Shown here: in pieces, positions 1-64,000 of the stretch
Position numbering within the stretch: the first letter of the stretch is position 1
Layout: each line of letters starts with the position of its first letter
DNA from: Alphaproteobacteria bacterium
Lineage (GTDB): Bacteria > Pseudomonadota > Alphaproteobacteria > Rs-D84 > SZUA-605
Direction of reading: 5' to 3'
Assembly (NCBI GenBank): GCA_031549385.1
Contig: JAVBPW010000006.1
Coordinates: forward strand, 1-64,000
Length of the DNA: 64,000 nucleotides
Made by a program: the position numbers and the translations under genes
The notes under the pieces: generated by a model
What the model was told of the DNA's origin: nothing
Seen by the model: only the letters and a program-made list of their open reading frames with translations
Database searches by the model: none

Positions 1-2384
1 CCTATAATAGCTTCATATGACATAACATAGCCTGATTGATCAGGTGTATCTGATAATGTGAAGATATCTTGATCTACTTTTGAATTTGTATATCCTACAT
101 TACCCAATGCAAACCATTTTCCATATGAGTATCCACCATAAAGATTTCCACCCATTGTTTTTGTTGATGATTTATAGTCTGTAGATTTACCTTTATCTCC
201 AGAGTATGATAATGCAACACCGAGTACCATTCTCCCAACTTGTCTGTCATAACCAATAACAGCACCTTGGTAATCGTTGTTGAATTTAGCTACATTACCT
301 TGAGCTGAATATTCTTCAGATCCATTGTAGTATTGTAACCAGAAACCATTCTTTTTATTTTTGTAATTATCTTTAAGATAAGCATCATACATAATATTTC
401 TATCATTTTGAGCATAAGCTAATTTTAAATCTCTTTTTAAATTATTAGCCATTAAATCACCCCTTTTATTTTCGAATATTACTCTACCCACTCTTCGAGA
501 CCCTGATAAACCAGAAGAAGCCATAGAAGATGAATTCATCTTATTCACCCCACCTGCTGGTGCTGGAGGAGGAGTTAAAGGATCTGGAATATCACCAAGT
601 CCTGTTGTATCCAACCATAATTCTTTGTTATTATTCTCATATCTTAAAGTATAATGTGATAAATCCAACAATGTTCCGTTATTATATAAAGTAGCATAAT
701 CTCCATAAACTCTTGTATTAGAAGAAGCTAATAAGTAAGCTCCATCTCCTAATGATTGAGAATTAACTGTTAAGTTTAATATAATATCACCATAAGCTGT
801 ATCACCTAATGTTAAATCACCAATATTAGAAATAATCTTAGCTTGATTCATATCTGATGTTGTATAAGCTATATTAAGTTGAGTTTGACCACCCTTATTA
901 GAATATTTAACTCCACCAGAACCTGTTGCTGAATTAAATTGATTTAATTTAGATTGAGATAAAGTCATATTAGAAAATTCCCAACCTCCAGCTGAATGTA
1001 ATGCACCTATTAATTCCCCATTACCTTGATAATTTATCATAAAAGTAGTGTTTGCGTTATAGATGGAATAATCAGAACCAATAATTTTACCACCTGTATT
1101 GTTTATTACTGCACTATAACCACCACTATCACCTATAAGTTTGGAATTTGAATTAAAACTTATACCTTTTACACCACCTTCAATTGTACTATTATTTATT
1201 ATAAATTGACGATACAAAGAGCTCGAAGAATTAAAATCCATACCAGTATCACCACCATAAACTAAACCATTATTTTCAATTCCACCATTACTTGCACTTA
1301 AATAAGAAATCCCATATTTCAATCCAGTAATTTCAGCACCTAAATTGTTTATAATTTTACCACCACTACCCCAAGCTTCAAATGCAATACCTGAAGAATC
1401 GGTTCCTGTACCTCTTATTATATTTGAATTTATTATATTTCCATTAACTGAAAATTGTCGAATACCTATTGCAGCAATAGTACCTTCAATAATTCCATTA
1501 TTTATTATTTCACCATTAAAAGAATATCCTCCTGTTCCACCACTGGAAGTACCAAAATGCATTCCATAACCATAAACTCCTATTCCTGATATTTTCGCAT
1601 TTATATTATTTGTAAGAGTCATAGGTATAGATGTCATACCATAACGACCATCTTGTCCAAAATTGATAGCTGTACCTTCTCTTTCAATAATTCCATAATT
1701 AGTTATATTGCCTAAGATATTAGACATATAAAAATACATCCCTTCTATTGTTCCATAATTAATAATATCTCCGTGAAGTTCACTAAAATATTCTGTTGTA
1801 ACACCACTAATAGTTTGTTTATTTCCAGATATTCCTATACCTTTTTTAATTATTCCTTTATTAATAATATCCCCATAAACAACTGATTGAAGCCATATTT
1901 GAATTCCATGATTTGTTCCACCTGAAATTATAGCACCTTCTTCGTTTATAATATCAGCTCTTACGGATGACGAACCTAAAGTAGCCCCTTCAAAATTTAT
2001 ACCATATGATGAGCCTTTTATAATTCCATAATTAACAATACCAGTTCCCCCATTTCCTCTAATAAGAACACCTTGACTTTGTGAAGAATCAATATTTCCA
2101 TAGTTTCTAAAATTAAAATTTGTTTTATAAAAATATATAGAAGATGTTGTAAGAGTGTTGTTTAATGTAAAGTTTACAACAGAACCAGCTGATCCAGCTT
2201 CATTTAAATGTATAAACTCTGTACTATCAGATATAGAATAACATGTATTCCCGTCTGGGCAAATATATTTTCCAGTTGCAACTAATTCAGAATTATCAGT
2301 TCCAGTCCAAGTTTGAGCATGGGAAGTGGTGGTGAAAATTGATGCGAGTGTGAAAATTGGTAGAAAAATCTTTTTAAAAGACAT
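1..2384 (-). CDS. Autotransporter (type Va) with beta-helical passenger; runs off the left edge, so absent from the ORF track
   Basis: ATG at 2384 after GAGGAGG; signal peptide MSFKKIFLPIFTLASIFTTTSHA; repeated I-x-N-x-G-x-I-x-G motifs; Pro-rich linker; beta-barrel segment GFWLQYYNG...YQGAVIGYDRQVGRMVLGVALSYS...GGNLYGGYSYGKWFALG in the same frame as the start. Confidence 0.85.
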   Translation of the reverse strand, partial: MSFKKIFLPIFTLASIFTTTSHAQTWTGTDNSELVATGKYICPDGNTCYSISDSTEFIHLNEAGSAGSVVNFTLNNTLTTSSIYFYKTNFNFRNYGNIDSSQSQGVLIRGNGGTGIVNYGIIKGSSYGINFEGATLGSSSVRADIINEEGAIISGGTNHGIQIWLQSVVYGDIINKGIIKKGIGISGNKQTISGVTTEYFSELHGDIINYGTIEGMYFYMSNILGNITNYGIIEREGTAINFGQDGRYGMTSIPMTLTNNINAKISGIGVYGYGMHFGTSSGGTGGYSFNGEIINNGIIEGTIAAIGIRQFSVNGNIINSNIIRGTGTDSSGIAFEAWGSGGKIINNLGAEITGLKYGISYLSASNGGIENNGLVYGGDTGMDFNSSSSLYRQFIINNSTIEGGVKGISFNSNSKLIGDSGGYSAVINNTGGKIIGSDYSIYNANTTFMINYQGNGELIGALHSAGGWEFSNMTLSQSKLNQFNSATGSGGVKYSNKGGQTQLNIAYTTSDMNQAKIISNIGDLTLGDTAYGDIILNLTVNSQSLGDGAYLLASSNTRVYGDYATLYNNGTLLDLSHYTLRYENNNKELWLDTTGLGDIPDPLTPPPAPAGGVNKMNSSSMASSGLSGSRRVGRVIFENKRGDLMANNLKRDLKLAYAQNDRNIMYDAYLKDNYKNKKNGFWLQYYNGSEEYSAQGNVAKFNNDYQGAVIGYDRQVGRMVLGVALSYSGDKGKSTDYKSSTKTMGGNLYGGYSYGKWFALGNVGYTNSKVDQDIFTLSDTPDQSGYVMSYEAII

Positions 2385-2664
2385 AGGTTCCTCCTCTGGT
2401 CTTAATTTTAGAAATTATATCATATTTTTAACTCCTAAAAAAGGAAAATTTTCTTACCACAGGTTTAAATTTTATAAACTATTATAGTATGAAGAGATTT
2501 TTTGATAGTAAATTTAGATTTTTATCGCTTTTATTGCGAATCATTAAGTTTGGACTAAAATATTTGAAATATTGGAAATTTGGTCATTTTTTCCTTGATT
2601 TTTTTACCATATATTGCTATAAATCTCCAAGTTAATTAATTTTTTTAAATTCTAGGAGTTTTTT

Positions 2665-3186
2665 ATGGTACTTCCAATGATGCCGAAAGCAGTTGCTGCT
2701 TGGCTTATCGAAAACACTGCACTTACTTTTGAACAAATTAGCGAATTTTGTGGACTTCATGAACTTGAAATCCAAGCTATCGCTGATGGAGAAACTAATA
2801 CTATTCGTCCTATGGACCCTATTTTAACACATCAATTGACTAAAGAAGAAATCAAAAGATGTGAGGCTGATCCTAAGGCTCACTTGAAACTTACTCAAAG
2901 TGCTCAAGATATCAGAAAAACTACAAGAAAAGAAACTTATGTGCCTATGGCTCAACGCCAAAATAAGCCAAACGGAATTTTGTGGATTGTTAAAACTCAC
3001 CCTGAAATATCAGACACACAGATTGCTAAAGCTATGCATTCTACTAAGAAAACAATTGAAGATATTAGAAATGGTAATCATAGACTATCTGCATCTATCA
3101 GACCACAAAATCCTATTACTCTTGGATTAATCGGCGAAAATGAATTTTATGCCATACTGGAAAAAGCCAGAAAAAAAACTAAATAA
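2665..3186 (+). CDS. trcR: DUF1013 family cell-cycle transcriptional regulator (TrcR)
   Basis: PMMPKAVAAWLIENTALTFEQISEFCGLHELEIQAIADG N-terminus typical of the alphaproteobacterial DUF1013 family; AGGAG SD. Confidence 0.9.
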   Translation: MVLPMMPKAVAAWLIENTALTFEQISEFCGLHELEIQAIADGETNTIRPMDPILTHQLTKEEIKRCEADPKAHLKLTQSAQDIRKTTRKETYVPMAQRQNKPNGILWIVKTHPEISDTQIAKAMHSTKKTIEDIRNGNHRLSASIRPQNPITLGLIGENEFYAILEKARKKTK

Positions 3187-3258
3187 TACTGGTTAAGATA
3201 TTTAAAACTCCTTCCTTGATAGGGGTTTTCAACAATTTAGGTGTAGGAAAGGTTGTAA

Positions 3259-5265
3259 ATGGATACAAAAATTAAGTTAGATGAAGCTTTAGTTCAAGAT
3301 TTACCAGAAAGTTTTATTAAACTCTTCGAAATTAGTAAAGAAAATGGATATGTTCTTAAAGAGCATATTGTTATACTTGCTGATAAAGAAAATATGGAAG
3401 AAGATAAAGTTGAAGCTATTATGGAAGCTTTTTCTGAATTAAATATTCCTCTTGTTGATGAAGATGATGAAGCTGAATTTTTGAAATCTTTCGATGATGA
3501 AGATGAACAAAAAAATCCTTTGCTTGAAACTGAAAAATTAGAATCAGATGTGGAAGAAGAAGATTTCACTAGCACTGAAGGTTTGGAAGAGCAAGCTAAA
3601 TTATTTGAAAATTCAGCAACTGTTGAAGGTATTGCTGATTTAAGCGTTGCTTCACCTGACTCTATTCAAACTTATCTTAAAAATATGAGAAATATTGACC
3701 TGCTTACAAAAGCTGGTGAAACTGCTATTGCTAAAAGAATTGAAGCTGGTCAAAAATTGATGATTGAAGGTCTTTGTACTTCACCTATGACAATTGAAAC
3801 TTTTTTGAAATGGTATAACGATCTTTTAAATGACACCGTTTCACTTCGTAACATTGTTAATCTTGATTTGATGTGCAGCTCTAATGATTTCAATGGCGAA
3901 GAAATTGCTGAAGAAGATGAAGAAGCTCTTTTAAACGGTGAAGAAGCTGAAGAAGAAGCTCCAGAAGAGGAAGAAACTTTCGGCGATGATCCTATGAATT
4001 TGTCTATGTCTGCCATGGAAGAAGAAGTTAGACCTATTGTTTATGCTACATTTGAAGAATTAAAAAAGATTTATTCTAAATTTAAAAAAGTTCAAGCAAA
4101 AAGACTTGAAGCTTTGTTAACTAATACAAAAATTGACGATAAAACAGAAAAGAAATATCAAGAATTGAAACAAGAAATGGTTTCTTTGATGGAAAAAATC
4201 AAATTAACTGATATTAAAATTTATGAAATTTTGGAAACTCTTTCTGATAAAAATCGTTTACTTACTGGATTGGAAGGTAAGCTTCTTAGAATTGCATCAT
4301 CATGCAAAATTCCAAGAGAAGAATTTTTACAATATTATAAGGGATATGAAGTATCTCCTACTTGGTTCAATAAAATTGGACGTATTCAATCTAAGAACTG
4401 GAAGAAATTTATAGAATTCCATAAGAAAGAAGTTATTGCTATACGTGATCAAATCAGAGATATAGTTGAAGAAACTGGATTGCCTATTGACGAATACAGA
4501 CAAGTTGTTGAAACTGTTCGTAAGGGTGAACGTGAAGCTGTTATGGCTAAAAAAGAAATGATTGAAGCTAACTTGCGTTTAGTGGTTTCTGTGGCAAAAA
4601 AATATACTAATAGAGGATTGTTATTCTTAGACCTTGTTCAAGAAGGTAATCTTGGTTTGATGAAAACTGTTGATAAATTTGAATATAGACGTGGATTGAA
4701 ATTTTCTACTTATGCTATTTGGTGGATTAGACAATCTATTTCACGTTCGATTGCTGATCATGCTCGTACTATTCGTGTACCTGTGCATATGATTGAAACT
4801 ATTAATAAGTTAAGAAAAATTTCTCGTAAGATGTTACACGAAATGGGAAGAGAACCAACCGCTGAAGAAATTGCAGAAAAAGTTTATTTGCCTATTAAAA
4901 AAGTTAGAGAAATTTTAAAAGCATCAAGAACTCCTATCTCTCTTGATAATCCTGTTGGTGATGATGATAGCTCATTGTTCGGTGATGTGATTGATGATCC
5001 AAATGCAATCAGACCTAGTGATGCTATGATTGATTCAAATTTAAGAGAAATTACTACTCAAGTACTTTCTACTTTATCTCCTCGTGAAGAACGTATTATT
5101 CGTATGCGTTTTAGTATTGGAATGAATTCTGAACATACATTGGAAGAAGTAGGACAAGAACAAGGAGTTACTCGTGAACGTATCAGACAAATTGAAGTAA
5201 AGGCGTTGCGTAAATTGAAACACCCTGCTCGTGCTAAATTGTTACGCCCTTTCTTGGAGGACTAG
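3259..5265 (+). CDS. rpoD: Primary RNA polymerase sigma factor sigma-70
   Basis: Regions 2-4: [45 protein letters not shown]; region 1.1 and non-essential region present. Confidence 0.98.
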
Positions 5266-5319
5266 CAACTTGAAGTTGCACACTTATTTTTTTAAATAAT
5301 AAACTTAAATTAACATTCT

Positions 5320-5760
5320 ATGGAAAATATATCGTTAGTAAATTTTGGAAAACCGGATAGGATTATGTACGACAAAACAACTTTGCACGTGCAACAAATC
5401 TCCTTTGTTTGGGGAAGAAGAAAAATCAAAAAACTACTTCCTATTTTGGAAGAAATTTTGTTCAAACTAAAGGAAGGGAGACCTTCAAGTATCAAACACA
5501 ATATCTTGGGATTTCCTCCTGGACTTGTGTGCAGTATTTCAAATGTACGAATCCACAAGCTTGTTGATGGGTTCTATGACATTGCGCACCCTCTTGCTAT
5601 ATTTGATGGCAAGAAGCAAACAAAAGATGGGGAAGCATTGAAAGACCCTGCAAAAAGGATTGTTATTATAGAACTTGAAAAGGCTCCTATATTTGTTAAT
5701 CCTATGACAGGTAGCATCTTTGATGCTAGTCAAAATGCAAAATATTCCGGAAATTTTTAA
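5320..5760 (+). CDS. Orphan hypothetical protein (SD-less class), paralog of 5828..6226
   Basis: 146-aa ORF; AAACTTAAA at 5301-5309, no SD; C-terminus VIIELEKAPIFVNPMTGSIF aligns with the neighbour. Confidence 0.75.
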   Translation: MENISLVNFGKPDRIMYDKTTLHVQQISFVWGRRKIKKLLPILEEILFKLKEGRPSSIKHNILGFPPGLVCSISNVRIHKLVDGFYDIAHPLAIFDGKKQTKDGEALKDPAKRIVIIELEKAPIFVNPMTGSIFDASQNAKYSGNF

Positions 5761-5770
5761 TTGGTATTTT

Positions 5771-5800
5771 AAGTCTTGAGTAATCAAGACTTTATGTTTT
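5771..5800 (+). terminator. Intrinsic terminator-like hairpin
   Basis: AAGTCTTGA-GTAA-TCAAGACTT followed by a T-rich tract; related to the hairpin at 6244. Confidence 0.65.
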
Positions 5801-5827
5801 TATTTTTTAATTTATAAACTTAAAGAA

Positions 5828-6226
5828 ATGAATTTATTAAACTTTGGTGAAATCAGTCAAATTGTTATTGAGGGAATCGTTGTTAAAAAAATAATCTACG
5901 TAAAGCCTGGAGCTCGGATTTGCGATTTTGTTGATAAATTGGTAGAAGCACTGAACAAAAGAAAAGCTGGTAAAGTACAGGAAATTGATATTGGTATTTT
6001 TGGACTTCCTTTACATACACTTTGGCATATGAAAAATATCATAGTTATTGATGCTTTTTTAGGTAAGTATTACCTTAATACCGACAAAATACTTTTTGAT
6101 TGGGCCGCTGGAAAAACTCCTAGCATTAATTCTATGGATAGCAGAGCATTGGTTATTGAGTTCGTTGATAACAGTCCAATTATCATTGATCCTAAGACTG
6201 GAATTATTTTCAATAGCTATTTTTGA
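5828..6226 (+). CDS. Orphan hypothetical protein (SD-less class), paralog of 5320..5760
   Basis: 132-aa ORF; AAACTTAAA at 5816-5824; shared NFG, GxFGxP and IExxxxPIxxxPxTGxIF motifs. Confidence 0.75.
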   Translation: MNLLNFGEISQIVIEGIVVKKIIYVKPGARICDFVDKLVEALNKRKAGKVQEIDIGIFGLPLHTLWHMKNIIVIDAFLGKYYLNTDKILFDWAAGKTPSINSMDSRALVIEFVDNSPIIIDPKTGIIFNSYF

Positions 6227-6243
6227 TACAGTTGCAAAAATTT

Positions 6244-6274
6244 AAAAGCTTGAGAAATCAAGCTTTTTATTTTA
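6244..6274. terminator. Intrinsic terminator-like hairpin
   Basis: AAAAGCTTGA-GAAA-TCAAGCTTTT. Confidence 0.7.
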
Positions 6275-6304
6275 TAATTTATATATAATTTTAAAAATAT
6301 ATCT

Positions 6305-6433
6305 ATGAATAAATTTAAACCTAGGCGGAAAACCACAAAAAATGAGCATTCTTGCAGTATTGTTCCAAACTCATTAAACAAAATTGTTTCTGTTAAAAAA
6401 ATTAAAACATCAAATATTGTGAAGATGGAATAA
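6305..6433 (+). CDS. Possible 42-aa small ORF or degenerate third copy of the 5320/5828 unit
   Basis: MNKFKPRRKTTKNEHSCSIVPNSLNKIVSVKKIKTSNIVKME*; sits after a similar hairpin and AT-rich leader. Confidence 0.3.
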   Translation: MNKFKPRRKTTKNEHSCSIVPNSLNKIVSVKKIKTSNIVKME

Positions 6434-7300
6434 TTAAAAGTCTTTTAAGAAGGCCTCTGGAGTGAAAACTTCGAGGTCTTCTAATTTTTCACCTGAACCT
6501 AAAAATAATATTGGAATCTTTTTGTCTGTTAATTGAAAAACAAAACCTGCTTTTGATGAAGAGTCCATCTTGTTTATTATTAAACCTTTTATATCCAAAA
6601 ATTCTGAGAACTTTTCCAATTGATTTATTGAGTTTTGACCAGCAGTTCCATCAAGAATGAGAATCGGAACTATAGAAGATGAGGTTGCTTCATTCTTCGC
6701 AATGACAGATGATTCTAATTTTTGTAAAGTAGAATATATCTTTTTTAATTCGTTCATTAAATTATCATTGTTTGTTAAACGCCCTGCTGTATCTATTAAT
6801 GCTATATCTATGTTTTCATCTATTGCTTGTTTATATGTCTTGTATGCAACAGATGCAGGGTCAGAATTTGGAGCTGAAATAAAGTCTGATTTTAATTTCT
6901 TTGCCCAATGTTCTAATTGTTCTGTTGCTGATGCTCTGAATGTGTCTGCAGCACCTATTATAATCTTCTTTTTTTGTTGCTGATAATAATGACCTATTTT
7001 TGCTAATACTGTTGTTTTGCCTGCGCCATTTATTCCTATGAATAATAAAACTGTTGGCTTGGTTGTGATTTTAAATTCAGTTTGTAATTTTTTTAAATCT
7101 TTTGAAAGCTGGTCTTTTAAAATTTCTTTTGCTTCAACTCCTGATAACTTAGAATCTTTATTATGTTTCTTTAAATTTTCCATTATTTTTTCTGTAGCTG
7201 TATATCCAAAGTCTGAGGATAGCAAGTAATCTTGCAAATCCTCAACTACATCTGGATTTAACTTTTCTGATTTAAAAATATTTTTGATAAATTTAAACAT
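6434..7300 (-). CDS. ftsY: Signal recognition particle receptor FtsY (NG domain only)
   Basis: GINGAGKTT, DTFRASA, DTAGR, NKMD and GSGEKLEDL motifs. Confidence 0.95.
   Translation of the reverse strand: MFKFIKNIFKSEKLNPDVVEDLQDYLLSSDFGYTATEKIMENLKKHNKDSKLSGVEAKEILKDQLSKDLKKLQTEFKITTKPTVLLFIGINGAGKTTVLAKIGHYYQQQKKKIIIGAADTFRASATEQLEHWAKKLKSDFISAPNSDPASVAYKTYKQAIDENIDIALIDTAGRLTNNDNLMNELKKIYSTLQKLESSVIAKNEATSSSIVPILILDGTAGQNSINQLEKFSEFLDIKGLIINKMDSSSKAGFVFQLTDKKIPILFLGSGEKLEDLEVFTPEAFLKDF
6681..6707. repeat. Palindromic-element (RPE/REP-like) fragment inside ftsY
   Basis: GAGGTTGCTTCATTCTTCGCAATGACA, 24/27 identical to the intergenic copy at 33072-33098; encodes VIAKNEAT. Confidence 0.7.
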
Positions 7301-8312
7301 CTTTCTCCAATACTTTTATTGCGTCTAACATTCCTTTTTCTACAAATTCAAGGAATGCTCCGCCAGCTGTTGAACAATAGCTTATATCATCTTTATATTT
7401 GCCTAATGCAAAGATTGTGTCGCCACCACCTACTACTGAAAATAATTTTTTCTCACGTGATAGTTTTGCTATTTCTTTTACTACTTCAATTGTTCCTTGA
7501 TCGTATGGTTTCTTTTCAAAGAAGCCTAACGGTCCATTGAATAATAATGTTTTTGATTCTCTTATTATTTCAATGAACTTTTCAACTGTCTTTGGACCTA
7601 TATCGAATTTTGTTTCGTCGCTGTAATCAATAGCTTTTACTATCTTTGGATCTTGAATTGTTAATTCAGCTGCGATTTTACCGCCTACTAATATATGGTC
7701 TGCTTTTGATAAAAGTGCATTTACTAATGGTAGCTTTGTTTCTAATTTGGCTCCACCCATTAAGAATGTTAGTGGGCGAGTCGGTTTTTCTAGGATTGAT
7801 GATAATGCGTCTACTTCTCTTTGTAGTAAAAGACCTGCATATGATGGTAAGAATTTTGTTATACCATAATTTGATGCATGATTTCTGTGTGATACTGAAA
7901 ATGCATCGTCTATATAACAATCACCATAAGAAGCTAGTTTCTTTGCAAACCCTTCATCGTCTTTTTCTTCTTCTTTCCAAAAACGAATGTTTTGAAATAA
8001 GATTAATGGAGATGAATCCAATTTATCAAAGTCTGATGCAAATTTGATGCTTGGATATTTTTTTTTCAAATATTCATAAATTGGAGTAAGAGAAAATTCT
8101 TCATTAAATTCCCCATTTGGACGACCCAAATGTGTCATTATGATTATTTGCTTTGCTTTATTTTTTAAAAGTAAATCAACTGTTGGTAAGAATTCATCTA
8201 TACGTGTTGAATCTTGAATTACACCTTCTTCAATTGGCACATTTAAATCTGCACGAACTAATACTCTTTTTGATGATATATCTTGAATATCATTTATTGT
8301 CTTTAATTGCAT
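7293..8312 (-). CDS. pgk: Phosphoglycerate kinase (shortened)
   Basis: RADLNVP, THLGRP, FSVSHR, GGAK, NGPLG, GGGDT and STAGGAFLE motifs. Confidence 0.95.
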   Translation of the reverse strand: MQLKTINDIQDISSKRVLVRADLNVPIEEGVIQDSTRIDEFLPTVDLLLKNKAKQIIIMTHLGRPNGEFNEEFSLTPIYEYLKKKYPSIKFASDFDKLDSSPLILFQNIRFWKEEEKDDEGFAKKLASYGDCYIDDAFSVSHRNHASNYGITKFLPSYAGLLLQREVDALSSILEKPTRPLTFLMGGAKLETKLPLVNALLSKADHILVGGKIAAELTIQDPKIVKAIDYSDETKFDIGPKTVEKFIEIIRESKTLLFNGPLGFFEKKPYDQGTIEVVKEIAKLSREKKLFSVVGGGDTIFALGKYKDDISYCSTAGGAFLEFVEKGMLDAIKVLEKDV

Positions 8313-8326
8313 TTTTTATCTTTCCT

Positions 8327-8920
8327 TTAAAATATTGAGTCTTCTATTTTCTTTGCATTTACCACTTCTATGAAATGTCCTGATGGATGATCACAAGCTG
8401 GGCATTTTAATGGAGCGTCTTTTGCCATTACATGATAGCCACAATTCTTACATTTCCATACTACAATTTCTGGTCTTGAAAATAGTGAGTTTTCATTTAA
8501 TCTTGAAATTAATTCTAAATATCTTCTTTCATGATATGTTTCTGCATGAGCTATGTTTAAAAAGATGTTTGCTATATCATTGAAACCTTCTTCTTGGGCT
8601 ACTCTTGCGAATCCAGGATACATCTCAGAATATTCTTCTCTTTCACCATCTGCTGCTTCTTGCAAATTTTGCAATGTTGTTCCAATTATTCCTGCTGGAT
8701 AGCTCCATGTGATTTCAGCTTTTCCACCTTCCATTAATTTGAATAATCTTTTAGCGTGTTCTTTTTCTTGCTCTGCTGTTTCTGTGAATATGTCAGATAT
8801 TATTCTGAATCCATCTTTTTTTGCTACGCTTGCGAAAAAATCATAACGGTTTCTTGCTTGTGATTCACCTGCGAATGCTGTTAATATGTTAGCTTCTGTT
8901 TGAGAGCCTTTTAGTTTCAT
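8327..8920 (-). CDS. rbr: Rubrerythrin
   Basis: AFAGESQARNRY, EKEH and ETYH di-iron motifs; C-terminal CKNCG...CPACDHP rubredoxin domain. Confidence 0.95.
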   Translation of the reverse strand: MKLKGSQTEANILTAFAGESQARNRYDFFASVAKKDGFRIISDIFTETAEQEKEHAKRLFKLMEGGKAEITWSYPAGIIGTTLQNLQEAADGEREEYSEMYPGFARVAQEEGFNDIANIFLNIAHAETYHERRYLELISRLNENSLFSRPEIVVWKCKNCGYHVMAKDAPLKCPACDHPSGHFIEVVNAKKIEDSIF

Positions 8921-8921
8921 A

Positions 8922-10481
8922 CTATTCCCCTTTGACTTGTATACTCATTAATTTCTTATATAATTCCTTGTCACCTAGGATTGATAATGCTAACGATTGA
9001 GTGAACGCTATATTATCTTCTGATAAATCGGAAGGTTTACAACCTTGTCGAATTTTTTGAATTTCATCCATTTTTTCTGCTGGTAAATATTGCCATTGTA
9101 AAACAGGTGAATTAAACCTTTTTGATTTTATATTTTCTACCATATCATATTGAGCCTGTAAATCTTTTATTGATGATGTGCAAATTACTGGGAGAACACC
9201 TCTTTTATCCAAAAAATTTCCTTCACGGTCATAAACTTCTGCCCATGTGAAAATTAATTTTGCTCCATTCGGTAAATCTGAAGCTGTTTGTACTGCACCT
9301 TTTCCAAATGTTGGAGTTCCTATTACAACTGCACGACCAAGTTGTTGTAATGATAGTGCTAAAATTTCTGCTGCTGAGGCTGTTGTTTGATCTACTAGTA
9401 CAACCATTGGTCTGCCGTTAATTAAATCACCTTTTTTTGCTTTATAAACATTGTTTGCTGATTTGTGACGACCTTTTGTTTGGGCTATTACTCCTGAGTC
9501 TAAAAACATATCTGCGATTTCAACTGCTTGTTCTAATAACCCGCCTGAATTTCCACGAAGGTCTAAAATAACTCCATATAATTCATCATTAGAATTGTAT
9601 GCATGAACAATTGCCTCTTGAACTAATTCTTTTGTATTAATTGAAAAATCATGAATGATGATTTGTGCAAATCCACCTGGAAGAATTTTTAGGTCTATTG
9701 GTGATGATATAAATGATGCACGACGCAATGTTACATCTTTTGTTTTTCTTGATACGAAATCTATGTATGATAATTGAACAAATGCATTTGTTTTTCCATG
9801 GAATGCTGTTTCTACTTCTTCGTCATACATTGATGTTACATTTTTACCATTGATTTTTGTGATAGTATCACCGTCAGCCATTCCTTTTAAAAATGCTGGG
9901 GAATTTTCAAAAACTGATAAAACTTGAATGTTTTTATTTTTATCTCTTCTGTAACTTATTCCAATAGATGTTGAAATTAATTTTGCAGAACCTGTTTTTG
10001 TAAATGCTTTTTTAGGATATATGTATTGTGCATATGGATCTACTACTGAGGCAAGTGATGTTAATGTTGAATAATATAATTGCTCTGGGTGAGATGATAC
10101 TAATTCTTTGTCGTAATGTCTTATATTTAATAACATTGTTGCTATTAAATGTCCCCATGCATTCATGTCGTTTTTATCATCTGGAGCTGGAAAGTTTCCT
10201 ATTACTTTTCCTCGTGCTTCTAACATAACTCTGGAACCAGCCACTGTTGCTCTTATATTTGGTAGGAATTGTGCGAATCCTCTTATAGCTTGAGAGGTTA
10301 GTTTTTCTGCTGGAACTTCAACCAGAGATTTTTCATATAAATCTTGAAGCGCAACTGTGTAAATTTCAGCCACGGCTTCTAAATTTAAACCATCAATAGT
10401 TTGCGAATCACTTGGCCAATATTTTTGTGCGTTTAATGTACTTGAAAGTAATAGTATTGTAGCAAATATAATTCTTCTCAT
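8922..10481 (-). CDS. ctpA: S41 family C-terminal processing protease (PDZ + peptidase)
   Basis: Signal peptide; PDZ segment; ILDLRGNSGG, TASAAEI and TFGKG motifs. Confidence 0.9.
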   Translation of the reverse strand: MRRIIFATILLLSSTLNAQKYWPSDSQTIDGLNLEAVAEIYTVALQDLYEKSLVEVPAEKLTSQAIRGFAQFLPNIRATVAGSRVMLEARGKVIGNFPAPDDKNDMNAWGHLIATMLLNIRHYDKELVSSHPEQLYYSTLTSLASVVDPYAQYIYPKKAFTKTGSAKLISTSIGISYRRDKNKNIQVLSVFENSPAFLKGMADGDTITKINGKNVTSMYDEEVETAFHGKTNAFVQLSYIDFVSRKTKDVTLRRASFISSPIDLKILPGGFAQIIIHDFSINTKELVQEAIVHAYNSNDELYGVILDLRGNSGGLLEQAVEIADMFLDSGVIAQTKGRHKSANNVYKAKKGDLINGRPMVVLVDQTTASAAEILALSLQQLGRAVVIGTPTFGKGAVQTASDLPNGAKLIFTWAEVYDREGNFLDKRGVLPVICTSSIKDLQAQYDMVENIKSKRFNSPVLQWQYLPAEKMDEIQKIRQGCKPSDLSEDNIAFTQSLALSILGDKELYKKLMSIQVKGE

Positions 10482-10551
10482 TTTCTTTCCCTTTTATAGA
10501 TAAGAATAATGGCAAATATTTTGCGTTTTTGCAAGGAATTTATTATATTTT

Positions 10552-11142
10552 TTAGGCCGCAGAACCTCTTTCAAAAGAGTTATTAGAATTTAACTGAAGG
10601 ACTTTTGCTTTTTCCTTAGTTTTTGTTGTTTTTTCTTTTTGTTTTGCTTGCATTTTTAGTTTTGCTAATTCTATACCATTTTTGCCTATTTTTATCTTTA
10701 AGGCTGATACTTTTTCAGCAAATTCTTCTTTAGAATATTTTCTTTTGTTTTTTACTAAATCCATCAAATTTTCTTTTAATTGCTTTGTCTTTTGTTCCAA
10801 ATCTTTTGATTGTTGGTCTTTTACTTTTTTGGGAGTATCCTTTGTTAGATTTTTAAAAACTTCTTTATGTGAAATTAATTCTTTTATATGTGACAAATCT
10901 TCTTGGGCAAATATTCCTGTATCAGATAAATATTGTAATTCATGTAATGTAGGAAGCGAATCAGATTCAATATAATTTATTCCTGAATGAGCTGATTGTT
11001 TTAAAGCTTCTTTTAAAGTATATGGATCTTTTGATGCATGAGCATAGTATAAATAATATTTAGCTAAATTATTTTTTGATTTTTCACCAACATTTAATTT
11101 ATCTAATTTTTTAACAATACCTTCTATTGAAAATTTTGTCAT
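10552..11142 (-). CDS. Hypothetical Lys-rich coiled-coil protein
   Basis: 196-aa ORF with GAGGGG SD; no recognisable motif. Confidence 0.7.
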   Translation of the reverse strand: MTKFSIEGIVKKLDKLNVGEKSKNNLAKYYLYYAHASKDPYTLKEALKQSAHSGINYIESDSLPTLHELQYLSDTGIFAQEDLSHIKELISHKEVFKNLTKDTPKKVKDQQSKDLEQKTKQLKENLMDLVKNKRKYSKEEFAEKVSALKIKIGKNGIELAKLKMQAKQKEKTTKTKEKAKVLQLNSNNSFERGSAA

Positions 11143-11167
11143 TTATCCCCTCTTATGTTTATCCTTA

Positions 11168-11956
11168 CTATTCTAACTCTAAAGGCAATCTTTTATTTTG
11201 TCTAGCCTTTTTTTGAATAATCCTTTTATTTGATTTTAACAAAATCTTTTTCATTGGCTCTTGATCATCGTCTTGATTTGATAATTCAAATGGATATGAT
11301 TCTTGAACGGTACCACTTACTATTTCTGCTATACGATCAGCTTCTTCTTTTGAACTTGCTGGTAATTCTTCTCCATCTGGAGTTTTAACAAAAAATATTA
11401 CATCTTCTTGGACTTCTGTATCTTCAACTGTATCTTTATTATTTATTGGAAGCGGATTTTCTTCCATAGCTCTTTGTTCTTCTAATCGTTGTACTATTAT
11501 TTCTTTAATAGCATTCATTTTATTTTCTAAATCTTTTTTATACCCCAAAGATGAACGGTTATCACTTTTATTATAATTATGTAAATAGTTATAATAATTA
11601 TCTAATTCTGTTAATGTTACTTCTTCCTGACTTCTTATTGTGGAAAAGCCTTTTAAAAATCTGTCTTTTTTAGGTACTTTTGCTTGTTGTGAATCTGCTA
11701 CTTTTTGAGCAAGTGTTAATGCTTGTTTTAAATTTAATAACTTTGCTTTTTTAGATGATATTAATGTTTTGCTACTTTCTTCATAAACAACTTCACTTGG
11801 TGTTCTGTTTGCTATTGGAAAAACTAAATACTTTGCAGGACTTTCCTGCTTGCCAGTTTGTAGTTTTTCAAATTTTGTTTTTAAAGAGTCTATATTCTTA
11901 GATGTCTTAAAATCAAAATCAAAAAAATGCTTATAATTGGTTTGCTTTTCTGACAT
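11168..11956 (-). CDS. Hypothetical protein
   Basis: 262-aa ORF with GAGGAG SD; acidic then basic C-terminus. Confidence 0.7.
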   Translation of the reverse strand: MSEKQTNYKHFFDFDFKTSKNIDSLKTKFEKLQTGKQESPAKYLVFPIANRTPSEVVYEESSKTLISSKKAKLLNLKQALTLAQKVADSQQAKVPKKDRFLKGFSTIRSQEEVTLTELDNYYNYLHNYNKSDNRSSLGYKKDLENKMNAIKEIIVQRLEEQRAMEENPLPINNKDTVEDTEVQEDVIFFVKTPDGEELPASSKEEADRIAEIVSGTVQESYPFELSNQDDDQEPMKKILLKSNKRIIQKKARQNKRLPLELE

Positions 11957-11978
11957 GTTCTCCTCTTATATTGAATAA

Positions 11979-12908
11979 TTAAGCCTTATTTTCTGTGTTT
12001 AATAATTTGATTTTATCTATCACTACTTTTTGGATTTCATCAATTCCTTTTGATAAATAATCACGTGGGGAAATAGCATTTGGTTTTTCTATTAACGCTC
12101 CTTTAACTCCTTTATAAAATGCGAGTCGAAGATCTGTATCTATATTGATTTTTGTAATACCTTTCTTGATAGATTCTTTTATTAAATTTTCTGATACACC
12201 TTTTGCATTTTGTAAATTTGCTCCTAATTTTTGACACTCTTTCACTAATTCACTTGGAACAGATGATGCACCATGTAATACAAATGGATAATCTGGATTT
12301 AATTCAGTTATCTTTTTTAAAATATCAAATCTTAAATGAGCGTCGCCAGCGAATTTATATGCTCCATGAGATGTTCCTATTGCTATGGCAAGAGAATCAC
12401 ACTTTGTCTGTTTAATAAATTCTGTTACATCTTTTGGATCAGAATATATTGAATCTTTTTGGGAAACATCTACATGATCTTCTATACCTGCTAGACGACC
12501 TACTTCTGCTTCAACTGATACATCAAACTTGTTTGCGTATTCAACTACTTTTTTTGTTACTTTTATATTTTCCGATAATGGCATTGATGAAGCGTCTATC
12601 ATAACTGATGTAAAACCTGCATCTATACAACTTTCACATAATTCAAATGTTGGACTGTGATCCAAATGCAATACAACAGGAATTTTTAAATCTTTTATTT
12701 CCGCTTTTACTACTGCAGATATTACAGGAAGTCCCATATATGTTATTGCAGATGGTGAGAAAGCTAATATAACTGGTGAGTTGTATAAAGATGCACCAGA
12801 TAATACTGCTTTTATTGTTTCTAAATTATTACAATTGAATGCAGGTACTGCAAACTTTTCTTTTAGAGCCTTTTTGAATAAAGACTTAGTATTTATGAGC
12901 TTTGACAT
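11979..12908 (-). CDS. fba: Class II fructose-1,6-bisphosphate aldolase
   Basis: LHLDH, SVMIDAS, VEAEVG, AIGTSHGAYKF, LHGAS and KINIDTD motifs. Confidence 0.96.
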   Translation of the reverse strand: MSKLINTKSLFKKALKEKFAVPAFNCNNLETIKAVLSGASLYNSPVILAFSPSAITYMGLPVISAVVKAEIKDLKIPVVLHLDHSPTFELCESCIDAGFTSVMIDASSMPLSENIKVTKKVVEYANKFDVSVEAEVGRLAGIEDHVDVSQKDSIYSDPKDVTEFIKQTKCDSLAIAIGTSHGAYKFAGDAHLRFDILKKITELNPDYPFVLHGASSVPSELVKECQKLGANLQNAKGVSENLIKESIKKGITKINIDTDLRLAFYKGVKGALIEKPNAISPRDYLSKGIDEIQKVVIDKIKLLNTENKA

Positions 12909-13006
12909 AAGGCTCCCTCCTTATTTCTTTAATTATATTTCATTTGAAAAGTCATTTCAAGTATAATTTGATAATTATAAAATTATATAAATATCAAACT
13001 AAGTTA

Positions 13007-13035
13007 TTGACTTTATTTCACGACTCGTATATAAT
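13007..13035 (+). promoter_or_regulatory. Near-consensus sigma-70 promoter driving a short non-coding transcript
   Basis: TTGACT-N17-TATAAT. Confidence 0.75.
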
Positions 13036-13041
13036 GGTTTT

Positions 13042-13087
13042 ATATTCGTACTTCCCTTAAGCCTCGGTTCCACGAGGCTTTCTTTTT
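13042..13087 (+). ncRNA. Candidate ~45-nt small RNA
   Basis: Promoter, then ATATTCGTACTTCCCTT, then hairpin AAGCCTCG-GTTCCA-CGAGGCTT and a T tract; no ORF. Confidence 0.55.
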
Positions 13088-13353
13088 GCCCTTAATTTGA
13101 TTGAAATTTGAAGATTTTGGTGAATTTGAAGGAATTTGGTAAGTTTTATGGAGTTTGGGGGACTTATTGAGTTTTTACGAATCGCTGCCATGTTTTGTGA
13201 TATGAATCGGTCTTTTTAATCAAATTATGCCTTGAAGCTTATAAATTCCTTTAGGAATTTATGTGTTTAGGAATAAAAGCACCTGTAAATTATTAAAATT
13301 ATATTCGATTTTAAGTATTTTACATTATTTTAAAGATTTTTATTCGTTTTTAG

Positions 13354-13382
13354 TTGACAAATAATAAATTACATCCTATATT
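13354..13382 (+). promoter_or_regulatory. Sigma-70 promoter of the lipoprotein gene
   Basis: TTGACA-N17-TATATT. Confidence 0.7.
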
Positions 13383-13436
13383 GTAAGTATAAAGAGAAAA
13401 TAAATTTAAAAAATCATAAACAAAAAATTAATAATC

Positions 13437-14663
13437 ATGAAAACGTGTAAATATTTTGTAGTATTAGCTCTCGTGGGAGCTATGTTGGTATCGTGTGGTA
13501 AGGAAGAAGGTGAAGATACACCTCCCGTGTTGAACTATAAGGTATCCGTTAAGGACCTTGTAATTAGTGGCGTTAGCGATCAAGCGAAAGCTGAAATCGA
13601 AAGCACTATTAAACGTATCGAAAAAGACTTTCAGGGAAACGGAAAGAACATTGACGAGATTTTAACCTCGGCAAAATCAACTTTCGCATCTCAATTGAAT
13701 TTCATCGATGAAAGCGCCCTGAAGCTGAAATTGGCCGACGGCATTGATGTTTCTGCACCGGTGGAAATGAAAGCTGAAAACGTTTCGAAAGCAGGTAGTA
13801 TAGCTTTTGAAGCCATCCTTATCAATGACGGAAAAACCGTGGACAACAAGAAGTTTGGTATCGAAAGTTCTAAGAAAGCTGAAACTTTTCTTTTAACTAA
13901 AGATTTCGGAAATCAAACTTTGGAGCCAGTTCAAGTAATGACAAAAATTACTGAAATAAACCAAGAAATAACTAGCTTTAAAACAGCTAATTCAATTTCT
14001 TCTGCAAATGTAAAGATAACTTGGAAAAACCTTACAGTTTCACAAGGATCTATTACAGAGCAATGGTTTCTTTTGCAGACTTATTTGCAAGGTTCAGTTG
14101 AATTTTTGAAGATGGAGAAAGTAGTGTTTGCTGATGCTTTTGTAGTAGATAGCTATGAAATTCTTCAAAATTTATTTGATAATGGACTTAGAGTTTCTTC
14201 TTGGGAAGTAAAATCAGGAATTTTATCTTTGAAAAAAATTTTAAAGAATAAAGAAACTGATAGTAACTTCGTTCTTGCTGTAGGAGGTTATACAGATAAT
14301 TTATCATGGGATTTTACCGATGTTCCTATTTTAACTGTAGAAATGATTAATAAATTGTTTACTTTTGTTCTTGGTGGACAAATTGCAATTAATTCAAACA
14401 GTCCTGCAATAGAAATGAGTGGAAATTGGTTCAGAGACCCTAACGAACCCGAAACCAGCACCCTGTTTAAATTTGAACAAGTTTTTAAGTTTAGAACATC
14501 AGGTGTTGACTTTATTGCACCATGGCCAACCAGAAAATTTATTGATGCAAATAACGATTGGACTTACCCTTCAATTGAGACTGCAAAACAGGAAGGTTCT
14601 CAACCTTCTGATATTGTAAAAGCATTATATAATTTCTTCAGTGGAAGAACCTGGCCAAATTAA
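13437..14663 (+). CDS. Lipoprotein of unknown function (SD-less class)
   Basis: Lipobox MLVS-C followed by GKEEGED; A-rich leader without SD; hairpin ATCCCC-TATTTT-GGGGAT downstream. Confidence 0.85.
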   Translation: MKTCKYFVVLALVGAMLVSCGKEEGEDTPPVLNYKVSVKDLVISGVSDQAKAEIESTIKRIEKDFQGNGKNIDEILTSAKSTFASQLNFIDESALKLKLADGIDVSAPVEMKAENVSKAGSIAFEAILINDGKTVDNKKFGIESSKKAETFLLTKDFGNQTLEPVQVMTKITEINQEITSFKTANSISSANVKITWKNLTVSQGSITEQWFLLQTYLQGSVEFLKMEKVVFADAFVVDSYEILQNLFDNGLRVSSWEVKSGILSLKKILKNKETDSNFVLAVGGYTDNLSWDFTDVPILTVEMINKLFTFVLGGQIAINSNSPAIEMSGNWFRDPNEPETSTLFKFEQVFKFRTSGVDFIAPWPTRKFIDANNDWTYPSIETAKQEGSQPSDIVKALYNFFSGRTWPN

Positions 14664-14710
14664 AATATTTAACTTTAAAAATAAATCCCCTATTTTGGGG
14701 ATTTTTTATT

Positions 14711-17700
14711 TTATAATGCTTTTAATTTTAAATTTGGTAATCTACTTATTCCAGTTTCTATCTCAAACACTTTTGGACAGCCGTTTGACACTGGAGTATT
14801 TGAACAATCATAATTGAATGTTCCTGTTGAATCAATTTTATAAGCTTTAGTTACATTAGATGCATTTTTACAAGTTAACTTACGTTCTCCAGATTCATCA
14901 TCTAGGACAAATGAAACAAAAGTTGAATAAGAAGATTCTGGACAAATTGGATTTGAAGGAGTTCCACATTTCCAACATGTTCCTGAATTATATTGTATAC
15001 TAAATGCAGCTAAACAATCACCTGTTGTTTGGTTAATTGTAGTTGCTGGGCTTTCTGTACAAATCTTTATTGAGCAATATTGACAATTATTTGCTGATTT
15101 TGGGTCATATCCTAAAGTACATGTTATATTACCTGAGGCATCTACTGAAGCTTGTAAATTTTTCCACCCTGTTGGCTTAACCCAAGTAGACCTTAAATCT
15201 TTATCAAATTCACAAACAGCATCTCTTGATGTCCAACCATCACCTGTTTTCCAGAAACTAACTGTATTTGCATTAACTGATGCTTTATTACATGCAGTTG
15301 TTGTTGTGTCTGATGTATCAGTTGTATTACAGCATGATGTTGATGTGTAAATTGTTGTATCTGAATATGCTGTTGCGCTATATTTTGGACGACACTCTGT
15401 TACACAATTTGTTGTCGGAATTGTATTTATTGATCCTCTTGCCTTTTGTAACTTTATATACTTTGCTGTGAATGTTGGAGCTGAACCACTTGCTGTGCAA
15501 TAGTTTGTATATTCATCTCCCCAACCTGTAGTGTTGTTTTCCCATTTATGATATTCATAAATATTTGTACTATCTTGAGCTTGTGAACATGCAGTTCCAG
15601 ATGTACCTCCTGTTGGGTCACAACAAAGATCTGTATTTGCACCAGTTGTAGTTTTTTGTGCTGTTGTTAGGCCATATTTTGGGCGACAATCTGTTACACA
15701 TAATGCTACACCCATTGATACAGGTACGTGGTTTGCTGTAGCAGCTGCTGTATTATTATTTGTTTTTGTATATTTTATATGTGAACCTTGAAAATTAGCG
15801 GCTCCAGATTTGTCTGTGCAATAATTTTGATCAGTGCAAGATCCCCATCCTGTAGCATCTACCCAAGCTGAATATAAATGAGAATCCGGTTGTGAAGTTG
15901 CACATTGTCCATCATATTTATTTGTTGTACATCTTGTGTCTTTATTTAATGTATTACCATTTATAACTGTAGCTGTTTCTATTTTATAACCAGCTCCTGC
16001 ATATATATACCTTGGTTGGCAACCATCTAAACATTCATCTGTTTTAATAGGTGAACTTCCTGTTGTAGGTCTTGTCTTTGAATACTTAATATAATTAGTA
16101 TTAATAGAAGTACTTAAACCATTTGCTGTACAATAATTATTATTTGAACAAGCTTGCCAGCCACTTGTTTCTAGCCATTTTGAATATGTATATGCTGAAG
16201 AACCACATGGATAGTTTGCTGCGTCACCTGTTGTATTACATGTTACTGTACTGTTATATGGTGCAGAACTTCCTGTCTGGAATGCGGGTTGGCAAGTCTT
16301 TTGACAGTCATTTATTAAATCAGGTGTTTGTATACTTGGGGTTCCTGTAAATGCTCCAGTACATTGTACAAAACCTTGATTAGCCCAACCTAATGCGTCT
16401 GTCCATGTTATCTTTCTGCTTACTGGTTCTGTTCCATATTTACACCATGCTTCTGTTGCACTTATATATTTGCAAGAATTGTATGTTGTTGCTGTGCTTG
16501 TACCTCTTGTCCATGTGTATGTTGATTTGTATTCACAATCTGATCCTTGGTCTAAACATGTTGTTCCACCATTTAATTTTAAATGAGGAACTGGTTTTAC
16601 TCTGGTTACACATTCTGCTACTCTCTTTTTTGTATTGTTTGCTGTAGCGTCAACTTTGTTTATATCTACATATGCTACTTGAGTAATTGTTGTGTAATTA
16701 GTACATTTATTTATTTGAGATGTTGAATCCCATCCATTTGCTGCTACCCATCCAAAATATTTGTAAGCATCATCATCTGAACGTACATAATCACATGCTT
16801 CTTTATTTGCATCAGTTGTTGTTGCAGCTGTTATAGATTTATTACAACAATCACTTATAGAATTATCTTCTATTTTTGCTGTTATCCAACCAACTTTACT
16901 TGCTGCACCTGCTTCAAATTTTGGTTGGCAATTTGTTACACATTTATCTAATTTAATAGAACCTGTTTGGTCTTTTGCTATTTTATTAGTTAGGTAATCA
17001 CTTATACCTGTGTTTATATTTGCCTTGCTGTAATGTATCCACTTTGCAGCAGTGGCTGTTGCATCACGATCAGTGCAATTATTTATAGTTGAACATGTAC
17101 TCCAACCATAACCATCATCCCATGTTGCATATAAATATCCTGATGAAGCACTACAATTATTGTACATAGCTTCTGTTTCTACACAAACTGTTGTACTTCC
17201 AAATTGTGGGCGACATGTCTTTAAACATTTTGTTACTTGTAATCTTCCTGTCGCATTTTTATTTATCTTTCCACCTTGTGTATCTATTAATGCATTAGTT
17301 GCTGATGTATTATCATTGTCATATTCACCTGATATATATTTAGAACCTGTAGTGCCTTCTAATGATGTAGAACAACGATTTACTTTATTACATGCACTCC
17401 ACCCCGCTGTATCACTCCATGCTGAATAGTTATATTCACGAGCTCTTGGGAAACCATCACAATTATCATGTGTTACTGGTGTTAAATTACATTTTTCTAC
17501 TGCATGAACTTCTAATGCTGAAGCAGCTGGATTTGAATATGCTGGTTGGCAAAGGTCTACACAATCTGTTGTTACAATTGGAGTTGTAACTCTTGTTTTA
17601 GAATATTCTATATAAGCTATTGGTTTGTTAGTTGGTTTTGCACCTGCTGCATAACAATAATTTTTTTCACATGTTGTTGCCCAACCATTTTCATCTGTCC

Positions 17701-20700
17701 AACCATAATATGTGTATGTATTTACTGTACATGCTGAATAACCTTCTGTTGTACATTTTGCAGCATCATATGTTGATAATCCTGCATAGAATGCACACTC
17801 TTCTGCTATTGTATTAAATTCAGTTTTGTAATCGCCTAACTTTTTATTTACTAATAATGATGCAGCTTTTGTTGGACGACATAAGTGCACTTTTAAATCA
17901 CCTGAAGCTATTGCTTCTTTTGTTAATACATAATTCTTTTGAGTACCTGATGGATTTAAATTACCTGTAGCTGTCCATGTTAATGGATTTGGTTCTGTTG
18001 CTGATGCCAATTTGTAATCTACCCAACCTGATGAAGTATTCCAATTTGATGGAACATTATCCGTTGCACAACGATACACTTTGTTATCTGTTACTGCTGT
18101 ACAATTAGCTAAATCTGTACATTGCATATTGTCTGGATAGTTTATTAAAATTTGTTGTGGGCGAGTTAATGTCTTCCATCTTAATTCACTCCATAAATCA
18201 TATGATGGACGGAATCTTGAAAAACATGAACTTCCATATATTGTAGATACTGCAGTACCACTTTTTAATCCCCAAAAATCTGCCACTTTTGTTAATACAC
18301 CTGCTGAAAACCCTGATGTTGTACATTGACGTGGTAATAATGTTGGTTTCCATCCTGTTATATTATCCCATTCTGCATAGAATCCACTTCCTGCTATTAC
18401 TTCATAATGAGAATATTTGTTTGCTTCTGGTTGACATGCAGTATTGTTACAAACATCTTTTATTTTAAATAAATCATCTTTTTCAGTTTGATAATTTGCA
18501 TAATAAATAGGTTGTACTTTATCAAAGCAATTATCTGATAGTTTTATTGTGTATGGTTTTATTTCAGTTAAATATCCTGACAATACTGAACCTGTGTCAC
18601 CACCTGTACATAATATAACTGATGAACTTCCATCTTCTGACCAGCTTAACAAATCATTCCATGCATATTTTAATCCTTGATATGTTTCTGGAGCTGGAAA
18701 ATCTTGCTTTCCATTTACATTGTACATTAAATTTGCTGTTCCGTCTGCTTGCAGGCGCATATTTGCTATATCTTGAACTGTTTTGAATTCATTTACACTT
18801 GGGCGATATAGTCTTATTGTTTTTACATCTAGTGCACCTGTTATATTTGTGTCTGGTGTTGAATTTGTTGTATCTTCATAACCTACTACCCAACCTGTTT
18901 TATAAACTGATGAAGCTGTTTGTATGTTTGAACCATTTTGATAGTCTGATCCCCAATTTAATATACAATTTGTTTCCCAACCTGTTGCGTCTACCCATAA
19001 TCTTATATAGCCCTCTTTTCCTGATGGACAACTTTTCTTTGAAGAAACTACATGAGTATCTGTATAAACTGTTTTAGTCCCAGTTTGAATTGGTTGTGGA
19101 TTTGGTTCTTCTTCTGTCGGTTCTGGTGTTGTATATACAGGTTCTGTTGTTGTAACTTTGTAATTACTTGTTTTTGTAAAGTTCTTATATTTAAATGCAG
19201 AACGTGGATTGATTTTACTTGCTGTATTTAAATCTGCTGCTTCACGACCTAAAAATACTTTATTTGTTGTACTCTTAATCTTATCAACAGTAAAATCTGT
19301 TGTCATTGCTGTATATGTTGTTGAACCTAAACCACTGTAGTCTGGACGCCATAAATATACACATTCTGATTTTGATGGCGGAGTGTCTATAAATGATGCA
19401 GGGAAAGAATTTCCAAAAATCATGTTTGTACAATATCCATCTGTATTTGCACAAGTAGCTGCTGTAGAATCTTGCTTCTTAAATAATGTTACTATGTAAT
19501 TTTTATATTCAGCTTTATTGAAATTTACCGCATCAGTACCATCACAGAAATTTCTTTCACAAAGTTTTTGTGTGCTTGTCATATTCTTTACATAACCGTC
19601 ATTACAATCACCTTTTTCAAATGCACCAAAGTCTATTTTAGAAAACCCTTCTTCTGTTACAAGTTCTATTACATGGGCTGGATTATCTGTTTGACCAACT
19701 GTGTTTGAAGTTAATGTTCCTGAAGCTGTTGGTAGGTAATAATAGTGACTATTATAATCTATTTGTGTATATCTTGCACCCATTGGAGCTGGCTCTGCAC
19801 TGTTGTCTGCTGGTACACAATATGCTTTAGCTTGAATTTCTTTTATTGCAGAATTATATACTCCTACAAATTTCATAACATAACCTGCTTTACATGATGT
19901 AGCATTAGCTTTACATACTGTACTTGCAGTTTGCCCTTGAGTTCCCTGCTTTGAATCAAAATAATCATTATATGGACATGGTGTATCATGCCATACTAAT
20001 CCACATATCCCACTTGTTCTTATTGAACCTGCACGACATCCGTTGTATTGAGTTGCATTTGCACATTTTCCATTTACTACTTCACAAAAAGCTAATTCAT
20101 TGTGAGATATAATAGTATTTCCTGTGTTTACACACTTATTTCCTGTTCCTGTATCATTACAAATTGTATAATATGTATATGGTCCACCATTAAATTCTGT
20201 TGCTGTTCTTGTTACTGAATATGCATCATTTGGAAATCCTGTTGGTGGGGTCCAACAATCCATTGTGCCATTTGTATTTAATACAGTAACTTGATTGTAT
20301 CCACATTCTAATACACTACTTGCTGTTAAACATACTACACTTGTTGGAGATTTTGTTGCTGTGCTTGATGGTAAACAATTTGATACTATACCTGCAACTT
20401 CATCTCTTGTTCGACAATATCCTGTTGGACATTTATATTGTTCTAATGCCTTTTTAACTTCGTCTTGATTTGCTACGTCAGAATCCATTGTTTCTTCACC
20501 TAACGGGTCATAACATTTGTTAGTATTTATATTGTAAAAGAAATATGGTTTGCCCATTCTTCGACAAATATCATTATTTGTTCCTCTGTTTTCTGTTTCA
20601 CAGAAATAATAAAATAGTTGCTTATCTCTGGAGAGTGTATTTCCATCAATGTCTGTTTTAGGCAAATTTGTAAACATTTCCCAGAATTTTTGATATAAAA

Positions 20701-22102
20701 TTACGGCATCAGAATCATTGTGACCTGTTTCCGATTCAATAAGAGTACGATTGTATTGAGACACTATGTTTCTATCTTTGTTATTAATATCTGTAAATTT
20801 ACTCTTTAACTGAAGTGGAAAACAGTCATATCCTGACCACTTTGTTGTTCCACCAAGATCCCAATATACAATAACGTGAGAAATACAATTGTGATTTACA
20901 CTTACAGTACTGCAACCTGTTGGAGATATTTGATTATTTGAAATTGTAAAACCAGCTGTTACTGCATTGCCACCTTTTATAATAGGGTTTCTTAAATAAT
21001 CACGAGCGTCTAAACATTTTGTTTGAACTATGTCTGTTTTATTAGGCATACAAGTTAACTTACAAGTGTTACGATCATATACTGGCATTTCACAGGAATT
21101 ACATAATGATGCTGAACCTGATGCTTCAAGTTTAATACGATCTTTGTTTGTACCTGTGTCTACATTAATTGTTTCAAGAGGTTTACATCCTTGCAAACTG
21201 TCTGGATTAATAATAGGTAAACACGTTACATTTTCACCATCAAATTGCATAGAATAACCTTTATCACAACCTTTTACTGCTTTAGTCTTACAATCCCACG
21301 CACTTGTTACTTCATTAAAATATACCATCTTTCCAGCATCACATTGCTTTCTTGAACGATATCTTTCATCTGGCACACAAACTCCAAATGAATTTTCTAC
21401 CATTTCTCCAAAACATTTTAATGCAGGATTGAATGCTTTACATTTAAATGCTTTTGCTTCTGTATCGTAACTTTTTATTTCACCCTTTTTACAAGTTAAT
21501 TTTTGACGCTCTTTATTACTTACCATAGACTTTATTGTTTCTGGTGAATAATAATTCAAATATACTAACTGTGTTGATTCAACACCAAAATCACCAACTA
21601 TTTTTGGTGGTATGTTTACTGGATTTTCTAATTTACCTGAATTTAAAATTATGTACTGACCATCATCATTGGCAAATACAAGTCCTATGTTGGGCATTCC
21701 TCCCGATAAATTATATAATAACTTCATCATACTTGAGTGAGTTACACCTTCAAGCTTTTTTGTCTTGGTTACTATGTATTGAGAATTTACATATTCACCT
21801 CTTTCATTTTGTTGTAAACAATCTTGTGTAATTTCTGAATCTGGAGTTAAACAATATTTCCTTGTTTCCATTTCATATACTTGAGAGCATGGATAGTATT
21901 GCACAAATTGGTGACGATTGTCATATAAGTTTGTTATATTATCATCAATTGCTTTTTGTTGTTGAATTGCTATACATGTAGCTTCTGACTCTGAGGCAAG
22001 ATTAGTTTTTGAATATTCGTGTTCAACTTTAAATGATGGCGAATCAAAATAGAAATAACCACCAATAAATGCTGATAAAATCATTATCAAAAATATTTGC
22101 AT
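14711..22102 (-). CDS. Giant (2463 aa) Cys/Thr-rich surface protein with an N-terminal membrane anchor and W-x4-GW repeats
   Basis: Hydrophobic N-terminus MQIFLIMILSAFIGGYFYF; very high Cys content; recurring C-x-P-x-(Y/F)...W-x4-GW...C units; GAGGAAG SD. Confidence 0.85.
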   Translation of the reverse strand: MQIFLIMILSAFIGGYFYFDSPSFKVEHEYSKTNLASESEATCIAIQQQKAIDDNITNLYDNRHQFVQYYPCSQVYEMETRKYCLTPDSEITQDCLQQNERGEYVNSQYIVTKTKKLEGVTHSSMMKLLYNLSGGMPNIGLVFANDDGQYIILNSGKLENPVNIPPKIVGDFGVESTQLVYLNYYSPETIKSMVSNKERQKLTCKKGEIKSYDTEAKAFKCKAFNPALKCFGEMVENSFGVCVPDERYRSRKQCDAGKMVYFNEVTSAWDCKTKAVKGCDKGYSMQFDGENVTCLPIINPDSLQGCKPLETINVDTGTNKDRIKLEASGSASLCNSCEMPVYDRNTCKLTCMPNKTDIVQTKCLDARDYLRNPIIKGGNAVTAGFTISNNQISPTGCSTVSVNHNCISHVIVYWDLGGTTKWSGYDCFPLQLKSKFTDINNKDRNIVSQYNRTLIESETGHNDSDAVILYQKFWEMFTNLPKTDIDGNTLSRDKQLFYYFCETENRGTNNDICRRMGKPYFFYNINTNKCYDPLGEETMDSDVANQDEVKKALEQYKCPTGYCRTRDEVAGIVSNCLPSSTATKSPTSVVCLTASSVLECGYNQVTVLNTNGTMDCWTPPTGFPNDAYSVTRTATEFNGGPYTYYTICNDTGTGNKCVNTGNTIISHNELAFCEVVNGKCANATQYNGCRAGSIRTSGICGLVWHDTPCPYNDYFDSKQGTQGQTASTVCKANATSCKAGYVMKFVGVYNSAIKEIQAKAYCVPADNSAEPAPMGARYTQIDYNSHYYYLPTASGTLTSNTVGQTDNPAHVIELVTEEGFSKIDFGAFEKGDCNDGYVKNMTSTQKLCERNFCDGTDAVNFNKAEYKNYIVTLFKKQDSTAATCANTDGYCTNMIFGNSFPASFIDTPPSKSECVYLWRPDYSGLGSTTYTAMTTDFTVDKIKSTTNKVFLGREAADLNTASKINPRSAFKYKNFTKTSNYKVTTTEPVYTTPEPTEEEPNPQPIQTGTKTVYTDTHVVSSKKSCPSGKEGYIRLWVDATGWETNCILNWGSDYQNGSNIQTASSVYKTGWVVGYEDTTNSTPDTNITGALDVKTIRLYRPSVNEFKTVQDIANMRLQADGTANLMYNVNGKQDFPAPETYQGLKYAWNDLLSWSEDGSSSVILCTGGDTGSVLSGYLTEIKPYTIKLSDNCFDKVQPIYYANYQTEKDDLFKIKDVCNNTACQPEANKYSHYEVIAGSGFYAEWDNITGWKPTLLPRQCTTSGFSAGVLTKVADFWGLKSGTAVSTIYGSSCFSRFRPSYDLWSELRWKTLTRPQQILINYPDNMQCTDLANCTAVTDNKVYRCATDNVPSNWNTSSGWVDYKLASATEPNPLTWTATGNLNPSGTQKNYVLTKEAIASGDLKVHLCRPTKAASLLVNKKLGDYKTEFNTIAEECAFYAGLSTYDAAKCTTEGYSACTVNTYTYYGWTDENGWATTCEKNYCYAAGAKPTNKPIAYIEYSKTRVTTPIVTTDCVDLCQPAYSNPAASALEVHAVEKCNLTPVTHDNCDGFPRAREYNYSAWSDTAGWSACNKVNRCSTSLEGTTGSKYISGEYDNDNTSATNALIDTQGGKINKNATGRLQVTKCLKTCRPQFGSTTVCVETEAMYNNCSASSGYLYATWDDGYGWSTCSTINNCTDRDATATAAKWIHYSKANINTGISDYLTNKIAKDQTGSIKLDKCVTNCQPKFEAGAASKVGWITAKIEDNSISDCCNKSITAATTTDANKEACDYVRSDDDAYKYFGWVAANGWDSTSQINKCTNYTTITQVAYVDINKVDATANNTKKRVAECVTRVKPVPHLKLNGGTTCLDQGSDCEYKSTYTWTRGTSTATTYNSCKYISATEAWCKYGTEPVSRKITWTDALGWANQGFVQCTGAFTGTPSIQTPDLINDCQKTCQPAFQTGSSAPYNSTVTCNTTGDAANYPCGSSAYTYSKWLETSGWQACSNNNYCTANGLSTSINTNYIKYSKTRPTTGSSPIKTDECLDGCQPRYIYAGAGYKIETATVINGNTLNKDTRCTTNKYDGQCATSQPDSHLYSAWVDATGWGSCTDQNYCTDKSGAANFQGSHIKYTKTNNNTAAATANHVPVSMGVALCVTDCRPKYGLTTAQKTTTGANTDLCCDPTGGTSGTACSQAQDSTNIYEYHKWENNTTGWGDEYTNYCTASGSAPTFTAKYIKLQKARGSINTIPTTNCVTECRPKYSATAYSDTTIYTSTSCCNTTDTSDTTTTACNKASVNANTVSFWKTGDGWTSRDAVCEFDKDLRSTWVKPTGWKNLQASVDASGNITCTLGYDPKSANNCQYCSIKICTESPATTINQTTGDCLAAFSIQYNSGTCWKCGTPSNPICPESSYSTFVSFVLDDESGERKLTCKNASNVTKAYKIDSTGTFNYDCSNTPVSNGCPKVFEIETGISRLPNLKLKAL

Positions 22103-22175
22103 ATTTCTTCCTCTTGCTCCCTTAACGATTTATTTTAATAATTGAATCGTTAAAGGCAAGAGAAAACTTTATAGA

Positions 22176-25100
22176 CTACTTTGATTTTTTCATAGCTAAC
22201 ATACATGGAGTTACTATGAGTGTTAAAACTGTTGAAAATGTCAAACCAAAACATATTGATTGCGCAAGTGGCATCCACATAGTTGTTGATGGATTACCAA
22301 ATGTTATTTCTTGATTTAAGAAATCTATATTCAATCCTATTGCCATTGGTATTAATCCTAATACTGTTGTAATAGCTGATAACAATACTGGACGTAATCT
22401 TTGTGTTCCTGTTCTTATTATAGCCATCTTTTTATCTTCATACTGGTTCTTAAATTCATTGTACGTATCAATCAATATAATATTATTGTTCACAACAATA
22501 CCTGCTAGAGATATAATACCTATACCATGCATAACCAACGAGAATGGTACTCCCAGAAGTATAATTCCGGTAAATACTCCAACAGTTGATAATATAATTG
22601 CAAATAGTATTAATCCAACGTCATAGAATGAATTAAATTGGAATAATAAAATTAATCCCATTAATAAAACAGCTGAAATAAACGCCATTATAATAAAACT
22701 TCCAGCTTCTTTTTGATCTTCTTCTTCACCCTTGAACTTAACATTTATTTCTTTTTTCACAGGATTTTGTTTCATGTATTCTTTCAAAAGATTCAACTGA
22801 TTAGATGGTAATAAATTAGGTTGAACATTTGACTTTACTGTCATAACTCTTTTGCCATCTACTCTTTTGATTGTAGAAATTTTTTGAGATGGATTTATTG
22901 TTATGAAGTTTGATAATGGCACTTGTCCGTATCCTGTTGTTATTCTTAAATTCTTCATTTCATCTAAATTTCTATACTCTTTTGGGAATCGAGTTACTAT
23001 GTAAATTTCTTCGTCACTGTTTCCACCATGATACAATGAAAATCTTATACCGTTTGTTAACATTTGAATCATTTGACCTGCTGTTGCAATACTTACATCA
23101 AATTTAGCTGCTTGTGCTCGATCGATATTTACTTCCCATTGAATTCCTGGAAGTGGACGAGAGTCTTCTATGTCTGTAAATCCATCAACTGCTTTCATGG
23201 CATTTAATACATATACTATACCTTCTTCAAGCAAATCTACATTTTCTGATGATACTTCAATTTCAACTGGCTTACCTTGTGATGGTCCGTCTTTTTGTTT
23301 TTCAATTTGGATTTTTACACCACCTATATCATCAATTTTAGTTTTGATTTGACTTATAATAACGTCTGCTTTTGGTCTTTTATCCCAATCAAGTAATTCA
23401 AGTTGAATGTAGCCTATAGTATCTTCTGGAGCTTCACTTGGCTTTGTTCCACTTTGAGCATACACTGTTTTGAAATATGGAATGTCTTTTATTTTTGTTT
23501 CTACATTCTTTATTAAATCGTCTTTTTCTTTAATAGATAAATTTCCACGAGCTTGAACTAATATAGATACAAAATCAGGTTCTTGACTTGGAAAGAACTC
23601 CATACCTTTTGATGTCGCACTGAAAATGAAAAATACTGCTATTAAAATTGCAATTGATCCCCAGAAAATTCTTTTTGGATATTTTATTGCTGCTGTTAAT
23701 ATATTTTCATATATTTTGTACATTTGAGATTTTTGAGCTTGTCCTGATTTAACTTTTTCATGCTTTTTAGCTTTCTTTTTATCAAGCTTTCCTGTTATTC
23801 CACCCATTACTGGAACTAGTACTAATGCTACTACTAATGATGCTAATAAAATTGCTATTACTGTTAATGGTAAATACTTTATAAATTCACCCATAATTCC
23901 AGGCCAGAATAATAGCGGGAAGAACACTGCTAATGTTGTTGCAGTTGATGATATAATTGGAATAGCCATTCTTTTTGACGAATTCAAATAAGCAGAAACT
24001 TTATCTTCGCCTTCAAGCATTCGACGATCAGCTTCTTCTGTTACCACTATAGCTCCATCAACCAGAATACCCACACTGAGCACAAGACCAAATAGAACTA
24101 CCATGTTTAGAGTTAATCCTAATAAATATATCGCCAATATTCCAAGCAAAAATGAGGTTGGAATTGATAGACCTACTAATAATCCTGAACGGCGACCTAA
24201 CATAACTATTACTGTTATAATAACTAAAATAATCGATAGTAATACTGAGTTATTTAAATCAGTTAACATATCTTTTATTTGCTTTGAAAAATCATTAGTA
24301 TATGAAATTTGAACTTGTACTGGGATTTGTTCTTGAGCAACTGTAATTATCTTTTTTACTTCTTCTACTGTAGAAATAATGTTTACCCCTGCTCTCTTTT
24401 TTATATTTAATGTAACAGCTTTTTTATAGTTTACTCTTGCTTCTGTTTGAGCGTCTTCATAATTTTTTCTTATTACTGCTACGTCTTGTAATCTTGTCAC
24501 AGAGTCTTTGTTTACTTTTATTGGAAGCTTTAAAAGAGATTCTAAATCTTCTATTAATCCTGGAACTATGATTGGAAATTGACCTGAATCTGATTCAAGG
24601 TTTCCTGCAGGAATTAATAAATTGGAACTGCTTAAAAAATTAGCAAATGTTGATAAAGAAATATCATACGCTGATAGTTTTACTGGGTCTACTAATATTT
24701 CAACTTGTTCTTTACGGTCGCCTCCGATTTCTACTTCTAAGATTCCTGGTATACCTTCAATTTCTTCTTTTAACTTTTTTGCTATACCTAATAATTCTCG
24801 TTCAGGAATTGAGCCTGCCATGTTTACTACTATAATTGGAAACTGAGAAGTTGAGAATTCCATTATTATTGGCTCGTCTGCAGCTGACGGAAGGTTGGAT
24901 TTTGCTAAATCAACTTTTTCTCTTACATTGGAAAGTGCCATTTCTGAATTTGATCCAGCTGTAAATTGAATTACTGTTTGACATCCACCTTGGAAACAAG
25001 TTGATGTCATTTCTTTTACAGAATCAAGAGATTTGAATTCTTTTTCTAACTTTTTTGCTATCATAGTTTCACCGTCTTCTGGTGATACTCCACGATAATT

Positions 25101-25238
25101 TACTGTTGTTATAATATATGGAATTTTTACGTCAGGAAAGGCTTCCTTTGGTATATTCATATATACTATTATTCCATAAACTATAATTGCAAAAAAAACA
25201 GTGAGAACTGTTTTTTTATTTTCAAATATCTTATTCAT
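22176..25238 (-). CDS. RND efflux transporter permease (AcrB/AcrD/AcrF family)
   Basis: 1020 aa; LVDGAIVVTE, VNNNIILID and RLRPVLLSAITT motifs. Confidence 0.95.
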   Translation of the reverse strand: MNKIFENKKTVLTVFFAIIVYGIIVYMNIPKEAFPDVKIPYIITTVNYRGVSPEDGETMIAKKLEKEFKSLDSVKEMTSTCFQGGCQTVIQFTAGSNSEMALSNVREKVDLAKSNLPSAADEPIIMEFSTSQFPIIVVNMAGSIPERELLGIAKKLKEEIEGIPGILEVEIGGDRKEQVEILVDPVKLSAYDISLSTFANFLSSSNLLIPAGNLESDSGQFPIIVPGLIEDLESLLKLPIKVNKDSVTRLQDVAVIRKNYEDAQTEARVNYKKAVTLNIKKRAGVNIISTVEEVKKIITVAQEQIPVQVQISYTNDFSKQIKDMLTDLNNSVLLSIILVIITVIVMLGRRSGLLVGLSIPTSFLLGILAIYLLGLTLNMVVLFGLVLSVGILVDGAIVVTEEADRRMLEGEDKVSAYLNSSKRMAIPIISSTATTLAVFFPLLFWPGIMGEFIKYLPLTVIAILLASLVVALVLVPVMGGITGKLDKKKAKKHEKVKSGQAQKSQMYKIYENILTAAIKYPKRIFWGSIAILIAVFFIFSATSKGMEFFPSQEPDFVSILVQARGNLSIKEKDDLIKNVETKIKDIPYFKTVYAQSGTKPSEAPEDTIGYIQLELLDWDKRPKADVIISQIKTKIDDIGGVKIQIEKQKDGPSQGKPVEIEVSSENVDLLEEGIVYVLNAMKAVDGFTDIEDSRPLPGIQWEVNIDRAQAAKFDVSIATAGQMIQMLTNGIRFSLYHGGNSDEEIYIVTRFPKEYRNLDEMKNLRITTGYGQVPLSNFITINPSQKISTIKRVDGKRVMTVKSNVQPNLLPSNQLNLLKEYMKQNPVKKEINVKFKGEEEDQKEAGSFIIMAFISAVLLMGLILLFQFNSFYDVGLILFAIILSTVGVFTGIILLGVPFSLVMHGIGIISLAGIVVNNNIILIDTYNEFKNQYEDKKMAIIRTGTQRLRPVLLSAITTVLGLIPMAIGLNIDFLNQEITFGNPSTTMWMPLAQSICFGLTFSTVLTLIVTPCMLAMKKSK

Positions 25239-26340
25239 TTTCTACCACTTCTTCTTGTGTTTTTACCTTTTGACCTTCGTCTACATATTCTCCACCGAGT
25301 GTTATTACTTGGGCATCGTCGTATAATCCTTCTACCCAAAGTCCTTCAGAATCACTTTTGATTATTTCAATTGGTAAAAATTTTACTTTTCCTTCTTCAA
25401 CAACTTTTACACCTATATCACCTGTAGAATTAAGAGTTAATAAACTTTGATTCTTTAATTTATAACCTTCTTTTTGTTCCAAGCTGAATGTTAGCTTTGC
25501 TGTTTGGCCAATTCCAATACTTAAATCATCATTTGGTATTTCTACTTCTACTAAAAATGTTCTTGTTCTTGGATCAAGTAAGTTTGATATGTATGTTACA
25601 GTTCCTATTGTATAAAAGTCATTTAAAAACTCTGCTTTTACAAATTCACTTTGCTTAATCTTTCCAAAATATTTTTCTGGTAAGTGTGATTGAATTAATA
25701 TTGGATTTAGTGATACAAAAATTCCAAGTTCTGTTGCTGGAGTTACTACGTCACCTTCTTCTACATTCTTTGTATCAAAAATACCATCAAATGGAGCTTT
25801 TACTGATGTGTAGTCTATATCTTGTTGGATTGACTTTAATTCAGCTTGAGCTGCTTGAAGAGACGCTTTTTCTTTTGTCAATGTTATTGGAGATTCAAAT
25901 TTTTGGTCAACCAATTCTTTTGTTGTTTGATAGCGGAATTCAGCTTCTCTGATTTTTGCTTTTGCAGCACTTAATCTTGCTGATCTGTCATCTTGTGAAA
26001 GAGTTAAAATTACTTCACCTTCTTTTACAAATTCACCTTTTTGTTTTACTATTTTTTCAACACGACCACCTGTTCTTGCTTTTAATGGAATACTTGATTT
26101 AGCACTTGTTTGTCCATTTAATATAATTGATCCCTTTACTTTCATAGCTTGAACTTTTTGAACTTTTACTACTATAACTTCAGGATCTTTTTGAATATAT
26201 GATGTGTCTTCTTTTGGAGTCATTGTATTTTTTGCAAAATAAAATACAAAAATTGCTATAAAAAAGTAAAATACAGCCTTTGTAAATGTCTTTTTTGCTG
26301 CTTTGTTGTCTTTAAATTTTTCTTTAATTTTCTTTATCAT
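25231..26340 (-). CDS. RND periplasmic adaptor (membrane fusion protein)
   Basis: N-terminal TM; lipoyl halves GRVEKIVKQKGEFVKEG / VKAPFDG; overlaps the permease start. Confidence 0.93.
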   Translation of the reverse strand: MIKKIKEKFKDNKAAKKTFTKAVFYFFIAIFVFYFAKNTMTPKEDTSYIQKDPEVIVVKVQKVQAMKVKGSIILNGQTSAKSSIPLKARTGGRVEKIVKQKGEFVKEGEVILTLSQDDRSARLSAAKAKIREAEFRYQTTKELVDQKFESPITLTKEKASLQAAQAELKSIQQDIDYTSVKAPFDGIFDTKNVEEGDVVTPATELGIFVSLNPILIQSHLPEKYFGKIKQSEFVKAEFLNDFYTIGTVTYISNLLDPRTRTFLVEVEIPNDDLSIGIGQTAKLTFSLEQKEGYKLKNQSLLTLNSTGDIGVKVVEEGKVKFLPIEIIKSDSEGLWVEGLYDDAQVITLGGEYVDEGQKVKTQEEVVENE

Positions 26341-26432
26341 AATAAAAAACCTTTTTCTCTTGATAATTTTTGCGTTCGTTTTACAATATACCTTTAATAT
26401 ATCTTAATCAAGACAAAAATACAAGGTGCAAA

Positions 26433-28817
26433 ATGGCTGAGAACTCATATCCGTTTAAAGAAATTGAAAAGAAATGGCAGAAACGTTGGGATGAAAAAAA
26501 TTGTTTCAAAGTTGATAATGAAAGTAATGGAAAAAAGAAATTTTATTGCTTGATAGAATTCCCTTTCCCTTCTGGATCTGGGCTGCATGTTGGTCATGCT
26601 AGACCCTATACTGCTATGGATACTGTTGCAAGATACCACAGAATGAAAGGTGAAAATGTTTTGTTTCCTATTGGTCTTGATTCTTTTGGAGCTCAAGCTG
26701 AACAATATGCTATTAAAACTGGACAGCATCCGAAAGTTACTACTGAATTGAATACTGAAACTTATGTAAGACAATTGAAGGATTTAGGATTTTCTTTTGA
26801 TTGGGATAGATTTATTTCTACATCTCGTCCGGAATACTATAAATGGACACAATGGATGTTTATACAATTTTTCAAAAAAGGTCTTGCTTATAAATCTCAA
26901 GATACTATTAATTGGTGCCCTGCTTGCAAAATGGCTTTGACTAATGAAGAACTTGAACAAGGTAAGTGCGAAAGATGTGGTGGAGATGTTATTCAAAAAG
27001 TTAAAAGTCAATGGACTTTAAAAATGAAAAGCTATTCCGAAGACCTTCTTGAAGGACTTGATCATGTTGGATACAGCGAAAATATTAAAGCTCAACAACG
27101 TAATTGGATTGGAAAATCTGTTGGGGCTGAAGTTGATTTTACATTATCAAATGGTGAAAAATTAAAAGTATTTACTACCAGAGCTGATACTATGTATGGA
27201 GTTACATTTATGGTTATTGCTCCTGAACATAATTTAACTCTTTCAAAAGATATTTCTAATAAAGATGCTGTGGATGCTTACAAAATTGCTGCTAATAAAA
27301 AGACTGAAATGGCTCGACTTGAAAATAAAGAAAAAAGTGGAGTTAAGTTAGAAGGTATTTATGCTGTTAATCCTTTTGATGGAAAACAAATTCCTATATT
27401 TATTTCTGACTATGTTATGATGGGATATGGTACTGGAGCTATTATGGCGGTGCCTGCTCATGATACTCGTGATTTTGAATTTGCTTCTATGTTTGGTTTA
27501 GATATAACTCGAGTTATCGATGGGGGAGAACTTCCTTATGAAGGCGATGGCAGACATGTTAATTCTGGATTTATGGACGGAATGGATAAAGATGATGCTA
27601 TTAATGCTGCTATTACAAAAGTAGAAAGTGAAAAAATCGGAAAGAAAACTATTAATTATAAAATGAAAGACTGGCTATTTTCACGTCAACGTTATTGGGG
27701 TGAACCTGTACCTATGGTTTTTTGTGAATGTTGTGGATGGCAAAGTGTACCTGATAATCAACTTCCTGTTGTGCTTCCTGATATTGATGATTATTTACCG
27801 ACTGATGATGGAGAATCTCCACTTGCTAAGGCAACTGATTGGGTGAATACTACTTGCCCAGTGTGCGGAAAAGCAGCTAAGCGTGAAACTGATACTATGC
27901 CAAATTGGGCAGGATCATCTTGGTACTTTTTAAGATATATGGATCCAAAAAATAATGATGAATTTGCATCAAAAGATGCACTTAATTATTGGGGACAAGT
28001 TGACCTTTATGAAGGTGGTCAAGAACATACTACCAGACACTTGCTTTATGCTCGTTTTTGGAATCAAGTTTTATTTGACCTTGGATTAGTGCCTAATAAA
28101 GAACCATTTAAAAACAGATTTTCTCATGGACTTATTTTGGCTGAAGATGGGTCTAAAATGTCTAAATCAAAAAATAATATAGTATCACCTGATGACGTTA
28201 TTAATGAATTTGGTACTGACAGTCTTCGAATATATGAAATGTTTATTGCACCTTTTTCCGAAGATGCTGCTTGGTCTACTTCTTCTATTATTGGAGTTTC
28301 TCGTTTCTTAAATCGAGTTTATAAAATGATTGAAAAAATTGAAGATCGTGAAATGAATAAAGAAGAGAAAGTTGCTATTAATAAAACTATTAAAGATGTG
28401 ACTGAAAGAATGGAAGCAACTAAATTTAATACTGTTGTTTCTGCTTACATGGAATGTTTGAATGCTGTTTCTTCTCAAGACAAGGTGGCTAAAGAATTCT
28501 TTGAAAAGTTTTTAGCTATACTTAATCCTTATGCGCCTCATCTTTGTGAAGAGCTTTGGGAAAAACTAGGGCACAATGATATGCTCGTGTTTCATCAATG
28601 GCCAGAATATAATGAAAAATTCTTAATGAGTGATGAAATTAATTTCATTATTCAAATTAATGGAAAGCTTCGTTCAGAAATCAAAATCAAAAAAGATTTA
28701 GGCGAAGACGAAATTAAAAAATTAGCACTTGCTGATGAAAAAGCTTCTAAATTTATTGTTGGAGATATTAAGAAAATAATTATCGTTCCTAATAAATTGA
28801 TAAATATAGTTGTATAA
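26433..28817 (+). CDS. leuS: Leucyl-tRNA synthetase
   Basis: FPFPSGSGLHVGH (HIGH), GTGAIMAVPAHD editing domain, KMSKS; start placed at ATG 26433 after AAGGTG. Confidence 0.97.
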   Translation: MAENSYPFKEIEKKWQKRWDEKNCFKVDNESNGKKKFYCLIEFPFPSGSGLHVGHARPYTAMDTVARYHRMKGENVLFPIGLDSFGAQAEQYAIKTGQHPKVTTELNTETYVRQLKDLGFSFDWDRFISTSRPEYYKWTQWMFIQFFKKGLAYKSQDTINWCPACKMALTNEELEQGKCERCGGDVIQKVKSQWTLKMKSYSEDLLEGLDHVGYSENIKAQQRNWIGKSVGAEVDFTLSNGEKLKVFTTRADTMYGVTFMVIAPEHNLTLSKDISNKDAVDAYKIAANKKTEMARLENKEKSGVKLEGIYAVNPFDGKQIPIFISDYVMMGYGTGAIMAVPAHDTRDFEFASMFGLDITRVIDGGELPYEGDGRHVNSGFMDGMDKDDAINAAITKVESEKIGKKTINYKMKDWLFSRQRYWGEPVPMVFCECCGWQSVPDNQLPVVLPDIDDYLPTDDGESPLAKATDWVNTTCPVCGKAAKRETDTMPNWAGSSWYFLRYMDPKNNDEFASKDALNYWGQVDLYEGGQEHTTRHLLYARFWNQVLFDLGLVPNKEPFKNRFSHGLILAEDGSKMSKSKNNIVSPDDVINEFGTDSLRIYEMFIAPFSEDAAWSTSSIIGVSRFLNRVYKMIEKIEDREMNKEEKVAINKTIKDVTERMEATKFNTVVSAYMECLNAVSSQDKVAKEFFEKFLAILNPYAPHLCEELWEKLGHNDMLVFHQWPEYNEKFLMSDEINFIIQINGKLRSEIKIKKDLGEDEIKKLALADEKASKFIVGDIKKIIIVPNKLINIVV

Positions 28818-28853
28818 AAAAGCTCCCAGTTGGGAGCTTTTTAATTAAAGTTT

Positions 28854-29423
28854 TTATTGGGCGAAGGAAACTGATTTTGTTCCTGGCTTTTTATTTAATT
28901 CACCTTGTGCTATTGCTAAATTCTTTTTTGCTTCTGCATTGTTTGCATCAAATCTTAATACTGCATTGAAATCTTCAATTGCTTCTTTATACATTCCAGA
29001 ATTACCTTTGCAAATTCCTCTGTTTAAATATGCTGTTGCATTGTCTGGATTTAACTCAATTGCTTTATCATAATTTTTGATTGCTTCTTTGTAATTTTTC
29101 ATCTTTGAATATGGAGCACCACGATGGAAGTATATATCAAAATTATTTGGTTCTAATTTTTCTGCTTTATTAAAATCTTCTATAGATCCTAAGTAGTCAC
29201 CTGTTTTACTTTTTAAGGTTCCTCTTTTTACTAAATATTCTACATCGTTTGGATAAATTTCTATGGCCTTATCATAGTTTGCTATAGCGTCTTTATAGTT
29301 TCCTTTTTCAATTGCTTCTTCTGCTCTGTTTTTATAGTCCGGTGTCGTTTCACAAGAAAATAAACACCACCCATATGAATTTGTTGCTGTTGCTAAACTT
29401 AAAGCAAGTAATAGTTTTTTCAT
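28854..29423 (-). CDS. Secreted tetratricopeptide-repeat protein
   Basis: Signal peptide plus about 4 TPRs (AIxxYDKAIELxP). Confidence 0.9.
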   Translation of the reverse strand: MKKLLLALSLATATNSYGWCLFSCETTPDYKNRAEEAIEKGNYKDAIANYDKAIEIYPNDVEYLVKRGTLKSKTGDYLGSIEDFNKAEKLEPNNFDIYFHRGAPYSKMKNYKEAIKNYDKAIELNPDNATAYLNRGICKGNSGMYKEAIEDFNAVLRFDANNAEAKKNLAIAQGELNKKPGTKSVSFAQ

Positions 29424-29464
29424 TTTATCAATCTCCTTTTTATATTCTTATCCTCATATAGTTC

Positions 29465-30052
29465 TTAAATTTTTTCTTTCAAGGCTAATGTTATTAATTG
29501 TGATAAATTTATTTCTGGGGTTTGATTCATGATTTTTGTTACTGTTTCATGAGCATCATTTTTCTTGTATCCTAAATTTACTAATGCTGATACTGCTTCA
29601 TTTACTATATGTTTTATATTGTCGTTTATTACACCTAATAATGGTTCATCAACATCTGCAACTTTTCCGCGTAATTCAGTTATTAAACGAATACCTAGTT
29701 TAGGTCCAACCCCTGGAACTATTTTAAATACATCTTTGTCACCAGAAATTATTGCACGGGACAAATCAGCAATTGATAAATATGATAAAATAGTTAGCCC
29801 TAATTTATTTCCTACACCTTGTACATTTGTCAACTTTAAAAACCAATCTTTTTCTTGTGTGTCAAAAAATCCGAATAATAAAAATGCATCTTCACGAACA
29901 CGAGTTTCTATTAAAATGGAAACTTCTTTTCCAACTGTTAACTTTGATAGAGTGTTGTTTGAGGCGAACACTAAATAGCCTACCCCGCCTGCCATTATTA
30001 TAGCAGAGTCTACGTTGATTGTATCAACTGTTCCATTTAATTTTGCTATCAT
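29465..30052 (-). CDS. ruvA: Holliday junction branch migration protein RuvA
   Basis: MIAKLNG...GGVGY...VREDAFLLFGF; HhH motifs VQGVG and VPGVG; start at 30052. Confidence 0.96.
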   Translation of the reverse strand: MIAKLNGTVDTINVDSAIIMAGGVGYLVFASNNTLSKLTVGKEVSILIETRVREDAFLLFGFFDTQEKDWFLKLTNVQGVGNKLGLTILSYLSIADLSRAIISGDKDVFKIVPGVGPKLGIRLITELRGKVADVDEPLLGVINDNIKHIVNEAVSALVNLGYKKNDAHETVTKIMNQTPEINLSQLITLALKEKI

Positions 30053-30138
30053 TTGTTTACCCCTCTTGATTTTCTTATTGTATTTATTTATACTCATTGC
30101 AAAACAGAAAGTCAAATCAATCATAAGGAATTAAGAAA

Positions 30139-30855
30139 ATGGCAGGACATTCAAAGTGGGCCAATATACAACATAGAAAAGGTGCCCAAGATAAAAAAAG
30201 ATCTTCAATGTTTACTAAACTTGCAAAGGAAATTACTATTGCTGCAAAAATAGGTGATCCTAATCCTGATATGAATCCTCGTTTGCGTTTGGCTATTAGC
30301 AATGCAAAAAAACTTTCTATGCCTAATGATAATATTAAAAGAGCTATTGATAAAGCAACAAGCAATGCAGTAGATACTAATTATAATGAAGCAAGATATG
30401 AAGGTTATGGACCTGGAGCAATTGCTGTTATAGTTGAAGCGCTTACTGATAATCCTAATCGTACTGCGCCTGAAGTTAGAGCTACATTTAATAAAAATGG
30501 TGGAAATTTAGGAACTCCTGGTTCTGTTTCTTTTAACTTTGATAAAAAAGGTTTGTTCCTTTATGAAAAAAAAGTTGGCGATGAAGAAAAAGTTTTTGAA
30601 GTAGCATTAGAGGCTGGGGCTGATAATGTTGAAATTGATGAAAATGGATATGCTATTACTTGTGATCCTAATGATTTTGCTAAAGTAATGGAAGCGCTGG
30701 AAAAAGCTTTTGGGGAAGCTCAATCTGCTGAACTTTCTTGGATACCTAAATCAACTGTTGCTGTTGATGAAGAAACACAAGCTAAATTAGACAAATTTAT
30801 TGAAGCTATGGAAGATTTAGACGATGTACAAAACGTTTATACTAATGTTGAATAG
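30139..30855 (+). CDS. yebC: YebC/PmpR family protein
   Basis: MAGHSKWANIQHRKG, YEGYGP, TDNPNRT and DDVQNVYTN motifs. Confidence 0.96.
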   Translation: MAGHSKWANIQHRKGAQDKKRSSMFTKLAKEITIAAKIGDPNPDMNPRLRLAISNAKKLSMPNDNIKRAIDKATSNAVDTNYNEARYEGYGPGAIAVIVEALTDNPNRTAPEVRATFNKNGGNLGTPGSVSFNFDKKGLFLYEKKVGDEEKVFEVALEAGADNVEIDENGYAITCDPNDFAKVMEALEKAFGEAQSAELSWIPKSTVAVDEETQAKLDKFIEAMEDLDDVQNVYTNVE

Positions 30856-30888
30856 AACCTTACGTTCACGATTTATAAAAAAAGGAGG

Positions 30889-31503
30889 CTAAGCCTCCTT
30901 TTTTAATGTGTACAAATCGTACCGGTCAACTTGCCCCGAATAAGGGAAACAAGTTAAATACCTCGGTGTTACCACAATTTCACGATAGGTACATGGAATT
31001 TTATCAAGAGTTAGGAATGATAAAAAACCTATACCCTTTTCGCTTTCTATCATTGAACCTACCAGTTCTTTGATATATTTGCGACCAATTACCATTTCGC
31101 TTTCTCGGCCTTTGTAAAATTTTTCTCCGTCAGGCAATTTATCTTCAATAAATGAAAAAACACCATTCGTTTTTTCAAGCATTGTATAACTGTTTTCATT
31201 TAAGAAAACATAAGGTCCACGAAAAATACGAGATGCTTCTTCAATGTTTGATAACCGGCTGACTTTGTTGCCTTTTATCATTACTATAGCTTCTTTGAGT
31301 GAGTACCAATCATGTAGAATGATTAAGTTTTTTTCTACATGATCTTGCTGATGAAGCTCAATTGTATGATACTCATCAGGAAGTAACTCTCCTTTGATAA
31401 CCGCTGCACAGTTGCTTTTTCCTTGGAACACAAAATTTGTATTGTTTAAGGAAAAATGAATCATCTTGTTAAGCGCTTGGGCTTGTTTTAAATTTGTTTT
31501 CAT
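30889..31503 (-). CDS. Orphan hypothetical protein (SD-less class)
   Basis: 204 aa; leader CAAACTTAAATAATAAACATA-ATG; TTGACT upstream; stop lies inside the hairpin AAAAAAGGAGGC-TTA-GCCTCCTTTTTT. Confidence 0.75.
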   Translation of the reverse strand: MKTNLKQAQALNKMIHFSLNNTNFVFQGKSNCAAVIKGELLPDEYHTIELHQQDHVEKNLIILHDWYSLKEAIVMIKGNKVSRLSNIEEASRIFRGPYVFLNENSYTMLEKTNGVFSFIEDKLPDGEKFYKGRESEMVIGRKYIKELVGSMIESEKGIGFLSFLTLDKIPCTYREIVVTPRYLTCFPYSGQVDRYDLYTLKKEA

Positions 31504-31646
31504 TATGTTTATTATTTAAGTTTGAATATCGCTATTTAACTATTTTAATCCCATTTAGTCAAGTTTTTTTTATTTTTATATTAGAATAAGTTGACAAAAT
31601 TGAATATTGATTGTAAAGTACTCCCATAAACTTAAAAAATAGAAAT

Positions 31647-31823
31647 ATGAGTTTACATAGTGAGCAATTCGAAATGTATGAAAATTTCAAGAACGGGATT
31701 TTACCCGCTGAGGAATTTTACGATTATGTTGAAAAACATGGTCTTGTAAAGCAACTTCAAGCTCAATTAATTAGTGATTTTTGGGATATTTGGTCTGAAA
31801 AAACAAAAAAATATGATGATTGA
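31647..31823 (+). CDS. 58-aa orphan (SD-less class), single-domain paralog of 31940..32335; not in the ORF track
   Basis: MSLHSEQFEMYENFKNGILPAEEFYDYVEKHGL...; TTGACA(31591)-N17-TAAAGT; AAACTTAAA at 31628; terminator GAGTGG..CCACTC. Confidence 0.75.
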   Translation: MSLHSEQFEMYENFKNGILPAEEFYDYVEKHGLVKQLQAQLISDFWDIWSEKTKKYDD

Positions 31824-31939
31824 GTTGCTTTGATAGCTAAATTGAGTGGTTAAAGCCCACTCTTTTTATTTTTTGTTGACAAAAATAATTTTGAGGATTA
31901 TATTTTGAATAAATTCATTAATATTAAACTTAAAAAAAT

Positions 31940-32335
31940 ATGAATACTAAAAGAAATGCAAATGAAGAGCTTGAAATTCTTCAAGACTTTATAGATGGGA
32001 TCATGGATCCCGACGAACTTTATCAGTATATTATGCTGAACGGATTACATGTGTCTGTGCAATGGAGGGCTTTTGCGGAACTTTGCGTTCAAAAATTTAA
32101 AAGCAACCCGAAAGACTTTGAAAATATAAATTTCGATGATGCAGAAATTATTGCAAAAACTCTCGACGAAGAGCGAGATTTTTACAATGGTTTTGCTAAA
32201 GGTACAGTTAACCCGGAGGATTTGAAAACTTATATATTAAAAATTGGGTTAGATCCGGAGGTGATTGTGGAACTTATTGCTGACCTCGAGGATCTTTTAT
32301 ATCCGGTCAAAATCCGAGAAGAGGATGACGAGTAA
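31940..32335 (+). CDS. Orphan with an internal duplication (SD-less class)
   Basis: TTGACA(31876)-N17-TATATT; AAACTTAAA at 31926; two copies of F-x-x-G-x-x-x-P-(D/E)-(E/D)-L-x-x-Y-I-x-x-x-G-L. Confidence 0.8.
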   Translation: MNTKRNANEELEILQDFIDGIMDPDELYQYIMLNGLHVSVQWRAFAELCVQKFKSNPKDFENINFDDAEIIAKTLDEERDFYNGFAKGTVNPEDLKTYILKIGLDPEVIVELIADLEDLLYPVKIREEDDE

Positions 32336-32467
32336 GGCAAATTTGTGAAAAGGGTGAGAGTGGCTTGATAGGCCACTCTTTTTTTTATTTTCTTAAAGAT
32401 TGACAAATAGGATTATAAGCAGTAAATTTAAATGGTTATTTTATAATCAAACTTAAATAAATCCCTT

Positions 32468-33007
32468 ATGAATCAAGAAAAAATTAATCCACTAGCTGGA
32501 TGGAAAGCAACATTAGACAGTGCAGAAATAAATTTGCAAGAATCATTGCAGATTTTTGTTCAAGAAACAAATGATAGACTACCTCATTTGGTTGAAGAGT
32601 CTTTCTTTCGATTGAGTTACTTAACCGGTAACTTCAATCTGGTTGAACAATACTGTACATACGGTAAATTAGTCAGTAAAGACATTCACAAGCGAATGAA
32701 GCTTGAGCAGATTAAATACCTGCTTAAAGAAATGTTTAGACCGGAAGACGAATTATACCTTCACTATGGCGAAGGGTTCGGAGATGGTTTGGAAGAACTT
32801 GCTGAGGAAATGAGTGAATTTTATTCTGAAGAATTTCAGGAATTTTTCCTTAAAGCATGTTGTTCTACTGAAAGGCGGGAAGCTATTACTACATTTTGTA
32901 GTAAGCTGTTTTTAAATGAAGCCTCTGTGATGCAGGAAATTAACCTGTATTACATCCGTAGAGAAAAAATGCAGATGGCTCTTTTTGGGCATACTGTGCA
33001 GAATTAA
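32468..33007 (+). CDS. Orphan hypothetical protein (SD-less class)
   Basis: TTGACA(32400)-N17-TAAATT; AAACTTAAA at 32449; terminator ATAAGCGGC..GCCGCTTAT at 33025-33050. Confidence 0.8.
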   Translation: MNQEKINPLAGWKATLDSAEINLQESLQIFVQETNDRLPHLVEESFFRLSYLTGNFNLVEQYCTYGKLVSKDIHKRMKLEQIKYLLKEMFRPEDELYLHYGEGFGDGLEELAEEMSEFYSEEFQEFFLKACCSTERREAITTFCSKLFLNEASVMQEINLYYIRREKMQMALFGHTVQN

Positions 33008-33071
33008 TGTTGTTGGAAATTTTTATAAGCGGCTTTCAGGGGCCGCTTATTTTTTTATTTATAATATTATT

Positions 33072-33098
33072 GAGATTGCTTCGTTCCTCGCAATGACA
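33072..33098. repeat. Palindromic-element (RPE/REP-like) fragment, intergenic copy
   Basis: GAGATTGCTTCGTTCCTCGCAATGACA. Confidence 0.7.
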
Positions 33099-33102
33099 AT
33101 AA

Positions 33103-34920
33103 TTATTTATTTTTTCCTAACATTTTCTTTCTTAATGTATAGTCTAATTCTTTCTTACGTATTCTTATAACTTTTGGTGTTACTTCTACTAACTCATCAT
33201 CTTTGATATAAGATAACGCTTCTTCCAATGATATTCTTCTTGGAGGAGCTAATTGAATCTTTTCATCACTTCCTGATGCTCTTACATTTGTTAGCTGTTT
33301 TCCTTTGATTGGATTTACTTCTAAATCTGTGTCTTTTGAATTTTCACCAATTATCATTCCACTGTAAACGTCTACACCTGGCTCAATAAACAATGTTCCA
33401 CGAGGTTGAATATTAAATAATGCGTATGCTACTGATTGGCCATTTTCCATAGAAACTAGCACTCCATTACGGTAGCTTTCTATTTCACCTTTGTATTCTT
33501 TATATGAATCAAAAATACGATTCATTATTCCTGTACCACGAGTATCAGTTCTGAATTCTGAAAGATAGCCTATTAATCCACGAGATGGAGCAATAAATGT
33601 TAATCTTGTTTTGCCTATACCTGATGATTTCATTTCTGTCATATCAGCTTTTCTTTTATTCATTTTTTCAACAACTATGCCTGAGAACTCTTCGTCTACA
33701 TCAATAGTTACTTCTTCGTATGGTTCTAATTTCTTTCCATCTTCTTCTTTTAACAATACTCTTGGACGTGATACTGATAATTCAAATCCATCACGACGCA
33801 TTGTTTCAATTAAAATTCCTAATTGTAATTCTCCACGCCCTGCTACTTCAAATGCATCATTGTTTGCTGATTGTGTAACTTTTAGAGCTATATTTGTTTC
33901 TGCTTCTTTGTTTAATCTGTCACCTATCATTCTTGATGTTAGCTTTGTGCCACCTGAACGGCCTGCAAGTGGTGAAGTATTAACAGAAAAAGTCATTGCC
34001 AATGTTGGAGGATCAATTGGTAATGACTCTAATGGCTGAGTTACTTCCAATGCACATAGCGTATCTGCCACTGTTGCTTTAGAAAACCCAGCGATTATTA
34101 CTATATCCCCAGCGGTTGCTTGTTCAACAGGTACTCTTTGAATACCTTGAAAGGTTATAATTTTTGTTATTTTACCTTGTTCTATTATTTTTCCGTCTTT
34201 ATCTAATGCTTTTACTGGTTGGTTCATCTTTACTATACCAGTTTGTACTTTACCTGTTAGAATACGGCCTACAAATGGGTCAGCTTCTAATGTAGTTGCT
34301 AACATTGAAAATGGTAATGATGTGTCCGCTTTTGGAGCTGGTACATGGTCTACTATTGTTTCAAATAATGGAGTTAGGTCTTTTCTTTCGTCTTTGTCTA
34401 AGTCCTTTACTGCCCATCCGTCACGGCCTACTGCAAATAGTGTTGGAAAGTCTAATTGTTTTGATGTTGCGCCTAATTTATCAAATAAATCGAATACTTC
34501 ACTGTGTACTTCGTCTGCTCTTGCGTCTTGACGGTCTACCTTATTTATAATTACTATTGGGTGTAAGCCTAGCTTTAGAGCCTTTGATAATACGAACTTT
34601 GTTTGTGGAAGTGGACCTTCTGATGAGTCTACTAATAATACTACACCGTCTACCATAGATAATATACGTTCTACTTCACCACCGAAGTCTGCGTGCCCTG
34701 GAGTGTCTATGATATTTATCTTATAGTCATTCCATATAACTGATGTTGGTTTAGCACTTATTGTAATACCACGTTCTTTTTCTATATCTCCGCTGTCCAT
34801 TACGCGTTCTGCTACCTTTTCATTTTCACGAAAAGTGCCTGATTGTTTTAACATTGAGTCTACCAAGGTTGTTTTACCGTGGTCTACGTGGGCAATAATT
34901 GCTATATTTCTGATTTCCAT
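33103..34920 (-). CDS. typA: Translational GTPase TypA/BipA
   Basis: IAHVDHGKTT, ERGITI, DTPGHADFGGEVER, GRGELQL and LTNVRASG motifs. Confidence 0.98.
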   Translation of the reverse strand: MEIRNIAIIAHVDHGKTTLVDSMLKQSGTFRENEKVAERVMDSGDIEKERGITISAKPTSVIWNDYKINIIDTPGHADFGGEVERILSMVDGVVLLVDSSEGPLPQTKFVLSKALKLGLHPIVIINKVDRQDARADEVHSEVFDLFDKLGATSKQLDFPTLFAVGRDGWAVKDLDKDERKDLTPLFETIVDHVPAPKADTSLPFSMLATTLEADPFVGRILTGKVQTGIVKMNQPVKALDKDGKIIEQGKITKIITFQGIQRVPVEQATAGDIVIIAGFSKATVADTLCALEVTQPLESLPIDPPTLAMTFSVNTSPLAGRSGGTKLTSRMIGDRLNKEAETNIALKVTQSANNDAFEVAGRGELQLGILIETMRRDGFELSVSRPRVLLKEEDGKKLEPYEEVTIDVDEEFSGIVVEKMNKRKADMTEMKSSGIGKTRLTFIAPSRGLIGYLSEFRTDTRGTGIMNRIFDSYKEYKGEIESYRNGVLVSMENGQSVAYALFNIQPRGTLFIEPGVDVYSGMIIGENSKDTDLEVNPIKGKQLTNVRASGSDEKIQLAPPRRISLEEALSYIKDDELVEVTPKVIRIRKKELDYTLRKKMLGKNK

Positions 34921-35013
34921 TTGAGTACCTTAAATTTTTTAGTCTGGGGTCGAGGATATACCATTTTTTTTGAAGACACAAGGAAAAAATGCAGCTTTTT
35001 TAGCTGCACTTCT

Positions 35014-36588
35014 TTAATTACCTAATCCGGCCTTTATAAATTCCTTAAATAAAGGGTGAGATGTGAATGGAGATGATTGGTATTCTGGGAGAAATTGTAC
35101 TCCTATAAAAAATGGATGGTCTTCTATTTCTAATATTTCTGGAAGGTGATTTTCAGCTGCTCTTGCTGAGATTGTCATTCCACACTTCTTTAGAGTGTCT
35201 TCAAACATATCGTCCAATTCATAAGCATTTCTGTGGCGTTCAAGAACACTGTCTTGTCCATATACTTTGTGAGCCAAAGTATCTGGCTTGATTTGACATG
35301 TGAAATTGCCTAAACGTAGTTTTCTTGAATCGTAGGCATATACTACCGCTGTACAGTTTGCTTCAAATTCTGCAGAATGAGCGTCTGAAATACCTGCTAC
35401 ATTCTTTGCAAATTCTACGGCTGCTAATTGAAAGCCTAAACCAATACCAAAATATGGGATTTTGTTTTCACGAGCGTATTTAATTGCTCTTATCTTTCCT
35501 GGAATACCGCGAGAACCAAAGCCACCTGGAACTAATATTCCTTTTACATCTTTAAATAGTTTTTCTATTTCTTCGTCTGATATATTTTCTAAACTTTCTG
35601 ATGGGATTTGTTTTACATTTACTTTTACATTATTTGCTATACCTGCATGGAAAATAGCTTCGTTTAATGACTTGTATGAATCTGGAGTTTCAAAATATTT
35701 TCCTACCATTGCTATTGTGGTTTCTTTTTTGTCTGATGAAAGATAGTTTGCTATTCTTTCCAATTTTGATAAATCAACTGGCTGTTTTGGTTCAACTGTA
35801 AAATGTTCCAATATTCTTTCACATACGTGTTGTTCTTCATAAGCTAATGGGATTTTATAAATATTGTCTAAATCAAGAGCTGTAATTACTGACTGTGGTG
35901 CTAGGTTACAAAATAGAGCTAATTTTTCACGATCATCTTTTGATAATGCAACTGATGAACGACATAGTAATAAATCAGCTTGAATTCCTTTTTCTAATAA
36001 TGCTTTTACTGATGCTTGAGTTGGTTTTGTTTTGAGCTCTTTGGCTGAATTTATATATGGTACTAATGTCAAATGCACAAACATTGAATTTCGACGTCCA
36101 ACTTCATTTGCAAATTGACGAATTGCTTCCAAGAATATTAGGCCTTCTATGTCGCCTACAGTACCGCCTATTTCATATATAGCAAAATCTTCTTTTTGAC
36201 CGCGTTTCTTGATATGTTCTTTTATTTGATTGGTAATATGAGGAATCATTTGAACTGTGGCACCTTTATAATCACCTGCTCTTTCTTTATTCAAAACTTC
36301 CCAATAAATACGACCGCCTGATACAGAATCGTCTTTACTTAATTTAATGCCTAAAAATCTTTCGTAATAACCTAAATCTAAATCAGTTTCATAACCGTCA
36401 TGAGTCACAAAAACTTCACCATGTTGAAGAGGTGACATTTGCGATGGGTCTATATTTAAATATGGATCGAATTTTCCTACACGAACTGTGAATCCACGAG
36501 CTTGTAATAATGAACCTAATGATGCTGCAGCAACACCTTTACCTAGCGATGAAACTACACCGCCTGTTACAAAAATATATTTTGTCAT
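35014..36588 (-). CDS. pyrG: CTP synthase with a degenerate glutaminase active site
   Basis: TGGVVSSLGKG, DPYLNID and KTKPTQ intact; GIGLGFQ in place of GICLGMQ and QFLPE in place of QFHPE. Confidence 0.95.
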   Translation of the reverse strand: MTKYIFVTGGVVSSLGKGVAAASLGSLLQARGFTVRVGKFDPYLNIDPSQMSPLQHGEVFVTHDGYETDLDLGYYERFLGIKLSKDDSVSGGRIYWEVLNKERAGDYKGATVQMIPHITNQIKEHIKKRGQKEDFAIYEIGGTVGDIEGLIFLEAIRQFANEVGRRNSMFVHLTLVPYINSAKELKTKPTQASVKALLEKGIQADLLLCRSSVALSKDDREKLALFCNLAPQSVITALDLDNIYKIPLAYEEQHVCERILEHFTVEPKQPVDLSKLERIANYLSSDKKETTIAMVGKYFETPDSYKSLNEAIFHAGIANNVKVNVKQIPSESLENISDEEIEKLFKDVKGILVPGGFGSRGIPGKIRAIKYARENKIPYFGIGLGFQLAAVEFAKNVAGISDAHSAEFEANCTAVVYAYDSRKLRLGNFTCQIKPDTLAHKVYGQDSVLERHRNAYELDDMFEDTLKKCGMTISARAAENHLPEILEIEDHPFFIGVQFLPEYQSSPFTSHPLFKEFIKAGLGN

Positions 36589-36707
36589 TTCCTTCCCTTT
36601 AAAACTTTCTATTTTTTATACATACAAATATAATAGTTTATTTTCCTATGTCAATTTTGAATTTATATTTTGGAAATAAAAAAATCTTGCTGAATGCAAG
36701 AAATTTG

Positions 36708-36752
36708 TGGTAGCGGGAGAGGGATTTGAACCCACGACCCACGGATTATGAT
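36708..36752 (-). pseudogene. 3' half of the disrupted host tRNA-Met(CAT)
   Basis: ATCATAATCCGTGGGTCGTGGGTTCAAATCCCTCTCCCGCTACCA followed by terminator TCTTGC-ATTCA-GCAAGA-TTTTTTT. Confidence 0.9.
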
Positions 36753-36996
36753 ACCCCAGCGCACGAGGAAAAATACCTTTGACCCTGGCGGTTTTCTGCG
36801 GCTTTCGCAAACCTTTGTATCGGCTGGTGTCTACACGGTGTAAAACCATCCACCACCGCCCGCCTGTGTTAAACAGCCTTGTTTTGCCGTGCGGCGAAAG
36901 CGAAATATTTTAGCAAAACCTAAAAATAAGTGGCATTTTTGAATGTTTGAGGGTATAGTTACATTAACATAAAAAAGCAACTTATAAGGAAATACA

Positions 36997-37626
36997 ATGT
37001 CATATAAAGTTATTGCGGCGCTTGGCGACAGTATCACAAACGGTTATTGGGACGAAACCTTTCAGGGATGGTTTGGGCGATTGGCACAAAAAATTTCTGC
37101 CACATATCCTCAGTCCTTTGGATTCCACAACTTATCTCAAGATGGCGATAGAATCTGCGATTTTTTTCACCGTTTTGCAGCCGAAGGTTGTTCGCGTGAA
37201 ATTGATATCTTAATCGTAACTGCAAGTGGAAATGATCTGGTGCGCAGTCCAACTCCAGATAGCCCGCAAGACTTATCAGAGCATTTACGTAACGAGTATT
37301 GGCATAAACTACTAGACTTGGCGCAAAAAAATATTCCAAACATCATTGTAATGGACGCGTTGCCACGTCATAAAGACGATACTGTTGCATACGGTTGGTT
37401 TGATGCACCTATGTTTGAACCAAACTCAGACCGTATAGAATATAATAATCAGGTGGCAAAAATTTGTGCAGACCGGAAAATCCCCTTTGTCCGTCGGTAC
37501 GACAAATGGTTGACGCGCGATTTATCAAAACTCTATGTAGATACTGCCCATCCAAATGGCGAGGGACATCAATTTATAGCTGATGGAGTATATGAAGAAT
37601 TGAAAAAGTTGGGAGTATTGAAATGA
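36997..37626 (+). CDS. SGNH/GDSL hydrolase
   Basis: ALGDSIT (block I), GNDL (block III), DTAHPN (block V). Confidence 0.9.
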   Translation: MSYKVIAALGDSITNGYWDETFQGWFGRLAQKISATYPQSFGFHNLSQDGDRICDFFHRFAAEGCSREIDILIVTASGNDLVRSPTPDSPQDLSEHLRNEYWHKLLDLAQKNIPNIIVMDALPRHKDDTVAYGWFDAPMFEPNSDRIEYNNQVAKICADRKIPFVRRYDKWLTRDLSKLYVDTAHPNGEGHQFIADGVYEELKKLGVLK

Positions 37627-38378
37627 AGAACTATTTTGAAAACAAAGTTGCTTTAATAACAGGTTCAACAAGCGGTATTGGCCTGGAAATTGCAAAGCAT
37701 TTGTTGGCGGGTGGAGCAAAGGTTATTTTAAATTACAATTCCAATACTAACCAAGCACAAAAAGCCATTAAAGAATTAGCAGAATATAATAAAAGCTTAA
37801 TAGCAATAAAAGCGGATATTTCAAATGAATCCGAAATTATCGATATGTTTAAACAAATAAAATCACAATATGGGAAATTGGATTTTTTAGTAAATAACGC
37901 CGGAACAAATACAGATTCTTTAATAGAAAATTTTGATACAACCGACTTTCAGCAAGTTATAAATGTAAATTTAATTGGAAAGTTTTTATGCACAAAACAT
38001 GCAATTCCGATGTTGAAAAATAATCAAAATGCTGCGATTGTAAATGTATCATCAAACTTAGGCGTTCGGCCATGCGCAGAATCTAGTGCATATAATGCCG
38101 CTGCTGCTGGAGTTATAAATTTGACACAATCCACAGCATTGGAATTGGCTGGGATGGGTATTCGAGTTAATACGGTCAGTCCAGGATTTACACCAACACC
38201 CTTATCCTTATCCGGATGGACGACGGAAGAAATAGAGCAGAAAAAGAAAACAAACCCTATGAGACGAAATGCTACTGTAACAGACATTGCCAATACAGTC
38301 ATATTCTTACTATCTGATAAGGCAGGATTCATAAATGGGCAAAACATTTTAGTTAATGGTGGTTCAGTTATGAAATAA
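37623..38378 (+). CDS. SDR family oxidoreductase (FabG-like)
   Basis: TGSTSGIG, NNAG, IRVNTVSPG; YNAAA at the YxxxK position; ATGA overlap with the upstream gene. Confidence 0.9.
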   Translation: MKNYFENKVALITGSTSGIGLEIAKHLLAGGAKVILNYNSNTNQAQKAIKELAEYNKSLIAIKADISNESEIIDMFKQIKSQYGKLDFLVNNAGTNTDSLIENFDTTDFQQVINVNLIGKFLCTKHAIPMLKNNQNAAIVNVSSNLGVRPCAESSAYNAAAAGVINLTQSTALELAGMGIRVNTVSPGFTPTPLSLSGWTTEEIEQKKKTNPMRRNATVTDIANTVIFLLSDKAGFINGQNILVNGGSVMK

Positions 38379-38433
38379 CCTATCTTTTACTTTCTACAAA
38401 AGAAAGTAAAGGTTCGCCCGAACAGAAAATTTA

Positions 38434-38468
38434 AAAGGCTTTCAGATTCCTCTGAAAGCCTTTGTTTT
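38434..38468 (-). terminator. Terminator of the replacement tRNA
   Basis: AAAGGCTTTCAGA-GGAA-TCTGAAAGCCTTT. Confidence 0.8.
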
Positions 38469-38470
38469 GT

Positions 38471-38547
38471 TGGTAGCGGAGGAGGGATTTGAACCCCCGA
38501 CATACGGATTATGATTCCGCCACTCTAACCAACTGAGTTACTCCGCC
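38471..38547 (-). tRNA. tRNA-Met(CAT), elongator type, intact and element-borne
   Basis: GGCGGAGTAACTCAGTTGGTTAGAGTGGCGGAATCATAATCCGTATGTCGGGGGTTCAAATCCCTCCTCCGCTACCA; full cloverleaf, paired 1:72, encoded CCA. Confidence 0.95.
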
Positions 38548-38722
38548 AAAACTTTTACACACTCTAACACATTCTTTTTCGCCGTGTCCAGACCAATGTC
38601 TTTGATATGTCCGAACTGACTCCATAAATGCGTTTTTACTCTACCTATCCTCTTTCCGCCCATTCCCACTCAAACCGCCATATTGTGGCTTAAACGGGCT
38701 TAAACTGTCTTGCGGCGAAGGA

Positions 38723-38761
38723 ATTATGATTCCGTTGCTCTAACCCCTGAGCTATCCCGCC
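38723..38761 (-). pseudogene. 5' half of the disrupted host tRNA-Met(CAT)
   Basis: GGCGGGATAGCTCAGGGGTTAGAGCAACGGAATCATAAT; its acceptor strand GGCGGGA pairs with TCCCGCT of the 36708 fragment. Confidence 0.9.
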
Positions 38762-38780
38762 ATTGAATATAACTTGCATA

Positions 38781-38808
38781 AGTATATGTAATTTAATCCG
38801 AAAATCAA
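38781..38808 (-). promoter_or_regulatory. Host tRNA promoter
   Basis: TTGATT-N16-TATACT about 20 nt upstream of the 5' tRNA half. Confidence 0.65.
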
Positions 38809-38895
38809 GTGTTTTTTCTTGACTTTTTTAAAGATTTTTTGTATAATGCTTTTTATCGTTGGGTGGACTTGGTCTGCCTTTTTTTGTAGGAGTTC

Positions 38896-39429
38896 TTGAA
38901 AATGAAAAAGATATTTATTTTGATTATTGCTTTAATTCTTGTCTTAATAACTGGGTTTGTTTACTTTAAATATATTAAAAAAAAGGAAGTTATTCAAATT
39001 AATGATGGTATTACTACCATTGACTTAAATAATGACGGTACTGAAGATTTAATTGTTAAAACCTTTCATCAAACTGAATCTGCTTCATCTGATAAATTTG
39101 TTTATATGTTTTCTATTTTTGACAGTGAAACAAAAAAATATAAAAATATTCAACTTAATTCTGAGGATATTGTTGTAGAAATGCTTGGAAATGAAGAAGA
39201 TTTAACTTTAGATTGTCATAAATCTGTTATTGGTTTGAGTAAAAATTATAAAAAAGAAATTATTTTAACTATAGTTTCACTTGAACTTAATGATTTATTT
39301 AATCCCTCACCTTCTAATGCCACTATATCAAAATATAAAATAGACAATAGTTCTGGTATTTATGAATGGAAGTTAATAAATAAAGAAAAAAAGAATGGTA
39401 AATATTGTAATCTGAAAGAATTGTTATAA
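38896..39429 (+). CDS. Membrane-anchored exported protein, resembling the CarG/CpmJ family
   Basis: N-terminal TM; INDGITTIDLNNDGTEDLIV; two Cys; TTGACT..TATAAT promoter and AGGAG SD; family recalled by eye only. Confidence 0.55.
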   Translation: MKMKKIFILIIALILVLITGFVYFKYIKKKEVIQINDGITTIDLNNDGTEDLIVKTFHQTESASSDKFVYMFSIFDSETKKYKNIQLNSEDIVVEMLGNEEDLTLDCHKSVIGLSKNYKKEIILTIVSLELNDLFNPSPSNATISKYKIDNSSGIYEWKLINKEKKNGKYCNLKELL

Positions 39430-39508
39430 AAAAGATTATGTAAAAATTATATAAAACTGGCTTATTTAAGCCAGTTTTTTTTATTATAAAAAAATAAAAG
39501 GAAAAATT

Positions 39509-40156
39509 ATGGAAGTTAAAAGTGATGTAAAAAACAAAACTGTAATATATAATAATGGAAAAGAAAAAATTATAAAAAAAGGAGGAACTGTTGCTTGGAG
39601 AACTAATAATCCAGGAAACCTATCATATGGTTCTTTAGAAGGTGCTGTAAAAGATGGAGCAATTGGGGTTTACCGTTATAAAACATATAAATTTGGAATA
39701 TTTCCTGATTTTGAAACTGGAGAAAAAGCTTTAAAAAATTTATGGAAGAATAAATGGAAAAATATAATGCCTGAAAGAACAGTTAAAGAAGCTATGTTTA
39801 TATACTCTCCACCTGAAGATAATAATACCAGTAAATATATTGATAATATCAATAAAAAAGTAGATGCAAATAAGAAAATTAAAGATTTAAATGATAATGA
39901 TTTTGATAATCTATTTTCAGTTATAAAAAAACAAGAAGGTAATGGATTAGGAATAGAAAAAAGAGAAAAAGTTTCACATTTTGGATTGAAAATTGACAAT
40001 GAATATAAGGAATTTAAAGATAAACCCATTGAATATGATGCTACTGGAAAAATTATACCACCCAGAATATCAATTAATGGATCAGTTAATGTAAAAAAAC
40101 ATATTAGAGATGGATATAATGTAAATTCTTATACTAGGAGTCTTCCTAATAGATAG
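39509..40156 (+). CDS. NNPGN-motif lysozyme-like protein with a basic C-terminal motif
   Basis: GGTVAWRTNNPGNL, FGIFPDFETG, YSPPEDNNTSKY and IKKQEG; tail VNVKKHIRDGYNVNSYTRSLP. Confidence 0.65.
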   Translation: MEVKSDVKNKTVIYNNGKEKIIKKGGTVAWRTNNPGNLSYGSLEGAVKDGAIGVYRYKTYKFGIFPDFETGEKALKNLWKNKWKNIMPERTVKEAMFIYSPPEDNNTSKYIDNINKKVDANKKIKDLNDNDFDNLFSVIKKQEGNGLGIEKREKVSHFGLKIDNEYKEFKDKPIEYDATGKIIPPRISINGSVNVKKHIRDGYNVNSYTRSLPNR

Positions 40157-40219
40157 ATTATTGTCTTCTATTAGATTTTGTGATATAATTATAAGGTAAT
40201 TCTTTATAAGGAGGAAATT

Positions 40220-40495
40220 ATGGAAAATGCTTTGAAAATTAGAAATATTCTATTTAAATGTTTTATTATTAACTATATCGTAATTGTTTTAGTTTGGGGA
40301 GTTTCTTTTAGTAACTTTTTCCCTTATATGATGGAAAAATTCTTTTTGTTTGGCCCTGAAGAAACTGCAAGATATTTTGCTTTTATGCTGGGATTTTGGA
40401 AAATTATTAATGCTATTTTCTTCTTAGTACCTGCAATTGCTATTCATTGGGAATATGCTGGAAAAAAACAAAAGAAAACTGCAAAAAGAAAATAA
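40220..40495 (+). CDS. Small two-TM membrane protein (DUF6868-like)
   Basis: LFKCFIINY...GFWKI...FFLVPAIA; AAGGAGG SD. Confidence 0.7.
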   Translation: MENALKIRNILFKCFIINYIVIVLVWGVSFSNFFPYMMEKFFLFGPEETARYFAFMLGFWKIINAIFFLVPAIAIHWEYAGKKQKKTAKRK

Positions 40496-40510
40496 TTTAA
40501 AAGCTGGATC

Positions 40511-41881
40511 TTATCCAGTTTTTTTTATTCTTAAACTTTGATAATTCTTTTGTGGTTTATTTTGTTTTCTTGAATCTTTTGAAAATAATTTCTTTTTATT
40601 TCTGAATTTATTCTTTCTTGAAAAGCTTTTTTTATGACTTTCTGATTTATGCTCATCTTGCTTCTTTCCTGAAAACTCTTTTTTAAAAGATGTTTCTGTT
40701 TTTTTTGTGAAAGATTTTTTAGAACCTCTGTTTCTTGAGCGTCTTGACTTTTTTGGTGATTTTTCTTTTAATTCACTATCATCTTCTTGTTTAAATTCTT
40801 CTGGATTTATCAATTTTTGAATTTCTTTCCAGTTTTTTTTATCAAGAGTCGTAATTAAGTTTACAGCATTACCTTTTGCCCCTGCTCTTGCTGTTCTTCC
40901 AATTCTGTGAATATAGTCTTCTGGTTGACCTGGAAGGTCATGATTAATTACACATTCAATATTAGGAATATCTATTCCACGGGCTGCAACGTCAGTTCCA
41001 ACAAGTACTTTGAACTTTCCTTCGCGGAATTCTTTTATTACTTTTTCTCTTTTAGTTTGACGTAAGTCACCATGAAGAGATTGAGCCTTTATTTCTATAT
41101 CTTTTAATTTTTTTGCTATTTTATCTGCATTATGTTTGGTTTTTACAAAAGCTATTAACTGCCCATTATATTCTTTTATTACTTCAACAAAGGTTTCAAA
41201 TTTATTTGCTATTTCACAATCAATATTTTTAGTTTCAATATTTGCAATTGGAGTTGTGGTTGAACCTATTGCTATACGTTCTGGATTGTTTAAATATTTC
41301 TTTGAAAGTTTTACTATTTCATCTGGAAGAGTTGCTGAAAACATTAATGTTTGTCTTTTTTCTGGCAAATGTTTTACTATTTCATCAATTTGAACAGAAA
41401 ATCCCATATCAAGCATTCTGTCTATTTCATCAAGAACTACAAATTTTGTATTTTTCAGTAATGATTGATCTCTTAAAAAATCATTGATTCTGCCTGGGGT
41501 TCCTATCATTAATCTAGGGTGATTATTTTTTAATTCTTGAGCTTGAAGACTCTTTGAATTTCCACCTATTAACAATACTGTTTTAATTGAACCTTTTGTA
41601 TTTAATATTTGTCTTACAAAGTTTGAAACTTGAGTTGCTATTTCACGAGTTGGAGTAATAACTAATACTGTATCTGACTTATTATTTAATAAATGAGTTA
41701 TTGCAGGAATTATAAAAGCACCTGTTTTGCCTGTTCCTGTTTGAGCTGAACCTAAAATATCCTTTCCTGATAGAGCTAATGGAATGCTCGCCTTTTGGAT
41801 AGGAGTTGGTTCTTTAAAGCCTAGTTTATCTATTGCCCTTTGTAAATTTTCAGGCAAATTAAACATAGAAAATGTAGTCAT
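40511..41881 (-). CDS. DEAD-box RNA helicase
   Basis: Q motif, AQTGTGKT, PTREIA, TPGR, DEID, SAT, ARGID, HRIGRTAR; basic tail. Confidence 0.95.
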   Translation of the reverse strand: MTTFSMFNLPENLQRAIDKLGFKEPTPIQKASIPLALSGKDILGSAQTGTGKTGAFIIPAITHLLNNKSDTVLVITPTREIATQVSNFVRQILNTKGSIKTVLLIGGNSKSLQAQELKNNHPRLMIGTPGRINDFLRDQSLLKNTKFVVLDEIDRMLDMGFSVQIDEIVKHLPEKRQTLMFSATLPDEIVKLSKKYLNNPERIAIGSTTTPIANIETKNIDCEIANKFETFVEVIKEYNGQLIAFVKTKHNADKIAKKLKDIEIKAQSLHGDLRQTKREKVIKEFREGKFKVLVGTDVAARGIDIPNIECVINHDLPGQPEDYIHRIGRTARAGAKGNAVNLITTLDKKNWKEIQKLINPEEFKQEDDSELKEKSPKKSRRSRNRGSKKSFTKKTETSFKKEFSGKKQDEHKSESHKKSFSRKNKFRNKKKLFSKDSRKQNKPQKNYQSLRIKKTG

Positions 41882-42074
41882 AAATCATCCTTATGAGATT
41901 GTTTTTATAACTATCAATACAAAATGAGGGGTTATAAAAAGATTATAATTGAATAGTATAGCTTTTAAAAAAGAGAATTACAAGTAAATTTTGCAAATAG
42001 GTTGACAAACTTAATTTTTACTAAAAATAAAAGGTTAAGTATTTACCTAACCTTTTTCGATTATCAATAACTTA

Positions 42075-42788
42075 CTAACGATAAGTTGTTGTAACAGTTA
42101 CTTGATTGTATTTATTTTGCTTTCCTGAACCTTTGATATAAGTTTTTGATTTCTTTACATCTTTGATTTTTGGATAGGCTTTTTTTACCCAAGCTTCTGC
42201 TTTTTTATATTCATCTTTAATTGCTACATTTGATGGAACAACATATTTTAACTCATGTTTGTCATATTCTTGGTCGCCTGTTGGCTTATATGACTTGTCA
42301 TGAAGATCCATTTTAACTGTACCTATATAATATGCTTTTCCTGCTTCCATCTTTTCATCAACTACCCAATGTGCTGCATGAATGTCTGATGAATATAGAT
42401 AGTCAGGTCCGAAAAATCCTGGACGTGATACTGTAAATGAAAAGAAATCTACTATAGCTTTATCGTATGGATTTATTTCTACTACAAAGAATTTATTTGT
42501 TTGAATTGGGCCAAATCCTTTGTCTGTTTTTTCATCAAAATCATATTTATCTGGATGACGCATAGAATCGTCAAATGGACGAGTTGATATATTTGCTTCT
42601 AGAAACTTCTTATCTTTATCATCTGCAGCATAACCTTTCTTTGTCATTGCTGGAGAAACTTCTATTTTTCCTATTAATATTACTTTCTTTTTATCTGGAG
42701 TTGAACCTTCTGATAATGGTTTAGTTAATCCACCACCACAGCCTGTTAATACTGCTGATAATAAAACTGCGCTTAATAATTTTTTCAT
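42075..42788 (-). CDS. Lipoprotein, unknown function
   Basis: Lipobox VLTG-C; GGAG SD. Confidence 0.8.
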   Translation of the reverse strand: MKKLLSAVLLSAVLTGCGGGLTKPLSEGSTPDKKKVILIGKIEVSPAMTKKGYAADDKDKKFLEANISTRPFDDSMRHPDKYDFDEKTDKGFGPIQTNKFFVVEINPYDKAIVDFFSFTVSRPGFFGPDYLYSSDIHAAHWVVDEKMEAGKAYYIGTVKMDLHDKSYKPTGDQEYDKHELKYVVPSNVAIKDEYKKAEAWVKKAYPKIKDVKKSKTYIKGSGKQNKYNQVTVTTTYR

Positions 42789-42800
42789 TTTAATCTCTCC

Positions 42801-43121
42801 TTAATTCTTTGGACAATTGTATGCATATGCTACGTAGCCATAATAATCATTTGAACCTATTACCATGCCGCCATATTTAAAATTCATTGCTTCTTCAATA
42901 CGAACTGTGTTTCCACCCATTGATACAACTTTATTTAGCAAGATATTCTTGGCTTCTTCTTTGTTAGCATGATAACCTGTTGTATCTAGTTTTCCAAGCT
43001 CTTTACAATTAGCTGGTTTATTTTCTACTACTTTTACTGCTTGGCCTTCTGGAGTTGGTTTTGGATTTACACCACATCCTGTTAGAGCCAAGGCTAAAAA
43101 AATTAAACTATATTTTTTCAT
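42801..43121 (-). CDS. Small lipoprotein (DUF4156-like)
   Basis: LTG-C; CKELG...LLNKVVSMGGNTV...AYNCP. Confidence 0.75.
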   Translation of the reverse strand: MKKYSLIFLALALTGCGVNPKPTPEGQAVKVVENKPANCKELGKLDTTGYHANKEEAKNILLNKVVSMGGNTVRIEEAMNFKYGGMVIGSNDYYGYVAYAYNCPKN

Positions 43122-43239
43122 ATCAGTCCTTTTTTAAGTGTTTAGCTTAATTTTAATAATACTTTTTTGTTTTGCAATTTTATTTTATAGATTTTACTTT
43201 TAAAATATTTTATAATTTCTTTAATAAAAGGAGAATTTC

Positions 43240-43794
43240 ATGATTTTTAAATTAGTTTTATTTGTTTTTGCTATTGCTATTTCTTTCTTGCCTGGAATTT
43301 TTGGTATGATATTTACTCCAGGGACTGGAAAAAATTTAGAATTTGTTATGGAATTTGCTAATCTTCTTGGAATTCAAAGTCCTGGAACTGCAGTTGATAT
43401 TTGGTATTATACTGCTATTAGACATCCTTCTTTTACACCACCGGCTTGGGTATTTGGAGCTGCTTGGTCTACACTTTATTTCTTGATTGGGGTTGCTTTT
43501 TTCCTTGCTTTGATTACAAAAGATGAAACTGGATATTCTAAGAAAAGATCTGCCATCGTTTTCTTCTTTTTACATCTTATATTAAATGGAGCTTGGAGCT
43601 GGGTATTTTTTGGAAAACATTTAATGGTTATAGCTTTAGTTGTTTTAATGGCTCTTTTATTTGTTTCTATTTATATGTGGATGGGTTTCAAACGTCAAAA
43701 TAAATGGGCTGGATATTTAGTTATACCTTATTTGTTATGGCTTTGTTTTGCAACTGCTTTAAATGCTGGATTTATTTATTTGAACCTTTTGTAA
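43240..43794 (+). CDS. tspO: TspO/MBR family protein
   Basis: WY...PSFTPPAWVFGAAWSTLY, LNGAWSWVFFG and PYLLWLCFATALN motifs. Confidence 0.9.
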   Translation: MIFKLVLFVFAIAISFLPGIFGMIFTPGTGKNLEFVMEFANLLGIQSPGTAVDIWYYTAIRHPSFTPPAWVFGAAWSTLYFLIGVAFFLALITKDETGYSKKRSAIVFFFLHLILNGAWSWVFFGKHLMVIALVVLMALLFVSIYMWMGFKRQNKWAGYLVIPYLLWLCFATALNAGFIYLNLL

Positions 43795-43855
43795 TATTTA
43801 TTGCACATTTTATTTTTGTAATCTATACTTCCTTTAAATTTTAAGGTAGAGAGAT

Positions 43856-44668
43856 ATGAAAAATTTTAAAAAGATTATTGCTACACTTGCTTGCGCTCTG
43901 CTCATTTGGATTGCATTTTTTTATTTTGCTCATGGATATGTTATTCTTTCTTTTCCTACTTCTTACAATACACCAGAAAAAGTTAATCTTCCTCAATTTC
44001 AAGAAGTTAAAGTTAAAACTGATGATGGATTAGATTTAATTGCTTGGTATGCTCCTGGAAAGCCTGGAAAACCTGCTGTTATTTTTTGCCATGGAAATCA
44101 AGCTAATGTTTCTACTTATGCTTTTGCTAATAAAAAATATATAGATGAAGGATATCCTATTTATTATGTTGAATATAGAGGCTTTGGAATTAATCCTGGA
44201 AAGTGGAGTGAAAAAGGTTTTCAAAAAGATGTTATTGCTGGATGGAACTTTTTAAAAGAAAAAGGACATGATAAAATTATCCTTCATGGATTTTCTTTAG
44301 GATGCGCTATTGCTGTTGATGCTGCAACTGTTTTGAAACCTGATGCGTTAATTTTGGAAGCACCTTTTTTATCTATGAAACATATGTTTCAAATTAGACC
44401 TTATGTGCTTTTAGGAAGTACGCTTTTAAAATATCCTATGAGATCTGATAAAAAAATTGATAAAGTAGAATCGCCTACATTAATTATTCATGGAACTGAC
44501 GATATGTTAATTCCTTTTAATAATGGTGAAAAACTTTTTGGTATTAGTTCAGCAAAAGATAAAACTTTTGTTCCTGTTGATGGAGCTGGACACATGTTGT
44601 TTAATTATAATTCTATTGATATTATTCTTAAATGGGTTAATGATAAATATAAAAAAGGAGAGATATAA
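43856..44668 (+). CDS. Alpha/beta hydrolase
   Basis: HGN, EYRGFG, GFSLG nucleophile elbow, HGTDD and GAGH motifs. Confidence 0.9.
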   Translation: MKNFKKIIATLACALLIWIAFFYFAHGYVILSFPTSYNTPEKVNLPQFQEVKVKTDDGLDLIAWYAPGKPGKPAVIFCHGNQANVSTYAFANKKYIDEGYPIYYVEYRGFGINPGKWSEKGFQKDVIAGWNFLKEKGHDKIILHGFSLGCAIAVDAATVLKPDALILEAPFLSMKHMFQIRPYVLLGSTLLKYPMRSDKKIDKVESPTLIIHGTDDMLIPFNNGEKLFGISSAKDKTFVPVDGAGHMLFNYNSIDIILKWVNDKYKKGEI

Positions 44669-45445
44669 ATGAATCTTAAAAATCTTAATGTAAATGTTAT
44701 CTTTATTTCTGTTATTGTTATTCTTTGTTTTGCTAGTTACAAAATTTGGGACGCAGAAAAATATAAAGGTGCAAGACAAGTTGTTGTTAGAGGCGAATGC
44801 TTGAAAAGTGTTGCTAAAGACAGAACTGCAGTAACTGTTGAAGTTAAAAATTTAGAAAAAAATGCTTCAATTGCTAATAAAAAATCTATGGAAACTTATG
44901 GTAAAATTACAAACTATATCGTTGAATTGAAGAAAAATTTTCCTGATACTGATTTAGAAACTTTAGCTGTTGAATCTTATGAAAGAAGAGAATGGAGTGA
45001 AAGTGCAAAGAAAAATGTTTTACTTGGAATTGAATCTGTTATCAGACTGGAAATTACTACACCAGATAAAGAATTAGTTGAAAAAATATTAGCAGAAATT
45101 TCAAAATATAGCGACGTTTATACTAATAATTTAAGAATGTTTACTTCAAAAAAATTAATGAAACAAGAACAAGAAGATTGTATTGCTGAGGCGACTAAAA
45201 ATGCTAAAGAAAAAGCAAAAGCTCTTGCAAAAGCTGGTGGAAGCAAAGTTGGAAAATTACTTAATGCTAGCTTTTCACAAACAGCTGGAGTTAGTTCTTC
45301 TGGTTATGTAAATACTATGATGGAATTTGCAGTTGCTGAAGATTATGAAGCTGCACCACGCGCAAAAAGTTTTGCAGCACCTGCTTTATTTACAAAAGAT
45401 AGTGAAATTAGCGTTTCTGTTAATGCTACTTTTGAATTGAAATAA
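44669..45445 (+). CDS. SIMPL (DUF541) domain protein
   Basis: N-terminal TM; AxxNAKEKAKALA...VGKL; terminal ISVSVNATFELK. Confidence 0.85.
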   Translation: MNLKNLNVNVIFISVIVILCFASYKIWDAEKYKGARQVVVRGECLKSVAKDRTAVTVEVKNLEKNASIANKKSMETYGKITNYIVELKKNFPDTDLETLAVESYERREWSESAKKNVLLGIESVIRLEITTPDKELVEKILAEISKYSDVYTNNLRMFTSKKLMKQEQEDCIAEATKNAKEKAKALAKAGGSKVGKLLNASFSQTAGVSSSGYVNTMMEFAVAEDYEAAPRAKSFAAPALFTKDSEISVSVNATFELK

Positions 45446-45485
45446 TTTAAAATTTAAAAAATAAAGAGCCTTTAAGGCTCTTTTT

Positions 45486-45992
45486 TTATTTATTCCATGG
45501 CATTTTTTCAAGTACCCACATCATTCCACACCAATTCGTAATTCCTGAATATGTTAGACCTGAACCTATAAATAATGGAACTGCTAACCACCAAGAATTT
45601 ACAAAGATTCCTAGTAATGTACCCAATAAAACTAATAATCCTGCAAATAATCTTACTTGTCTTTCCATTGGAATTTTTATATGTGTTCGTAAAACTGGAA
45701 GTCCATCAATAGCTGCTTGAGTTACACCACCTTTTACTACAACTACATTTTTAAATCCTGAGTTGATAAACATTTGTGCTGCTATTGCTGCTTTTCGGCC
45801 TGTTGTGCAAATTGTGTACAAAGTTTTCTTTCCATCTAATTCATATCTTTTTATAAAATCTTTTGGATTTAACATTTCAATTGGAACATTCCAATGTGGG
45901 CGGTTTAAAATTATTTGACCACGTCCTGGACATCCACGAACGTCTAATATTAAATCATCTTTCTTTAATTGTTTTGGTGAAATCGATTGCAT
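45486..45992 (-). CDS. Rhodanese-like + DUF2892 membrane protein (YgaP-like)
   Basis: LDVR, CTTGRKA, MERQVRLFAG and GITNWCGM..LEKMPWN motifs. Confidence 0.88.
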   Translation of the reverse strand: MQSISPKQLKKDDLILDVRGCPGRGQIILNRPHWNVPIEMLNPKDFIKRYELDGKKTLYTICTTGRKAAIAAQMFINSGFKNVVVVKGGVTQAAIDGLPVLRTHIKIPMERQVRLFAGLLVLLGTLLGIFVNSWWLAVPLFIGSGLTYSGITNWCGMMWVLEKMPWNK

Positions 45993-46091
45993 ATTTTGCT
46001 CCTTATTTTAATAACTTCAATTCTACCTTAAATTGAATATTAAGTCAAATTAGGAAATAAAAAAGAGCCCTTTAAGGGCTCAAGTAAAAAA

Positions 46092-47426
46092 TCATTGTCC
46101 GAGTGAATTCATGTACTCGGCAATTTTGCGTTTGTCTTCCGGAGATATTTCGATACTTGTTTGCAAAGTATCGGTTATTTCCTTTAATGTTAACACTGAA
46201 TGAAGTCTCACTCCTTCTTTTTCAAGAAGTTCATCGGCACCTTGCTTGCGGTTGACCAAAACAACTACATCACATACATCGAGACCTAAATCGCGAAGTT
46301 TGTTGATCGTTGTCATGGTGCTGCCACCTGTGGTTGCTACATCTTCGAAAACAATAACCCTTTCTTTATCTTCGGGGTTGAAAGTTTCAACAGTTTGAGA
46401 ACCTGTTACCCCGTGGTCTTTTGCTTCTTGACGTAATGTCAACAAAGGTTTTCCGGTTGATTGTGCAAGTCTTGCTGCAAAGCTTAACCCACCCATGGGA
46501 ACACCGCACACGCGATCAAATCCACAAGTTTGTGCTACTTTGGTAATGTGGTAAATCGCATTGCCAAACAGCGTCGGGAATGACGGCATGTTACGAACAT
46601 CAATGTAAATCGGCGAAAATGCTCCGGATTTCAGTTTGAAATTACCTACTTTGACTATTTCATGTTTGAATAATTCTTGTATGAATTTTTCTTTGATAGT
46701 CGGTACTTTCACCGGATTTGTCGATGTCTGTTTGATTTCGTCCAAAATTTTCATCGCTGCTTCGGATGGAGCATAGTGACTGTGCGCGGTGATTGAGCGA
46801 CCTATTACCATTGCTGAAGAACCCATGAGGATTGCTTCTGACGGTGTGGTTATTCGCTTTTGATCGCCAGGACTGTCCCAAACAGGTCGAATTCCCGGAG
46901 TAATCAATAACGCATCAGGTCCCATAATTTCACGGACGCCGGCAACTTCTTTCGGTGAACAAACTAACCCATCCATGTGACAATCCTTTGCCAACTGCGC
47001 CAAATGGTAAACCATTTGTTCGGGCGGGTAGATAAAACCGATTTCGGTCATATCCCCTTCACCGAGGCTGGTCAGTATTGATACTGCAATAATCTTAACA
47101 TCCGGATTTACTGCTTTTCCTGCTTTGACAGCGGCTTTCATCATTTCCTGCCCGCCGGTTGCATGAACATTTATAATGTCTGCTCCTGCTTTGGCGGCGG
47201 CGGTTACCGCACCGGCTACTGTATTGGGAATATCGCTTTCTTTCACATCAACAAAGAGTTTGCAATCTTTTTTCCGTAACGCTCGGACCACTTGTGGTAA
47301 TCCTTCGGAATTCAGAATTTCTTTGCCTACTTTGTAAATGCCAACACATTCAGATGTTTGTTCAACGAGTTCTACTGCTCGTCCTAAACTAGGCACGTCA
47401 AGTGCCACAATGATTTTGTTCTTCAT
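46092..47426 (-). CDS. pyrF-pyrE: Fused OMP decarboxylase-orotate phosphoribosyltransferase (PyrF-PyrE), SD-less class
   Basis: IVALD, DVKESDIPNT, TPGIRP, DQKR and IGRSIT, then FKLKSG, IYIDVR and VFEDVATTGGS; TTGACT-N17-TACTAT; AAACTTAAA at 47441-47449. Confidence 0.92.
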   Translation of the reverse strand: MKNKIIVALDVPSLGRAVELVEQTSECVGIYKVGKEILNSEGLPQVVRALRKKDCKLFVDVKESDIPNTVAGAVTAAAKAGADIINVHATGGQEMMKAAVKAGKAVNPDVKIIAVSILTSLGEGDMTEIGFIYPPEQMVYHLAQLAKDCHMDGLVCSPKEVAGVREIMGPDALLITPGIRPVWDSPGDQKRITTPSEAILMGSSAMVIGRSITAHSHYAPSEAAMKILDEIKQTSTNPVKVPTIKEKFIQELFKHEIVKVGNFKLKSGAFSPIYIDVRNMPSFPTLFGNAIYHITKVAQTCGFDRVCGVPMGGLSFAARLAQSTGKPLLTLRQEAKDHGVTGSQTVETFNPEDKERVIVFEDVATTGGSTMTTINKLRDLGLDVCDVVVLVNRKQGADELLEKEGVRLHSVLTLKEITDTLQTSIEISPEDKRKIAEYMNSLGQ

Positions 47427-47515
47427 TTTAATTTGATTTATTTAAGTTTGGATTTTTATTAAATTACGTTGATAGTATTTAATATTAAGTTAAAAGTCAA
47501 TGTTTAAAATTTAGG

Positions 47516-49312
47516 CTATTTTCTTACTGGAATAACTTTTTTAACTGGAGTTGTCTTTACTGGTTGTGGCTTTTTCTTTTTTGCTGGAGTTACTATTGCC
47601 TTTTTTGCTGTTGTTTTTACTGGAATTTTTACATTTGTTGCTGATTTTCCTGTTATAGCTTTTTTGTCAGCTGTTGTTGGAGTTTCTATTTTTGTTTCTT
47701 CAATTGAAGATTTTACTGCAGTTTTATTGCAACTTGTATCACAACGAGTGTTTTCATTTTGAGAGTATGATTTTGCATCTATCCATGACCCATCAACCAT
47801 ATGACATAAAATATATCCTGATTTACATCCTTTTGGAGTTTTATATAATGTATCACCTTTTTCTATGTAATCCCAACTTGTTACTACTGATTGATTACTT
47901 GAATTGTATTTTACTACTTCAGTATAGCACTTTGTTGAATCACTTTTTGTTGGATGTAATTTTTTAAGACCTTTGCACTTACATATTCCACCTGTTAAAA
48001 CTTTATCTGAATCACATTTTTTCTTTTCACATTTTGCATTTACTCCAACACCTATTAAGTCGTAGTCAGCATCGCATTTTGTCGGGTAACATGTTACCCC
48101 ATCTGAGGTGTAGTTTTTTGGACAACCTTCACATTTTGCATTTATCCCAACGCCTACTAATTTTTGACCTGCTTCACATTTTGTTGGATAGCATTTTACT
48201 CCGTCTGAAGTATAATTCGTTGGACATAAATCACATAACGCACTTAATGTGTTTGGATTTTTAAATTCTGAACCAATCTTACATGCTGTTGGTATTCTTT
48301 TAAAACAACTTCCGTCTAGCATATCCATTGCTGATGTTGCATTGTCTGGAGTTGATGATGATGAATGACCTGAACAATAAATCTTGCTACAAGAAGCTGA
48401 TTTTGCATTTGATGTAAATCCTGTATCACATGCTGTACAAACTGTTGATGAGCCTCCAGCTGAATATGTGTTAGCTGGGCAATCTTCACATATTATTCCA
48501 TTTAACTTTTGACCTGCTGAACAGGTTGGAGTAAAACAAGTTAATCCGTCTGATGTTTGACCGCTTGGACATGGGTCACAATAGTAACCTGAAACTGATG
48601 AATTTAAACTGTATGTCCATTGTCTTTTGTAGTAACCTGTTTGACATGATGTTGGATTTCTTACATAACATGTCGTGTTTTGATAAACATCTGTTATACC
48701 TTGTGCATATGATAATGTTGGGGCAGTTGTTGTTAACCCATTTTCTGTGCAATATTGTCTTACACAACCTGTTTCATCTGATGGATTTACTACATAGCCA
48801 TCTCCACAATATTTACATTGAGCTGATATTGTCCCTTTGTTTGATATATAGTAATTTGATTTACATGAGGCTGGATAACAAGTAGTTCCATTTGATGTAT
48901 ATGTTAATATACCTGATGAATCTGATACATGAGCACTTGAACATGTTGTGCAATAACTACCTGATAATGTTTGACCTATTGGACATGTTTTTGGTGAACA
49001 TGTTTGATATATTGTTCCTGTATTTGTTAGTTCATAACCATAAGAACAACTTGTTGGAATTATACTTATGCACCCTGTCCAATCATCTGTTTCTGTATAG
49101 CCTGTTGAATATGGTGGAATGTAACCTGGATAAACATGATCGCAATATTCTACTCTGTATTGACAAGTATACGGATAATACATGTCACATTTCCTGCACT
49201 GATTTGTTCCTATCCAATCCCAGTCGTAAGGACAACCAGATGCTTGAAGTTTAGACGCAAGTAGCAACAATGATATAAATATTAATAAATACTTTTTCAT
49301 TGTTGCCACCAT
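47516..49312 (-). CDS. Secreted Cys-rich modular protein (paralog 4)
   Basis: Signal peptide; TSDGxxCYPT repeats; conserved WDYIExGD domain; K/T/P tail. Confidence 0.85.
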   Translation of the reverse strand: MVATMKKYLLIFISLLLLASKLQASGCPYDWDWIGTNQCRKCDMYYPYTCQYRVEYCDHVYPGYIPPYSTGYTETDDWTGCISIIPTSCSYGYELTNTGTIYQTCSPKTCPIGQTLSGSYCTTCSSAHVSDSSGILTYTSNGTTCYPASCKSNYYISNKGTISAQCKYCGDGYVVNPSDETGCVRQYCTENGLTTTAPTLSYAQGITDVYQNTTCYVRNPTSCQTGYYKRQWTYSLNSSVSGYYCDPCPSGQTSDGLTCFTPTCSAGQKLNGIICEDCPANTYSAGGSSTVCTACDTGFTSNAKSASCSKIYCSGHSSSSTPDNATSAMDMLDGSCFKRIPTACKIGSEFKNPNTLSALCDLCPTNYTSDGVKCYPTKCEAGQKLVGVGINAKCEGCPKNYTSDGVTCYPTKCDADYDLIGVGVNAKCEKKKCDSDKVLTGGICKCKGLKKLHPTKSDSTKCYTEVVKYNSSNQSVVTSWDYIEKGDTLYKTPKGCKSGYILCHMVDGSWIDAKSYSQNENTRCDTSCNKTAVKSSIEETKIETPTTADKKAITGKSATNVKIPVKTTAKKAIVTPAKKKKPQPVKTTPVKKVIPVRK

Positions 49313-49320
49313 ACCTCATT

Positions 49321-51345
49321 TTATTTTCTTACCGGTGTTTTTGTAACTGGTGTCTTTGTTACCGGAGAAGTTTTTGTTGCTGTTGCTGGAGCTTTTGTTG
49401 CTGTCGCAGCTTTTGTTGGTGTTGCATTTTTACCAGACAAACCTGTTGTCTTTGAAACAGTTGTTGATACTGCTGGTGTTGCTGCTGTAGTTGAAGATAC
49501 TGCAGCTGTTTTATTACATGTTGTATCACATTTACTGTTTTCATTTGTTTGGTATAATGTAGCTTCTTTCCAATCTCCACTTACTTGTTGGCAAAGAATG
49601 TAACCTGTTTTACATGATTTTGGTACTTTGTATAAAATATCTCCTGCTTCTATATAATCCCAATTTGTTACTACAGATTGATTGCTTGAATTATATGGAA
49701 CTTTTTCTGTAAAACATTTATCTTGGTCTTTGCTGTTAGGATTTGCTTTCTTTCCACCTGAACATACACATTTTCCACCTGATAATACTTGACCTGCTCC
49801 GCAACCTTTTTTAACACATTTTGCATTTACTGTGCCTGCGTCTACTAAGTCATAGTCTTTATTTTCACATGATGTTGGGTAACATGTCTTTCCATCTGAT
49901 GTATTGTTTGTTGGACATGCTGCACATGTTGTTGCTGTACCTGTACCTGTTAGCTTTTGACCTACTGCACATTTTGTAGGGTAACATGTCTTTCCATCTG
50001 ATGTGTTATCTGCTGGACATGCTGCACATGTTGTTGATACACCTGTGCCTGTTAGTTTTTGACCTGCTGCACAAATTGTAGGGTAACATGTCTTTCCATC
50101 TGATGTATTGTTTGTTGGACATGATTCACATTTTGATAATGTGCCTGTGCCTGTTAGTTTTTGACCTACATTACATATTGTTGGATAACATGTTCTTCCA
50201 TCTGATGTATGATTTGCTGGACATGCACTGCATGTTGTTCCTGATAATTGTTGACCAATTGCACATGAATTTAATTCACAATTTGCTGTTGCAGTTCCTG
50301 CATTCTTTAATGTGTAATTTGTTGTACATGATGTTGGTACTCTTTTGAAACATGAGCCATTTAATATATCAGTTGAAGCTGATGAGTTTGCTGGAACAGT
50401 TGATGCACTTTCACCTGAACAATATGCTTTTGTTTCACATGATGATGAGCCTGATGTTGAACTGTATCCTGCTGAACATGATGTACATGTTGTGGAGCCT
50501 TCTGCTGAATATGAATTTTCTGGACATGCTACACATGCTGTACCTGATACACCTTGACCCCCTGGGCAACTTGTTGGTACTGGTACATAACATGATGATG
50601 CACCTGCTGCTGATACTTGGCCGGCTGGACATGCTGTACATGATGTTGAACCGTCTGCTGAATATGAATTAGCTGGACACGCTGTACATGATGTTCCTGA
50701 TACACCTTGACCGGCTGGACAGCTTGTTGGTGCTGCTGTATAACATGATGATGCGCCTGCTCCTGATGTTTGACCTTCTGGACATGCTGTACATGAAGCT
50801 GATCCGGCTGCTGAATAATATCCCGCTATACACGGAGCACATGATGAAGCTACACTTCCTGAATATGTTCCTGCTGGACAACTTGTACATGATGATGAGC
50901 CTGATGAGGATGCATATGTTCCTGCTCTACAAGCAGTACATGAGCTTGACCCAGCTGTTGAATAATATCCTGCTGAACATGATGTACATGATGATGAGCC
51001 TGATGATGATGTATATTTTCCTGCTGGACATGTTGTACAACTTTTATTTGCTGTTCCTGATGCATAAGATCCTGTTGGACATTTTACACAAGCATCTGGG
51101 GTTCCACTGTTTGGAGCATATGTTCCAGTTGGACAAGCTGTACAAGAACTTGCTCCAGATCCTGAATAATATCCTGGCGTACATTGTGTACATGATTTTG
51201 AATTTCCTCCAGCCCAAGTTCCTGCTGAACATGAAATACATCTTGTTCCTGTTTTATATTTTCCGGATGCACAACCTCCGATTAAAGCACCATATGATTG
51301 AGTGCTTATTAAAAGTGCTATTACTGCTATTAAATATTTTTTCAT
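49321..51345 (-). CDS. Secreted Cys-rich modular protein (paralog 3)
   Basis: Many CxxCPAGTYSxxGxSSC repeats (ephrin-receptor-like/TNFR-like); TSDG repeats; conserved C-terminal domain. Confidence 0.88.
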   Translation of the reverse strand: MKKYLIAVIALLISTQSYGALIGGCASGKYKTGTRCISCSAGTWAGGNSKSCTQCTPGYYSGSGASSCTACPTGTYAPNSGTPDACVKCPTGSYASGTANKSCTTCPAGKYTSSSGSSSCTSCSAGYYSTAGSSSCTACRAGTYASSSGSSSCTSCPAGTYSGSVASSCAPCIAGYYSAAGSASCTACPEGQTSGAGASSCYTAAPTSCPAGQGVSGTSCTACPANSYSADGSTSCTACPAGQVSAAGASSCYVPVPTSCPGGQGVSGTACVACPENSYSAEGSTTCTSCSAGYSSTSGSSSCETKAYCSGESASTVPANSSASTDILNGSCFKRVPTSCTTNYTLKNAGTATANCELNSCAIGQQLSGTTCSACPANHTSDGRTCYPTICNVGQKLTGTGTLSKCESCPTNNTSDGKTCYPTICAAGQKLTGTGVSTTCAACPADNTSDGKTCYPTKCAVGQKLTGTGTATTCAACPTNNTSDGKTCYPTSCENKDYDLVDAGTVNAKCVKKGCGAGQVLSGGKCVCSGGKKANPNSKDQDKCFTEKVPYNSSNQSVVTNWDYIEAGDILYKVPKSCKTGYILCQQVSGDWKEATLYQTNENSKCDTTCNKTAAVSSTTAATPAVSTTVSKTTGLSGKNATPTKAATATKAPATATKTSPVTKTPVTKTPVRK

Positions 51346-51362
51346 GATCTCTATTCCTTTTT

Positions 51363-53123
51363 TTATCTTCTGTTTGGTATTGCTTTTACAGGAGCTTTAG
51401 CTGGAGATGTTGTTGTTCCACCTCTTGTTGGAGCTGCTACTTTAGCTGATGAACTTGCTGCTGGAGCATTCTTTCCTGATAATCCTCTTGATACACCCAT
51501 TGTTGCTGCTGAACTTGTAGCTGGAGCTGATATTGTAGCTGTTGCTGTTGTCTTGTTACATGATGTATCACATTTACTATGTTCATTTGGAGTATAAATC
51601 TTAGCTTCTTTCCATTCACCACCTGATTGTTGGCAAAGGATATTTCCTGTTTTACATGATTTTGGTACTTTGTATAAAATATCACCTGCTTCAATATAAT
51701 CCCAAGATGTTACAATTGATTGGTTACTTGCATTATATGGAATTTTTTCTGTGAAACATTGATCTTGGTCTTTACTGTTTGGATTTGTTTTCTTTCCACT
51801 TGCACATACACATTTTCCACCTGATAATACTTGACCTGATGGACATCCTTTCTTTTCACACTTTGCATTTACTGTACCTGCGTTAACTAATTCATAATCA
51901 TTATTTTCACATTTTGATATATAACATGTTTTTCCATCTGATGTGTAGTTTGCTGGACATGCTTCACACTTTGCAGCTGTGCCTGTGCCTGTTAGTTTTT
52001 GACCCGCTGGACATGTTTTTGGATAACATTTTTTACCATCTGATGTTTGACCATCTGGACATGTTACACATTTTGTTGTTGTGCCTGAACCTGTTAGATA
52101 TTGTCCTACTTGACATGTTGTTGGATAACATGATGTTAATGATGTTGCACCTTTGGCTGATGTTGTTCCTGTTGGACATACTGTACATTGTGCAACTCCA
52201 CCAGCTGAATATGTTCCTTCAGTACATGCTGGACATGTTGTACCACTTTGATCAGGAGCTGTTCCTGGTCCACATTTTTGACATACATTTCCTACTGTAA
52301 TTTCACCTGCTTGGCATGTTACTTTATCTTGTTTGCAGTATGCTTCTTTTGTTCCACCATTTTGTAATGTAAAACCTGTTTTACATCCTGTTGGAATTGT
52401 TAAATAACAATCTGTTACTAAAATTTCTGATGAAGCTGATGCATTCACCGGCATTGCTGTAGAATTTCCTACACAATATGATTTAACACAAGTGGTGCCT
52501 TGTGCTGTTTGACCTGCTGGGCATTCAAATTTTTTACAAGTAGCATTTACTGTTGCTGAATTTTCAAGAGTATAACCATAATTACATGTTGTTGGTATTC
52601 TTCTGAAACATCTGTAATTACTGTCTAAAATTTCTGTTGCTGCACTTGAGTTTGTTGGAATTGAACCAGCAGTATGACCATCACAAAATACTTTTACATT
52701 ACATACTGATGAATTACCTGATAATGTTGCTGTATAACCTGGATAGTAAAATGAACATGATGAACAAGATGTTGAACCTTCATCAGAAAATGAACCTACT
52801 GAACATGTTGTACATGGCTCTTCACCATTTGTTCCATATGTTCCTGCTTTACATTTTGTTGCTGCTGCTACTCTTGATGCTGTTGACGATGCTGCTGCTC
52901 TTGTGCTTGATCTTGTTGTTGTTTCATCATCGTCTATTAAAGTTGGAGCGGATGATGAATATGATGAACCACTTGTTCTTGAAGAAGAAATTGTTGAAGA
53001 ACTTGTCCTTACTCTAACACCGGAGTCTTCTGCACCTAATGCTTCAACTTGTGGCTGAGCTAATAATGCAAATGAGTTAGTTGTTAAAAGTAGTGTTGTT
53101 ATTCCTATTATTATTTTCTTCAT
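51363..53123 (-). CDS. Secreted Cys-rich modular protein (paralog 2)
   Basis: Signal peptide; Ser/Thr-rich N-terminus; same modules as its neighbours. Confidence 0.88.
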   Translation of the reverse strand: MKKIIIGITTLLLTTNSFALLAQPQVEALGAEDSGVRVRTSSSTISSSRTSGSSYSSSAPTLIDDDETTTRSSTRAAASSTASRVAAATKCKAGTYGTNGEEPCTTCSVGSFSDEGSTSCSSCSFYYPGYTATLSGNSSVCNVKVFCDGHTAGSIPTNSSAATEILDSNYRCFRRIPTTCNYGYTLENSATVNATCKKFECPAGQTAQGTTCVKSYCVGNSTAMPVNASASSEILVTDCYLTIPTGCKTGFTLQNGGTKEAYCKQDKVTCQAGEITVGNVCQKCGPGTAPDQSGTTCPACTEGTYSAGGVAQCTVCPTGTTSAKGATSLTSCYPTTCQVGQYLTGSGTTTKCVTCPDGQTSDGKKCYPKTCPAGQKLTGTGTAAKCEACPANYTSDGKTCYISKCENNDYELVNAGTVNAKCEKKGCPSGQVLSGGKCVCASGKKTNPNSKDQDQCFTEKIPYNASNQSIVTSWDYIEAGDILYKVPKSCKTGNILCQQSGGEWKEAKIYTPNEHSKCDTSCNKTTATATISAPATSSAATMGVSRGLSGKNAPAASSSAKVAAPTRGGTTTSPAKAPVKAIPNRR

Positions 53124-53148
53124 TTTTTTATCCTCTTTGATTTAATCC

Positions 53149-55008
53149 TTATTTTCTATTTGGTATAGATTTTGTTGGTGTAGTTGTAGTTTTAACTGGT
53201 GTTACAGTCCCACCTCTTGTTGATGTTACTGGTTTTGCTGTTGCTGCTGCACCAGGTGATACTTTACCTGACATTCCTTTTGATGTGCTCATGCCTGTTG
53301 ATTGTACTGTAGATGGAGCTGAAATTGTAGCTGTAGCAGTAGTTTTATTACATGATGAATCACATTTACTGTGTTCGTTTGGTGAATATAAAGTAACTGC
53401 TTGCCATTCTCCATTTATCTGTTGGCATAAAACATTGTTTTGTTGACATGATTTTGGAACTTTATATAAAACATCACCTGCTTCAATATAATCCCAATCT
53501 TTTACAACTTTTGTATTACTTGCATTGTATGGTATTTTTTCTGTAAAACATTTATCATCTTTGCTGTTTGGATTAGATTTTTTTCCACCTGAACACACAC
53601 ATTTTCCACCTGATAATACTTGACCTGCTCCACATGTTTTCTTTTCACATTTTGCATTTATTGTTCCTGCATTAACTAATTCATAATCTTTATTATCACA
53701 TTTTGTTGGATAACATGTTACTCCGTCTGATGATTCATCTTTCTTACATGCTTCACATTTTGACGCAGTATCTTTACCTGTTAATTTTTGTCCTACATTA
53801 CATTTTGTTGGATAACATGTTTTTCCATCTGATGTTTGATTAGCAGCACATTTTTCACATTTTGTATTTGAACCTGCACCTGTTAACTTTTCACCAACTG
53901 AACAATTTTTTGCATAACACGTTTTTCCATCTGATGTTTGACCATCTGGACATGTTTCACATTTTGCTGATATACCTGTTCCTGTTAATTTTTGACCTAC
54001 TGCACATTTTGTTGGATAACATGTTGTACCATCCGATGAATATCCATCTGGGCAATTTTCACATTTTGTTCCTACTAATTTTTGACCTTGGCCACATGTA
54101 GGTTTTATACATCCTGTTTTTGTACCATCTGAAATATATCCTGCTGGACAAGCTTCACATTTTGCAGCTCTTGGTGTTGAGTAAGAACCATCTGGACATT
54201 CTGAACATACTGAAACTGTTCCACCTGCAGAATATGTTCCACCTTGACATTCTTGACATGACCCATTTACTAAAATTCTTCCTGCTTCACAACTTGTTGC
54301 TGCTGTAGATACACATTCTGTATATTGACCTGTTCCTTGTATTTTGTAACCTTGCACACATGCTGTTGGGATTTTTGCAAAACATCTTCCTGCTAATATT
54401 TCTGTCATAGATGTAGCGTTTTGTGGAATTGAATATTCTGAACTTCCTTGGCAATACAATTTTATATTACATGATGAAGCATTACCACCGCCTGATGATG
54501 TAAATCCTGGGTATGATGTTTGACAGTCTACACAGACACTTGCTCCATCTTCTGAAAATGACCCTGATGGACATGGAGAACATGGAGTTCTTCCACCATC
54601 ACCATATGTTCCTGCTGAACATTTTGCTAAATTTACTGAATTTGACATTGTAGAAACAGCTGCAAAAACTTTAGCATTTAATATGCTTAATGAACAAGAT
54701 GAAGCACCAACACTTGATATTTTACCTGATGGACAATCTATACATTTTGTTCCCTTTTCTGCTGGTTGATATGTTCCTTCTGGACATACTTGACATCCAC
54801 CCTTGTCAGGTGCTGGAATTTTTCCTGGTCCACAAGGTTTACAATCATTTGGACTTTTTGATCCTCTCTCAGAATAAGTTCCAATTGGGCAAGGATCACA
54901 AAAAGCGTTAAATAGACCATCTGAATATTGACCTGCTGGACATATTTTGGCTTGTGCAAATCCTGTTGATAAAATTGATAATAATGCTACTAAGAATAAT
55001 TTTTTCAT
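53149..55008 (-). CDS. Secreted Cys-rich modular protein (paralog 1)
   Basis: Signal peptide ending AQA; CPAGQYS repeats; conserved C-terminal domain. Confidence 0.88.
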   Translation of the reverse strand: MKKLFLVALLSILSTGFAQAKICPAGQYSDGLFNAFCDPCPIGTYSERGSKSPNDCKPCGPGKIPAPDKGGCQVCPEGTYQPAEKGTKCIDCPSGKISSVGASSCSLSILNAKVFAAVSTMSNSVNLAKCSAGTYGDGGRTPCSPCPSGSFSEDGASVCVDCQTSYPGFTSSGGGNASSCNIKLYCQGSSEYSIPQNATSMTEILAGRCFAKIPTACVQGYKIQGTGQYTECVSTAATSCEAGRILVNGSCQECQGGTYSAGGTVSVCSECPDGSYSTPRAAKCEACPAGYISDGTKTGCIKPTCGQGQKLVGTKCENCPDGYSSDGTTCYPTKCAVGQKLTGTGISAKCETCPDGQTSDGKTCYAKNCSVGEKLTGAGSNTKCEKCAANQTSDGKTCYPTKCNVGQKLTGKDTASKCEACKKDESSDGVTCYPTKCDNKDYELVNAGTINAKCEKKTCGAGQVLSGGKCVCSGGKKSNPNSKDDKCFTEKIPYNASNTKVVKDWDYIEAGDVLYKVPKSCQQNNVLCQQINGEWQAVTLYSPNEHSKCDSSCNKTTATATISAPSTVQSTGMSTSKGMSGKVSPGAAATAKPVTSTRGGTVTPVKTTTTPTKSIPNRK

Positions 55009-55011
55009 GTT

Positions 55012-55938
55012 TTATGCCTTTTTGTAATTATTTATGTTTTCGTATGTACCTATATTTTGAGATGGGATATCTGGAGCTATTCTTTTTAAGAGTCCACATA
55101 ATACTTCTCCACATCCAATTTCGTATGCTTGTTTTACACCTGATTTCGCAAGTGTCATTCCATTTTCACGGAAACGAACTGATGCTGTTATTTGCTTTAA
55201 TAATAATGATTTGATTTTTTCACCATCTGTTTCAAATTCATTTGTATTGTTTGATATGAATTTGTAAATTGGTTTTGCAAATTTTATGTCTTTCATGAAT
55301 TCTGTTAATTCTTCTTGTGCAGGTTTCATTAATGATGAATGCACTGCTACTGATACTGGTAACATTAGTGCTCTTTTTGCACCCATAGATTTTGCTATAC
55401 CTTCTGCGGCTTCTAAATTTTTTTTGTTTCCACTTATTACAACTTGACCATCACAATTATCATTTGCTAGTTCACATACACCACCTATTTTTGATGCTTC
55501 TTTGCAAACTTCTTTTACTTGATCAACTGTTAATCCGAGAATCGCCATAACACCACCATCTTTGGCAGATGTTGACATATATAATCCTCTTTTTTGTAAT
55601 ATGCGCGCTGTGTCTTTTAAGCTGATAGATTTTGCTGCACATAATGCAGAAAATTCTCCGAGAGAATGACCAACTACATAATCAGTTAGTGGCTCACCAA
55701 ATTTTTCTTCGAGGACTGCTATTGTTGCAACAGAATGCGCCATGAGAGCGGGTTGCACGTTTTGTGTTAATGTTAATTCAGCTATATCACCTTCGAACAT
55801 TAACTTTGATAATTTGAAATTTAGTGAATCATCTACTGTGTCAAAAACTTCTTTTGCAGATTTAAAATTTTCATATAAATCTTTTCCCATACCGATCTTT
55901 TGAGATCCTTGTCCAGGGAACATAAATAATGTTGTCAT
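55012..55938 (-). CDS. fabD: Malonyl-CoA:ACP transacylase
   Basis: FPGQGSQ, QPAL, GHSLGE and VSVAVHS motifs. Confidence 0.96.
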   Translation of the reverse strand: MTTLFMFPGQGSQKIGMGKDLYENFKSAKEVFDTVDDSLNFKLSKLMFEGDIAELTLTQNVQPALMAHSVATIAVLEEKFGEPLTDYVVGHSLGEFSALCAAKSISLKDTARILQKRGLYMSTSAKDGGVMAILGLTVDQVKEVCKEASKIGGVCELANDNCDGQVVISGNKKNLEAAEGIAKSMGAKRALMLPVSVAVHSSLMKPAQEELTEFMKDIKFAKPIYKFISNNTNEFETDGEKIKSLLLKQITASVRFRENGMTLAKSGVKQAYEIGCGEVLCGLLKRIAPDIPSQNIGTYENINNYKKA

Positions 55939-56078
55939 AAATTCTCCTCTGAGTTTTTTATAGCATACAGGGCATTTTTTTGCAAGAATAAATTTGAATC
56001 TTATCCCATATGGTTTTTTTCTTATTTTAATTTTTGTTTTTATGTACTATATTAAATGTAAATTCAAAGGAGGCAAAA

Positions 56079-56648
56079 ATGTTTGAGGTAAAAAAATTAG
56101 GGTTTGATTATATTATTTTTGATGGAATTATTTCAAAGGAAACTTTTGAGTTTCATCATGATAAACACTATAGTGCTTATGTTAATAAATTAAATGATTT
56201 AATTAAGGGTAATGAGTTCGAAAATTTATCTTTAACTGATATCGTTAAAAAGAGCTATAATAAGAATAATCCTGTGTTTAATAATGCTGGGCAAGTTTAT
56301 AATCACGAGTTCTATTTTGATGGTTTGAAAAAAGATTCAAAAATGTCTGACAAATTCTTAAAAAGAATTAATGAAAATTTTGGCTCATATGAAAAATTTG
56401 CAGAAGAATTTATTAATACTGGTGTTGGCACTTTTGGTAGCGGCTGGGTTTGGCTTTGCGAAGATAAGGACGGAAAACTTAAAATTGTTTCTACATCAAA
56501 TGCAGTGCCTTGCTGGATTCTTGGTGACTATAAGCCTTTAATGGTAGTGGATGTTTGGGAACATGCCTATTATATAGATTATAGAAATGATAGAAAAAAT
56601 CATATTACTAATATATTAAGCATTATTGATTGGGATAAACTTGGATAA
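56079..56648 (+). CDS. sodB: Fe/Mn superoxide dismutase
   Basis: HHDKH, FNNAGQVYNH, FGSGW and DVWEHAYY; start at ATG 56079 after AAGGAGG. Confidence 0.95.
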   Translation: MFEVKKLGFDYIIFDGIISKETFEFHHDKHYSAYVNKLNDLIKGNEFENLSLTDIVKKSYNKNNPVFNNAGQVYNHEFYFDGLKKDSKMSDKFLKRINENFGSYEKFAEEFINTGVGTFGSGWVWLCEDKDGKLKIVSTSNAVPCWILGDYKPLMVVDVWEHAYYIDYRNDRKNHITNILSIIDWDKLG

Positions 56649-56691
56649 AATTTTATTTGATTTTTATTCTTAATGTCTTATATTTAAGGTT

Positions 56692-57255
56692 ATGGAAAAT
56701 ATTTTAATTATTGATGCATGTTATAGCCCTGTTCGTCTTTGTTTATATCAAAAAGATGAAAAGAAAAATATGCATAAATTAAAGTCTGTTTTTGTTACTG
56801 AAAATAATGCTATTAATGAGAAACTTTTTGTATCACTTACCGACCTTTTAAACGAAGCTTCAATCGATAAAAATGAAATCACTAATTTAGTTGCAATTGT
56901 TGGACCTGGTTCTTTTACTGGAATTAGAATTGCTATTGCTTTTATTAAAGGATTACAATTCGGTTTAAAAGTTGATACTATTGGAATTTCTTCTTTTGAT
57001 AAGTATCCTGATGATGGAGCAGTTGTTTTAAATTGTGATAACGAAACTGTTTACTTAAAAGTTGGCAATAAGGTCTATGAAAAACCTGTTGATAATGAGA
57101 AAGTTTCTAACATTATTAAAAATGAAAAAAAGATTTATAAAAATGAATATAGCGATGATGATTTCTTGATGAAAAAAATTGATAAATGTTTTGAAAGTCC
57201 TGAAAAATATCCTCTTAATCCTATTTATATAAAAGGTCATTATGCAGAAAAATAA
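56692..57255 (+). CDS. tsaB: tRNA threonylcarbamoyladenosine biosynthesis protein TsaB
   Basis: GPGSFTGIRI motif and C-terminal PIY; adjacent to rimI. Confidence 0.88.
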   Translation: MENILIIDACYSPVRLCLYQKDEKKNMHKLKSVFVTENNAINEKLFVSLTDLLNEASIDKNEITNLVAIVGPGSFTGIRIAIAFIKGLQFGLKVDTIGISSFDKYPDDGAVVLNCDNETVYLKVGNKVYEKPVDNEKVSNIIKNEKKIYKNEYSDDDFLMKKIDKCFESPEKYPLNPIYIKGHYAEK

Positions 57256-57676
57256 ACATATTTTTTTAGCTGAAAAAAGTGATATTGATTCTATATTAAA
57301 TCTATATAATAAAACTTTTCACCCTTGGTCACGTGAACAAATGATGGAACTGTTTGAATATGGCGCTAAAGCATTTATCTATGTTAAAGATGAAAAACTT
57401 CTTGGATTTTTGATTTTTAAAACTGTTTTTAATGAAACAGAAATTATTTCTTTAACTGTAGATGAAAATGTGCGACAAACTGGAATTGCTAGCGAGCTTT
57501 TGAGCTATCTTTTTGAAACACTTTCAACACCTCATTATGTTTTTTTGGAAGTTAGAGTTTCTAATACTCCTGCTATTAAATTTTATGAAAAGTTTGGCAT
57601 GAGCCAAATCAATGTCAGAAAGGATTATTATACTAATCCTATTGAAGACGCCCTTATTTATAGAAAAAATTTATAA
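57242..57676 (+). CDS. rimI: Ribosomal-protein-alanine N-acetyltransferase
   Basis: RQTGIA, LEVRVSN..AIKFYEKFG and RKDYY..EDA motifs. Confidence 0.92.
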   Translation: MQKNKHIFLAEKSDIDSILNLYNKTFHPWSREQMMELFEYGAKAFIYVKDEKLLGFLIFKTVFNETEIISLTVDENVRQTGIASELLSYLFETLSTPHYVFLEVRVSNTPAIKFYEKFGMSQINVRKDYYTNPIEDALIYRKNL

Positions 57677-57692
57677 TAAAAAAACAGGAGTT

Positions 57693-58058
57693 TTAAAACC
57701 CCTGTGAACTGTTTAAATACGGTAAAATTTTTTCAACTACCTCTTCTTGATAAGTTGTTCCCAATGACGGAAACTTTGCAACAAAGTAATCCCACCGGAT
57801 TAATTGAATTGGTCGTACCAAGACTTGCTTTTCATCCTGCTTGATGGAAATTGAAAGATATTGGCAACAGCAAGAAAAAAACTTTTTTTCTTCATCTTTG
57901 TCTATAACTTTAACACTATGACCTGTCATAATCTTAAAGATTTCACTATCCTTGCCATCAAGAACGTGAAAATTAACCATGTTGTGGCGTTCTAAAAAAT
58001 CAAGAACGTCTTTAAGGTCAAAGAACTTTCCCTTTGAGCTAATGCAAAATGTTTTCAT
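57693..58058 (-). CDS. Orphan, TG-motif family (SD-less class)
   Basis: TTGACA-N16-TAGACT; AAACTTAAA at 58069-58077; EIFKIMTG. Confidence 0.78.
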   Translation of the reverse strand: MKTFCISSKGKFFDLKDVLDFLERHNMVNFHVLDGKDSEIFKIMTGHSVKVIDKDEEKKFFSCCCQYLSISIKQDEKQVLVRPIQLIRWDYFVAKFPSLGTTYQEEVVEKILPYLNSSQGF

Positions 58059-58136
58059 ATATTGGATTTTTAAGTTTATTTTTGAATTTTTATTAGTCTA
58101 TCTGATTTTTTGAAATTGTCAAAATAAAAAAGGGGG

Positions 58137-58298
58137 TTAATACCCCCATTGTTTTCGTTGATCAGCTTTAGCCATTATTTCCTCTTTAGTTGGAGGGATT
58201 ATCTTTTGTCCTTTTGGAACAAAAAAACTGCAAGCACCAACAGTGCACCAATTTCCATCTTCTTTTGGCTTGGAAGCCTTCTTTTGTTGTGTGTTCAT
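58137..58298 (-). CDS. 53-aa orphan (SD-less class); not in the ORF track
   Basis: MNTQQKKASKPKEDGNWCTVGACSFFVPKGQKIIPPTKEEIMAKADQRKQWGY*; TTGACA-N16-TAATAT; stop inside the hairpin GGGGG-TATTAA-CCCCC. Confidence 0.65.
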   Translation of the reverse strand: MNTQQKKASKPKEDGNWCTVGACSFFVPKGQKIIPPTKEEIMAKADQRKQWGY

Positions 58299-58372
58299 AT
58301 TTGTTTATTTGATTATTTATAGAGTTTTGATATTAACAACTTGATTATAATTGTCAATAAAAAATGTGCGGG

Positions 58373-58678
58373 TCAATTCCCGCACAATTCTTGAGGTTGA
58401 GAAAAGTAAACTTTTCCTACCTCCTTGTGTGTTAATGAGTAAAGGAGCTCGGGGTTTATTGCCCCAAATTTGAAGTTTAGATAACCTTGACAGAAACCTA
58501 TCATTCTGCAAAAAGTGTCCATAGCTTTTTCTTCATTTTCATCTGAAGTTGTTGGATGATCTGTTAGAAACTCTACCATGTCTTCCAAAAAGGCTATTTG
58601 TTCTTCTTGTAGGATATCTTCCCAAAGGAGTTTTAACTCCTGACCCGAATAATTTCGGACTTCACTGCTTATACTCAT
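58373..58678 (-). CDS. Orphan (SD-less class)
   Basis: Perfect TTGACA-N17-TATAAT at 58709-58737; stop inside the hairpin TGTGCGGG..CCCGCACA. Confidence 0.78.
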   Translation of the reverse strand: MSISSEVRNYSGQELKLLWEDILQEEQIAFLEDMVEFLTDHPTTSDENEEKAMDTFCRMIGFCQGYLNFKFGAINPELLYSLTHKEVGKVYFSQPQELCGN

Positions 58679-58761
58679 TTTATTTAATTTTTAATAAAAC
58701 ATGAGTGTATTATAGGATATTTTTCTTTATTTGTCAAGCTTTTATAAAATAAAAACGGGGA

Positions 58762-59271
58762 TTACTCCCCGTATATTGCTTCTTCAAGCTGATTTAAGTA
58801 CACCTCCTCACCTTTACTGAACAAATCAAACTTTCTTAAATCATTCATTGTTTCAGATAAAGATACTTGAGAATAAATTTCAGCTATTTGCTCACAAATT
58901 AATGATAATTCCGCATTGTACATGTCAGGAACACCATTGTGAGCCATAGATCTCAGCCTACCCAGCGCCCAATCAAGCTGTAAGGGCATTATGAGATAAC
59001 TCTCATCTTGGTCGATATCAATTAACCTCATGCCTTTTTTAAAGGTACAGGTTTTTTCCAAGTCAGAGTACAGGCTTTTTAGCTTATTGCCACAATCTTT
59101 GTGTAACAATTTAAAATTTGCTGCTAATTCTTCTGAAGTCGCACCAGTCAAAATTTGAATTGCCTCTGTAATAGAAGGCTCATTTTCAAACTTTTTGTAG
59201 AAAAACCCCAATAATTGTCTGGGACTGAAATGCTTTGAAGGCTTGCCGATTTTATAGGTTACTTTACTCAT
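58762..59271 (-). CDS. Orphan, TG-motif family (SD-less class); start reassigned to MSKVTYK at 59271
   Basis: TTGACA-N16-TAGAGT at 59300-59327; AAACCTAAA leader; EAIQILTG. Confidence 0.78.
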   Translation of the reverse strand: MSKVTYKIGKPSKHFSPRQLLGFFYKKFENEPSITEAIQILTGATSEELAANFKLLHKDCGNKLKSLYSDLEKTCTFKKGMRLIDIDQDESYLIMPLQLDWALGRLRSMAHNGVPDMYNAELSLICEQIAEIYSQVSLSETMNDLRKFDLFSKGEEVYLNQLEEAIYGE

Positions 59272-59351
59272 AACTATAATTTTTAGGTTTGTAAGCTTCA
59301 CTCTAATTATATAGGGTGAATTGTCAATTAGAAAAAAAGAAAACGGAAGAT

Positions 59352-59795
59352 TTATTCTCCCGTTTCTTTGAATTGTACAAATTGGTCTATTTCCTTTGAA
59401 GCATAATGACTTCCTTGAATCTTTTTCTTTGTGTTGAAAAAATTGTAAACCAACTCTTCCCTTTCTTGGAAAGATTTGTTCCAAGATGTGTTTGCTCTTT
59501 CATATTCAAATATAAGAATTGGAGGAATAGAATAATTTACACCACCTCTGGCTTTTGGAACATGTTGCTGGCGAAAATAACCATTTTTCATTGATATATA
59601 ATTGCAACACAATTCATAAAGCTCATCTGCTCTTTTTTCAGGTAGAAGGAAAAAATCCTGACCTGTCATGATTTCAAATATTTCAGAAAAACGTTCACAG
59701 TCTTTTTTGTTTTTTGGAACACCCTTTAGAAACATTTTTAATTCCGTTTCATGAAACCAAGCTGACTCTTTTGTTATTCGTAATGGTTTATCCAT
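59352..59795 (-). CDS. Orphan, TG-motif family (SD-less class)
   Basis: TTGACA-N16-TAGACT at 59820-59847; AAACTTAAA leader; EIFEIMTG. Confidence 0.78.
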   Translation of the reverse strand: MDKPLRITKESAWFHETELKMFLKGVPKNKKDCERFSEIFEIMTGQDFFLLPEKRADELYELCCNYISMKNGYFRQQHVPKARGGVNYSIPPILIFEYERANTSWNKSFQEREELVYNFFNTKKKIQGSHYASKEIDQFVQFKETGE

Positions 59796-59901
59796 ATATT
59801 TATTTTTAAGTTTAAATTCAGTCTATACACCTTAACCACATTGTCAATGATTAAAAAAACGGAAGTATTCTTCCGTTTTACATTTGTCGCATAAGTCCAT
59901 T

Positions 59902-60393
59902 TTAACAAGGACCAGGAGCCCAATCGTATGTCCGACTGAATAACCCAGGACTGTTATCCCCATGATCCGCAAATGGGAAGTTGAGTTCAAACCGAGCCAC
60001 TGCCATATTTGGTGTTATATGGTTTCTTGCTCTTTCTCTTCTTTGATTCATTTTCTTTTCGGCTTCTATTTCAGCTTCAATAAAAAGGATTGAGCAAACC
60101 TCTGAATACCATATTTGACCTTCATGCAATTCATCAGGCCAACGTTGCCAACAACTAATTTTACGGTTTAACCCGTTATGGGCAAGCATAAGATATTTCT
60201 TCCTTACTTTTCCCGGCAGGTTGTCATACCTGTAGCCCGTTAATATATGGAAAATTTCTCTGGTCTCTGGAGTTTTAGGCTCCTTTTCTATGAAAAACCT
60301 GTAAATGTGGTGGCACGGTATCTTTTTTGATTGCATTTTTATTAAAGGATACCTAGAAATTTCTAAGTATTCTAGTAAGATTTTTTTATCCAT
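59902..60393 (-). CDS. Orphan, TG-motif family (SD-less class)
   Basis: TTGACA-N16-TAAGCT at 60420-60447; AAATCTAAA leader; EIFHILTG. Confidence 0.78.
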   Translation of the reverse strand: MDKKILLEYLEISRYPLIKMQSKKIPCHHIYRFFIEKEPKTPETREIFHILTGYRYDNLPGKVRKKYLMLAHNGLNRKISCWQRWPDELHEGQIWYSEVCSILFIEAEIEAEKKMNQRRERARNHITPNMAVARFELNFPFADHGDNSPGLFSRTYDWAPGPC

Positions 60394-60550
60394 ATGTTTG
60401 ATTTTTTAGATTTAACAATAGCTTACAATAAACTCGTAATTTGTCAAGCCTAATTAGGCTTTTTGGAAACAGAAAGTTGACTTTAATGCTTGATTTTTTT
60501 GCTTTTTGTACTAAATTAGAACTGGAAGTAAAAAAGATCCAAGGATTGAA

Positions 60551-62938
60551 ATGATAGATAAAAAATTTGCAGTGCTACCGCTTAGAGATGTTGTTATTTA
60601 CCCAGGCATGATTTTGCCTTTGTTTATTGGTAGAGACTCTTCTATTAAAGCTTTACAAGCTTCACTTGATGAACATAAGTCTGTTTGTCTTGCTACTCAA
60701 AAGACTGCTCAAATGAAAGATGAAATTACTGATAAAGACATTTATAAGGTAGGAGTACTTTGTAACGTACTTCAATTTCTTAATCTTCCTGATGGAACAG
60801 TTAAAATATTAGTTGAAGCAAAAAGTTCTGTTAAAATCTCTGATGTTGCCTTTGAAAACTCTGTTATGACCGCATCAGTTGAGGTTATTGAAAATATAGA
60901 TGATATTAAAAATTCACCTGAAATTAAAAATTTAGTGGAAACTCTTGGGGACTCATTCTTGTACTATACTAAGATTTCTAAGAAAGTACCTAATGACATA
61001 ATCGAAAACTTACGTAAGAACCTTGAATTAGGTGTGGTTATTGATAATGTATTAAACTACGTAGATATTGATATCAAAACTCAACAAGAAATATTAGAAT
61101 TGCCTATTACTGCTCAACGACTAAGCAGATTTATACAAATTGTTGAACAACAAATTGCTACTTTCAAATTGGACCAAAAAATTCAAAACAGAATTAAATT
61201 CCAATTAGATAAAAATCAAAAAGACTTTTACCTTAATGAAAAAATGAAAGCTATTTCTAAAGAATTAGGCGATGATAACGAATATGACGTTTATGAAGAA
61301 AAATTAAAAACTGTTAAACTTTCTAAGGAAGCTGAAGTTAAAGTTAAGGCTGAAATTGCTAAATTGAAAAAAATGCCACCTATGTCTGCGGAAACTACTG
61401 TTATTCGCAATTACTTAGACTGGGTGTTTGATTTACCTTGGGGAAGAAAAAGTAAACTTTCTCACGATATTTCTGAGGCTAAAAAAATACTTGATGAAGA
61501 TCATTATGGATTGGAAAAAGTTAAAGAAAGAATTATACAAAATTTAATAGTGCAAAAAAGAACTAAAAAAACTGCACCTACTATACTTTGTTTGTTTGGA
61601 CCTCCAGGGGTTGGTAAAACTTCTTTAGGACAATCTATTGCTCGTGCTATGGGTAGAAAATTTGACCGTATATCACTTGGTGGGGTTAGCGATGAATCTA
61701 CACTTAGAGGTCATAGAAGAACTTATATCGGATCACAACCTGGACGTATTATGGCAACTCTTAAAAAAGTAGGAACTAATAATCCTTTAATCATGTTGGA
61801 CGAAATCGATAAAATGACCAGAGATTGGCATGGAGATCCTACTGCTGTACTTTTGGAAATATTAGACCCAGCGCAAAATAAAGCGTTTAATGATCACTAT
61901 ATCGAATTAGACTATGATTTGTCTGATGTGATGTTTATTACTACTGCTAATTCCCTTAATATTCCTCGCCCTCTTCGCGATCGTATGGAAATTATTAATA
62001 TCGAAGGGTATACAGAAGATGAAAAATTACAAATTGCCAAGAACCATTTGATAAATAAAATATTTGAAGCTAATGGAGTTGGACATAGCGAAATAGTATT
62101 TGATGATAATGCTATACTTGACTTAATCAGATATTATACTCAAGAAGCTGGGGTTAGAAATTTAGATAGAGCTATTTCTAAAGTTGTTAGAAAGTCTATT
62201 ATGGAAATCGAAGATAAAGGATTAAAGAATATAAAAATTACTCGCGAAAACTTAAAAGAGTTTGCAGGAATTCCTCAATATTCTCATGAAGATAAAGCTA
62301 ATAAAAATCAAGTCGGGGTTGTTAATGGACTTGCTTGGACGGAAGTTGGTGGGGAACTCTTACCTTTGGAAGCTGTTTATATGTATGGAAAAGGAAATCT
62401 TACTCTTACTGGTTCTTTAGGTGATGTTATGAAAGAATCTATTCAAACAGCTAAGTCTTTCATTAAATCACGTGCTATATCTTTTGGAATTCACCCTCAG
62501 ATGTTCGATAAATATGATATTCATATTCACGCACCTGAAGGAGCTACACCTAAAGACGGACCAAGCGCTGGACTTGCTTTTGCTACCGTTATAGTTTCAT
62601 TGCTTACTGGAATTCCTGTGAAATCTGATGTGGCTATGACTGGAGAAATTAATCTTCAAGGTAAAGCATTGGCGATTGGCGGATTGAAACAAAAACTCTT
62701 GGCTGCTAAACGAGCTGGGATTAAAACTGTTCTTATACCAGCTAAAAATGTTAAAGACTTAGAAGAAGTGCCTGATAATATTAAAAATGCTTTGGAAATT
62801 AAACCAGTAGAAACTGCTGATGAAGTGTTTGAAATTGCTTTGGCTACACCACTTATTCCTTTGAAATGGGATAAAGAAGCTGAGGATAGGTATCTTAATA
62901 TAAAGCATGATGAAAATATGAAACCTACTGTAAATTAA
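60551..62938 (+). CDS. lon: Lon protease
   Basis: LPLRDVV N-domain, GPPGVGKTS, DEIDK, PKDGPSAG and IGGLKQK motifs. Confidence 0.98.
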   Translation: MIDKKFAVLPLRDVVIYPGMILPLFIGRDSSIKALQASLDEHKSVCLATQKTAQMKDEITDKDIYKVGVLCNVLQFLNLPDGTVKILVEAKSSVKISDVAFENSVMTASVEVIENIDDIKNSPEIKNLVETLGDSFLYYTKISKKVPNDIIENLRKNLELGVVIDNVLNYVDIDIKTQQEILELPITAQRLSRFIQIVEQQIATFKLDQKIQNRIKFQLDKNQKDFYLNEKMKAISKELGDDNEYDVYEEKLKTVKLSKEAEVKVKAEIAKLKKMPPMSAETTVIRNYLDWVFDLPWGRKSKLSHDISEAKKILDEDHYGLEKVKERIIQNLIVQKRTKKTAPTILCLFGPPGVGKTSLGQSIARAMGRKFDRISLGGVSDESTLRGHRRTYIGSQPGRIMATLKKVGTNNPLIMLDEIDKMTRDWHGDPTAVLLEILDPAQNKAFNDHYIELDYDLSDVMFITTANSLNIPRPLRDRMEIINIEGYTEDEKLQIAKNHLINKIFEANGVGHSEIVFDDNAILDLIRYYTQEAGVRNLDRAISKVVRKSIMEIEDKGLKNIKITRENLKEFAGIPQYSHEDKANKNQVGVVNGLAWTEVGGELLPLEAVYMYGKGNLTLTGSLGDVMKESIQTAKSFIKSRAISFGIHPQMFDKYDIHIHAPEGATPKDGPSAGLAFATVIVSLLTGIPVKSDVAMTGEINLQGKALAIGGLKQKLLAAKRAGIKTVLIPAKNVKDLEEVPDNIKNALEIKPVETADEVFEIALATPLIPLKWDKEAEDRYLNIKHDENMKPTVN

Positions 62939-63049
62939 AATTAAGCCCTTGAAAAAGGGCTTTTTATTTTCTAGGAATTCCTTCTTATTGATATAACTTT
63001 TTGATTGTTAATACTTAAAAACGTTTTTAAATATTAAATAAATAATCAT

Positions 63050-63356
63050 ATGAAAGATAACTTATTAGAAAATCGGAAAGGCTTATAATGAAGCCAAAAC
63101 TCAAAATGAACTGTTTCCTAAATTAGAGGAAATTTTGAAAAAGTTTTCTCTTGCAGAGGAATTTATCTTTTTTTCTTTCTGCAAAAGACTATGTCTTTGG
63201 GATGTAGCAAAGTTTTATGCTAAAAATTTTGGTTTTGAAAAAGAAGTTCAAGAAAAATTGGTTAATGAAATTACTATACTTGGACAAGAACTTGTCGCAA
63301 TGGCTGATGAAAGCGATGAAACATTAAAACTTCTGAAAGATATTTCAGAAATGTAA
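63050..63356 (+). pseudogene. Frameshifted orphan (SD-less class)
   Basis: ATG at 63050 after an A-rich leader reads MKDNLLE; a 1-nt shift in GAAAAT continues IGKAYNEAKTQNELFPKLEEILKKF into ORF 63135..63356; terminator AAAGCGGC..GCCGCTTT. Confidence 0.55.
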
Positions 63357-63399
63357 AATTAGAAAGCGGCCATTAATTAGCCGCTTTCATTTATTTAGC

Positions 63400-63567
63400 T
63401 TATTGCGCTGCTGCTTCTGGAGCTACTGGAGCTTGATCAGGAGTTACAGGAGCTTCAACTTGAATAATTTCTTCTTCGTATACTGCTGGAGTTGATTTCT
63501 TTGAGAAATATGTCCATGCAATTGCTACTGCTACGATTAAGATAATTACTACTAATGCTTTTTTCAT
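63400..63567 (-). CDS. 55-aa single-TM small protein; not in the ORF track
   Basis: MKKALVVIILIVAVAIAWTYFSKKSTPAVYEEEIIQVEAPVTPDQAPVAPEAAAQ*; AAGGAAG SD; host-like codons. Confidence 0.75.
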   Translation of the reverse strand: MKKALVVIILIVAVAIAWTYFSKKSTPAVYEEEIIQVEAPVTPDQAPVAPEAAAQ

Positions 63568-63579
63568 TTTTACTTCCTT

Positions 63580-64000
63580 TTATTTTGTATTTTTAGTTGA
63601 CTTTTTATTTCTGATATCTTGTATACGTTTATAAAAATATAAATTTAACAAGAGGCATATTATAAAAACTGGGAATATAAGCTGTTCATTCATTACTGAT
63701 AATGAAAAGAAAAACATACATATATTTAATCCGTTATAAGCGTTTATTTGGTCTTCTGTTTTTAAATTAGGGAAAACTAACTCCGCTTTATTCTTTGTGA
63801 AATATTTTTTGTATATATACATTCCTAAATCAAATAATTCTGGAAGTATTAAAAATAATAATAATTTTGTGGAACTTACTGATAATATCAATGTTAGTGA
63901 TATGGCAACTAACATTCTTGCTTTTCTTTGATTTAAATTAAAAAAGTTAAAGTATGCTGCTAAAAATAAAAAAGCACCCCAAATTACAAAACTTTCTGGA
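63580..64000 (-). CDS. Multi-pass membrane protein, start beyond the right edge
   Basis: Frame stays open upstream of 63915 to the window end; hydrophobic segments. Confidence 0.65.
   Translation of the reverse strand, partial: PESFVIWGAFLFLAAYFNFFNLNQRKARMLVAISLTLILSVSSTKLLLFLILPELFDLGMYIYKKYFTKNKAELVFPNLKTEDQINAYNGLNICMFFFSLSVMNEQLIFPVFIICLLLNLYFYKRIQDIRNKKSTKNTK

What the first reader, a model, noticed from the sequence alone, without database searches (positions are those of the whole stretch)
5301..63388. A second gene class: self-contained, Shine-Dalgarno-less genes with an AAACTTAAA leader in an SD-using genome
SEEN: about 15 genes share one architecture (5320, 5828, 13437, 31503-, 31647, 31940, 32468, 47426- pyrF-pyrE, 58058-, 58298-, 58678-, 59271-, 59795-, 60393-, 63050). 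Eleven have a clear TTGAC(A/T)-N16/17-TAnnnT promoter. All have a short, almost G-free leader. AAACTTAAA is exact at 5301, 5816, 31628, 31926 and 32449, and on the minus strand near 31515, 47441, 58069 and 59805; variants are AAACCTAAA, AAATCTAAA, AAATTTAAA and AAAATTAAA. The motif lies about 3-14 nt before the ATG in most cases. Each gene has its own terminator, often overlapping the stop codon. These ORFs visibly use more G/C-ending codons than their neighbours. Housekeeping genes here (trcR, fba, sodB, yebC, pyrG, typA, fabD) use the same promoter type but carry AGGA/GGAG SD motifs. KNOWN: A-rich, SD-less initiation regions are characteristic of Bacteroidota, and the one lipoprotein in this class has a Bacteroidota-style signal. 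INFERENCE: transcription signals fit this genome's sigma-70, while translation signals and codon usage look tuned to a different ribosome. One hypothesis is that a parasitic or epibiotic alphaproteobacterium makes short monocistronic mRNAs for delivery to, and translation in, a host bacterium, with AAACUUAAA as an initiation or export tag. More conservative alternatives are a dedicated S1-dependent or RNA-binding-protein regulon, or domesticated phage early-gene cassettes.
Basis: partly seen in the sequence, partly recalled or inferred. Interest (0 to 1): 0.92.

Follow-up and report, generated by a model that had tools for sequence, protein, structure and literature searches.

The report
Second gene class with own leader
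About 7% of the genes of this small gut bacterium are stand-alone units that replace the usual ribosome-binding site with a fixed AAACTTAAA leader, which points to a separate, so far undescribed way of switching on lineage-specific genes.

Summary
In the 931-kb genome, 58 of 117 exact AAACTTAAA copies lie 0-20 nt before an ATG-ORF; eight same-composition control words give 3-11. I defined 60 class genes, in 44 loci. None has a Shine-Dalgarno (SD) match, against 60% of other genes. All start with ATG. Their leaders are G-poor and unfolded. Class versus rest: 52% against 5% have a consensus TTGACA-N17-TAnnnT promoter, and 73% against 22% have a terminator. GC3 is 0.29 against 0.17. CGG codons are over 100 times more frequent, although no tRNA-Arg(CCG) was found.

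Of the 60 proteins, 56 match no Pfam family. None of the 56 shorter than 250 aa has a homolog in two related genomes. In the window, six class genes fill a 2.9-kb rimI-lon gap that measures 108 nt in a relative. One relative from another family (G002) has the same architecture with TTTAAACCTA.

Best reading: moron-like accessory genes translated or controlled through an SD-independent AAACYUA leader box read by an unknown factor. The mRNA-delivery idea is not supported, because the class includes the only kdsA and pyrF-pyrE copies found. The 63050 "gene" is a 12-codon ORF.

The parts
5301..5800 (+). Class unit 1. AAACTTAAA box at 5301-5309, 10 nt before ATG 5320. ORF 5320-5760 (146 aa, no Pfam family), followed by a hairpin and T-run. 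It sits directly after rpoD (3259-5265) and has no strict promoter.
5816..6270 (+). Class unit 2. Box at 5816-5824, 3 nt before ATG 5828. ORF 5828-6226 (132 aa), a weak paralog of unit 1 (25% identity). It follows unit 1's terminator without a strict promoter.
13350..14710 (+). Marginal member. TTGACA-N17-TATATT promoter, A-rich SD-less leader with only a degenerate box (2 mismatches). ORF 13437-14663 (408 aa), GC3 0.28, with a terminator.
30870..31560 (-). Class unit. Box at 31515-31523, 11 nt before ATG 31503. ORF 30889-31503 (204 aa). It has no homolog but itself among 5.8 billion proteins or 1.84 billion cluster representatives.
31591..31865 (+). Class unit. TTGACA-N17-TAAAGT promoter, box at 31628-31636, ATG 31647, 58-aa ORF ending at 31823, terminator at 31844-31862.
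31876..32385 (+). Class unit. TTGACA-N17-TATATT promoter, box at 31926-31934, ATG 31940, ORF to 32335 (131 aa), terminator at 32356-32380.
32400..33055 (+). Class unit. TTGACA-N17-TAAATT promoter, box at 32449-32457, ATG 32468, ORF to 33007 (179 aa), terminator at 33025-33050.
46070..47500 (-). Class unit encoding the fused PyrF-PyrE (OMP decarboxylase plus phosphoribosyltransferase). TTGACT-N17-TACTAT promoter, box at 47441-47449, 14 nt before ATG 47426. GC3 0.37. A contig from the RNA library covers 46126-47465; its upstream end lies 7 nt after the -10 hexamer.
57684..58125 (-). Class unit, first of six in the rimI-lon island. TTGACA-N16-TAGACT promoter, box at 58069-58077, ATG 58058, ORF ends at 57693 (121 aa), terminator at 57684-57705.
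58130..58360 (-). Marginal unit. TTGACA-N16-TAATAT promoter, A-rich leader with a degenerate box, ATG 58298, 53-aa ORF, terminator at 58132-58147.
58365..58740 (-). Class unit with variant box AAAATTAAA (58683-58691). Perfect TTGACA-N17-TATAAT promoter. ORF 58373-58678 (101 aa). The terminator overlaps the stop codon.
58755..59330 (-). Class unit with variant box AAACCTAAA (59282-59290). ORF 58762-59271 (169 aa, GC3 0.37). A contig from the RNA library covers 58777-59274.
59340..59850 (-). Class unit. TTGACA-N16-TAGACT promoter, box at 59805-59813, ATG 59795, ORF ends at 59352 (147 aa). A contig from the RNA library covers 59456-59771.
59870..60450 (-). Class unit with variant box AAATCTAAA (60405-60413). 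ORF 59902-60393 (163 aa, 2 CGG codons). A contig from the RNA library covers 59870-60391.
63020..63090 (+). Not a member. The ATG at 63050 opens only a 12-codon frame.

Best explanation
The genome holds two kinds of expression unit. Most genes use a Shine-Dalgarno (SD) site, and many sit in operons. A second class comprises about 60 firm members (about 7% of genes, in 44 loci) plus about 25 weaker ones. Each member is a stand-alone, moron-like unit with four parts: a near-consensus sigma-70 promoter; a leader of about 30 nt that is G-poor and unfolded; the box Y-AAACTTAAA-AA about 10 nt before an ATG; and an intrinsic terminator.

I propose that the box works in the mRNA. It would be the recognition element of an SD-independent initiation route. 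The unfolded A/U-rich leader would let the 30S subunit bind, probably through protein S1. A sequence-specific trans-factor (a protein, or a small RNA carrying UARGUUU) would read AAACYUA to enhance or gate translation of the whole set together.

The cargo is accessory. Most members are lineage-specific ORFans placed between conserved housekeeping genes. A few are metabolic enzymes.

Shown: the class, its anatomy, its presence in RNA-library contigs, its accessory nature, and its recurrence in one related genome. Inferred: action at the RNA level, the role of S1, and the existence of a trans-factor.
For: Class definition and statistics:
- None of 60 class genes has an SD match, against 60% of the rest. 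All 60 start with ATG.
- GC3 is 0.289 against 0.171 (Mann-Whitney p = 1e-27). Forty-three of 60 lie above the 95th percentile of the rest.
- The strict promoter is present in 52% against 4.7%. A terminator is present in 73% against 22%.

Evidence for action at the RNA level:
- The box is always in the sense orientation.
- Its spacing to the ATG is tighter (mode 10, sd 3.9) than its spacing to the -10 hexamer (sd 7.0).
- At least 5 boxed genes start 17-34 nt after an upstream same-strand gene, which leaves no room for a promoter.
- Leaders have a folding energy (MFE) of -0.4 against -1.4 kcal/mol, and 3.4% G against 16.8%.
- An RNA-library contig of pyrF-pyrE includes the box and ends 7 nt after the -10 hexamer.
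- A six-domain S1 gene is present.

The leader is not inherited by duplication or carried on a mobile promoter cassette:
- Class proteins are unrelated, apart from 4 pairs.
- Information content is confined to positions -1..+10 of the box.

Accessory nature:
- Fifty-six of 60 proteins have no Pfam family.
- None of the 56 class proteins shorter than 250 aa has a hit in G001 or G002. SD-bearing genes of that size give 121 and 127 of 236.
- Flanks of class runs are adjacent in G001 for 10 of 58 runs, against 214 of 285 ordinary neighbouring pairs.
- The rimI-lon gap is 2875 nt here and 108 nt in G001.

Recurrence in relatives:
- In G002 (another family), TAAACC occurs before 50 of 277 SD-less ATG genes against 1 of 589 SD genes.
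- G002 shows the same promoter spacing, a CGG excess and unrelated cargo.
Against: - No trans-factor was identified.
- No rRNA site is complementary to the box. No 16S site matches at 8 of 9 positions or better, and there is no UUARGUUU on the RNA strand of the rRNA operon.
- The box also sits at a preferred distance from the -10 hexamer (mode 21 nt). That would suit a DNA operator at about +13..+22.
- S1 is universal, so it cannot by itself explain a lineage-restricted word.
- The same-family genome G001 shows only a weak version. Fifty-eight of 60 relatives show none with my patterns. The factor would therefore have to be patchy in its distribution.
- Translation of the ORFans is not shown. 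Two AlphaFold models were poor (pLDDT 41 and 46).
- CGG codons without a detected tRNA-Arg(CCG), together with a TadA-like gene, argue against efficient translation of 21 of the 60 genes.
- Contigs from an RNA library cannot prove transcript ends, and DNA carry-over cannot be excluded.
Confidence: 0.5

Rival explanations
1. The box is a DNA operator. A lineage-specific transcription factor would bind AAACYTAAA at about +13 to +22 of strong sigma-70 promoters. It would repress or activate the whole accessory set, for example host-interaction proteins exported by the type IV secretion system. The lack of an SD site would then be a separate property of these genes.
For: The distance from the -10 hexamer to the box peaks sharply at 17-23 nt, with a mode of 21. 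Strong consensus promoters are otherwise rare in this genome (4.7%), so they might need a repressor. Regulon boxes in front of scattered effector genes are a known pattern (recalled). VirB4-like and VirD4-like genes are present.
Against: At least 5 boxed genes have no room for a promoter. A minority of genes have the box only 6-8 nt after the -10 hexamer. Spacing to the ATG is tighter than spacing to the promoter. The box is asymmetric, shows no repeat or dyad, and is always in the sense orientation. The only regulator I tested, an orphan OmpR-type winged-helix protein, is not co-distributed with the box across relatives.
Confidence: 0.2
2. The units are fragments of a lineage-specific mobile gene pool, such as a phage, plasmid or conjugative element. 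The early or accessory genes of that element would all carry this leader, and it would be read by an element-encoded factor. The units would have entered the chromosome piecemeal as morons.
For: The units have moron anatomy: their own promoter, their own terminator, deviant composition, and insertion between genes that are adjacent in a relative. The distribution among relatives is patchy: only G000 and G002 are clearly enriched among 61 genomes. Two tyrosine recombinases beyond the likely XerC/D pair, a HipA-like gene and a VirD4-like gene are present. Two odd tRNA genes, one with a CUA anticodon, lie beside high-GC3 ORFs.
Against: None of the 56 ORFans matches a PHROG family. The units lie in 44 separate loci among housekeeping genes, not in a block. 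Cargo is not shared between the two genomes that have the box: 0 of 56. Class GC3 is about equal to the genome's own non-coding GC.
Confidence: 0.2
3. The class mRNAs would be made for export and translated in another cell, such as a Bacteroidota or animal host. AAACUUAAA would act as an export or initiation tag.
For: Codon usage is not fitted to the cell's own tRNA set. There are 32 CGG codons in 8,348 class codons against 4 in 159,521 core codons. No tRNA-Arg(CCG) was found among the 37 tRNA genes, and a TadA-like gene is present. The mRNAs are short, monocistronic and SD-less.
Against: The class contains the only kdsA and pyrF-pyrE copies found, plus dcd. It also contains lipoprotein and signal-peptide proteins (my reading of the sequences). 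The CGG frequency equals what the genome's own non-coding composition predicts. Nothing in the data speaks to export. The assembly is 97% complete, so a tRNA gene may simply be missing from it.
Confidence: 0.02

Closest known systems
Non-SD, A-rich ribosome-binding signal of Bacteroidota (GeneMarkS-2 'group B')
   Same: Both are SD-less, A-rich leader signals about 9-10 nt before the start codon, in organisms whose 16S rRNA still carries the anti-SD sequence (PMC6028130, passages read).
   Different: In group B genomes the same loose A-rich motif precedes nearly all genes, including those inside operons. Here 60% of genes use SD, and the second signal is a specific word with an invariant C, limited to about 7% of genes, most of them monocistronic and atypical in composition.
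Phage 'morons' (recalled: Juhala/Hendrix, about 2000; no paper opened)
   Same: Both are autonomous units with a sigma-70 promoter, one ORF and a factor-independent terminator. Both have deviant composition and sit between genes that are adjacent in relatives.
   Different: These units are not inside a recognisable prophage and match no phage family. They share a common SD-less leader box, which is not a feature of morons as I recall them.
S1-dependent, G-poor unstructured translational enhancers (TMV omega leader, A/U-rich enhancers; recalled)
   Same: Both are G-depleted, unfolded 5' leaders that can support initiation without an SD site. A full six-domain S1 is encoded here.
   Different: Those enhancers have low sequence specificity. 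Here an 11-nt word is conserved, and it varies between related genomes (AAACTTAAA against TTTAAACCTA).
Post-transcriptional regulons defined by a leader operator (CsrA/RsmA GGA sites; T4 RegA; Yersinia YopD-LcrH AU-rich sites; recalled)
   Same: In both, many scattered genes share a short motif next to the start codon. Such genes are often virulence or accessory genes.
   Different: No GGA motif is possible in leaders with 3.4% G. The regulator is unknown. In the known cases the operator accompanies an SD site; here it stands in its place.

Membership tests
Shine-Dalgarno-led genes | A stretch of at least 4 nt complementary to the 16S 3' end (CCUCC core) within -20..-4 of the start codon | tested here: not met
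   0 of 60 class genes, against 60% of the rest. The anti-SD sequence is intact in the 16S rRNA.
Bacteroidota-type non-SD RBS genome (GeneMarkS-2 group B) | The same non-SD motif precedes nearly all genes, and SD sites are rare genome-wide | tested here: not met
   AAGGA and AGGAG are the top enriched 5-mers before start codons. 487 of 879 genes have an SD match.
Bacteroidota-type non-SD RBS genome (GeneMarkS-2 group B) | The motif sits about 9 nt before the start codon | tested here: met
   The distance from box end to ATG has a mode of 10 nt and a range of 3-19.
Leaderless mRNAs | Transcription starts at or next to the start codon, with the -10 box about 7-12 nt upstream of the ATG | tested here: not met
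   The median distance from -10 end to ATG is 38 nt. The RNA-library contig reaches 39 nt upstream of the pyrF-pyrE ATG.
Phage morons | Own promoter and own intrinsic terminator around a single ORF | tested here: met
   52% have the strict promoter and 73% have a terminator. 7 of 60 are in operon-like spacing, against 330 of 799 of the rest.
Phage morons | Inserted between genes that are adjacent in related genomes, with deviant composition | tested here: met
   Flanks are adjacent in G001 for 10 of 58 runs, against 214 of 285 baseline pairs. The rimI-lon gap is 2875 nt here and 108 nt in G001. GC3 is 0.29 against 0.17.
Phage morons | Located within a prophage or phage genome | tested here: not met
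   Neighbours are rpoD, rimI, lon, yebC-family and typA-like genes. PHROG matches are limited to dcd and the PRT domain.
Integron gene cassettes | An IntI integrase and promoterless cassettes ending in attC sites | tested here: not met
   The best integron-integrase score is 43.6 bits against a cut-off of 265. The units carry their own promoters. attC sites were not searched for formally.
rRNA-complementary enhancers (T7 epsilon type) | A leader word complementary to an accessible 16S rRNA segment | tested here: not met
   No 16S site matches at 8 of 9 positions or better. The one 8-nt match, to 16S nucleotides 9-16, is within chance expectation by my estimate. No UUARGUUU lies on the RNA strand of the rRNA operon.
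CsrA/RsmA regulon | GGA motifs in the leader or at the RBS | tested here: not met
   Leaders have 3.4% G over -35..-1. I did not search for a csrA gene.
Type IV secretion effector regulon | A secretion system is present, substrates are scattered lineage-specific ORFans, and export is shown | tested here: inconclusive
   VirB4-like and VirD4-like genes are present and the ORFans are lineage-specific. Export signals cannot be tested with these tools.

The most novel reading that the evidence does not exclude
AAACYUA may be the code word of a second, sequence-specific translation-initiation or translation-licensing route. It would exist beside Shine-Dalgarno initiation in the same cell. It would be reserved for newly arisen or newly acquired genes and read by a dedicated, lineage-restricted factor. 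In effect it would be a separate expression channel for the accessory genome. That could also explain why these genes escape the codon constraints of the core, including use of a codon (CGG) that the core has abandoned. The still bolder reading, export of these mRNAs for translation in another cell, is not excluded, but I put it at 0.02 or less.
Probability: 0.3. Interest if true: 0.85.

Novelty: new variant of a known kind. Interest (0 to 1): 0.68.

Why it matters
Gene finders and textbooks allow one start signal per genome, or SD plus leaderless starts. Here an SD-using bacterium appears to keep a second, word-specific leader for about 7% of its genes, and those are exactly the lineage-specific, compositionally atypical ones.

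If the box is read by a dedicated factor, three things follow:
- It gives a handle on how reduced, host-associated bacteria express and co-regulate new genes.
- It gives a simple sequence tag for finding candidate host-interaction genes in uncultured symbionts.
- It offers a compact SD-free expression cassette (promoter, leader and terminator in about 100 nt) for testing.

The CGG finding matters too. Expressed genes use a codon that the core genome has abandoned and for which no tRNA was found. This makes codon reassignment or loss in progress directly testable.

Tried and rejected
Pairing of the box with rRNA. No 16S site is complementary at 8 of 9 positions or better. The best contiguous match is 8 nt, to 16S nucleotides 9-16, and is within chance by my estimate. 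No UUARGUUU lies on the RNA strand of the 16S-23S-5S operon. G001 has no 16S in its assembly, so no covariation test was possible.

Paralogy or a mobile promoter cassette as the source of the shared leader. Rejected.

Phage origin. PHROG families match only dcd and the PRT domain. PADLOC gives 0 of 60.

Integron. No IntI-type integrase.

Donor tracing for pyrF-pyrE. Only distant hits of 36-46% identity in unrelated MAGs; uninformative. kdsA is present in 22 of 60 relatives at about 50% identity. I could not decide between vertical and lateral origin.

Function of the ORFans. Pfam, NCBIfam and Atlas leads are weak; there is one WG-repeat lead at a score of 0.90. AlphaFold single-sequence models had pLDDT 41 and 46, so I made no fold search.

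Candidate regulator. The orphan OmpR-type winged-helix protein is not co-distributed with the box.

Literature. A full-text search for the word AAACTTAAA gave 412 papers; none of the 15 top-ranked listed by title and abstract start is relevant. A search on SD / non-SD / conserved motif / endosymbiont terms gave nothing describing such a class in its listing. A listing of Hepatincola genome papers was seen but not read. I do not assign the organism to that group.

RNA run X3 held next to none of the stretch. The joints have sides of only about 20 nt, so I disregard them. Per the tool's warning, I do not use contig depth in the RNA run to rank expression.

Paper supplements were not consulted. 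So I could not run the comparison 'genes shared by G000 and G002 but missing in the other relatives', nor a genome-wide hunt for a small RNA carrying the anti-box.

Full report
**What was checked first.** The window is contig C5:1-64000 of a 931-kb genome in 8 contigs, with 30% GC and 97% completeness. Its single 16S rRNA gene ends in GGATCACCTCCTTTC, so the anti-Shine-Dalgarno sequence is intact. AAGGA and AGGAG are the most enriched 5-mers in front of start codons. This is therefore an SD-using bacterium. The 16S is 77% identical to that of E. coli. Its alphaproteobacterial look is my own reading of recalled signatures, not a tool result. The only runs that hold the DNA are labelled invertebrate gut metagenome.

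**The observation in the window.**
- AAACTTAAA occurs 13 times against 4.6 expected; 0 of 100 shuffles reach 13.
The other four lie inside long ORFs listed.
- Of the 15 listed starts, all are ATG and 14 open ORFs of 53-444 aa. The one at 63050 opens 12 codons only.
- Eleven of 15 have TTGAC[AT]-N16/17-TAnnnT, 14 of 15 have a hairpin plus T-run at the stop, and none has an SD match.
- The independent scanner finds 14 terminator-like sites against 1.8 expected in 57600-60600, and 5 against 1.0 in 30800-33150. It also finds exact TTGACA -35 hexamers in front of the units.

**The observation genome-wide.** I called ORFs myself: longest ORF, greedy overlap removal, 879 genes of at least 70 aa, 90% coding.
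- The genome has 117 exact copies of the word. Sixty-three lie in the 12% of the genome that is non-coding.
- Fifty-eight are followed within 0-20 nt by an ATG-ORF of at least 45 aa. Eight control words of the same composition give 3-11 such cases out of 36-166 copies.
- A weight matrix built on the exact hits defines 60 firm members (score at least 12, ORF at least 45 aa) in 44 loci on six contigs, plus about 25 weaker ones.
- The core of the matrix is circular by construction. The properties below were not used to define the class.

**Properties of the 60 class genes against the rest.**

| Property | Class | Rest |
|---|---|---|
| SD match | 0% | 60% |
| Start codon | ATG in 60 of 60 | mixed |
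| Strict consensus promoter within 120 nt | 52% | 4.7% |
| Terminator-like hairpin at the stop | 73% | 22% |
| Under 60 nt behind a same-strand gene | 7 of 60 | 330 of 799 |
| Median length | about 150 aa | about 250 aa |
| GC3 | 0.289 | 0.171 |
| G in leader (-35..-1) | 3.4% | 16.8% |
| Leader folding energy (-35..0) | -0.4 kcal/mol | -1.4 kcal/mol |

- For GC3, Mann-Whitney p is 1e-27, and 43 of 60 class genes lie above the 95th percentile of the rest.
- The coding parts of class genes fold more strongly than core genes.
- Outside Y-AAACTTAAA-A-A the aligned leaders carry almost no information.
- The proteins are unrelated apart from four pairs. The shared leader is therefore not a relic of duplication or of a mobile promoter cassette.
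- The GC3 distributions overlap, so strictly this is two well-separated modes joined by a thin bridge of weak members.

**Geometry.** The distance from -10 end to box start peaks at 17-23 nt (mode 21), with a minor group at 6-8. The distance from box end to ATG has a mode of 10 (range 3-19). The whole leader from -10 end to ATG has a median of 38 nt. The box is more tightly tied to the ATG (sd 3.9) than to the promoter (sd 7.0). At least five boxed genes start only 17-34 nt after an upstream gene on the same strand, where no promoter fits. The box is always in the sense orientation. These points make me prefer a role in the mRNA. The fixed distance from the promoter keeps a DNA operator alive as a rival.

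**Transcription.** A metatranscriptome run from the same study holds 53% of the sampled words of the stretch I searched with, window 57600-60500. Four of its contigs match single class genes:
- 46126-47465, which is pyrF-pyrE plus 39 nt of leader. The upstream end falls 7 nt after the predicted -10 hexamer.
- 58777-59274.
- 59456-59771.
- 59870-60391.

Contigs cannot prove transcript ends or expression levels, and DNA carry-over is possible, so this is a hint that the units are transcribed with the box in the RNA. The DNA run covers the region in long contigs at even depth. The units therefore belong to this genome, although that run may be the source of the assembly.

**Codons.**
- The shift is towards both G- and C-ending codons in all families.
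- CGG occurs 4 times in 159,521 codons of 484 SD-bearing genes. It occurs 32 times in 8,348 codons of the class, in 21 of 60 genes (Fisher p = 9e-38).
- ARAGORN finds 37 tRNA genes. The arginine anticodons are ACG, TCT and CCT only.
- A TadA-like deaminase is present, so ACG is presumably read as ICG, which by textbook wobble rules does not read CGG.
- The sister genome G001 has a tRNA-Arg(CCG). I found no counterpart in G000 by BLAST or near the syntenic place.
- Class GC3 and CGG frequency are about what the genome's own non-coding base composition predicts (GC 0.285; 3.1 CGG per 1000). The simplest reading is that class genes are young or under weak codon selection, not tuned to another organism.
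- How CGG is decoded remains unexplained. The assembly is 97% complete.

**Cargo.**
- Only 4 of 60 proteins match a Pfam family: KdsA (DAHP_synth_1), PyrF-PyrE, dCTP deaminase, and a weak SAICAR-synthase match.
- No phage family matches beyond dcd and the PRT domain, and no defence family matches at all.
- One ORFan (30889-31503) has no relative but itself in 5.8 billion proteins or in 1.84 billion cluster representatives.
- Several members carry lipoprotein or signal-peptide N-termini; this is my own reading of the sequences.
- pyrF-pyrE and kdsA are the only copies found in the genome.

**Relatives.**
- The word TCAAACTTAAA occurs 21 times here against 3 for the reversed control. It is at control level in 30 genomes of the same order.
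- I laid two relatives completely. G001 is in the same family (671 kb, GC 0.354, 84% complete). G002 is in another family (1.03 Mb, GC 0.307, 97% complete).
- Core proteins are about 49% identical between G000 and G001, so these are distant relatives.
- None of the 56 class proteins shorter than 250 aa has a tblastn hit in G001 or in G002. SD-bearing genes of that size give 121 and 127 of 236.
- Flanks of class runs are adjacent in G001 in 10 of 58 cases, against 214 of 285 for ordinary neighbouring pairs (p = 1e-16).
- In the window, rimI (57242-57676) and lon (60551-62938) are 2875 nt apart with six class genes between them. In G001 they are 108 nt apart.
- In the relatives, kdsA carries an ordinary AAGGAG site.

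**The same system elsewhere.**
- The pattern TTGACA-N17-TAnnnT-N15-24-AAACYTA gives 16 matches here (control 0), 9 in G002 (control 0), and 0-1 in the other 59 genomes.
- TAAACYTA-N3-14-ATGAA gives 32 here (control 10), 24 in G002 (control 4), 12 in G026 (control 4), and control level elsewhere, including G001.
- In G002, TAAACC precedes 50 of 277 SD-less ATG genes against 1 of 589 SD genes, and AACCTA precedes 39 against 0. The consensus there is TTTAAACCTA, 5-14 nt before the ATG.
- Those G002 genes are short, more often have the strict promoter (36% against 10%), and use CGG 20 times more often than SD genes (0.99 against 0.05 per 1000). Their GC3 shift is small (0.240 against 0.210).
- G001 shows a weak version: AAACCTATTA before about 10 SD-less genes.
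- One of the two adjacent kdsA copies in G002 carries the class leader.
- So the leader word is conserved while the cargo is not. This argues that the word belongs to the host lineage's expression machinery, or to an element that lives with it, and does not arrive with each gene. The distribution across families is patchy.

**Mechanism.** I commit to the following at about 0.5. The units are moron-like accessory genes. Their mRNAs start at a strong sigma-70 promoter and carry an unfolded, G-poor leader on which the 30S subunit can bind without SD pairing. A six-domain S1 is encoded. The AAACYUA box, placed just upstream of where an SD site would sit, is read by a sequence-specific factor that enhances or gates initiation for the whole set. 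The C/U alternation at one position would fit pairing to a G in an RNA partner, but that is speculation. No factor was found, and rRNA pairing was tested and not supported.

**Rivals.**
- A DNA operator (0.2).
- A lineage-specific mobile gene pool with its own factor (0.2; this overlaps with the best reading on the question of origin).
- Export of the mRNAs to another cell (0.02 or less).

**Comparison with what is known.** GeneMarkS-2 recognises genomes with SD sites, with a non-SD A-rich signal before all genes, with SD plus leaderless starts, and an unclassified rest (PMC6028130, passages read). It has no category for SD plus a second word-specific leader confined to atypical genes. My full-text searches for the word and for the concept found no description of such a class in the listings. 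Morons, S1-dependent G-poor enhancers and leader-operator regulons each share part of the picture; those comparisons rest on recall. I therefore file this as a new variant of known kinds, not as categorically new.

**Limits.**
- Gene calls and start choices are my own.
- Class membership depends on a score threshold.
- Relatives are distant, so 'no homolog' can mean fast evolution as well as acquisition.
- Translation was not observed.

Noticed in passing
G000:C2:66626-66796 (locus L010:6626-6796, minus strand): Two odd tRNA-like genes lie behind a TTGACA promoter. One has a CUA anticodon (amber-suppressor type; Rfam tRNA 54.7 bits, with mismatches in the anticodon stem). The other has a 6-nt anticodon loop (44.5 bits). 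They lie between an orphan OmpR-type winged-helix gene without a receiver domain (C2:66863-67417) and a high-GC3 class-like ORF. TAG is still a common stop codon in core genes (70 of 484).
   Followed up: partly
whole genome G000; G001:C39:6250-6326: No tRNA-Arg(CCG) was found among the 37 tRNA genes of G000, and a TadA-like gene is present at C1:86760-87200. Core genes have virtually abandoned CGG. The sister genome G001 keeps a tRNA-Arg(CCG). In G002, only Arg-TCT and Arg-ACG were found among 27 detected tRNAs.
   Followed up: partly
window 14711-22102 (minus strand): A 2463-aa ORF with no Pfam family at E <= 1e-4 lies next to an AcrB/HlyD-type efflux pair (22176-26340).
   Followed up: no
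window 46092-47426: pyrF and pyrE are fused in that order in one 444-aa protein. With this query, relatives in the order gave only partial matches in 2 of 60 genomes. The nearest fused forms found were 36-45% identical, in unrelated Bacillota/Clostridiales MAGs.
   Followed up: partly
G000:C6:2138-2146 (inside the 16S rRNA gene): The 16S rRNA itself contains AAACTTAAA, in the conserved region I recall as about position 907-915 in E. coli numbering. I treat this as probably coincidental.
   Followed up: no
G000:C2:106-123 kb: A stretch of about 17 kb has no G001 counterpart. It holds a tyrosine recombinase (C2:108345-109403, GC3 0.27, no SD), a HipA-like gene, three tRNA genes and several class units. 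It may be an integrated element.
   Followed up: partly
G002:C1:63345-65135: Two adjacent kdsA copies. The one most similar to G000's kdsA carries the class-type leader (AAACTTA, 4 nt before the ATG).
   Followed up: partly

What the first reader, a model, noticed from the sequence alone, without database searches (positions are those of the whole stretch)
36708..38808. Element that destroys the host tRNA-Met at the anticodon loop and supplies a complete foreign replacement
SEEN: the 5' half (38723-38761) and 3' half (36708-36752) rejoin through the shared ATCATAAT into a 76-nt tRNA-Met. Its acceptor strands (GGCGGGA/TCCCGCT) pair with each other but not with the intact internal copy (GGCGGAG/CTCCGCT). 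The host promoter precedes the 5' half and a host-like terminator follows the 3' half. About 175 nt inside the insert, in the same orientation, lies a full, sequence-divergent tRNA-Met with its own terminator. KNOWN: tRNA-targeting integrative elements normally restore the gene by carrying a copy of its 3' part. INFERENCE: this is a different 'break and replace' strategy. The host promoter now drives the element's tRNA, so the insert can be lost only by precise excision. The 3' half has a T-T mismatch in the T stem, consistent with decay that would lock the element in.
Basis: partly seen in the sequence, partly recalled or inferred. Interest (0 to 1): 0.82.

Follow-up and report, generated by a model that had tools for sequence, protein, structure and literature searches.

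The report
Prophage fossil that replaced host tRNA-Met
A bacterial methionine tRNA gene was cut in two by an inserted element that carries its own whole copy of that tRNA, a phage trick already described as tRNA-dependent lysogeny, and here only a 2-kb immobile remnant of the element is left.

Summary
On the minus strand, a 5' half (38761..38723) and a 3' half (36752..36708) of one tRNA-Met(CAT) gene flank a 1,978-bp insert. The insert is bounded by 8-bp ATCATAAT repeats. Rejoined in silico, the halves give a 76-nt tRNA. The insert carries an intact tRNA-Met 175 nt inside, an SDR gene and a GDSL hydrolase gene. It has no recombinase.

A same-order genome (G283) has the same layout around a 33.6-kb myovirus-like prophage with a tyrosine integrase next to the orphan 3' half. 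A congener (G289) has the syntenic empty site. Two partial instances exist: G010 and metagenome contig L089.

This "break and replace" strategy is published as tRNA-dependent lysogeny for actinobacteriophages (PMC10865867). It was also noted for two Sinorhizobium prophages (PMC11476347).

The window copy is therefore best read as a decayed, locked-in remnant whose tRNA is now the genome's only gene of that tRNA type.

Several points stay open:
- Whether the host promoter drives the element's tRNA is untested.
- The T-T mismatch is not diagnostic of decay.
- Public contigs bridge the right junction but not the left one.

This is a new member of a known kind, of moderate interest.

The parts
38781..38808 (-). 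promoter-like site (TTGATT-16-TATACT) upstream of the broken host tRNA gene
   Evidence: 9 of 12 matches. This is a consensus match only.
38723..38761 (-). 5' half of the host tRNA-Met(CAT), running from the acceptor strand to the anticodon loop. Its last 8 nt are core copy 1 (ATCATAAT, 38730..38723), which marks the attL junction.
   Evidence: ARAGORN calls no tRNA here on its own.
38548..38722 (-). 175-nt spacer A, G+C-richer than the host. It is the presumed P' arm of the former attP. It contains one copy of a roughly 30-55-nt direct repeat (38719..38690) and a weak promoter-like site (38590..38561).
   Evidence: (repeat D2). It has no homologue in 328 genomes of the order.
38471..38547 (-). 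intact element-borne tRNA-Met(CAT), 77 nt. It is the only intact gene of this tRNA type in the genome.
38434..38463 (-). terminator-like hairpin after the element tRNA (13-bp stem)
37623..38378 (+). cargo gene: short-chain dehydrogenase/reductase (FabG-like), 251 aa
   Evidence: phrog_3142, category moron/AMG, E 7.7e-57.
36997..37626 (+). cargo gene: GDSL/SGNH hydrolase, 209 aa
   Evidence: Homologues at 50-69% identity occur in 5 of 327 other genomes of the order, none of them next to a tRNA.
36753..36996 (-). 244-nt region B, the presumed P arm of the former attP. It holds the second copy of the direct repeat (36898..36869).
   Evidence: No real homologue in 328 genomes of the order.
36708..36752 (-). 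3' half of the host tRNA-Met. Its first 8 nt are core copy 2 (ATCATAAT, 36752..36745), which marks the attR junction. It has a T-T mismatch in the T stem.
   Evidence: The junction is bridged by a Logan contig covering 36559-36815 with 0 differences.
36685..36701 (-). terminator-like hairpin after the 3' half, upstream of pyrG

Best explanation
The 1,978-bp insert is the decayed remnant of an integrative element, most likely a temperate phage, that used tRNA-dependent lysogeny.

**Proposed sequence of events.**
1. The element's tyrosine integrase recombined an attP site with the anticodon loop of the host's elongator-type tRNA-Met gene. The two sites shared only the 8-bp core ATCATAAT.
3. The element's own complete tRNA-Met gene lies 175 bp from the core, in the same orientation as the broken gene and downstream of its promoter. 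It took over decoding.
4. Later deletions removed the integrase and all other element genes. What remains is the tRNA, two cargo genes (an SDR and a GDSL hydrolase) and the two att arms.
5. The host is therefore now permanently dependent on the element's tRNA, and the remnant cannot leave.

**Shown:**
- the split gene and the 8-bp repeats;
- the intact internal tRNA as the sole gene of its type;
- the absence of a recombinase in the insert;
- a full prophage with the same layout in a relative, plus its empty site in a congener.

**Inferred:**
- integrase catalysis in the window's lineage;
- phage ancestry of the window copy;
- deletion history;
- expression from the host promoter.
For: **Structure of the window locus.** The split, the core repeats and the in-silico rejoin come. 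The halves match each other, and not the internal gene, through compensatory pairs.

**tRNA complement of the genome.** The genome is 0.93 Mb, 97% complete, with 37 tRNA genes. It has three CAT-anticodon genes of three different types. One has the initiator-like C1/A72 mismatch, one is of a second type, and the third is the internal gene. A TilS-type PP-loop protein (PF01171) is encoded, which is consistent with one CAT tRNA being tRNA-Ile2.

**Integrases of this lineage cross over in anticodon loops.** The same genome has two classical islands. Their 45-46-nt exact 3' repeats start at tRNA positions 31 and 33, and each island holds an integrase gene.

**G283:C9, the full-length parallel.**
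- The layout is: 5' half, then ATCATAAT, then a 174-nt spacer, then an intact tRNA-Met. The whole 33,643-bp element ends in ATCATAAT plus the orphan 3' half.
- Its G+C is 45-50%, against about 37% in the flanks.
- Of 10 proteins scanned against PHROGs, 8 had a hit. Seven hit integrase, large terminase, portal, head protease, major head, tail sheath and endolysin. One hit a DNA methyltransferase, and 2 hit nothing.
- The halves rejoin into a 77-nt tRNA-Met.
- A 22-nt exact direct repeat lies on both sides of the core, as arm-type integrase sites would.
- No other full-length tRNA of this type exists in G283.

**Empty site.** G289 contigs C25 and C15 overlap by 55 nt and are syntenic with both G283 flanks, around an intact tRNA-Met.

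**Further instances.**
- G010:C47 has a 5' half ending in ATCATAAT, then 155 nt, then an intact tRNA-Met.
- Metagenome contig L089 has a 5' half, the core, 176 nt and an intact tRNA-Met.

**Published mechanism.** The mechanism was shown experimentally for mycobacteriophages with 8-17-bp cores (PMC10865867: abstract and sections 5, 6, 10, 11 read).
Against: - The insert has no integrase or phage structural gene, so phage ancestry of the window copy rests on analogy.
- Sequence similarity between the window's arms and those of G283 is weak. Identity is 36% when anchored at the core. The longest shared run is 7 nt, which 25 of 2,000 shuffles also reach. Only a 9-nt AAAAGTTTT directly before the element tRNA is shared.
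- Regions A and B have no homologues in 328 genomes of the order.
- No closer relative of the window's genome shows an empty site. The only same-family genome (G001, 84% complete) gave no tRNA-Met match. pyrG has no tRNA within the roughly 1.5 kb fetched on either side in 4 of 4 relatives where pyrG was found.
- The left junction is not covered by the public contigs.
- The pattern found nothing in IMG/VR viral contigs and in 0 of 400 other genomes sampled across the class.
Confidence: 0.78

Rival explanations
1. The insert is a small non-autonomous integrative cassette that was never larger. It would be mobilised in trans by an integrase encoded elsewhere, and it could still excise.
For: The genome encodes four tyrosine recombinases and one large serine recombinase elsewhere. 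The insert keeps both att arms and a pair of direct repeats that could be arm-type sites.
Against: The window genome's integrases are only 27-28% identical to the integrase of the G283 prophage that uses this core. Two of them sit in their own tRNA-Gly and tRNA-Thr islands. No second copy of A, B or the cargo exists in the genome or in 328 order genomes. The only complete example found is a 33.6-kb prophage.
Confidence: 0.1
2. Two unrelated events produced the layout. A classical island restored the tRNA, giving the internal tRNA plus the 45-nt 3' repeat. A stray 5' fragment was then duplicated or inserted upstream.
For: The internal tRNA followed by an island and a 45-nt 3' repeat at 88.9% identity looks superficially like the two classical islands in the same genome.
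Against: - The 5' half and the 3' half share reciprocal compensatory pairs with each other, not with the internal gene.
- Both junctions fall on the same 8 bases.
- In G283 the same layout has a syntenic empty site where the two halves form one gene.
- The classical islands have 100% identical repeats.
Confidence: 0.05
3. It is an assembly artefact of a metagenome-assembled genome, a chimeric join at a tRNA.
For: The genome is in 8 contigs from a metagenome. Public contigs do not cover the left junction, and the listed depth left of it is lower, at 0-5 against 16-18.
Against: Eight shared bases cannot mislead a k-mer assembler. The right junction is bridged without a mismatch. The two halves are complementary to each other. 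The same layout occurs in three other independent assemblies.
Confidence: 0.04
4. The insert is an intron or a transposon. An intron would be a group I intron in the anticodon loop. A transposon would be a DDE type with an 8-bp target duplication.
For: Group I introns do occur in bacterial tRNA anticodon loops, and 8-bp duplications are typical of several IS families. Both statements are recalled from memory, not from a call.
Against: No intron family scored up to E = 1 in Rfam over 36000-39500. The insert holds two opposite-strand genes and an internal terminator. No terminal inverted repeats at the insert ends appear among the 25 longest inverted pairs listed. No rve-type transposase exists in the genome. 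The homologous layout in G283 is a prophage with a tyrosine integrase.
Confidence: 0.02

Closest known systems
tRNA-dependent lysogeny of actinobacteriophages, such as Fionnbharth, LeBron and Gaia (Guerrero-Bustamante and Hatfull 2024, PMC10865867; abstract and sections 5, 6, 10, 11 read)
   Same: A tyrosine integrase acts at an attB site in a host tRNA gene, and attP shares only a short core with it (8-17 bp in the paper's Table 2, with Gaia at 8 bp). No tRNA is rebuilt at the junctions. [quoted passage not shown] Putative arm-type sites flank the core.
   Different: - The host is a small-genome bacterium from an invertebrate gut metagenome with an alphaproteobacterial-type tRNA-Met, not an actinobacterium.
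- The target is the elongator-type tRNA-Met.
- The element tRNA lies 155-176 bp from the core and is co-oriented with the broken gene, behind the host promoter. In Fionnbharth the tRNA overlaps gene 37 and has its own demonstrated promoter (section 6).
- The window copy is a 2-kb fossil without an integrase. The words 'remnant' and 'cryptic' do not occur in that paper's main text.
- Nothing here is experimentally tested.
[quoted passage not shown]
   Same: In an alphaproteobacterium, integration in the central part of a tRNA gene inactivates it, and the prophage carries a tRNA with the same anticodon.
   Different: The target there is tRNA-Leu(UAG), and the prophages are intact ones in two strains. 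Junction details are in supplements that I could not open. No decayed remnant is described in the passages I read.
Classical tRNA-integrating islands and prophages that restore the gene (Islander-type; abstract listing of PMC4383910 seen)
   Same: They use a tyrosine integrase with the crossover at the anticodon loop. The same genome has two such islands, at tRNA-Gly and tRNA-Thr.
   Different: These carry a 45-46-nt copy of the tRNA 3' part, so an intact tRNA is rebuilt at attL. At the tRNA-Met locus only 8 bases are shared and neither junction is a tRNA.
Lactobacillus johnsonii prophage Lj965 (known to me only through the discussion of PMC10865867)
   Same: It is reported not to rebuild the tRNA at the junction and to encode a cognate tRNA.
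   Different: The host is a firmicute. I did not read the primary papers.

Membership tests
tRNA-dependent lysogeny (features as defined in the abstract of PMC10865867) | [quoted passage not shown] | tested here: met
   An 8-bp ATCATAAT lies at both junctions, inside the anticodon loop, and there is no further identity. The same core is used in G283.
tRNA-dependent lysogeny (features as defined in the abstract of PMC10865867) | no functional tRNA is reconstructed at attL or attR | tested here: met
   ARAGORN calls no tRNA at either junction in the window or in G283:C9.
tRNA-dependent lysogeny (features as defined in the abstract of PMC10865867) | [quoted passage not shown] | tested here: met
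   The internal tRNA-Met(CAT) lies at 38547..38471. The prophage tRNA-Met lies at G283:C9:13980-14056.
tRNA-dependent lysogeny (features as defined in the abstract of PMC10865867) | an element-encoded tyrosine integrase mediates the recombination | tested here: not met
   The window insert has no recombinase gene, so I file it as a remnant left by such an element and not as an active member. In G283 a 405-aa integrase (phrog_1, E 4.2e-58) lies 615 bp from the attR core. Catalysis itself is not testable here.
tRNA-dependent lysogeny (features as defined in the abstract of PMC10865867) | the disrupted host tRNA is essential and single-copy, so the element tRNA is required for survival | tested here: inconclusive
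   The window genome has only one intact gene of this type (97% complete, 8 contigs), and so does G283. Essentiality and requirement need genetics.
Classical tRNA-restoring genomic island | the element carries the displaced part of the tRNA, so an intact hybrid tRNA forms at one junction | tested here: not met
   Neither junction is a tRNA. Identity stops after 8 bases. By contrast, the islands at tRNA-Gly and tRNA-Thr have 45-46-nt exact repeats.
Group I intron in a tRNA anticodon loop | a match to the intron's conserved core structure | tested here: not met
   Rfam found no intron family up to E = 1 over 36000-39500. The insert contains opposite-strand genes and a terminator.
DDE transposon with target-site duplication | terminal inverted repeats and a transposase | tested here: not met
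   No inverted repeat pairs the two insert ends among those listed. There is no transposase in the insert. There is no rve-family hit in the genome. Other transposase families were not searched.

The most novel reading that the evidence does not exclude
Phages that practise tRNA-dependent lysogeny act as agents of permanent replacement of essential tRNA genes in reduced symbiont genomes. Once the prophage decays, its tRNA becomes the host's only copy. That tRNA sits next to attP and can capture the promoter of the broken host gene. Purifying selection on it then fixes the neighbouring phage cargo in the chromosome, which here is an SDR gene and a GDSL hydrolase gene. The result is an 'addiction' route to domesticating horizontally acquired genes, and a way for tRNA genes to be swapped between lineages.
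Probability: 0.45. Interest if true: 0.55.

Novelty: new member of a known kind. Interest (0 to 1): 0.45.

Why it matters
The finding extends tRNA-dependent lysogeny beyond its known range. That strategy has been shown experimentally only in actinobacteriophages. Here it appears in small-genome bacteria from animal-gut-type metagenomes and targets the elongator-type tRNA-Met.

It also shows the end state of the process. The phage has gone, but its tRNA remains as the genome's only gene of that type, together with two cargo genes. That is a concrete example of how a prophage can become impossible to lose, and of how 'core' tRNA genes can be replaced horizontally.

There is a practical point too. 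Island finders that look for long tRNA-fragment repeats (a general expectation, not tested here) would see only a 45-nt imperfect repeat and miss the true boundary at the 5' half.

Tried and rejected
- **Rfam over 36000-39500 at E up to 1.** Only the internal tRNA scored. No intron or other RNA family covered regions A or B.
- **Folding of A and B.** The z-scores were -1.75 and -0.12, so there is no evidence for a structured RNA.
- **A and B as DNA queries against 328 genomes of the order.** Only short matches at chance level came back. Six of the hits for B fall on the same 30 nt (query positions 181-211). I did not follow these up.
- **The whole 2.07 kb against plasmids and phages (distant mode).** Only tRNA matches were found. 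The best were alphaproteobacterial replicons at 88-90%.
- **SDR protein in genome contigs.** The best match was 35% identical, so no donor was found.
- **GDSL hydrolase in the order.** Homologues occur in 5 of 327 other genomes, in 6 loci. None of the 6 has a tRNA or the SDR gene beside it.
- **Synteny.** pyrG was found in 4 of 5 relatives searched, and none of the 4 has a tRNA within the roughly 1.5 kb fetched on either side of pyrG. None of the 10 tRNA-Met loci of relatives carries the window's flanking genes. No empty site could therefore be shown for the window's own lineage.
- **G283 integrase in viral contigs.** No relative was found.
- **Architecture pattern.** It gave 0 hits in viral contigs. 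It matched 0 of 400 other genomes sampled across the class. In metagenome contigs it hit 5 stretches. L089 is a clear instance. L090 and L091 are near-identical contigs with decayed 5' fragments upstream of an intact tRNA-Met, and the genes downstream are ordinary (katG, fur and others), so these two are uncertain. L088 and L092 are chance matches with no 5' half.
- **Order-wide 5'-part pattern.** 126 of 328 genomes had a match. Two or more matches occurred only in G000, G010, G283 and G289. G289 proved to be two contigs that overlap by 55 nt, which is the empty site and not an instance.
- **Public reads.** Only Logan contigs of one run were available. They gave no cover of the left junction and listed no joints, so I have no evidence for or against an empty site or a circular form.
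- **Homology of the window's arms with those of G283.** This could not be established.
- **Supplementary files.** The att-site figures and tables they hold may bear on the comparison.
Full report
**What is in the window.** Read on the minus strand, the region has these parts, in order:
- a promoter-like site (38808..38781);
- 39 nt that look like the first half of a tRNA, up to and including the anticodon loop (38761..38723);
- 175 nt of G+C-richer non-coding DNA (A, 38722..38548);
- a complete tRNA-Met(CAT) (38547..38471; ARAGORN; Rfam 66.9 bits);
- a 13-bp terminator hairpin;
- two genes on the opposite strand, an SDR of 251 aa and a GDSL/SGNH hydrolase of 209 aa;
- 244 nt of non-coding DNA (B, 36996..36753);
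- 45 nt that look like the second half of a tRNA (36752..36708);
- a terminator hairpin, then pyrG.

The first half ends with ATCATAAT and the second half begins with it. Removing everything between the two copies in a script gives a sequence that ARAGORN calls a 76-nt tRNA-Met(CAT). All acceptor and anticodon-stem pairs form.

The halves differ from the internal gene by reciprocal compensatory changes. In the acceptor stem the halves have GGCGGGA/TCCCGCT and the internal gene has GGCGGAG/CTCCGCT. At the top of the anticodon stem the halves have ACGGA and the internal gene has GCGGA. The halves therefore belong to one gene and the internal tRNA to another.

**Genome context.** The window is part of a 0.93-Mb genome with 30% G+C, in 8 contigs and 97% complete. 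The only public run that holds it is labelled invertebrate gut metagenome. Its tRNA-Met is most like alphaproteobacterial ones, at 88-90%.

ARAGORN finds 37 tRNA genes covering all 20 amino acids, including three CAT-anticodon genes of three different types:
- one with the C1/A72 mismatch, which I recall as an initiator feature;
- one of a second type;
- the internal gene of this locus.

A TilS-type protein is encoded, so one CAT tRNA is presumably tRNA-Ile2. Whatever the exact identities, the internal gene is the only intact gene of its type.

The same genome has two textbook islands. A 45-nt exact copy of the tRNA-Gly 3' part lies 7.5 kb downstream of that gene, beside a roughly 430-aa integrase gene. 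A 46-nt exact copy of the tRNA-Thr 3' part lies 13 kb from that gene, with another integrase between them. Both repeats begin in the anticodon loop. So integrases in this lineage cross over there, and the usual mode is to restore the gene. The tRNA-Met locus is the exception.

**What the insert is not.**
- No intron or other RNA family matches A or B, and neither folds better than shuffles.
- No terminal inverted repeats pair the insert ends.
- The insert has no recombinase or transposase.
- A and B share a direct repeat of about 30-55 nt.
- A and B have no homologues in the own genome, in 328 genomes of the order, or in plasmids and phages.
- The hydrolase has 50-69% homologues in 5 of 327 other genomes of the order, always in other contexts.
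- The SDR has no close relative among species genomes.
- Both genes match PHROG families in the moron/auxiliary category.

**The key comparison.** I searched the 328 genomes of the order for the conserved 5' part of this tRNA. A match was found in 126 genomes. Two or more matches were found only in the window's genome, G010, G283 and G289.

In G283 contig C9 the two matches are 214 nt apart on one strand. That compares with 215 nt in the window. Reading the contig shows this order:
- a strong promoter-like site;
- a 5' half ending in ATCATAAT;
- a 174-nt spacer;
- an intact tRNA-Met with a terminator;
- 33.6 kb of DNA at 45-50% G+C, against about 37% outside;
- ATCATAAT followed by an orphan 3' half.

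PHROG matches identify an integrase (405 aa, 615 bp from the second core), large terminase, portal, head protease, major head protein, tail sheath and endolysin. In all, 8 of 10 proteins scanned had a hit, one of them a DNA methyltransferase. This is a myovirus-like prophage.

Its two flanking halves rejoin into a 77-nt tRNA-Met. Their anticodon stem (GTGGA/TCCAC) again fits each other and not the prophage's tRNA (GCGGA/TCCGC). A 22-nt exact direct repeat lies 133 nt to one side of the core and 68 nt to the other, as expected for arm-type integrase sites. G283 has no other full-length tRNA of this type.

G289, of the same genus, has two contigs that overlap by 55 nt and are syntenic with both flanks of the G283 prophage. 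Together they carry one intact tRNA-Met, which is the empty site. That host tRNA is 100% identical to the G283 prophage's tRNA, so the phage tRNA was captured from a host of this genus.

**Partial instances.**
- G010:C47 has a 5' half ending in ATCATAAT, then 155 nt, then an intact tRNA-Met, on a 2.8-kb contig.
- Metagenome contig L089 has a 5' half with one acceptor type, the core, 176 nt, and an intact tRNA-Met with the other acceptor type.
- L090 and L091 show decayed 5' fragments upstream of a tRNA-Met with ordinary genes downstream. They are uncertain.

The pattern was not found in IMG/VR, nor in 0 of 400 other genomes sampled across the class.

**Mechanism.** These data fit one model. 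A temperate element has an attP that shares only the 8-bp anticodon-loop core with the host tRNA-Met gene. Integration therefore breaks the gene. The element's own tRNA-Met lies 155-176 bp from the core and is co-oriented with the broken gene, so it comes to lie behind the host promoter and supplies the function.

In the window the integrase and everything else except the tRNA, two cargo genes and the arms have been lost. The host is now locked to the element's tRNA. Integrase catalysis, phage ancestry of the window copy and promoter use are inferences. The arms of the window copy and of G283 are not demonstrably homologous (36% identity anchored at the core; longest shared run 7 nt, reached by 25 of 2,000 shuffles; a shared AAAAGTTTT before the tRNA).

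**Comparison with what is known.** A full-text search found that this strategy is published as tRNA-dependent lysogeny (Guerrero-Bustamante and Hatfull 2024, PMC10865867; I read the abstract and sections 5, 6, 10, 11). That work describes:
- a tyrosine integrase;
- a common core of 8-17 bp;
- no reconstruction of the tRNA;
- a phage tRNA of the same isotype that is required for viable lysogens.

This was shown by genetics in mycobacteriophages and predicted for other actinobacteriophages. A Lactobacillus prophage was cited as a possible case.

A study of Sinorhizobium meliloti reports two prophages that inactivate tRNA-Leu(UAG) and carry a replacement (PMC11476347, passages read; restated in PMC12429752, passages read).

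Four things are different here:
- the host group;
- the target (elongator-type tRNA-Met);
- the placement of the tRNA next to attP behind the host promoter, whereas in Fionnbharth the tRNA lies elsewhere and has its own demonstrated promoter (section 6);
- the fossil state of the window copy, which the paper's main text does not discuss (the words 'remnant' and 'cryptic' have 0 occurrences).

I could not open any supplements.

- The T-T mismatch in the T stem is real. However, an intact tRNA-Met on L090 has the same GTGGG/CCCTC stem, so it is not proof of decay.
- The rejoined tRNA is 76 nt with the D-loop AGGGGTTA. The order tRNA-Met genes of this type listed are 77 nt, apart from one of 76 nt (G014). 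This is consistent with drift in a dead gene but not decisive.
- 'Foreign' needs qualifying. The halves' acceptor type is the one seen in 9 of 9 listed loci of genus g6. The internal gene's type is seen in other families of the same order.

**Weak points.**
- Public contigs bridge the right junction without a mismatch, but do not cover 38628-38821.
- No close relative of the window's genome was available to show its own empty site.

**Verdict.** It is a new member (a decayed one) of a known kind.

Noticed in passing
G000:C7:163862-171487 and G000:C2:99448-112812 (other contigs of the window's genome): Two classical tRNA-integrated islands lie here, at tRNA-Gly(GCC) and tRNA-Thr(TGT). Their 45-nt and 46-nt exact 3' repeats start in the anticodon loop. 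Each island contains an integrase gene, and the tRNA-Thr island also has large ORFs of 920 and 664 aa. A further 18-nt copy of the tRNA-Thr 3' end lies at C2:99287-99304.
   Followed up: partly
window 38896-40495: Just outside the 5' half lie three ORFs of very low G+C (20-25%). The middle one (39509-40156, 215 aa) weakly matches the same PHROG families as the G283 prophage endolysin (transglycosylase/endolysin type, E about 1e-6). This may be another phage leftover.
   Followed up: partly
G000:C2:66626-66796: ARAGORN makes two odd tRNA-like calls beside tRNA-Cys. One has a CUA (amber-reading) anticodon and a weak D arm. The other has a 6-nt anticodon loop. Neither encodes CCA. A ParB-like ORF similar to one in the G283 prophage lies about 1 kb away (C2:67709-68428).
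   Followed up: no
G000:C4:90901-92672: A large serine recombinase (548-aa frame) lies next to a ParB-like gene that is 34% identical to the 459-aa protein of the G283 prophage. Both lie between tRNA-Tyr and tRNA-Pro, so this may be another integrated element.
   Followed up: no
L086 (G289:C15) 1-270 and L087 (G289:C25) 1-55: At the empty site the assembly breaks exactly after ATCATAAT, with a 55-nt overlap between the contigs. A 17-20-nt copy of the tRNA-Met 3' end lies about 160 nt downstream of the intact gene. These could reflect a population polymorphic for an insertion, and an old island that used the 3' end.
   Followed up: no
L009 (G010:C47) about 1690-1725, minus strand: Directly after tRNA-Phe lies a second orphan fragment that looks like a tRNA 5' half (acceptor, D arm and start of the anticodon stem), followed by unrelated sequence. 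An inverted copy of the ATCATAATCC motif lies about 100 nt further on.
   Followed up: no
L090 6744-7010 and L091 580-850: Upstream of an intact tRNA-Met lie two decayed 5' fragments of the same tRNA, each interrupted by a G+C-rich hairpin. The downstream genes are ordinary ones (katG, fur, sulfatase-modifying enzyme, cellulase).
   Followed up: partly
window 38822-39200: In Logan contigs of run X1 the summed depth left of the locus is 0-5, against 16-18 to the right. The tool warns that a filter drops records, so I could not interpret this.
   Followed up: no
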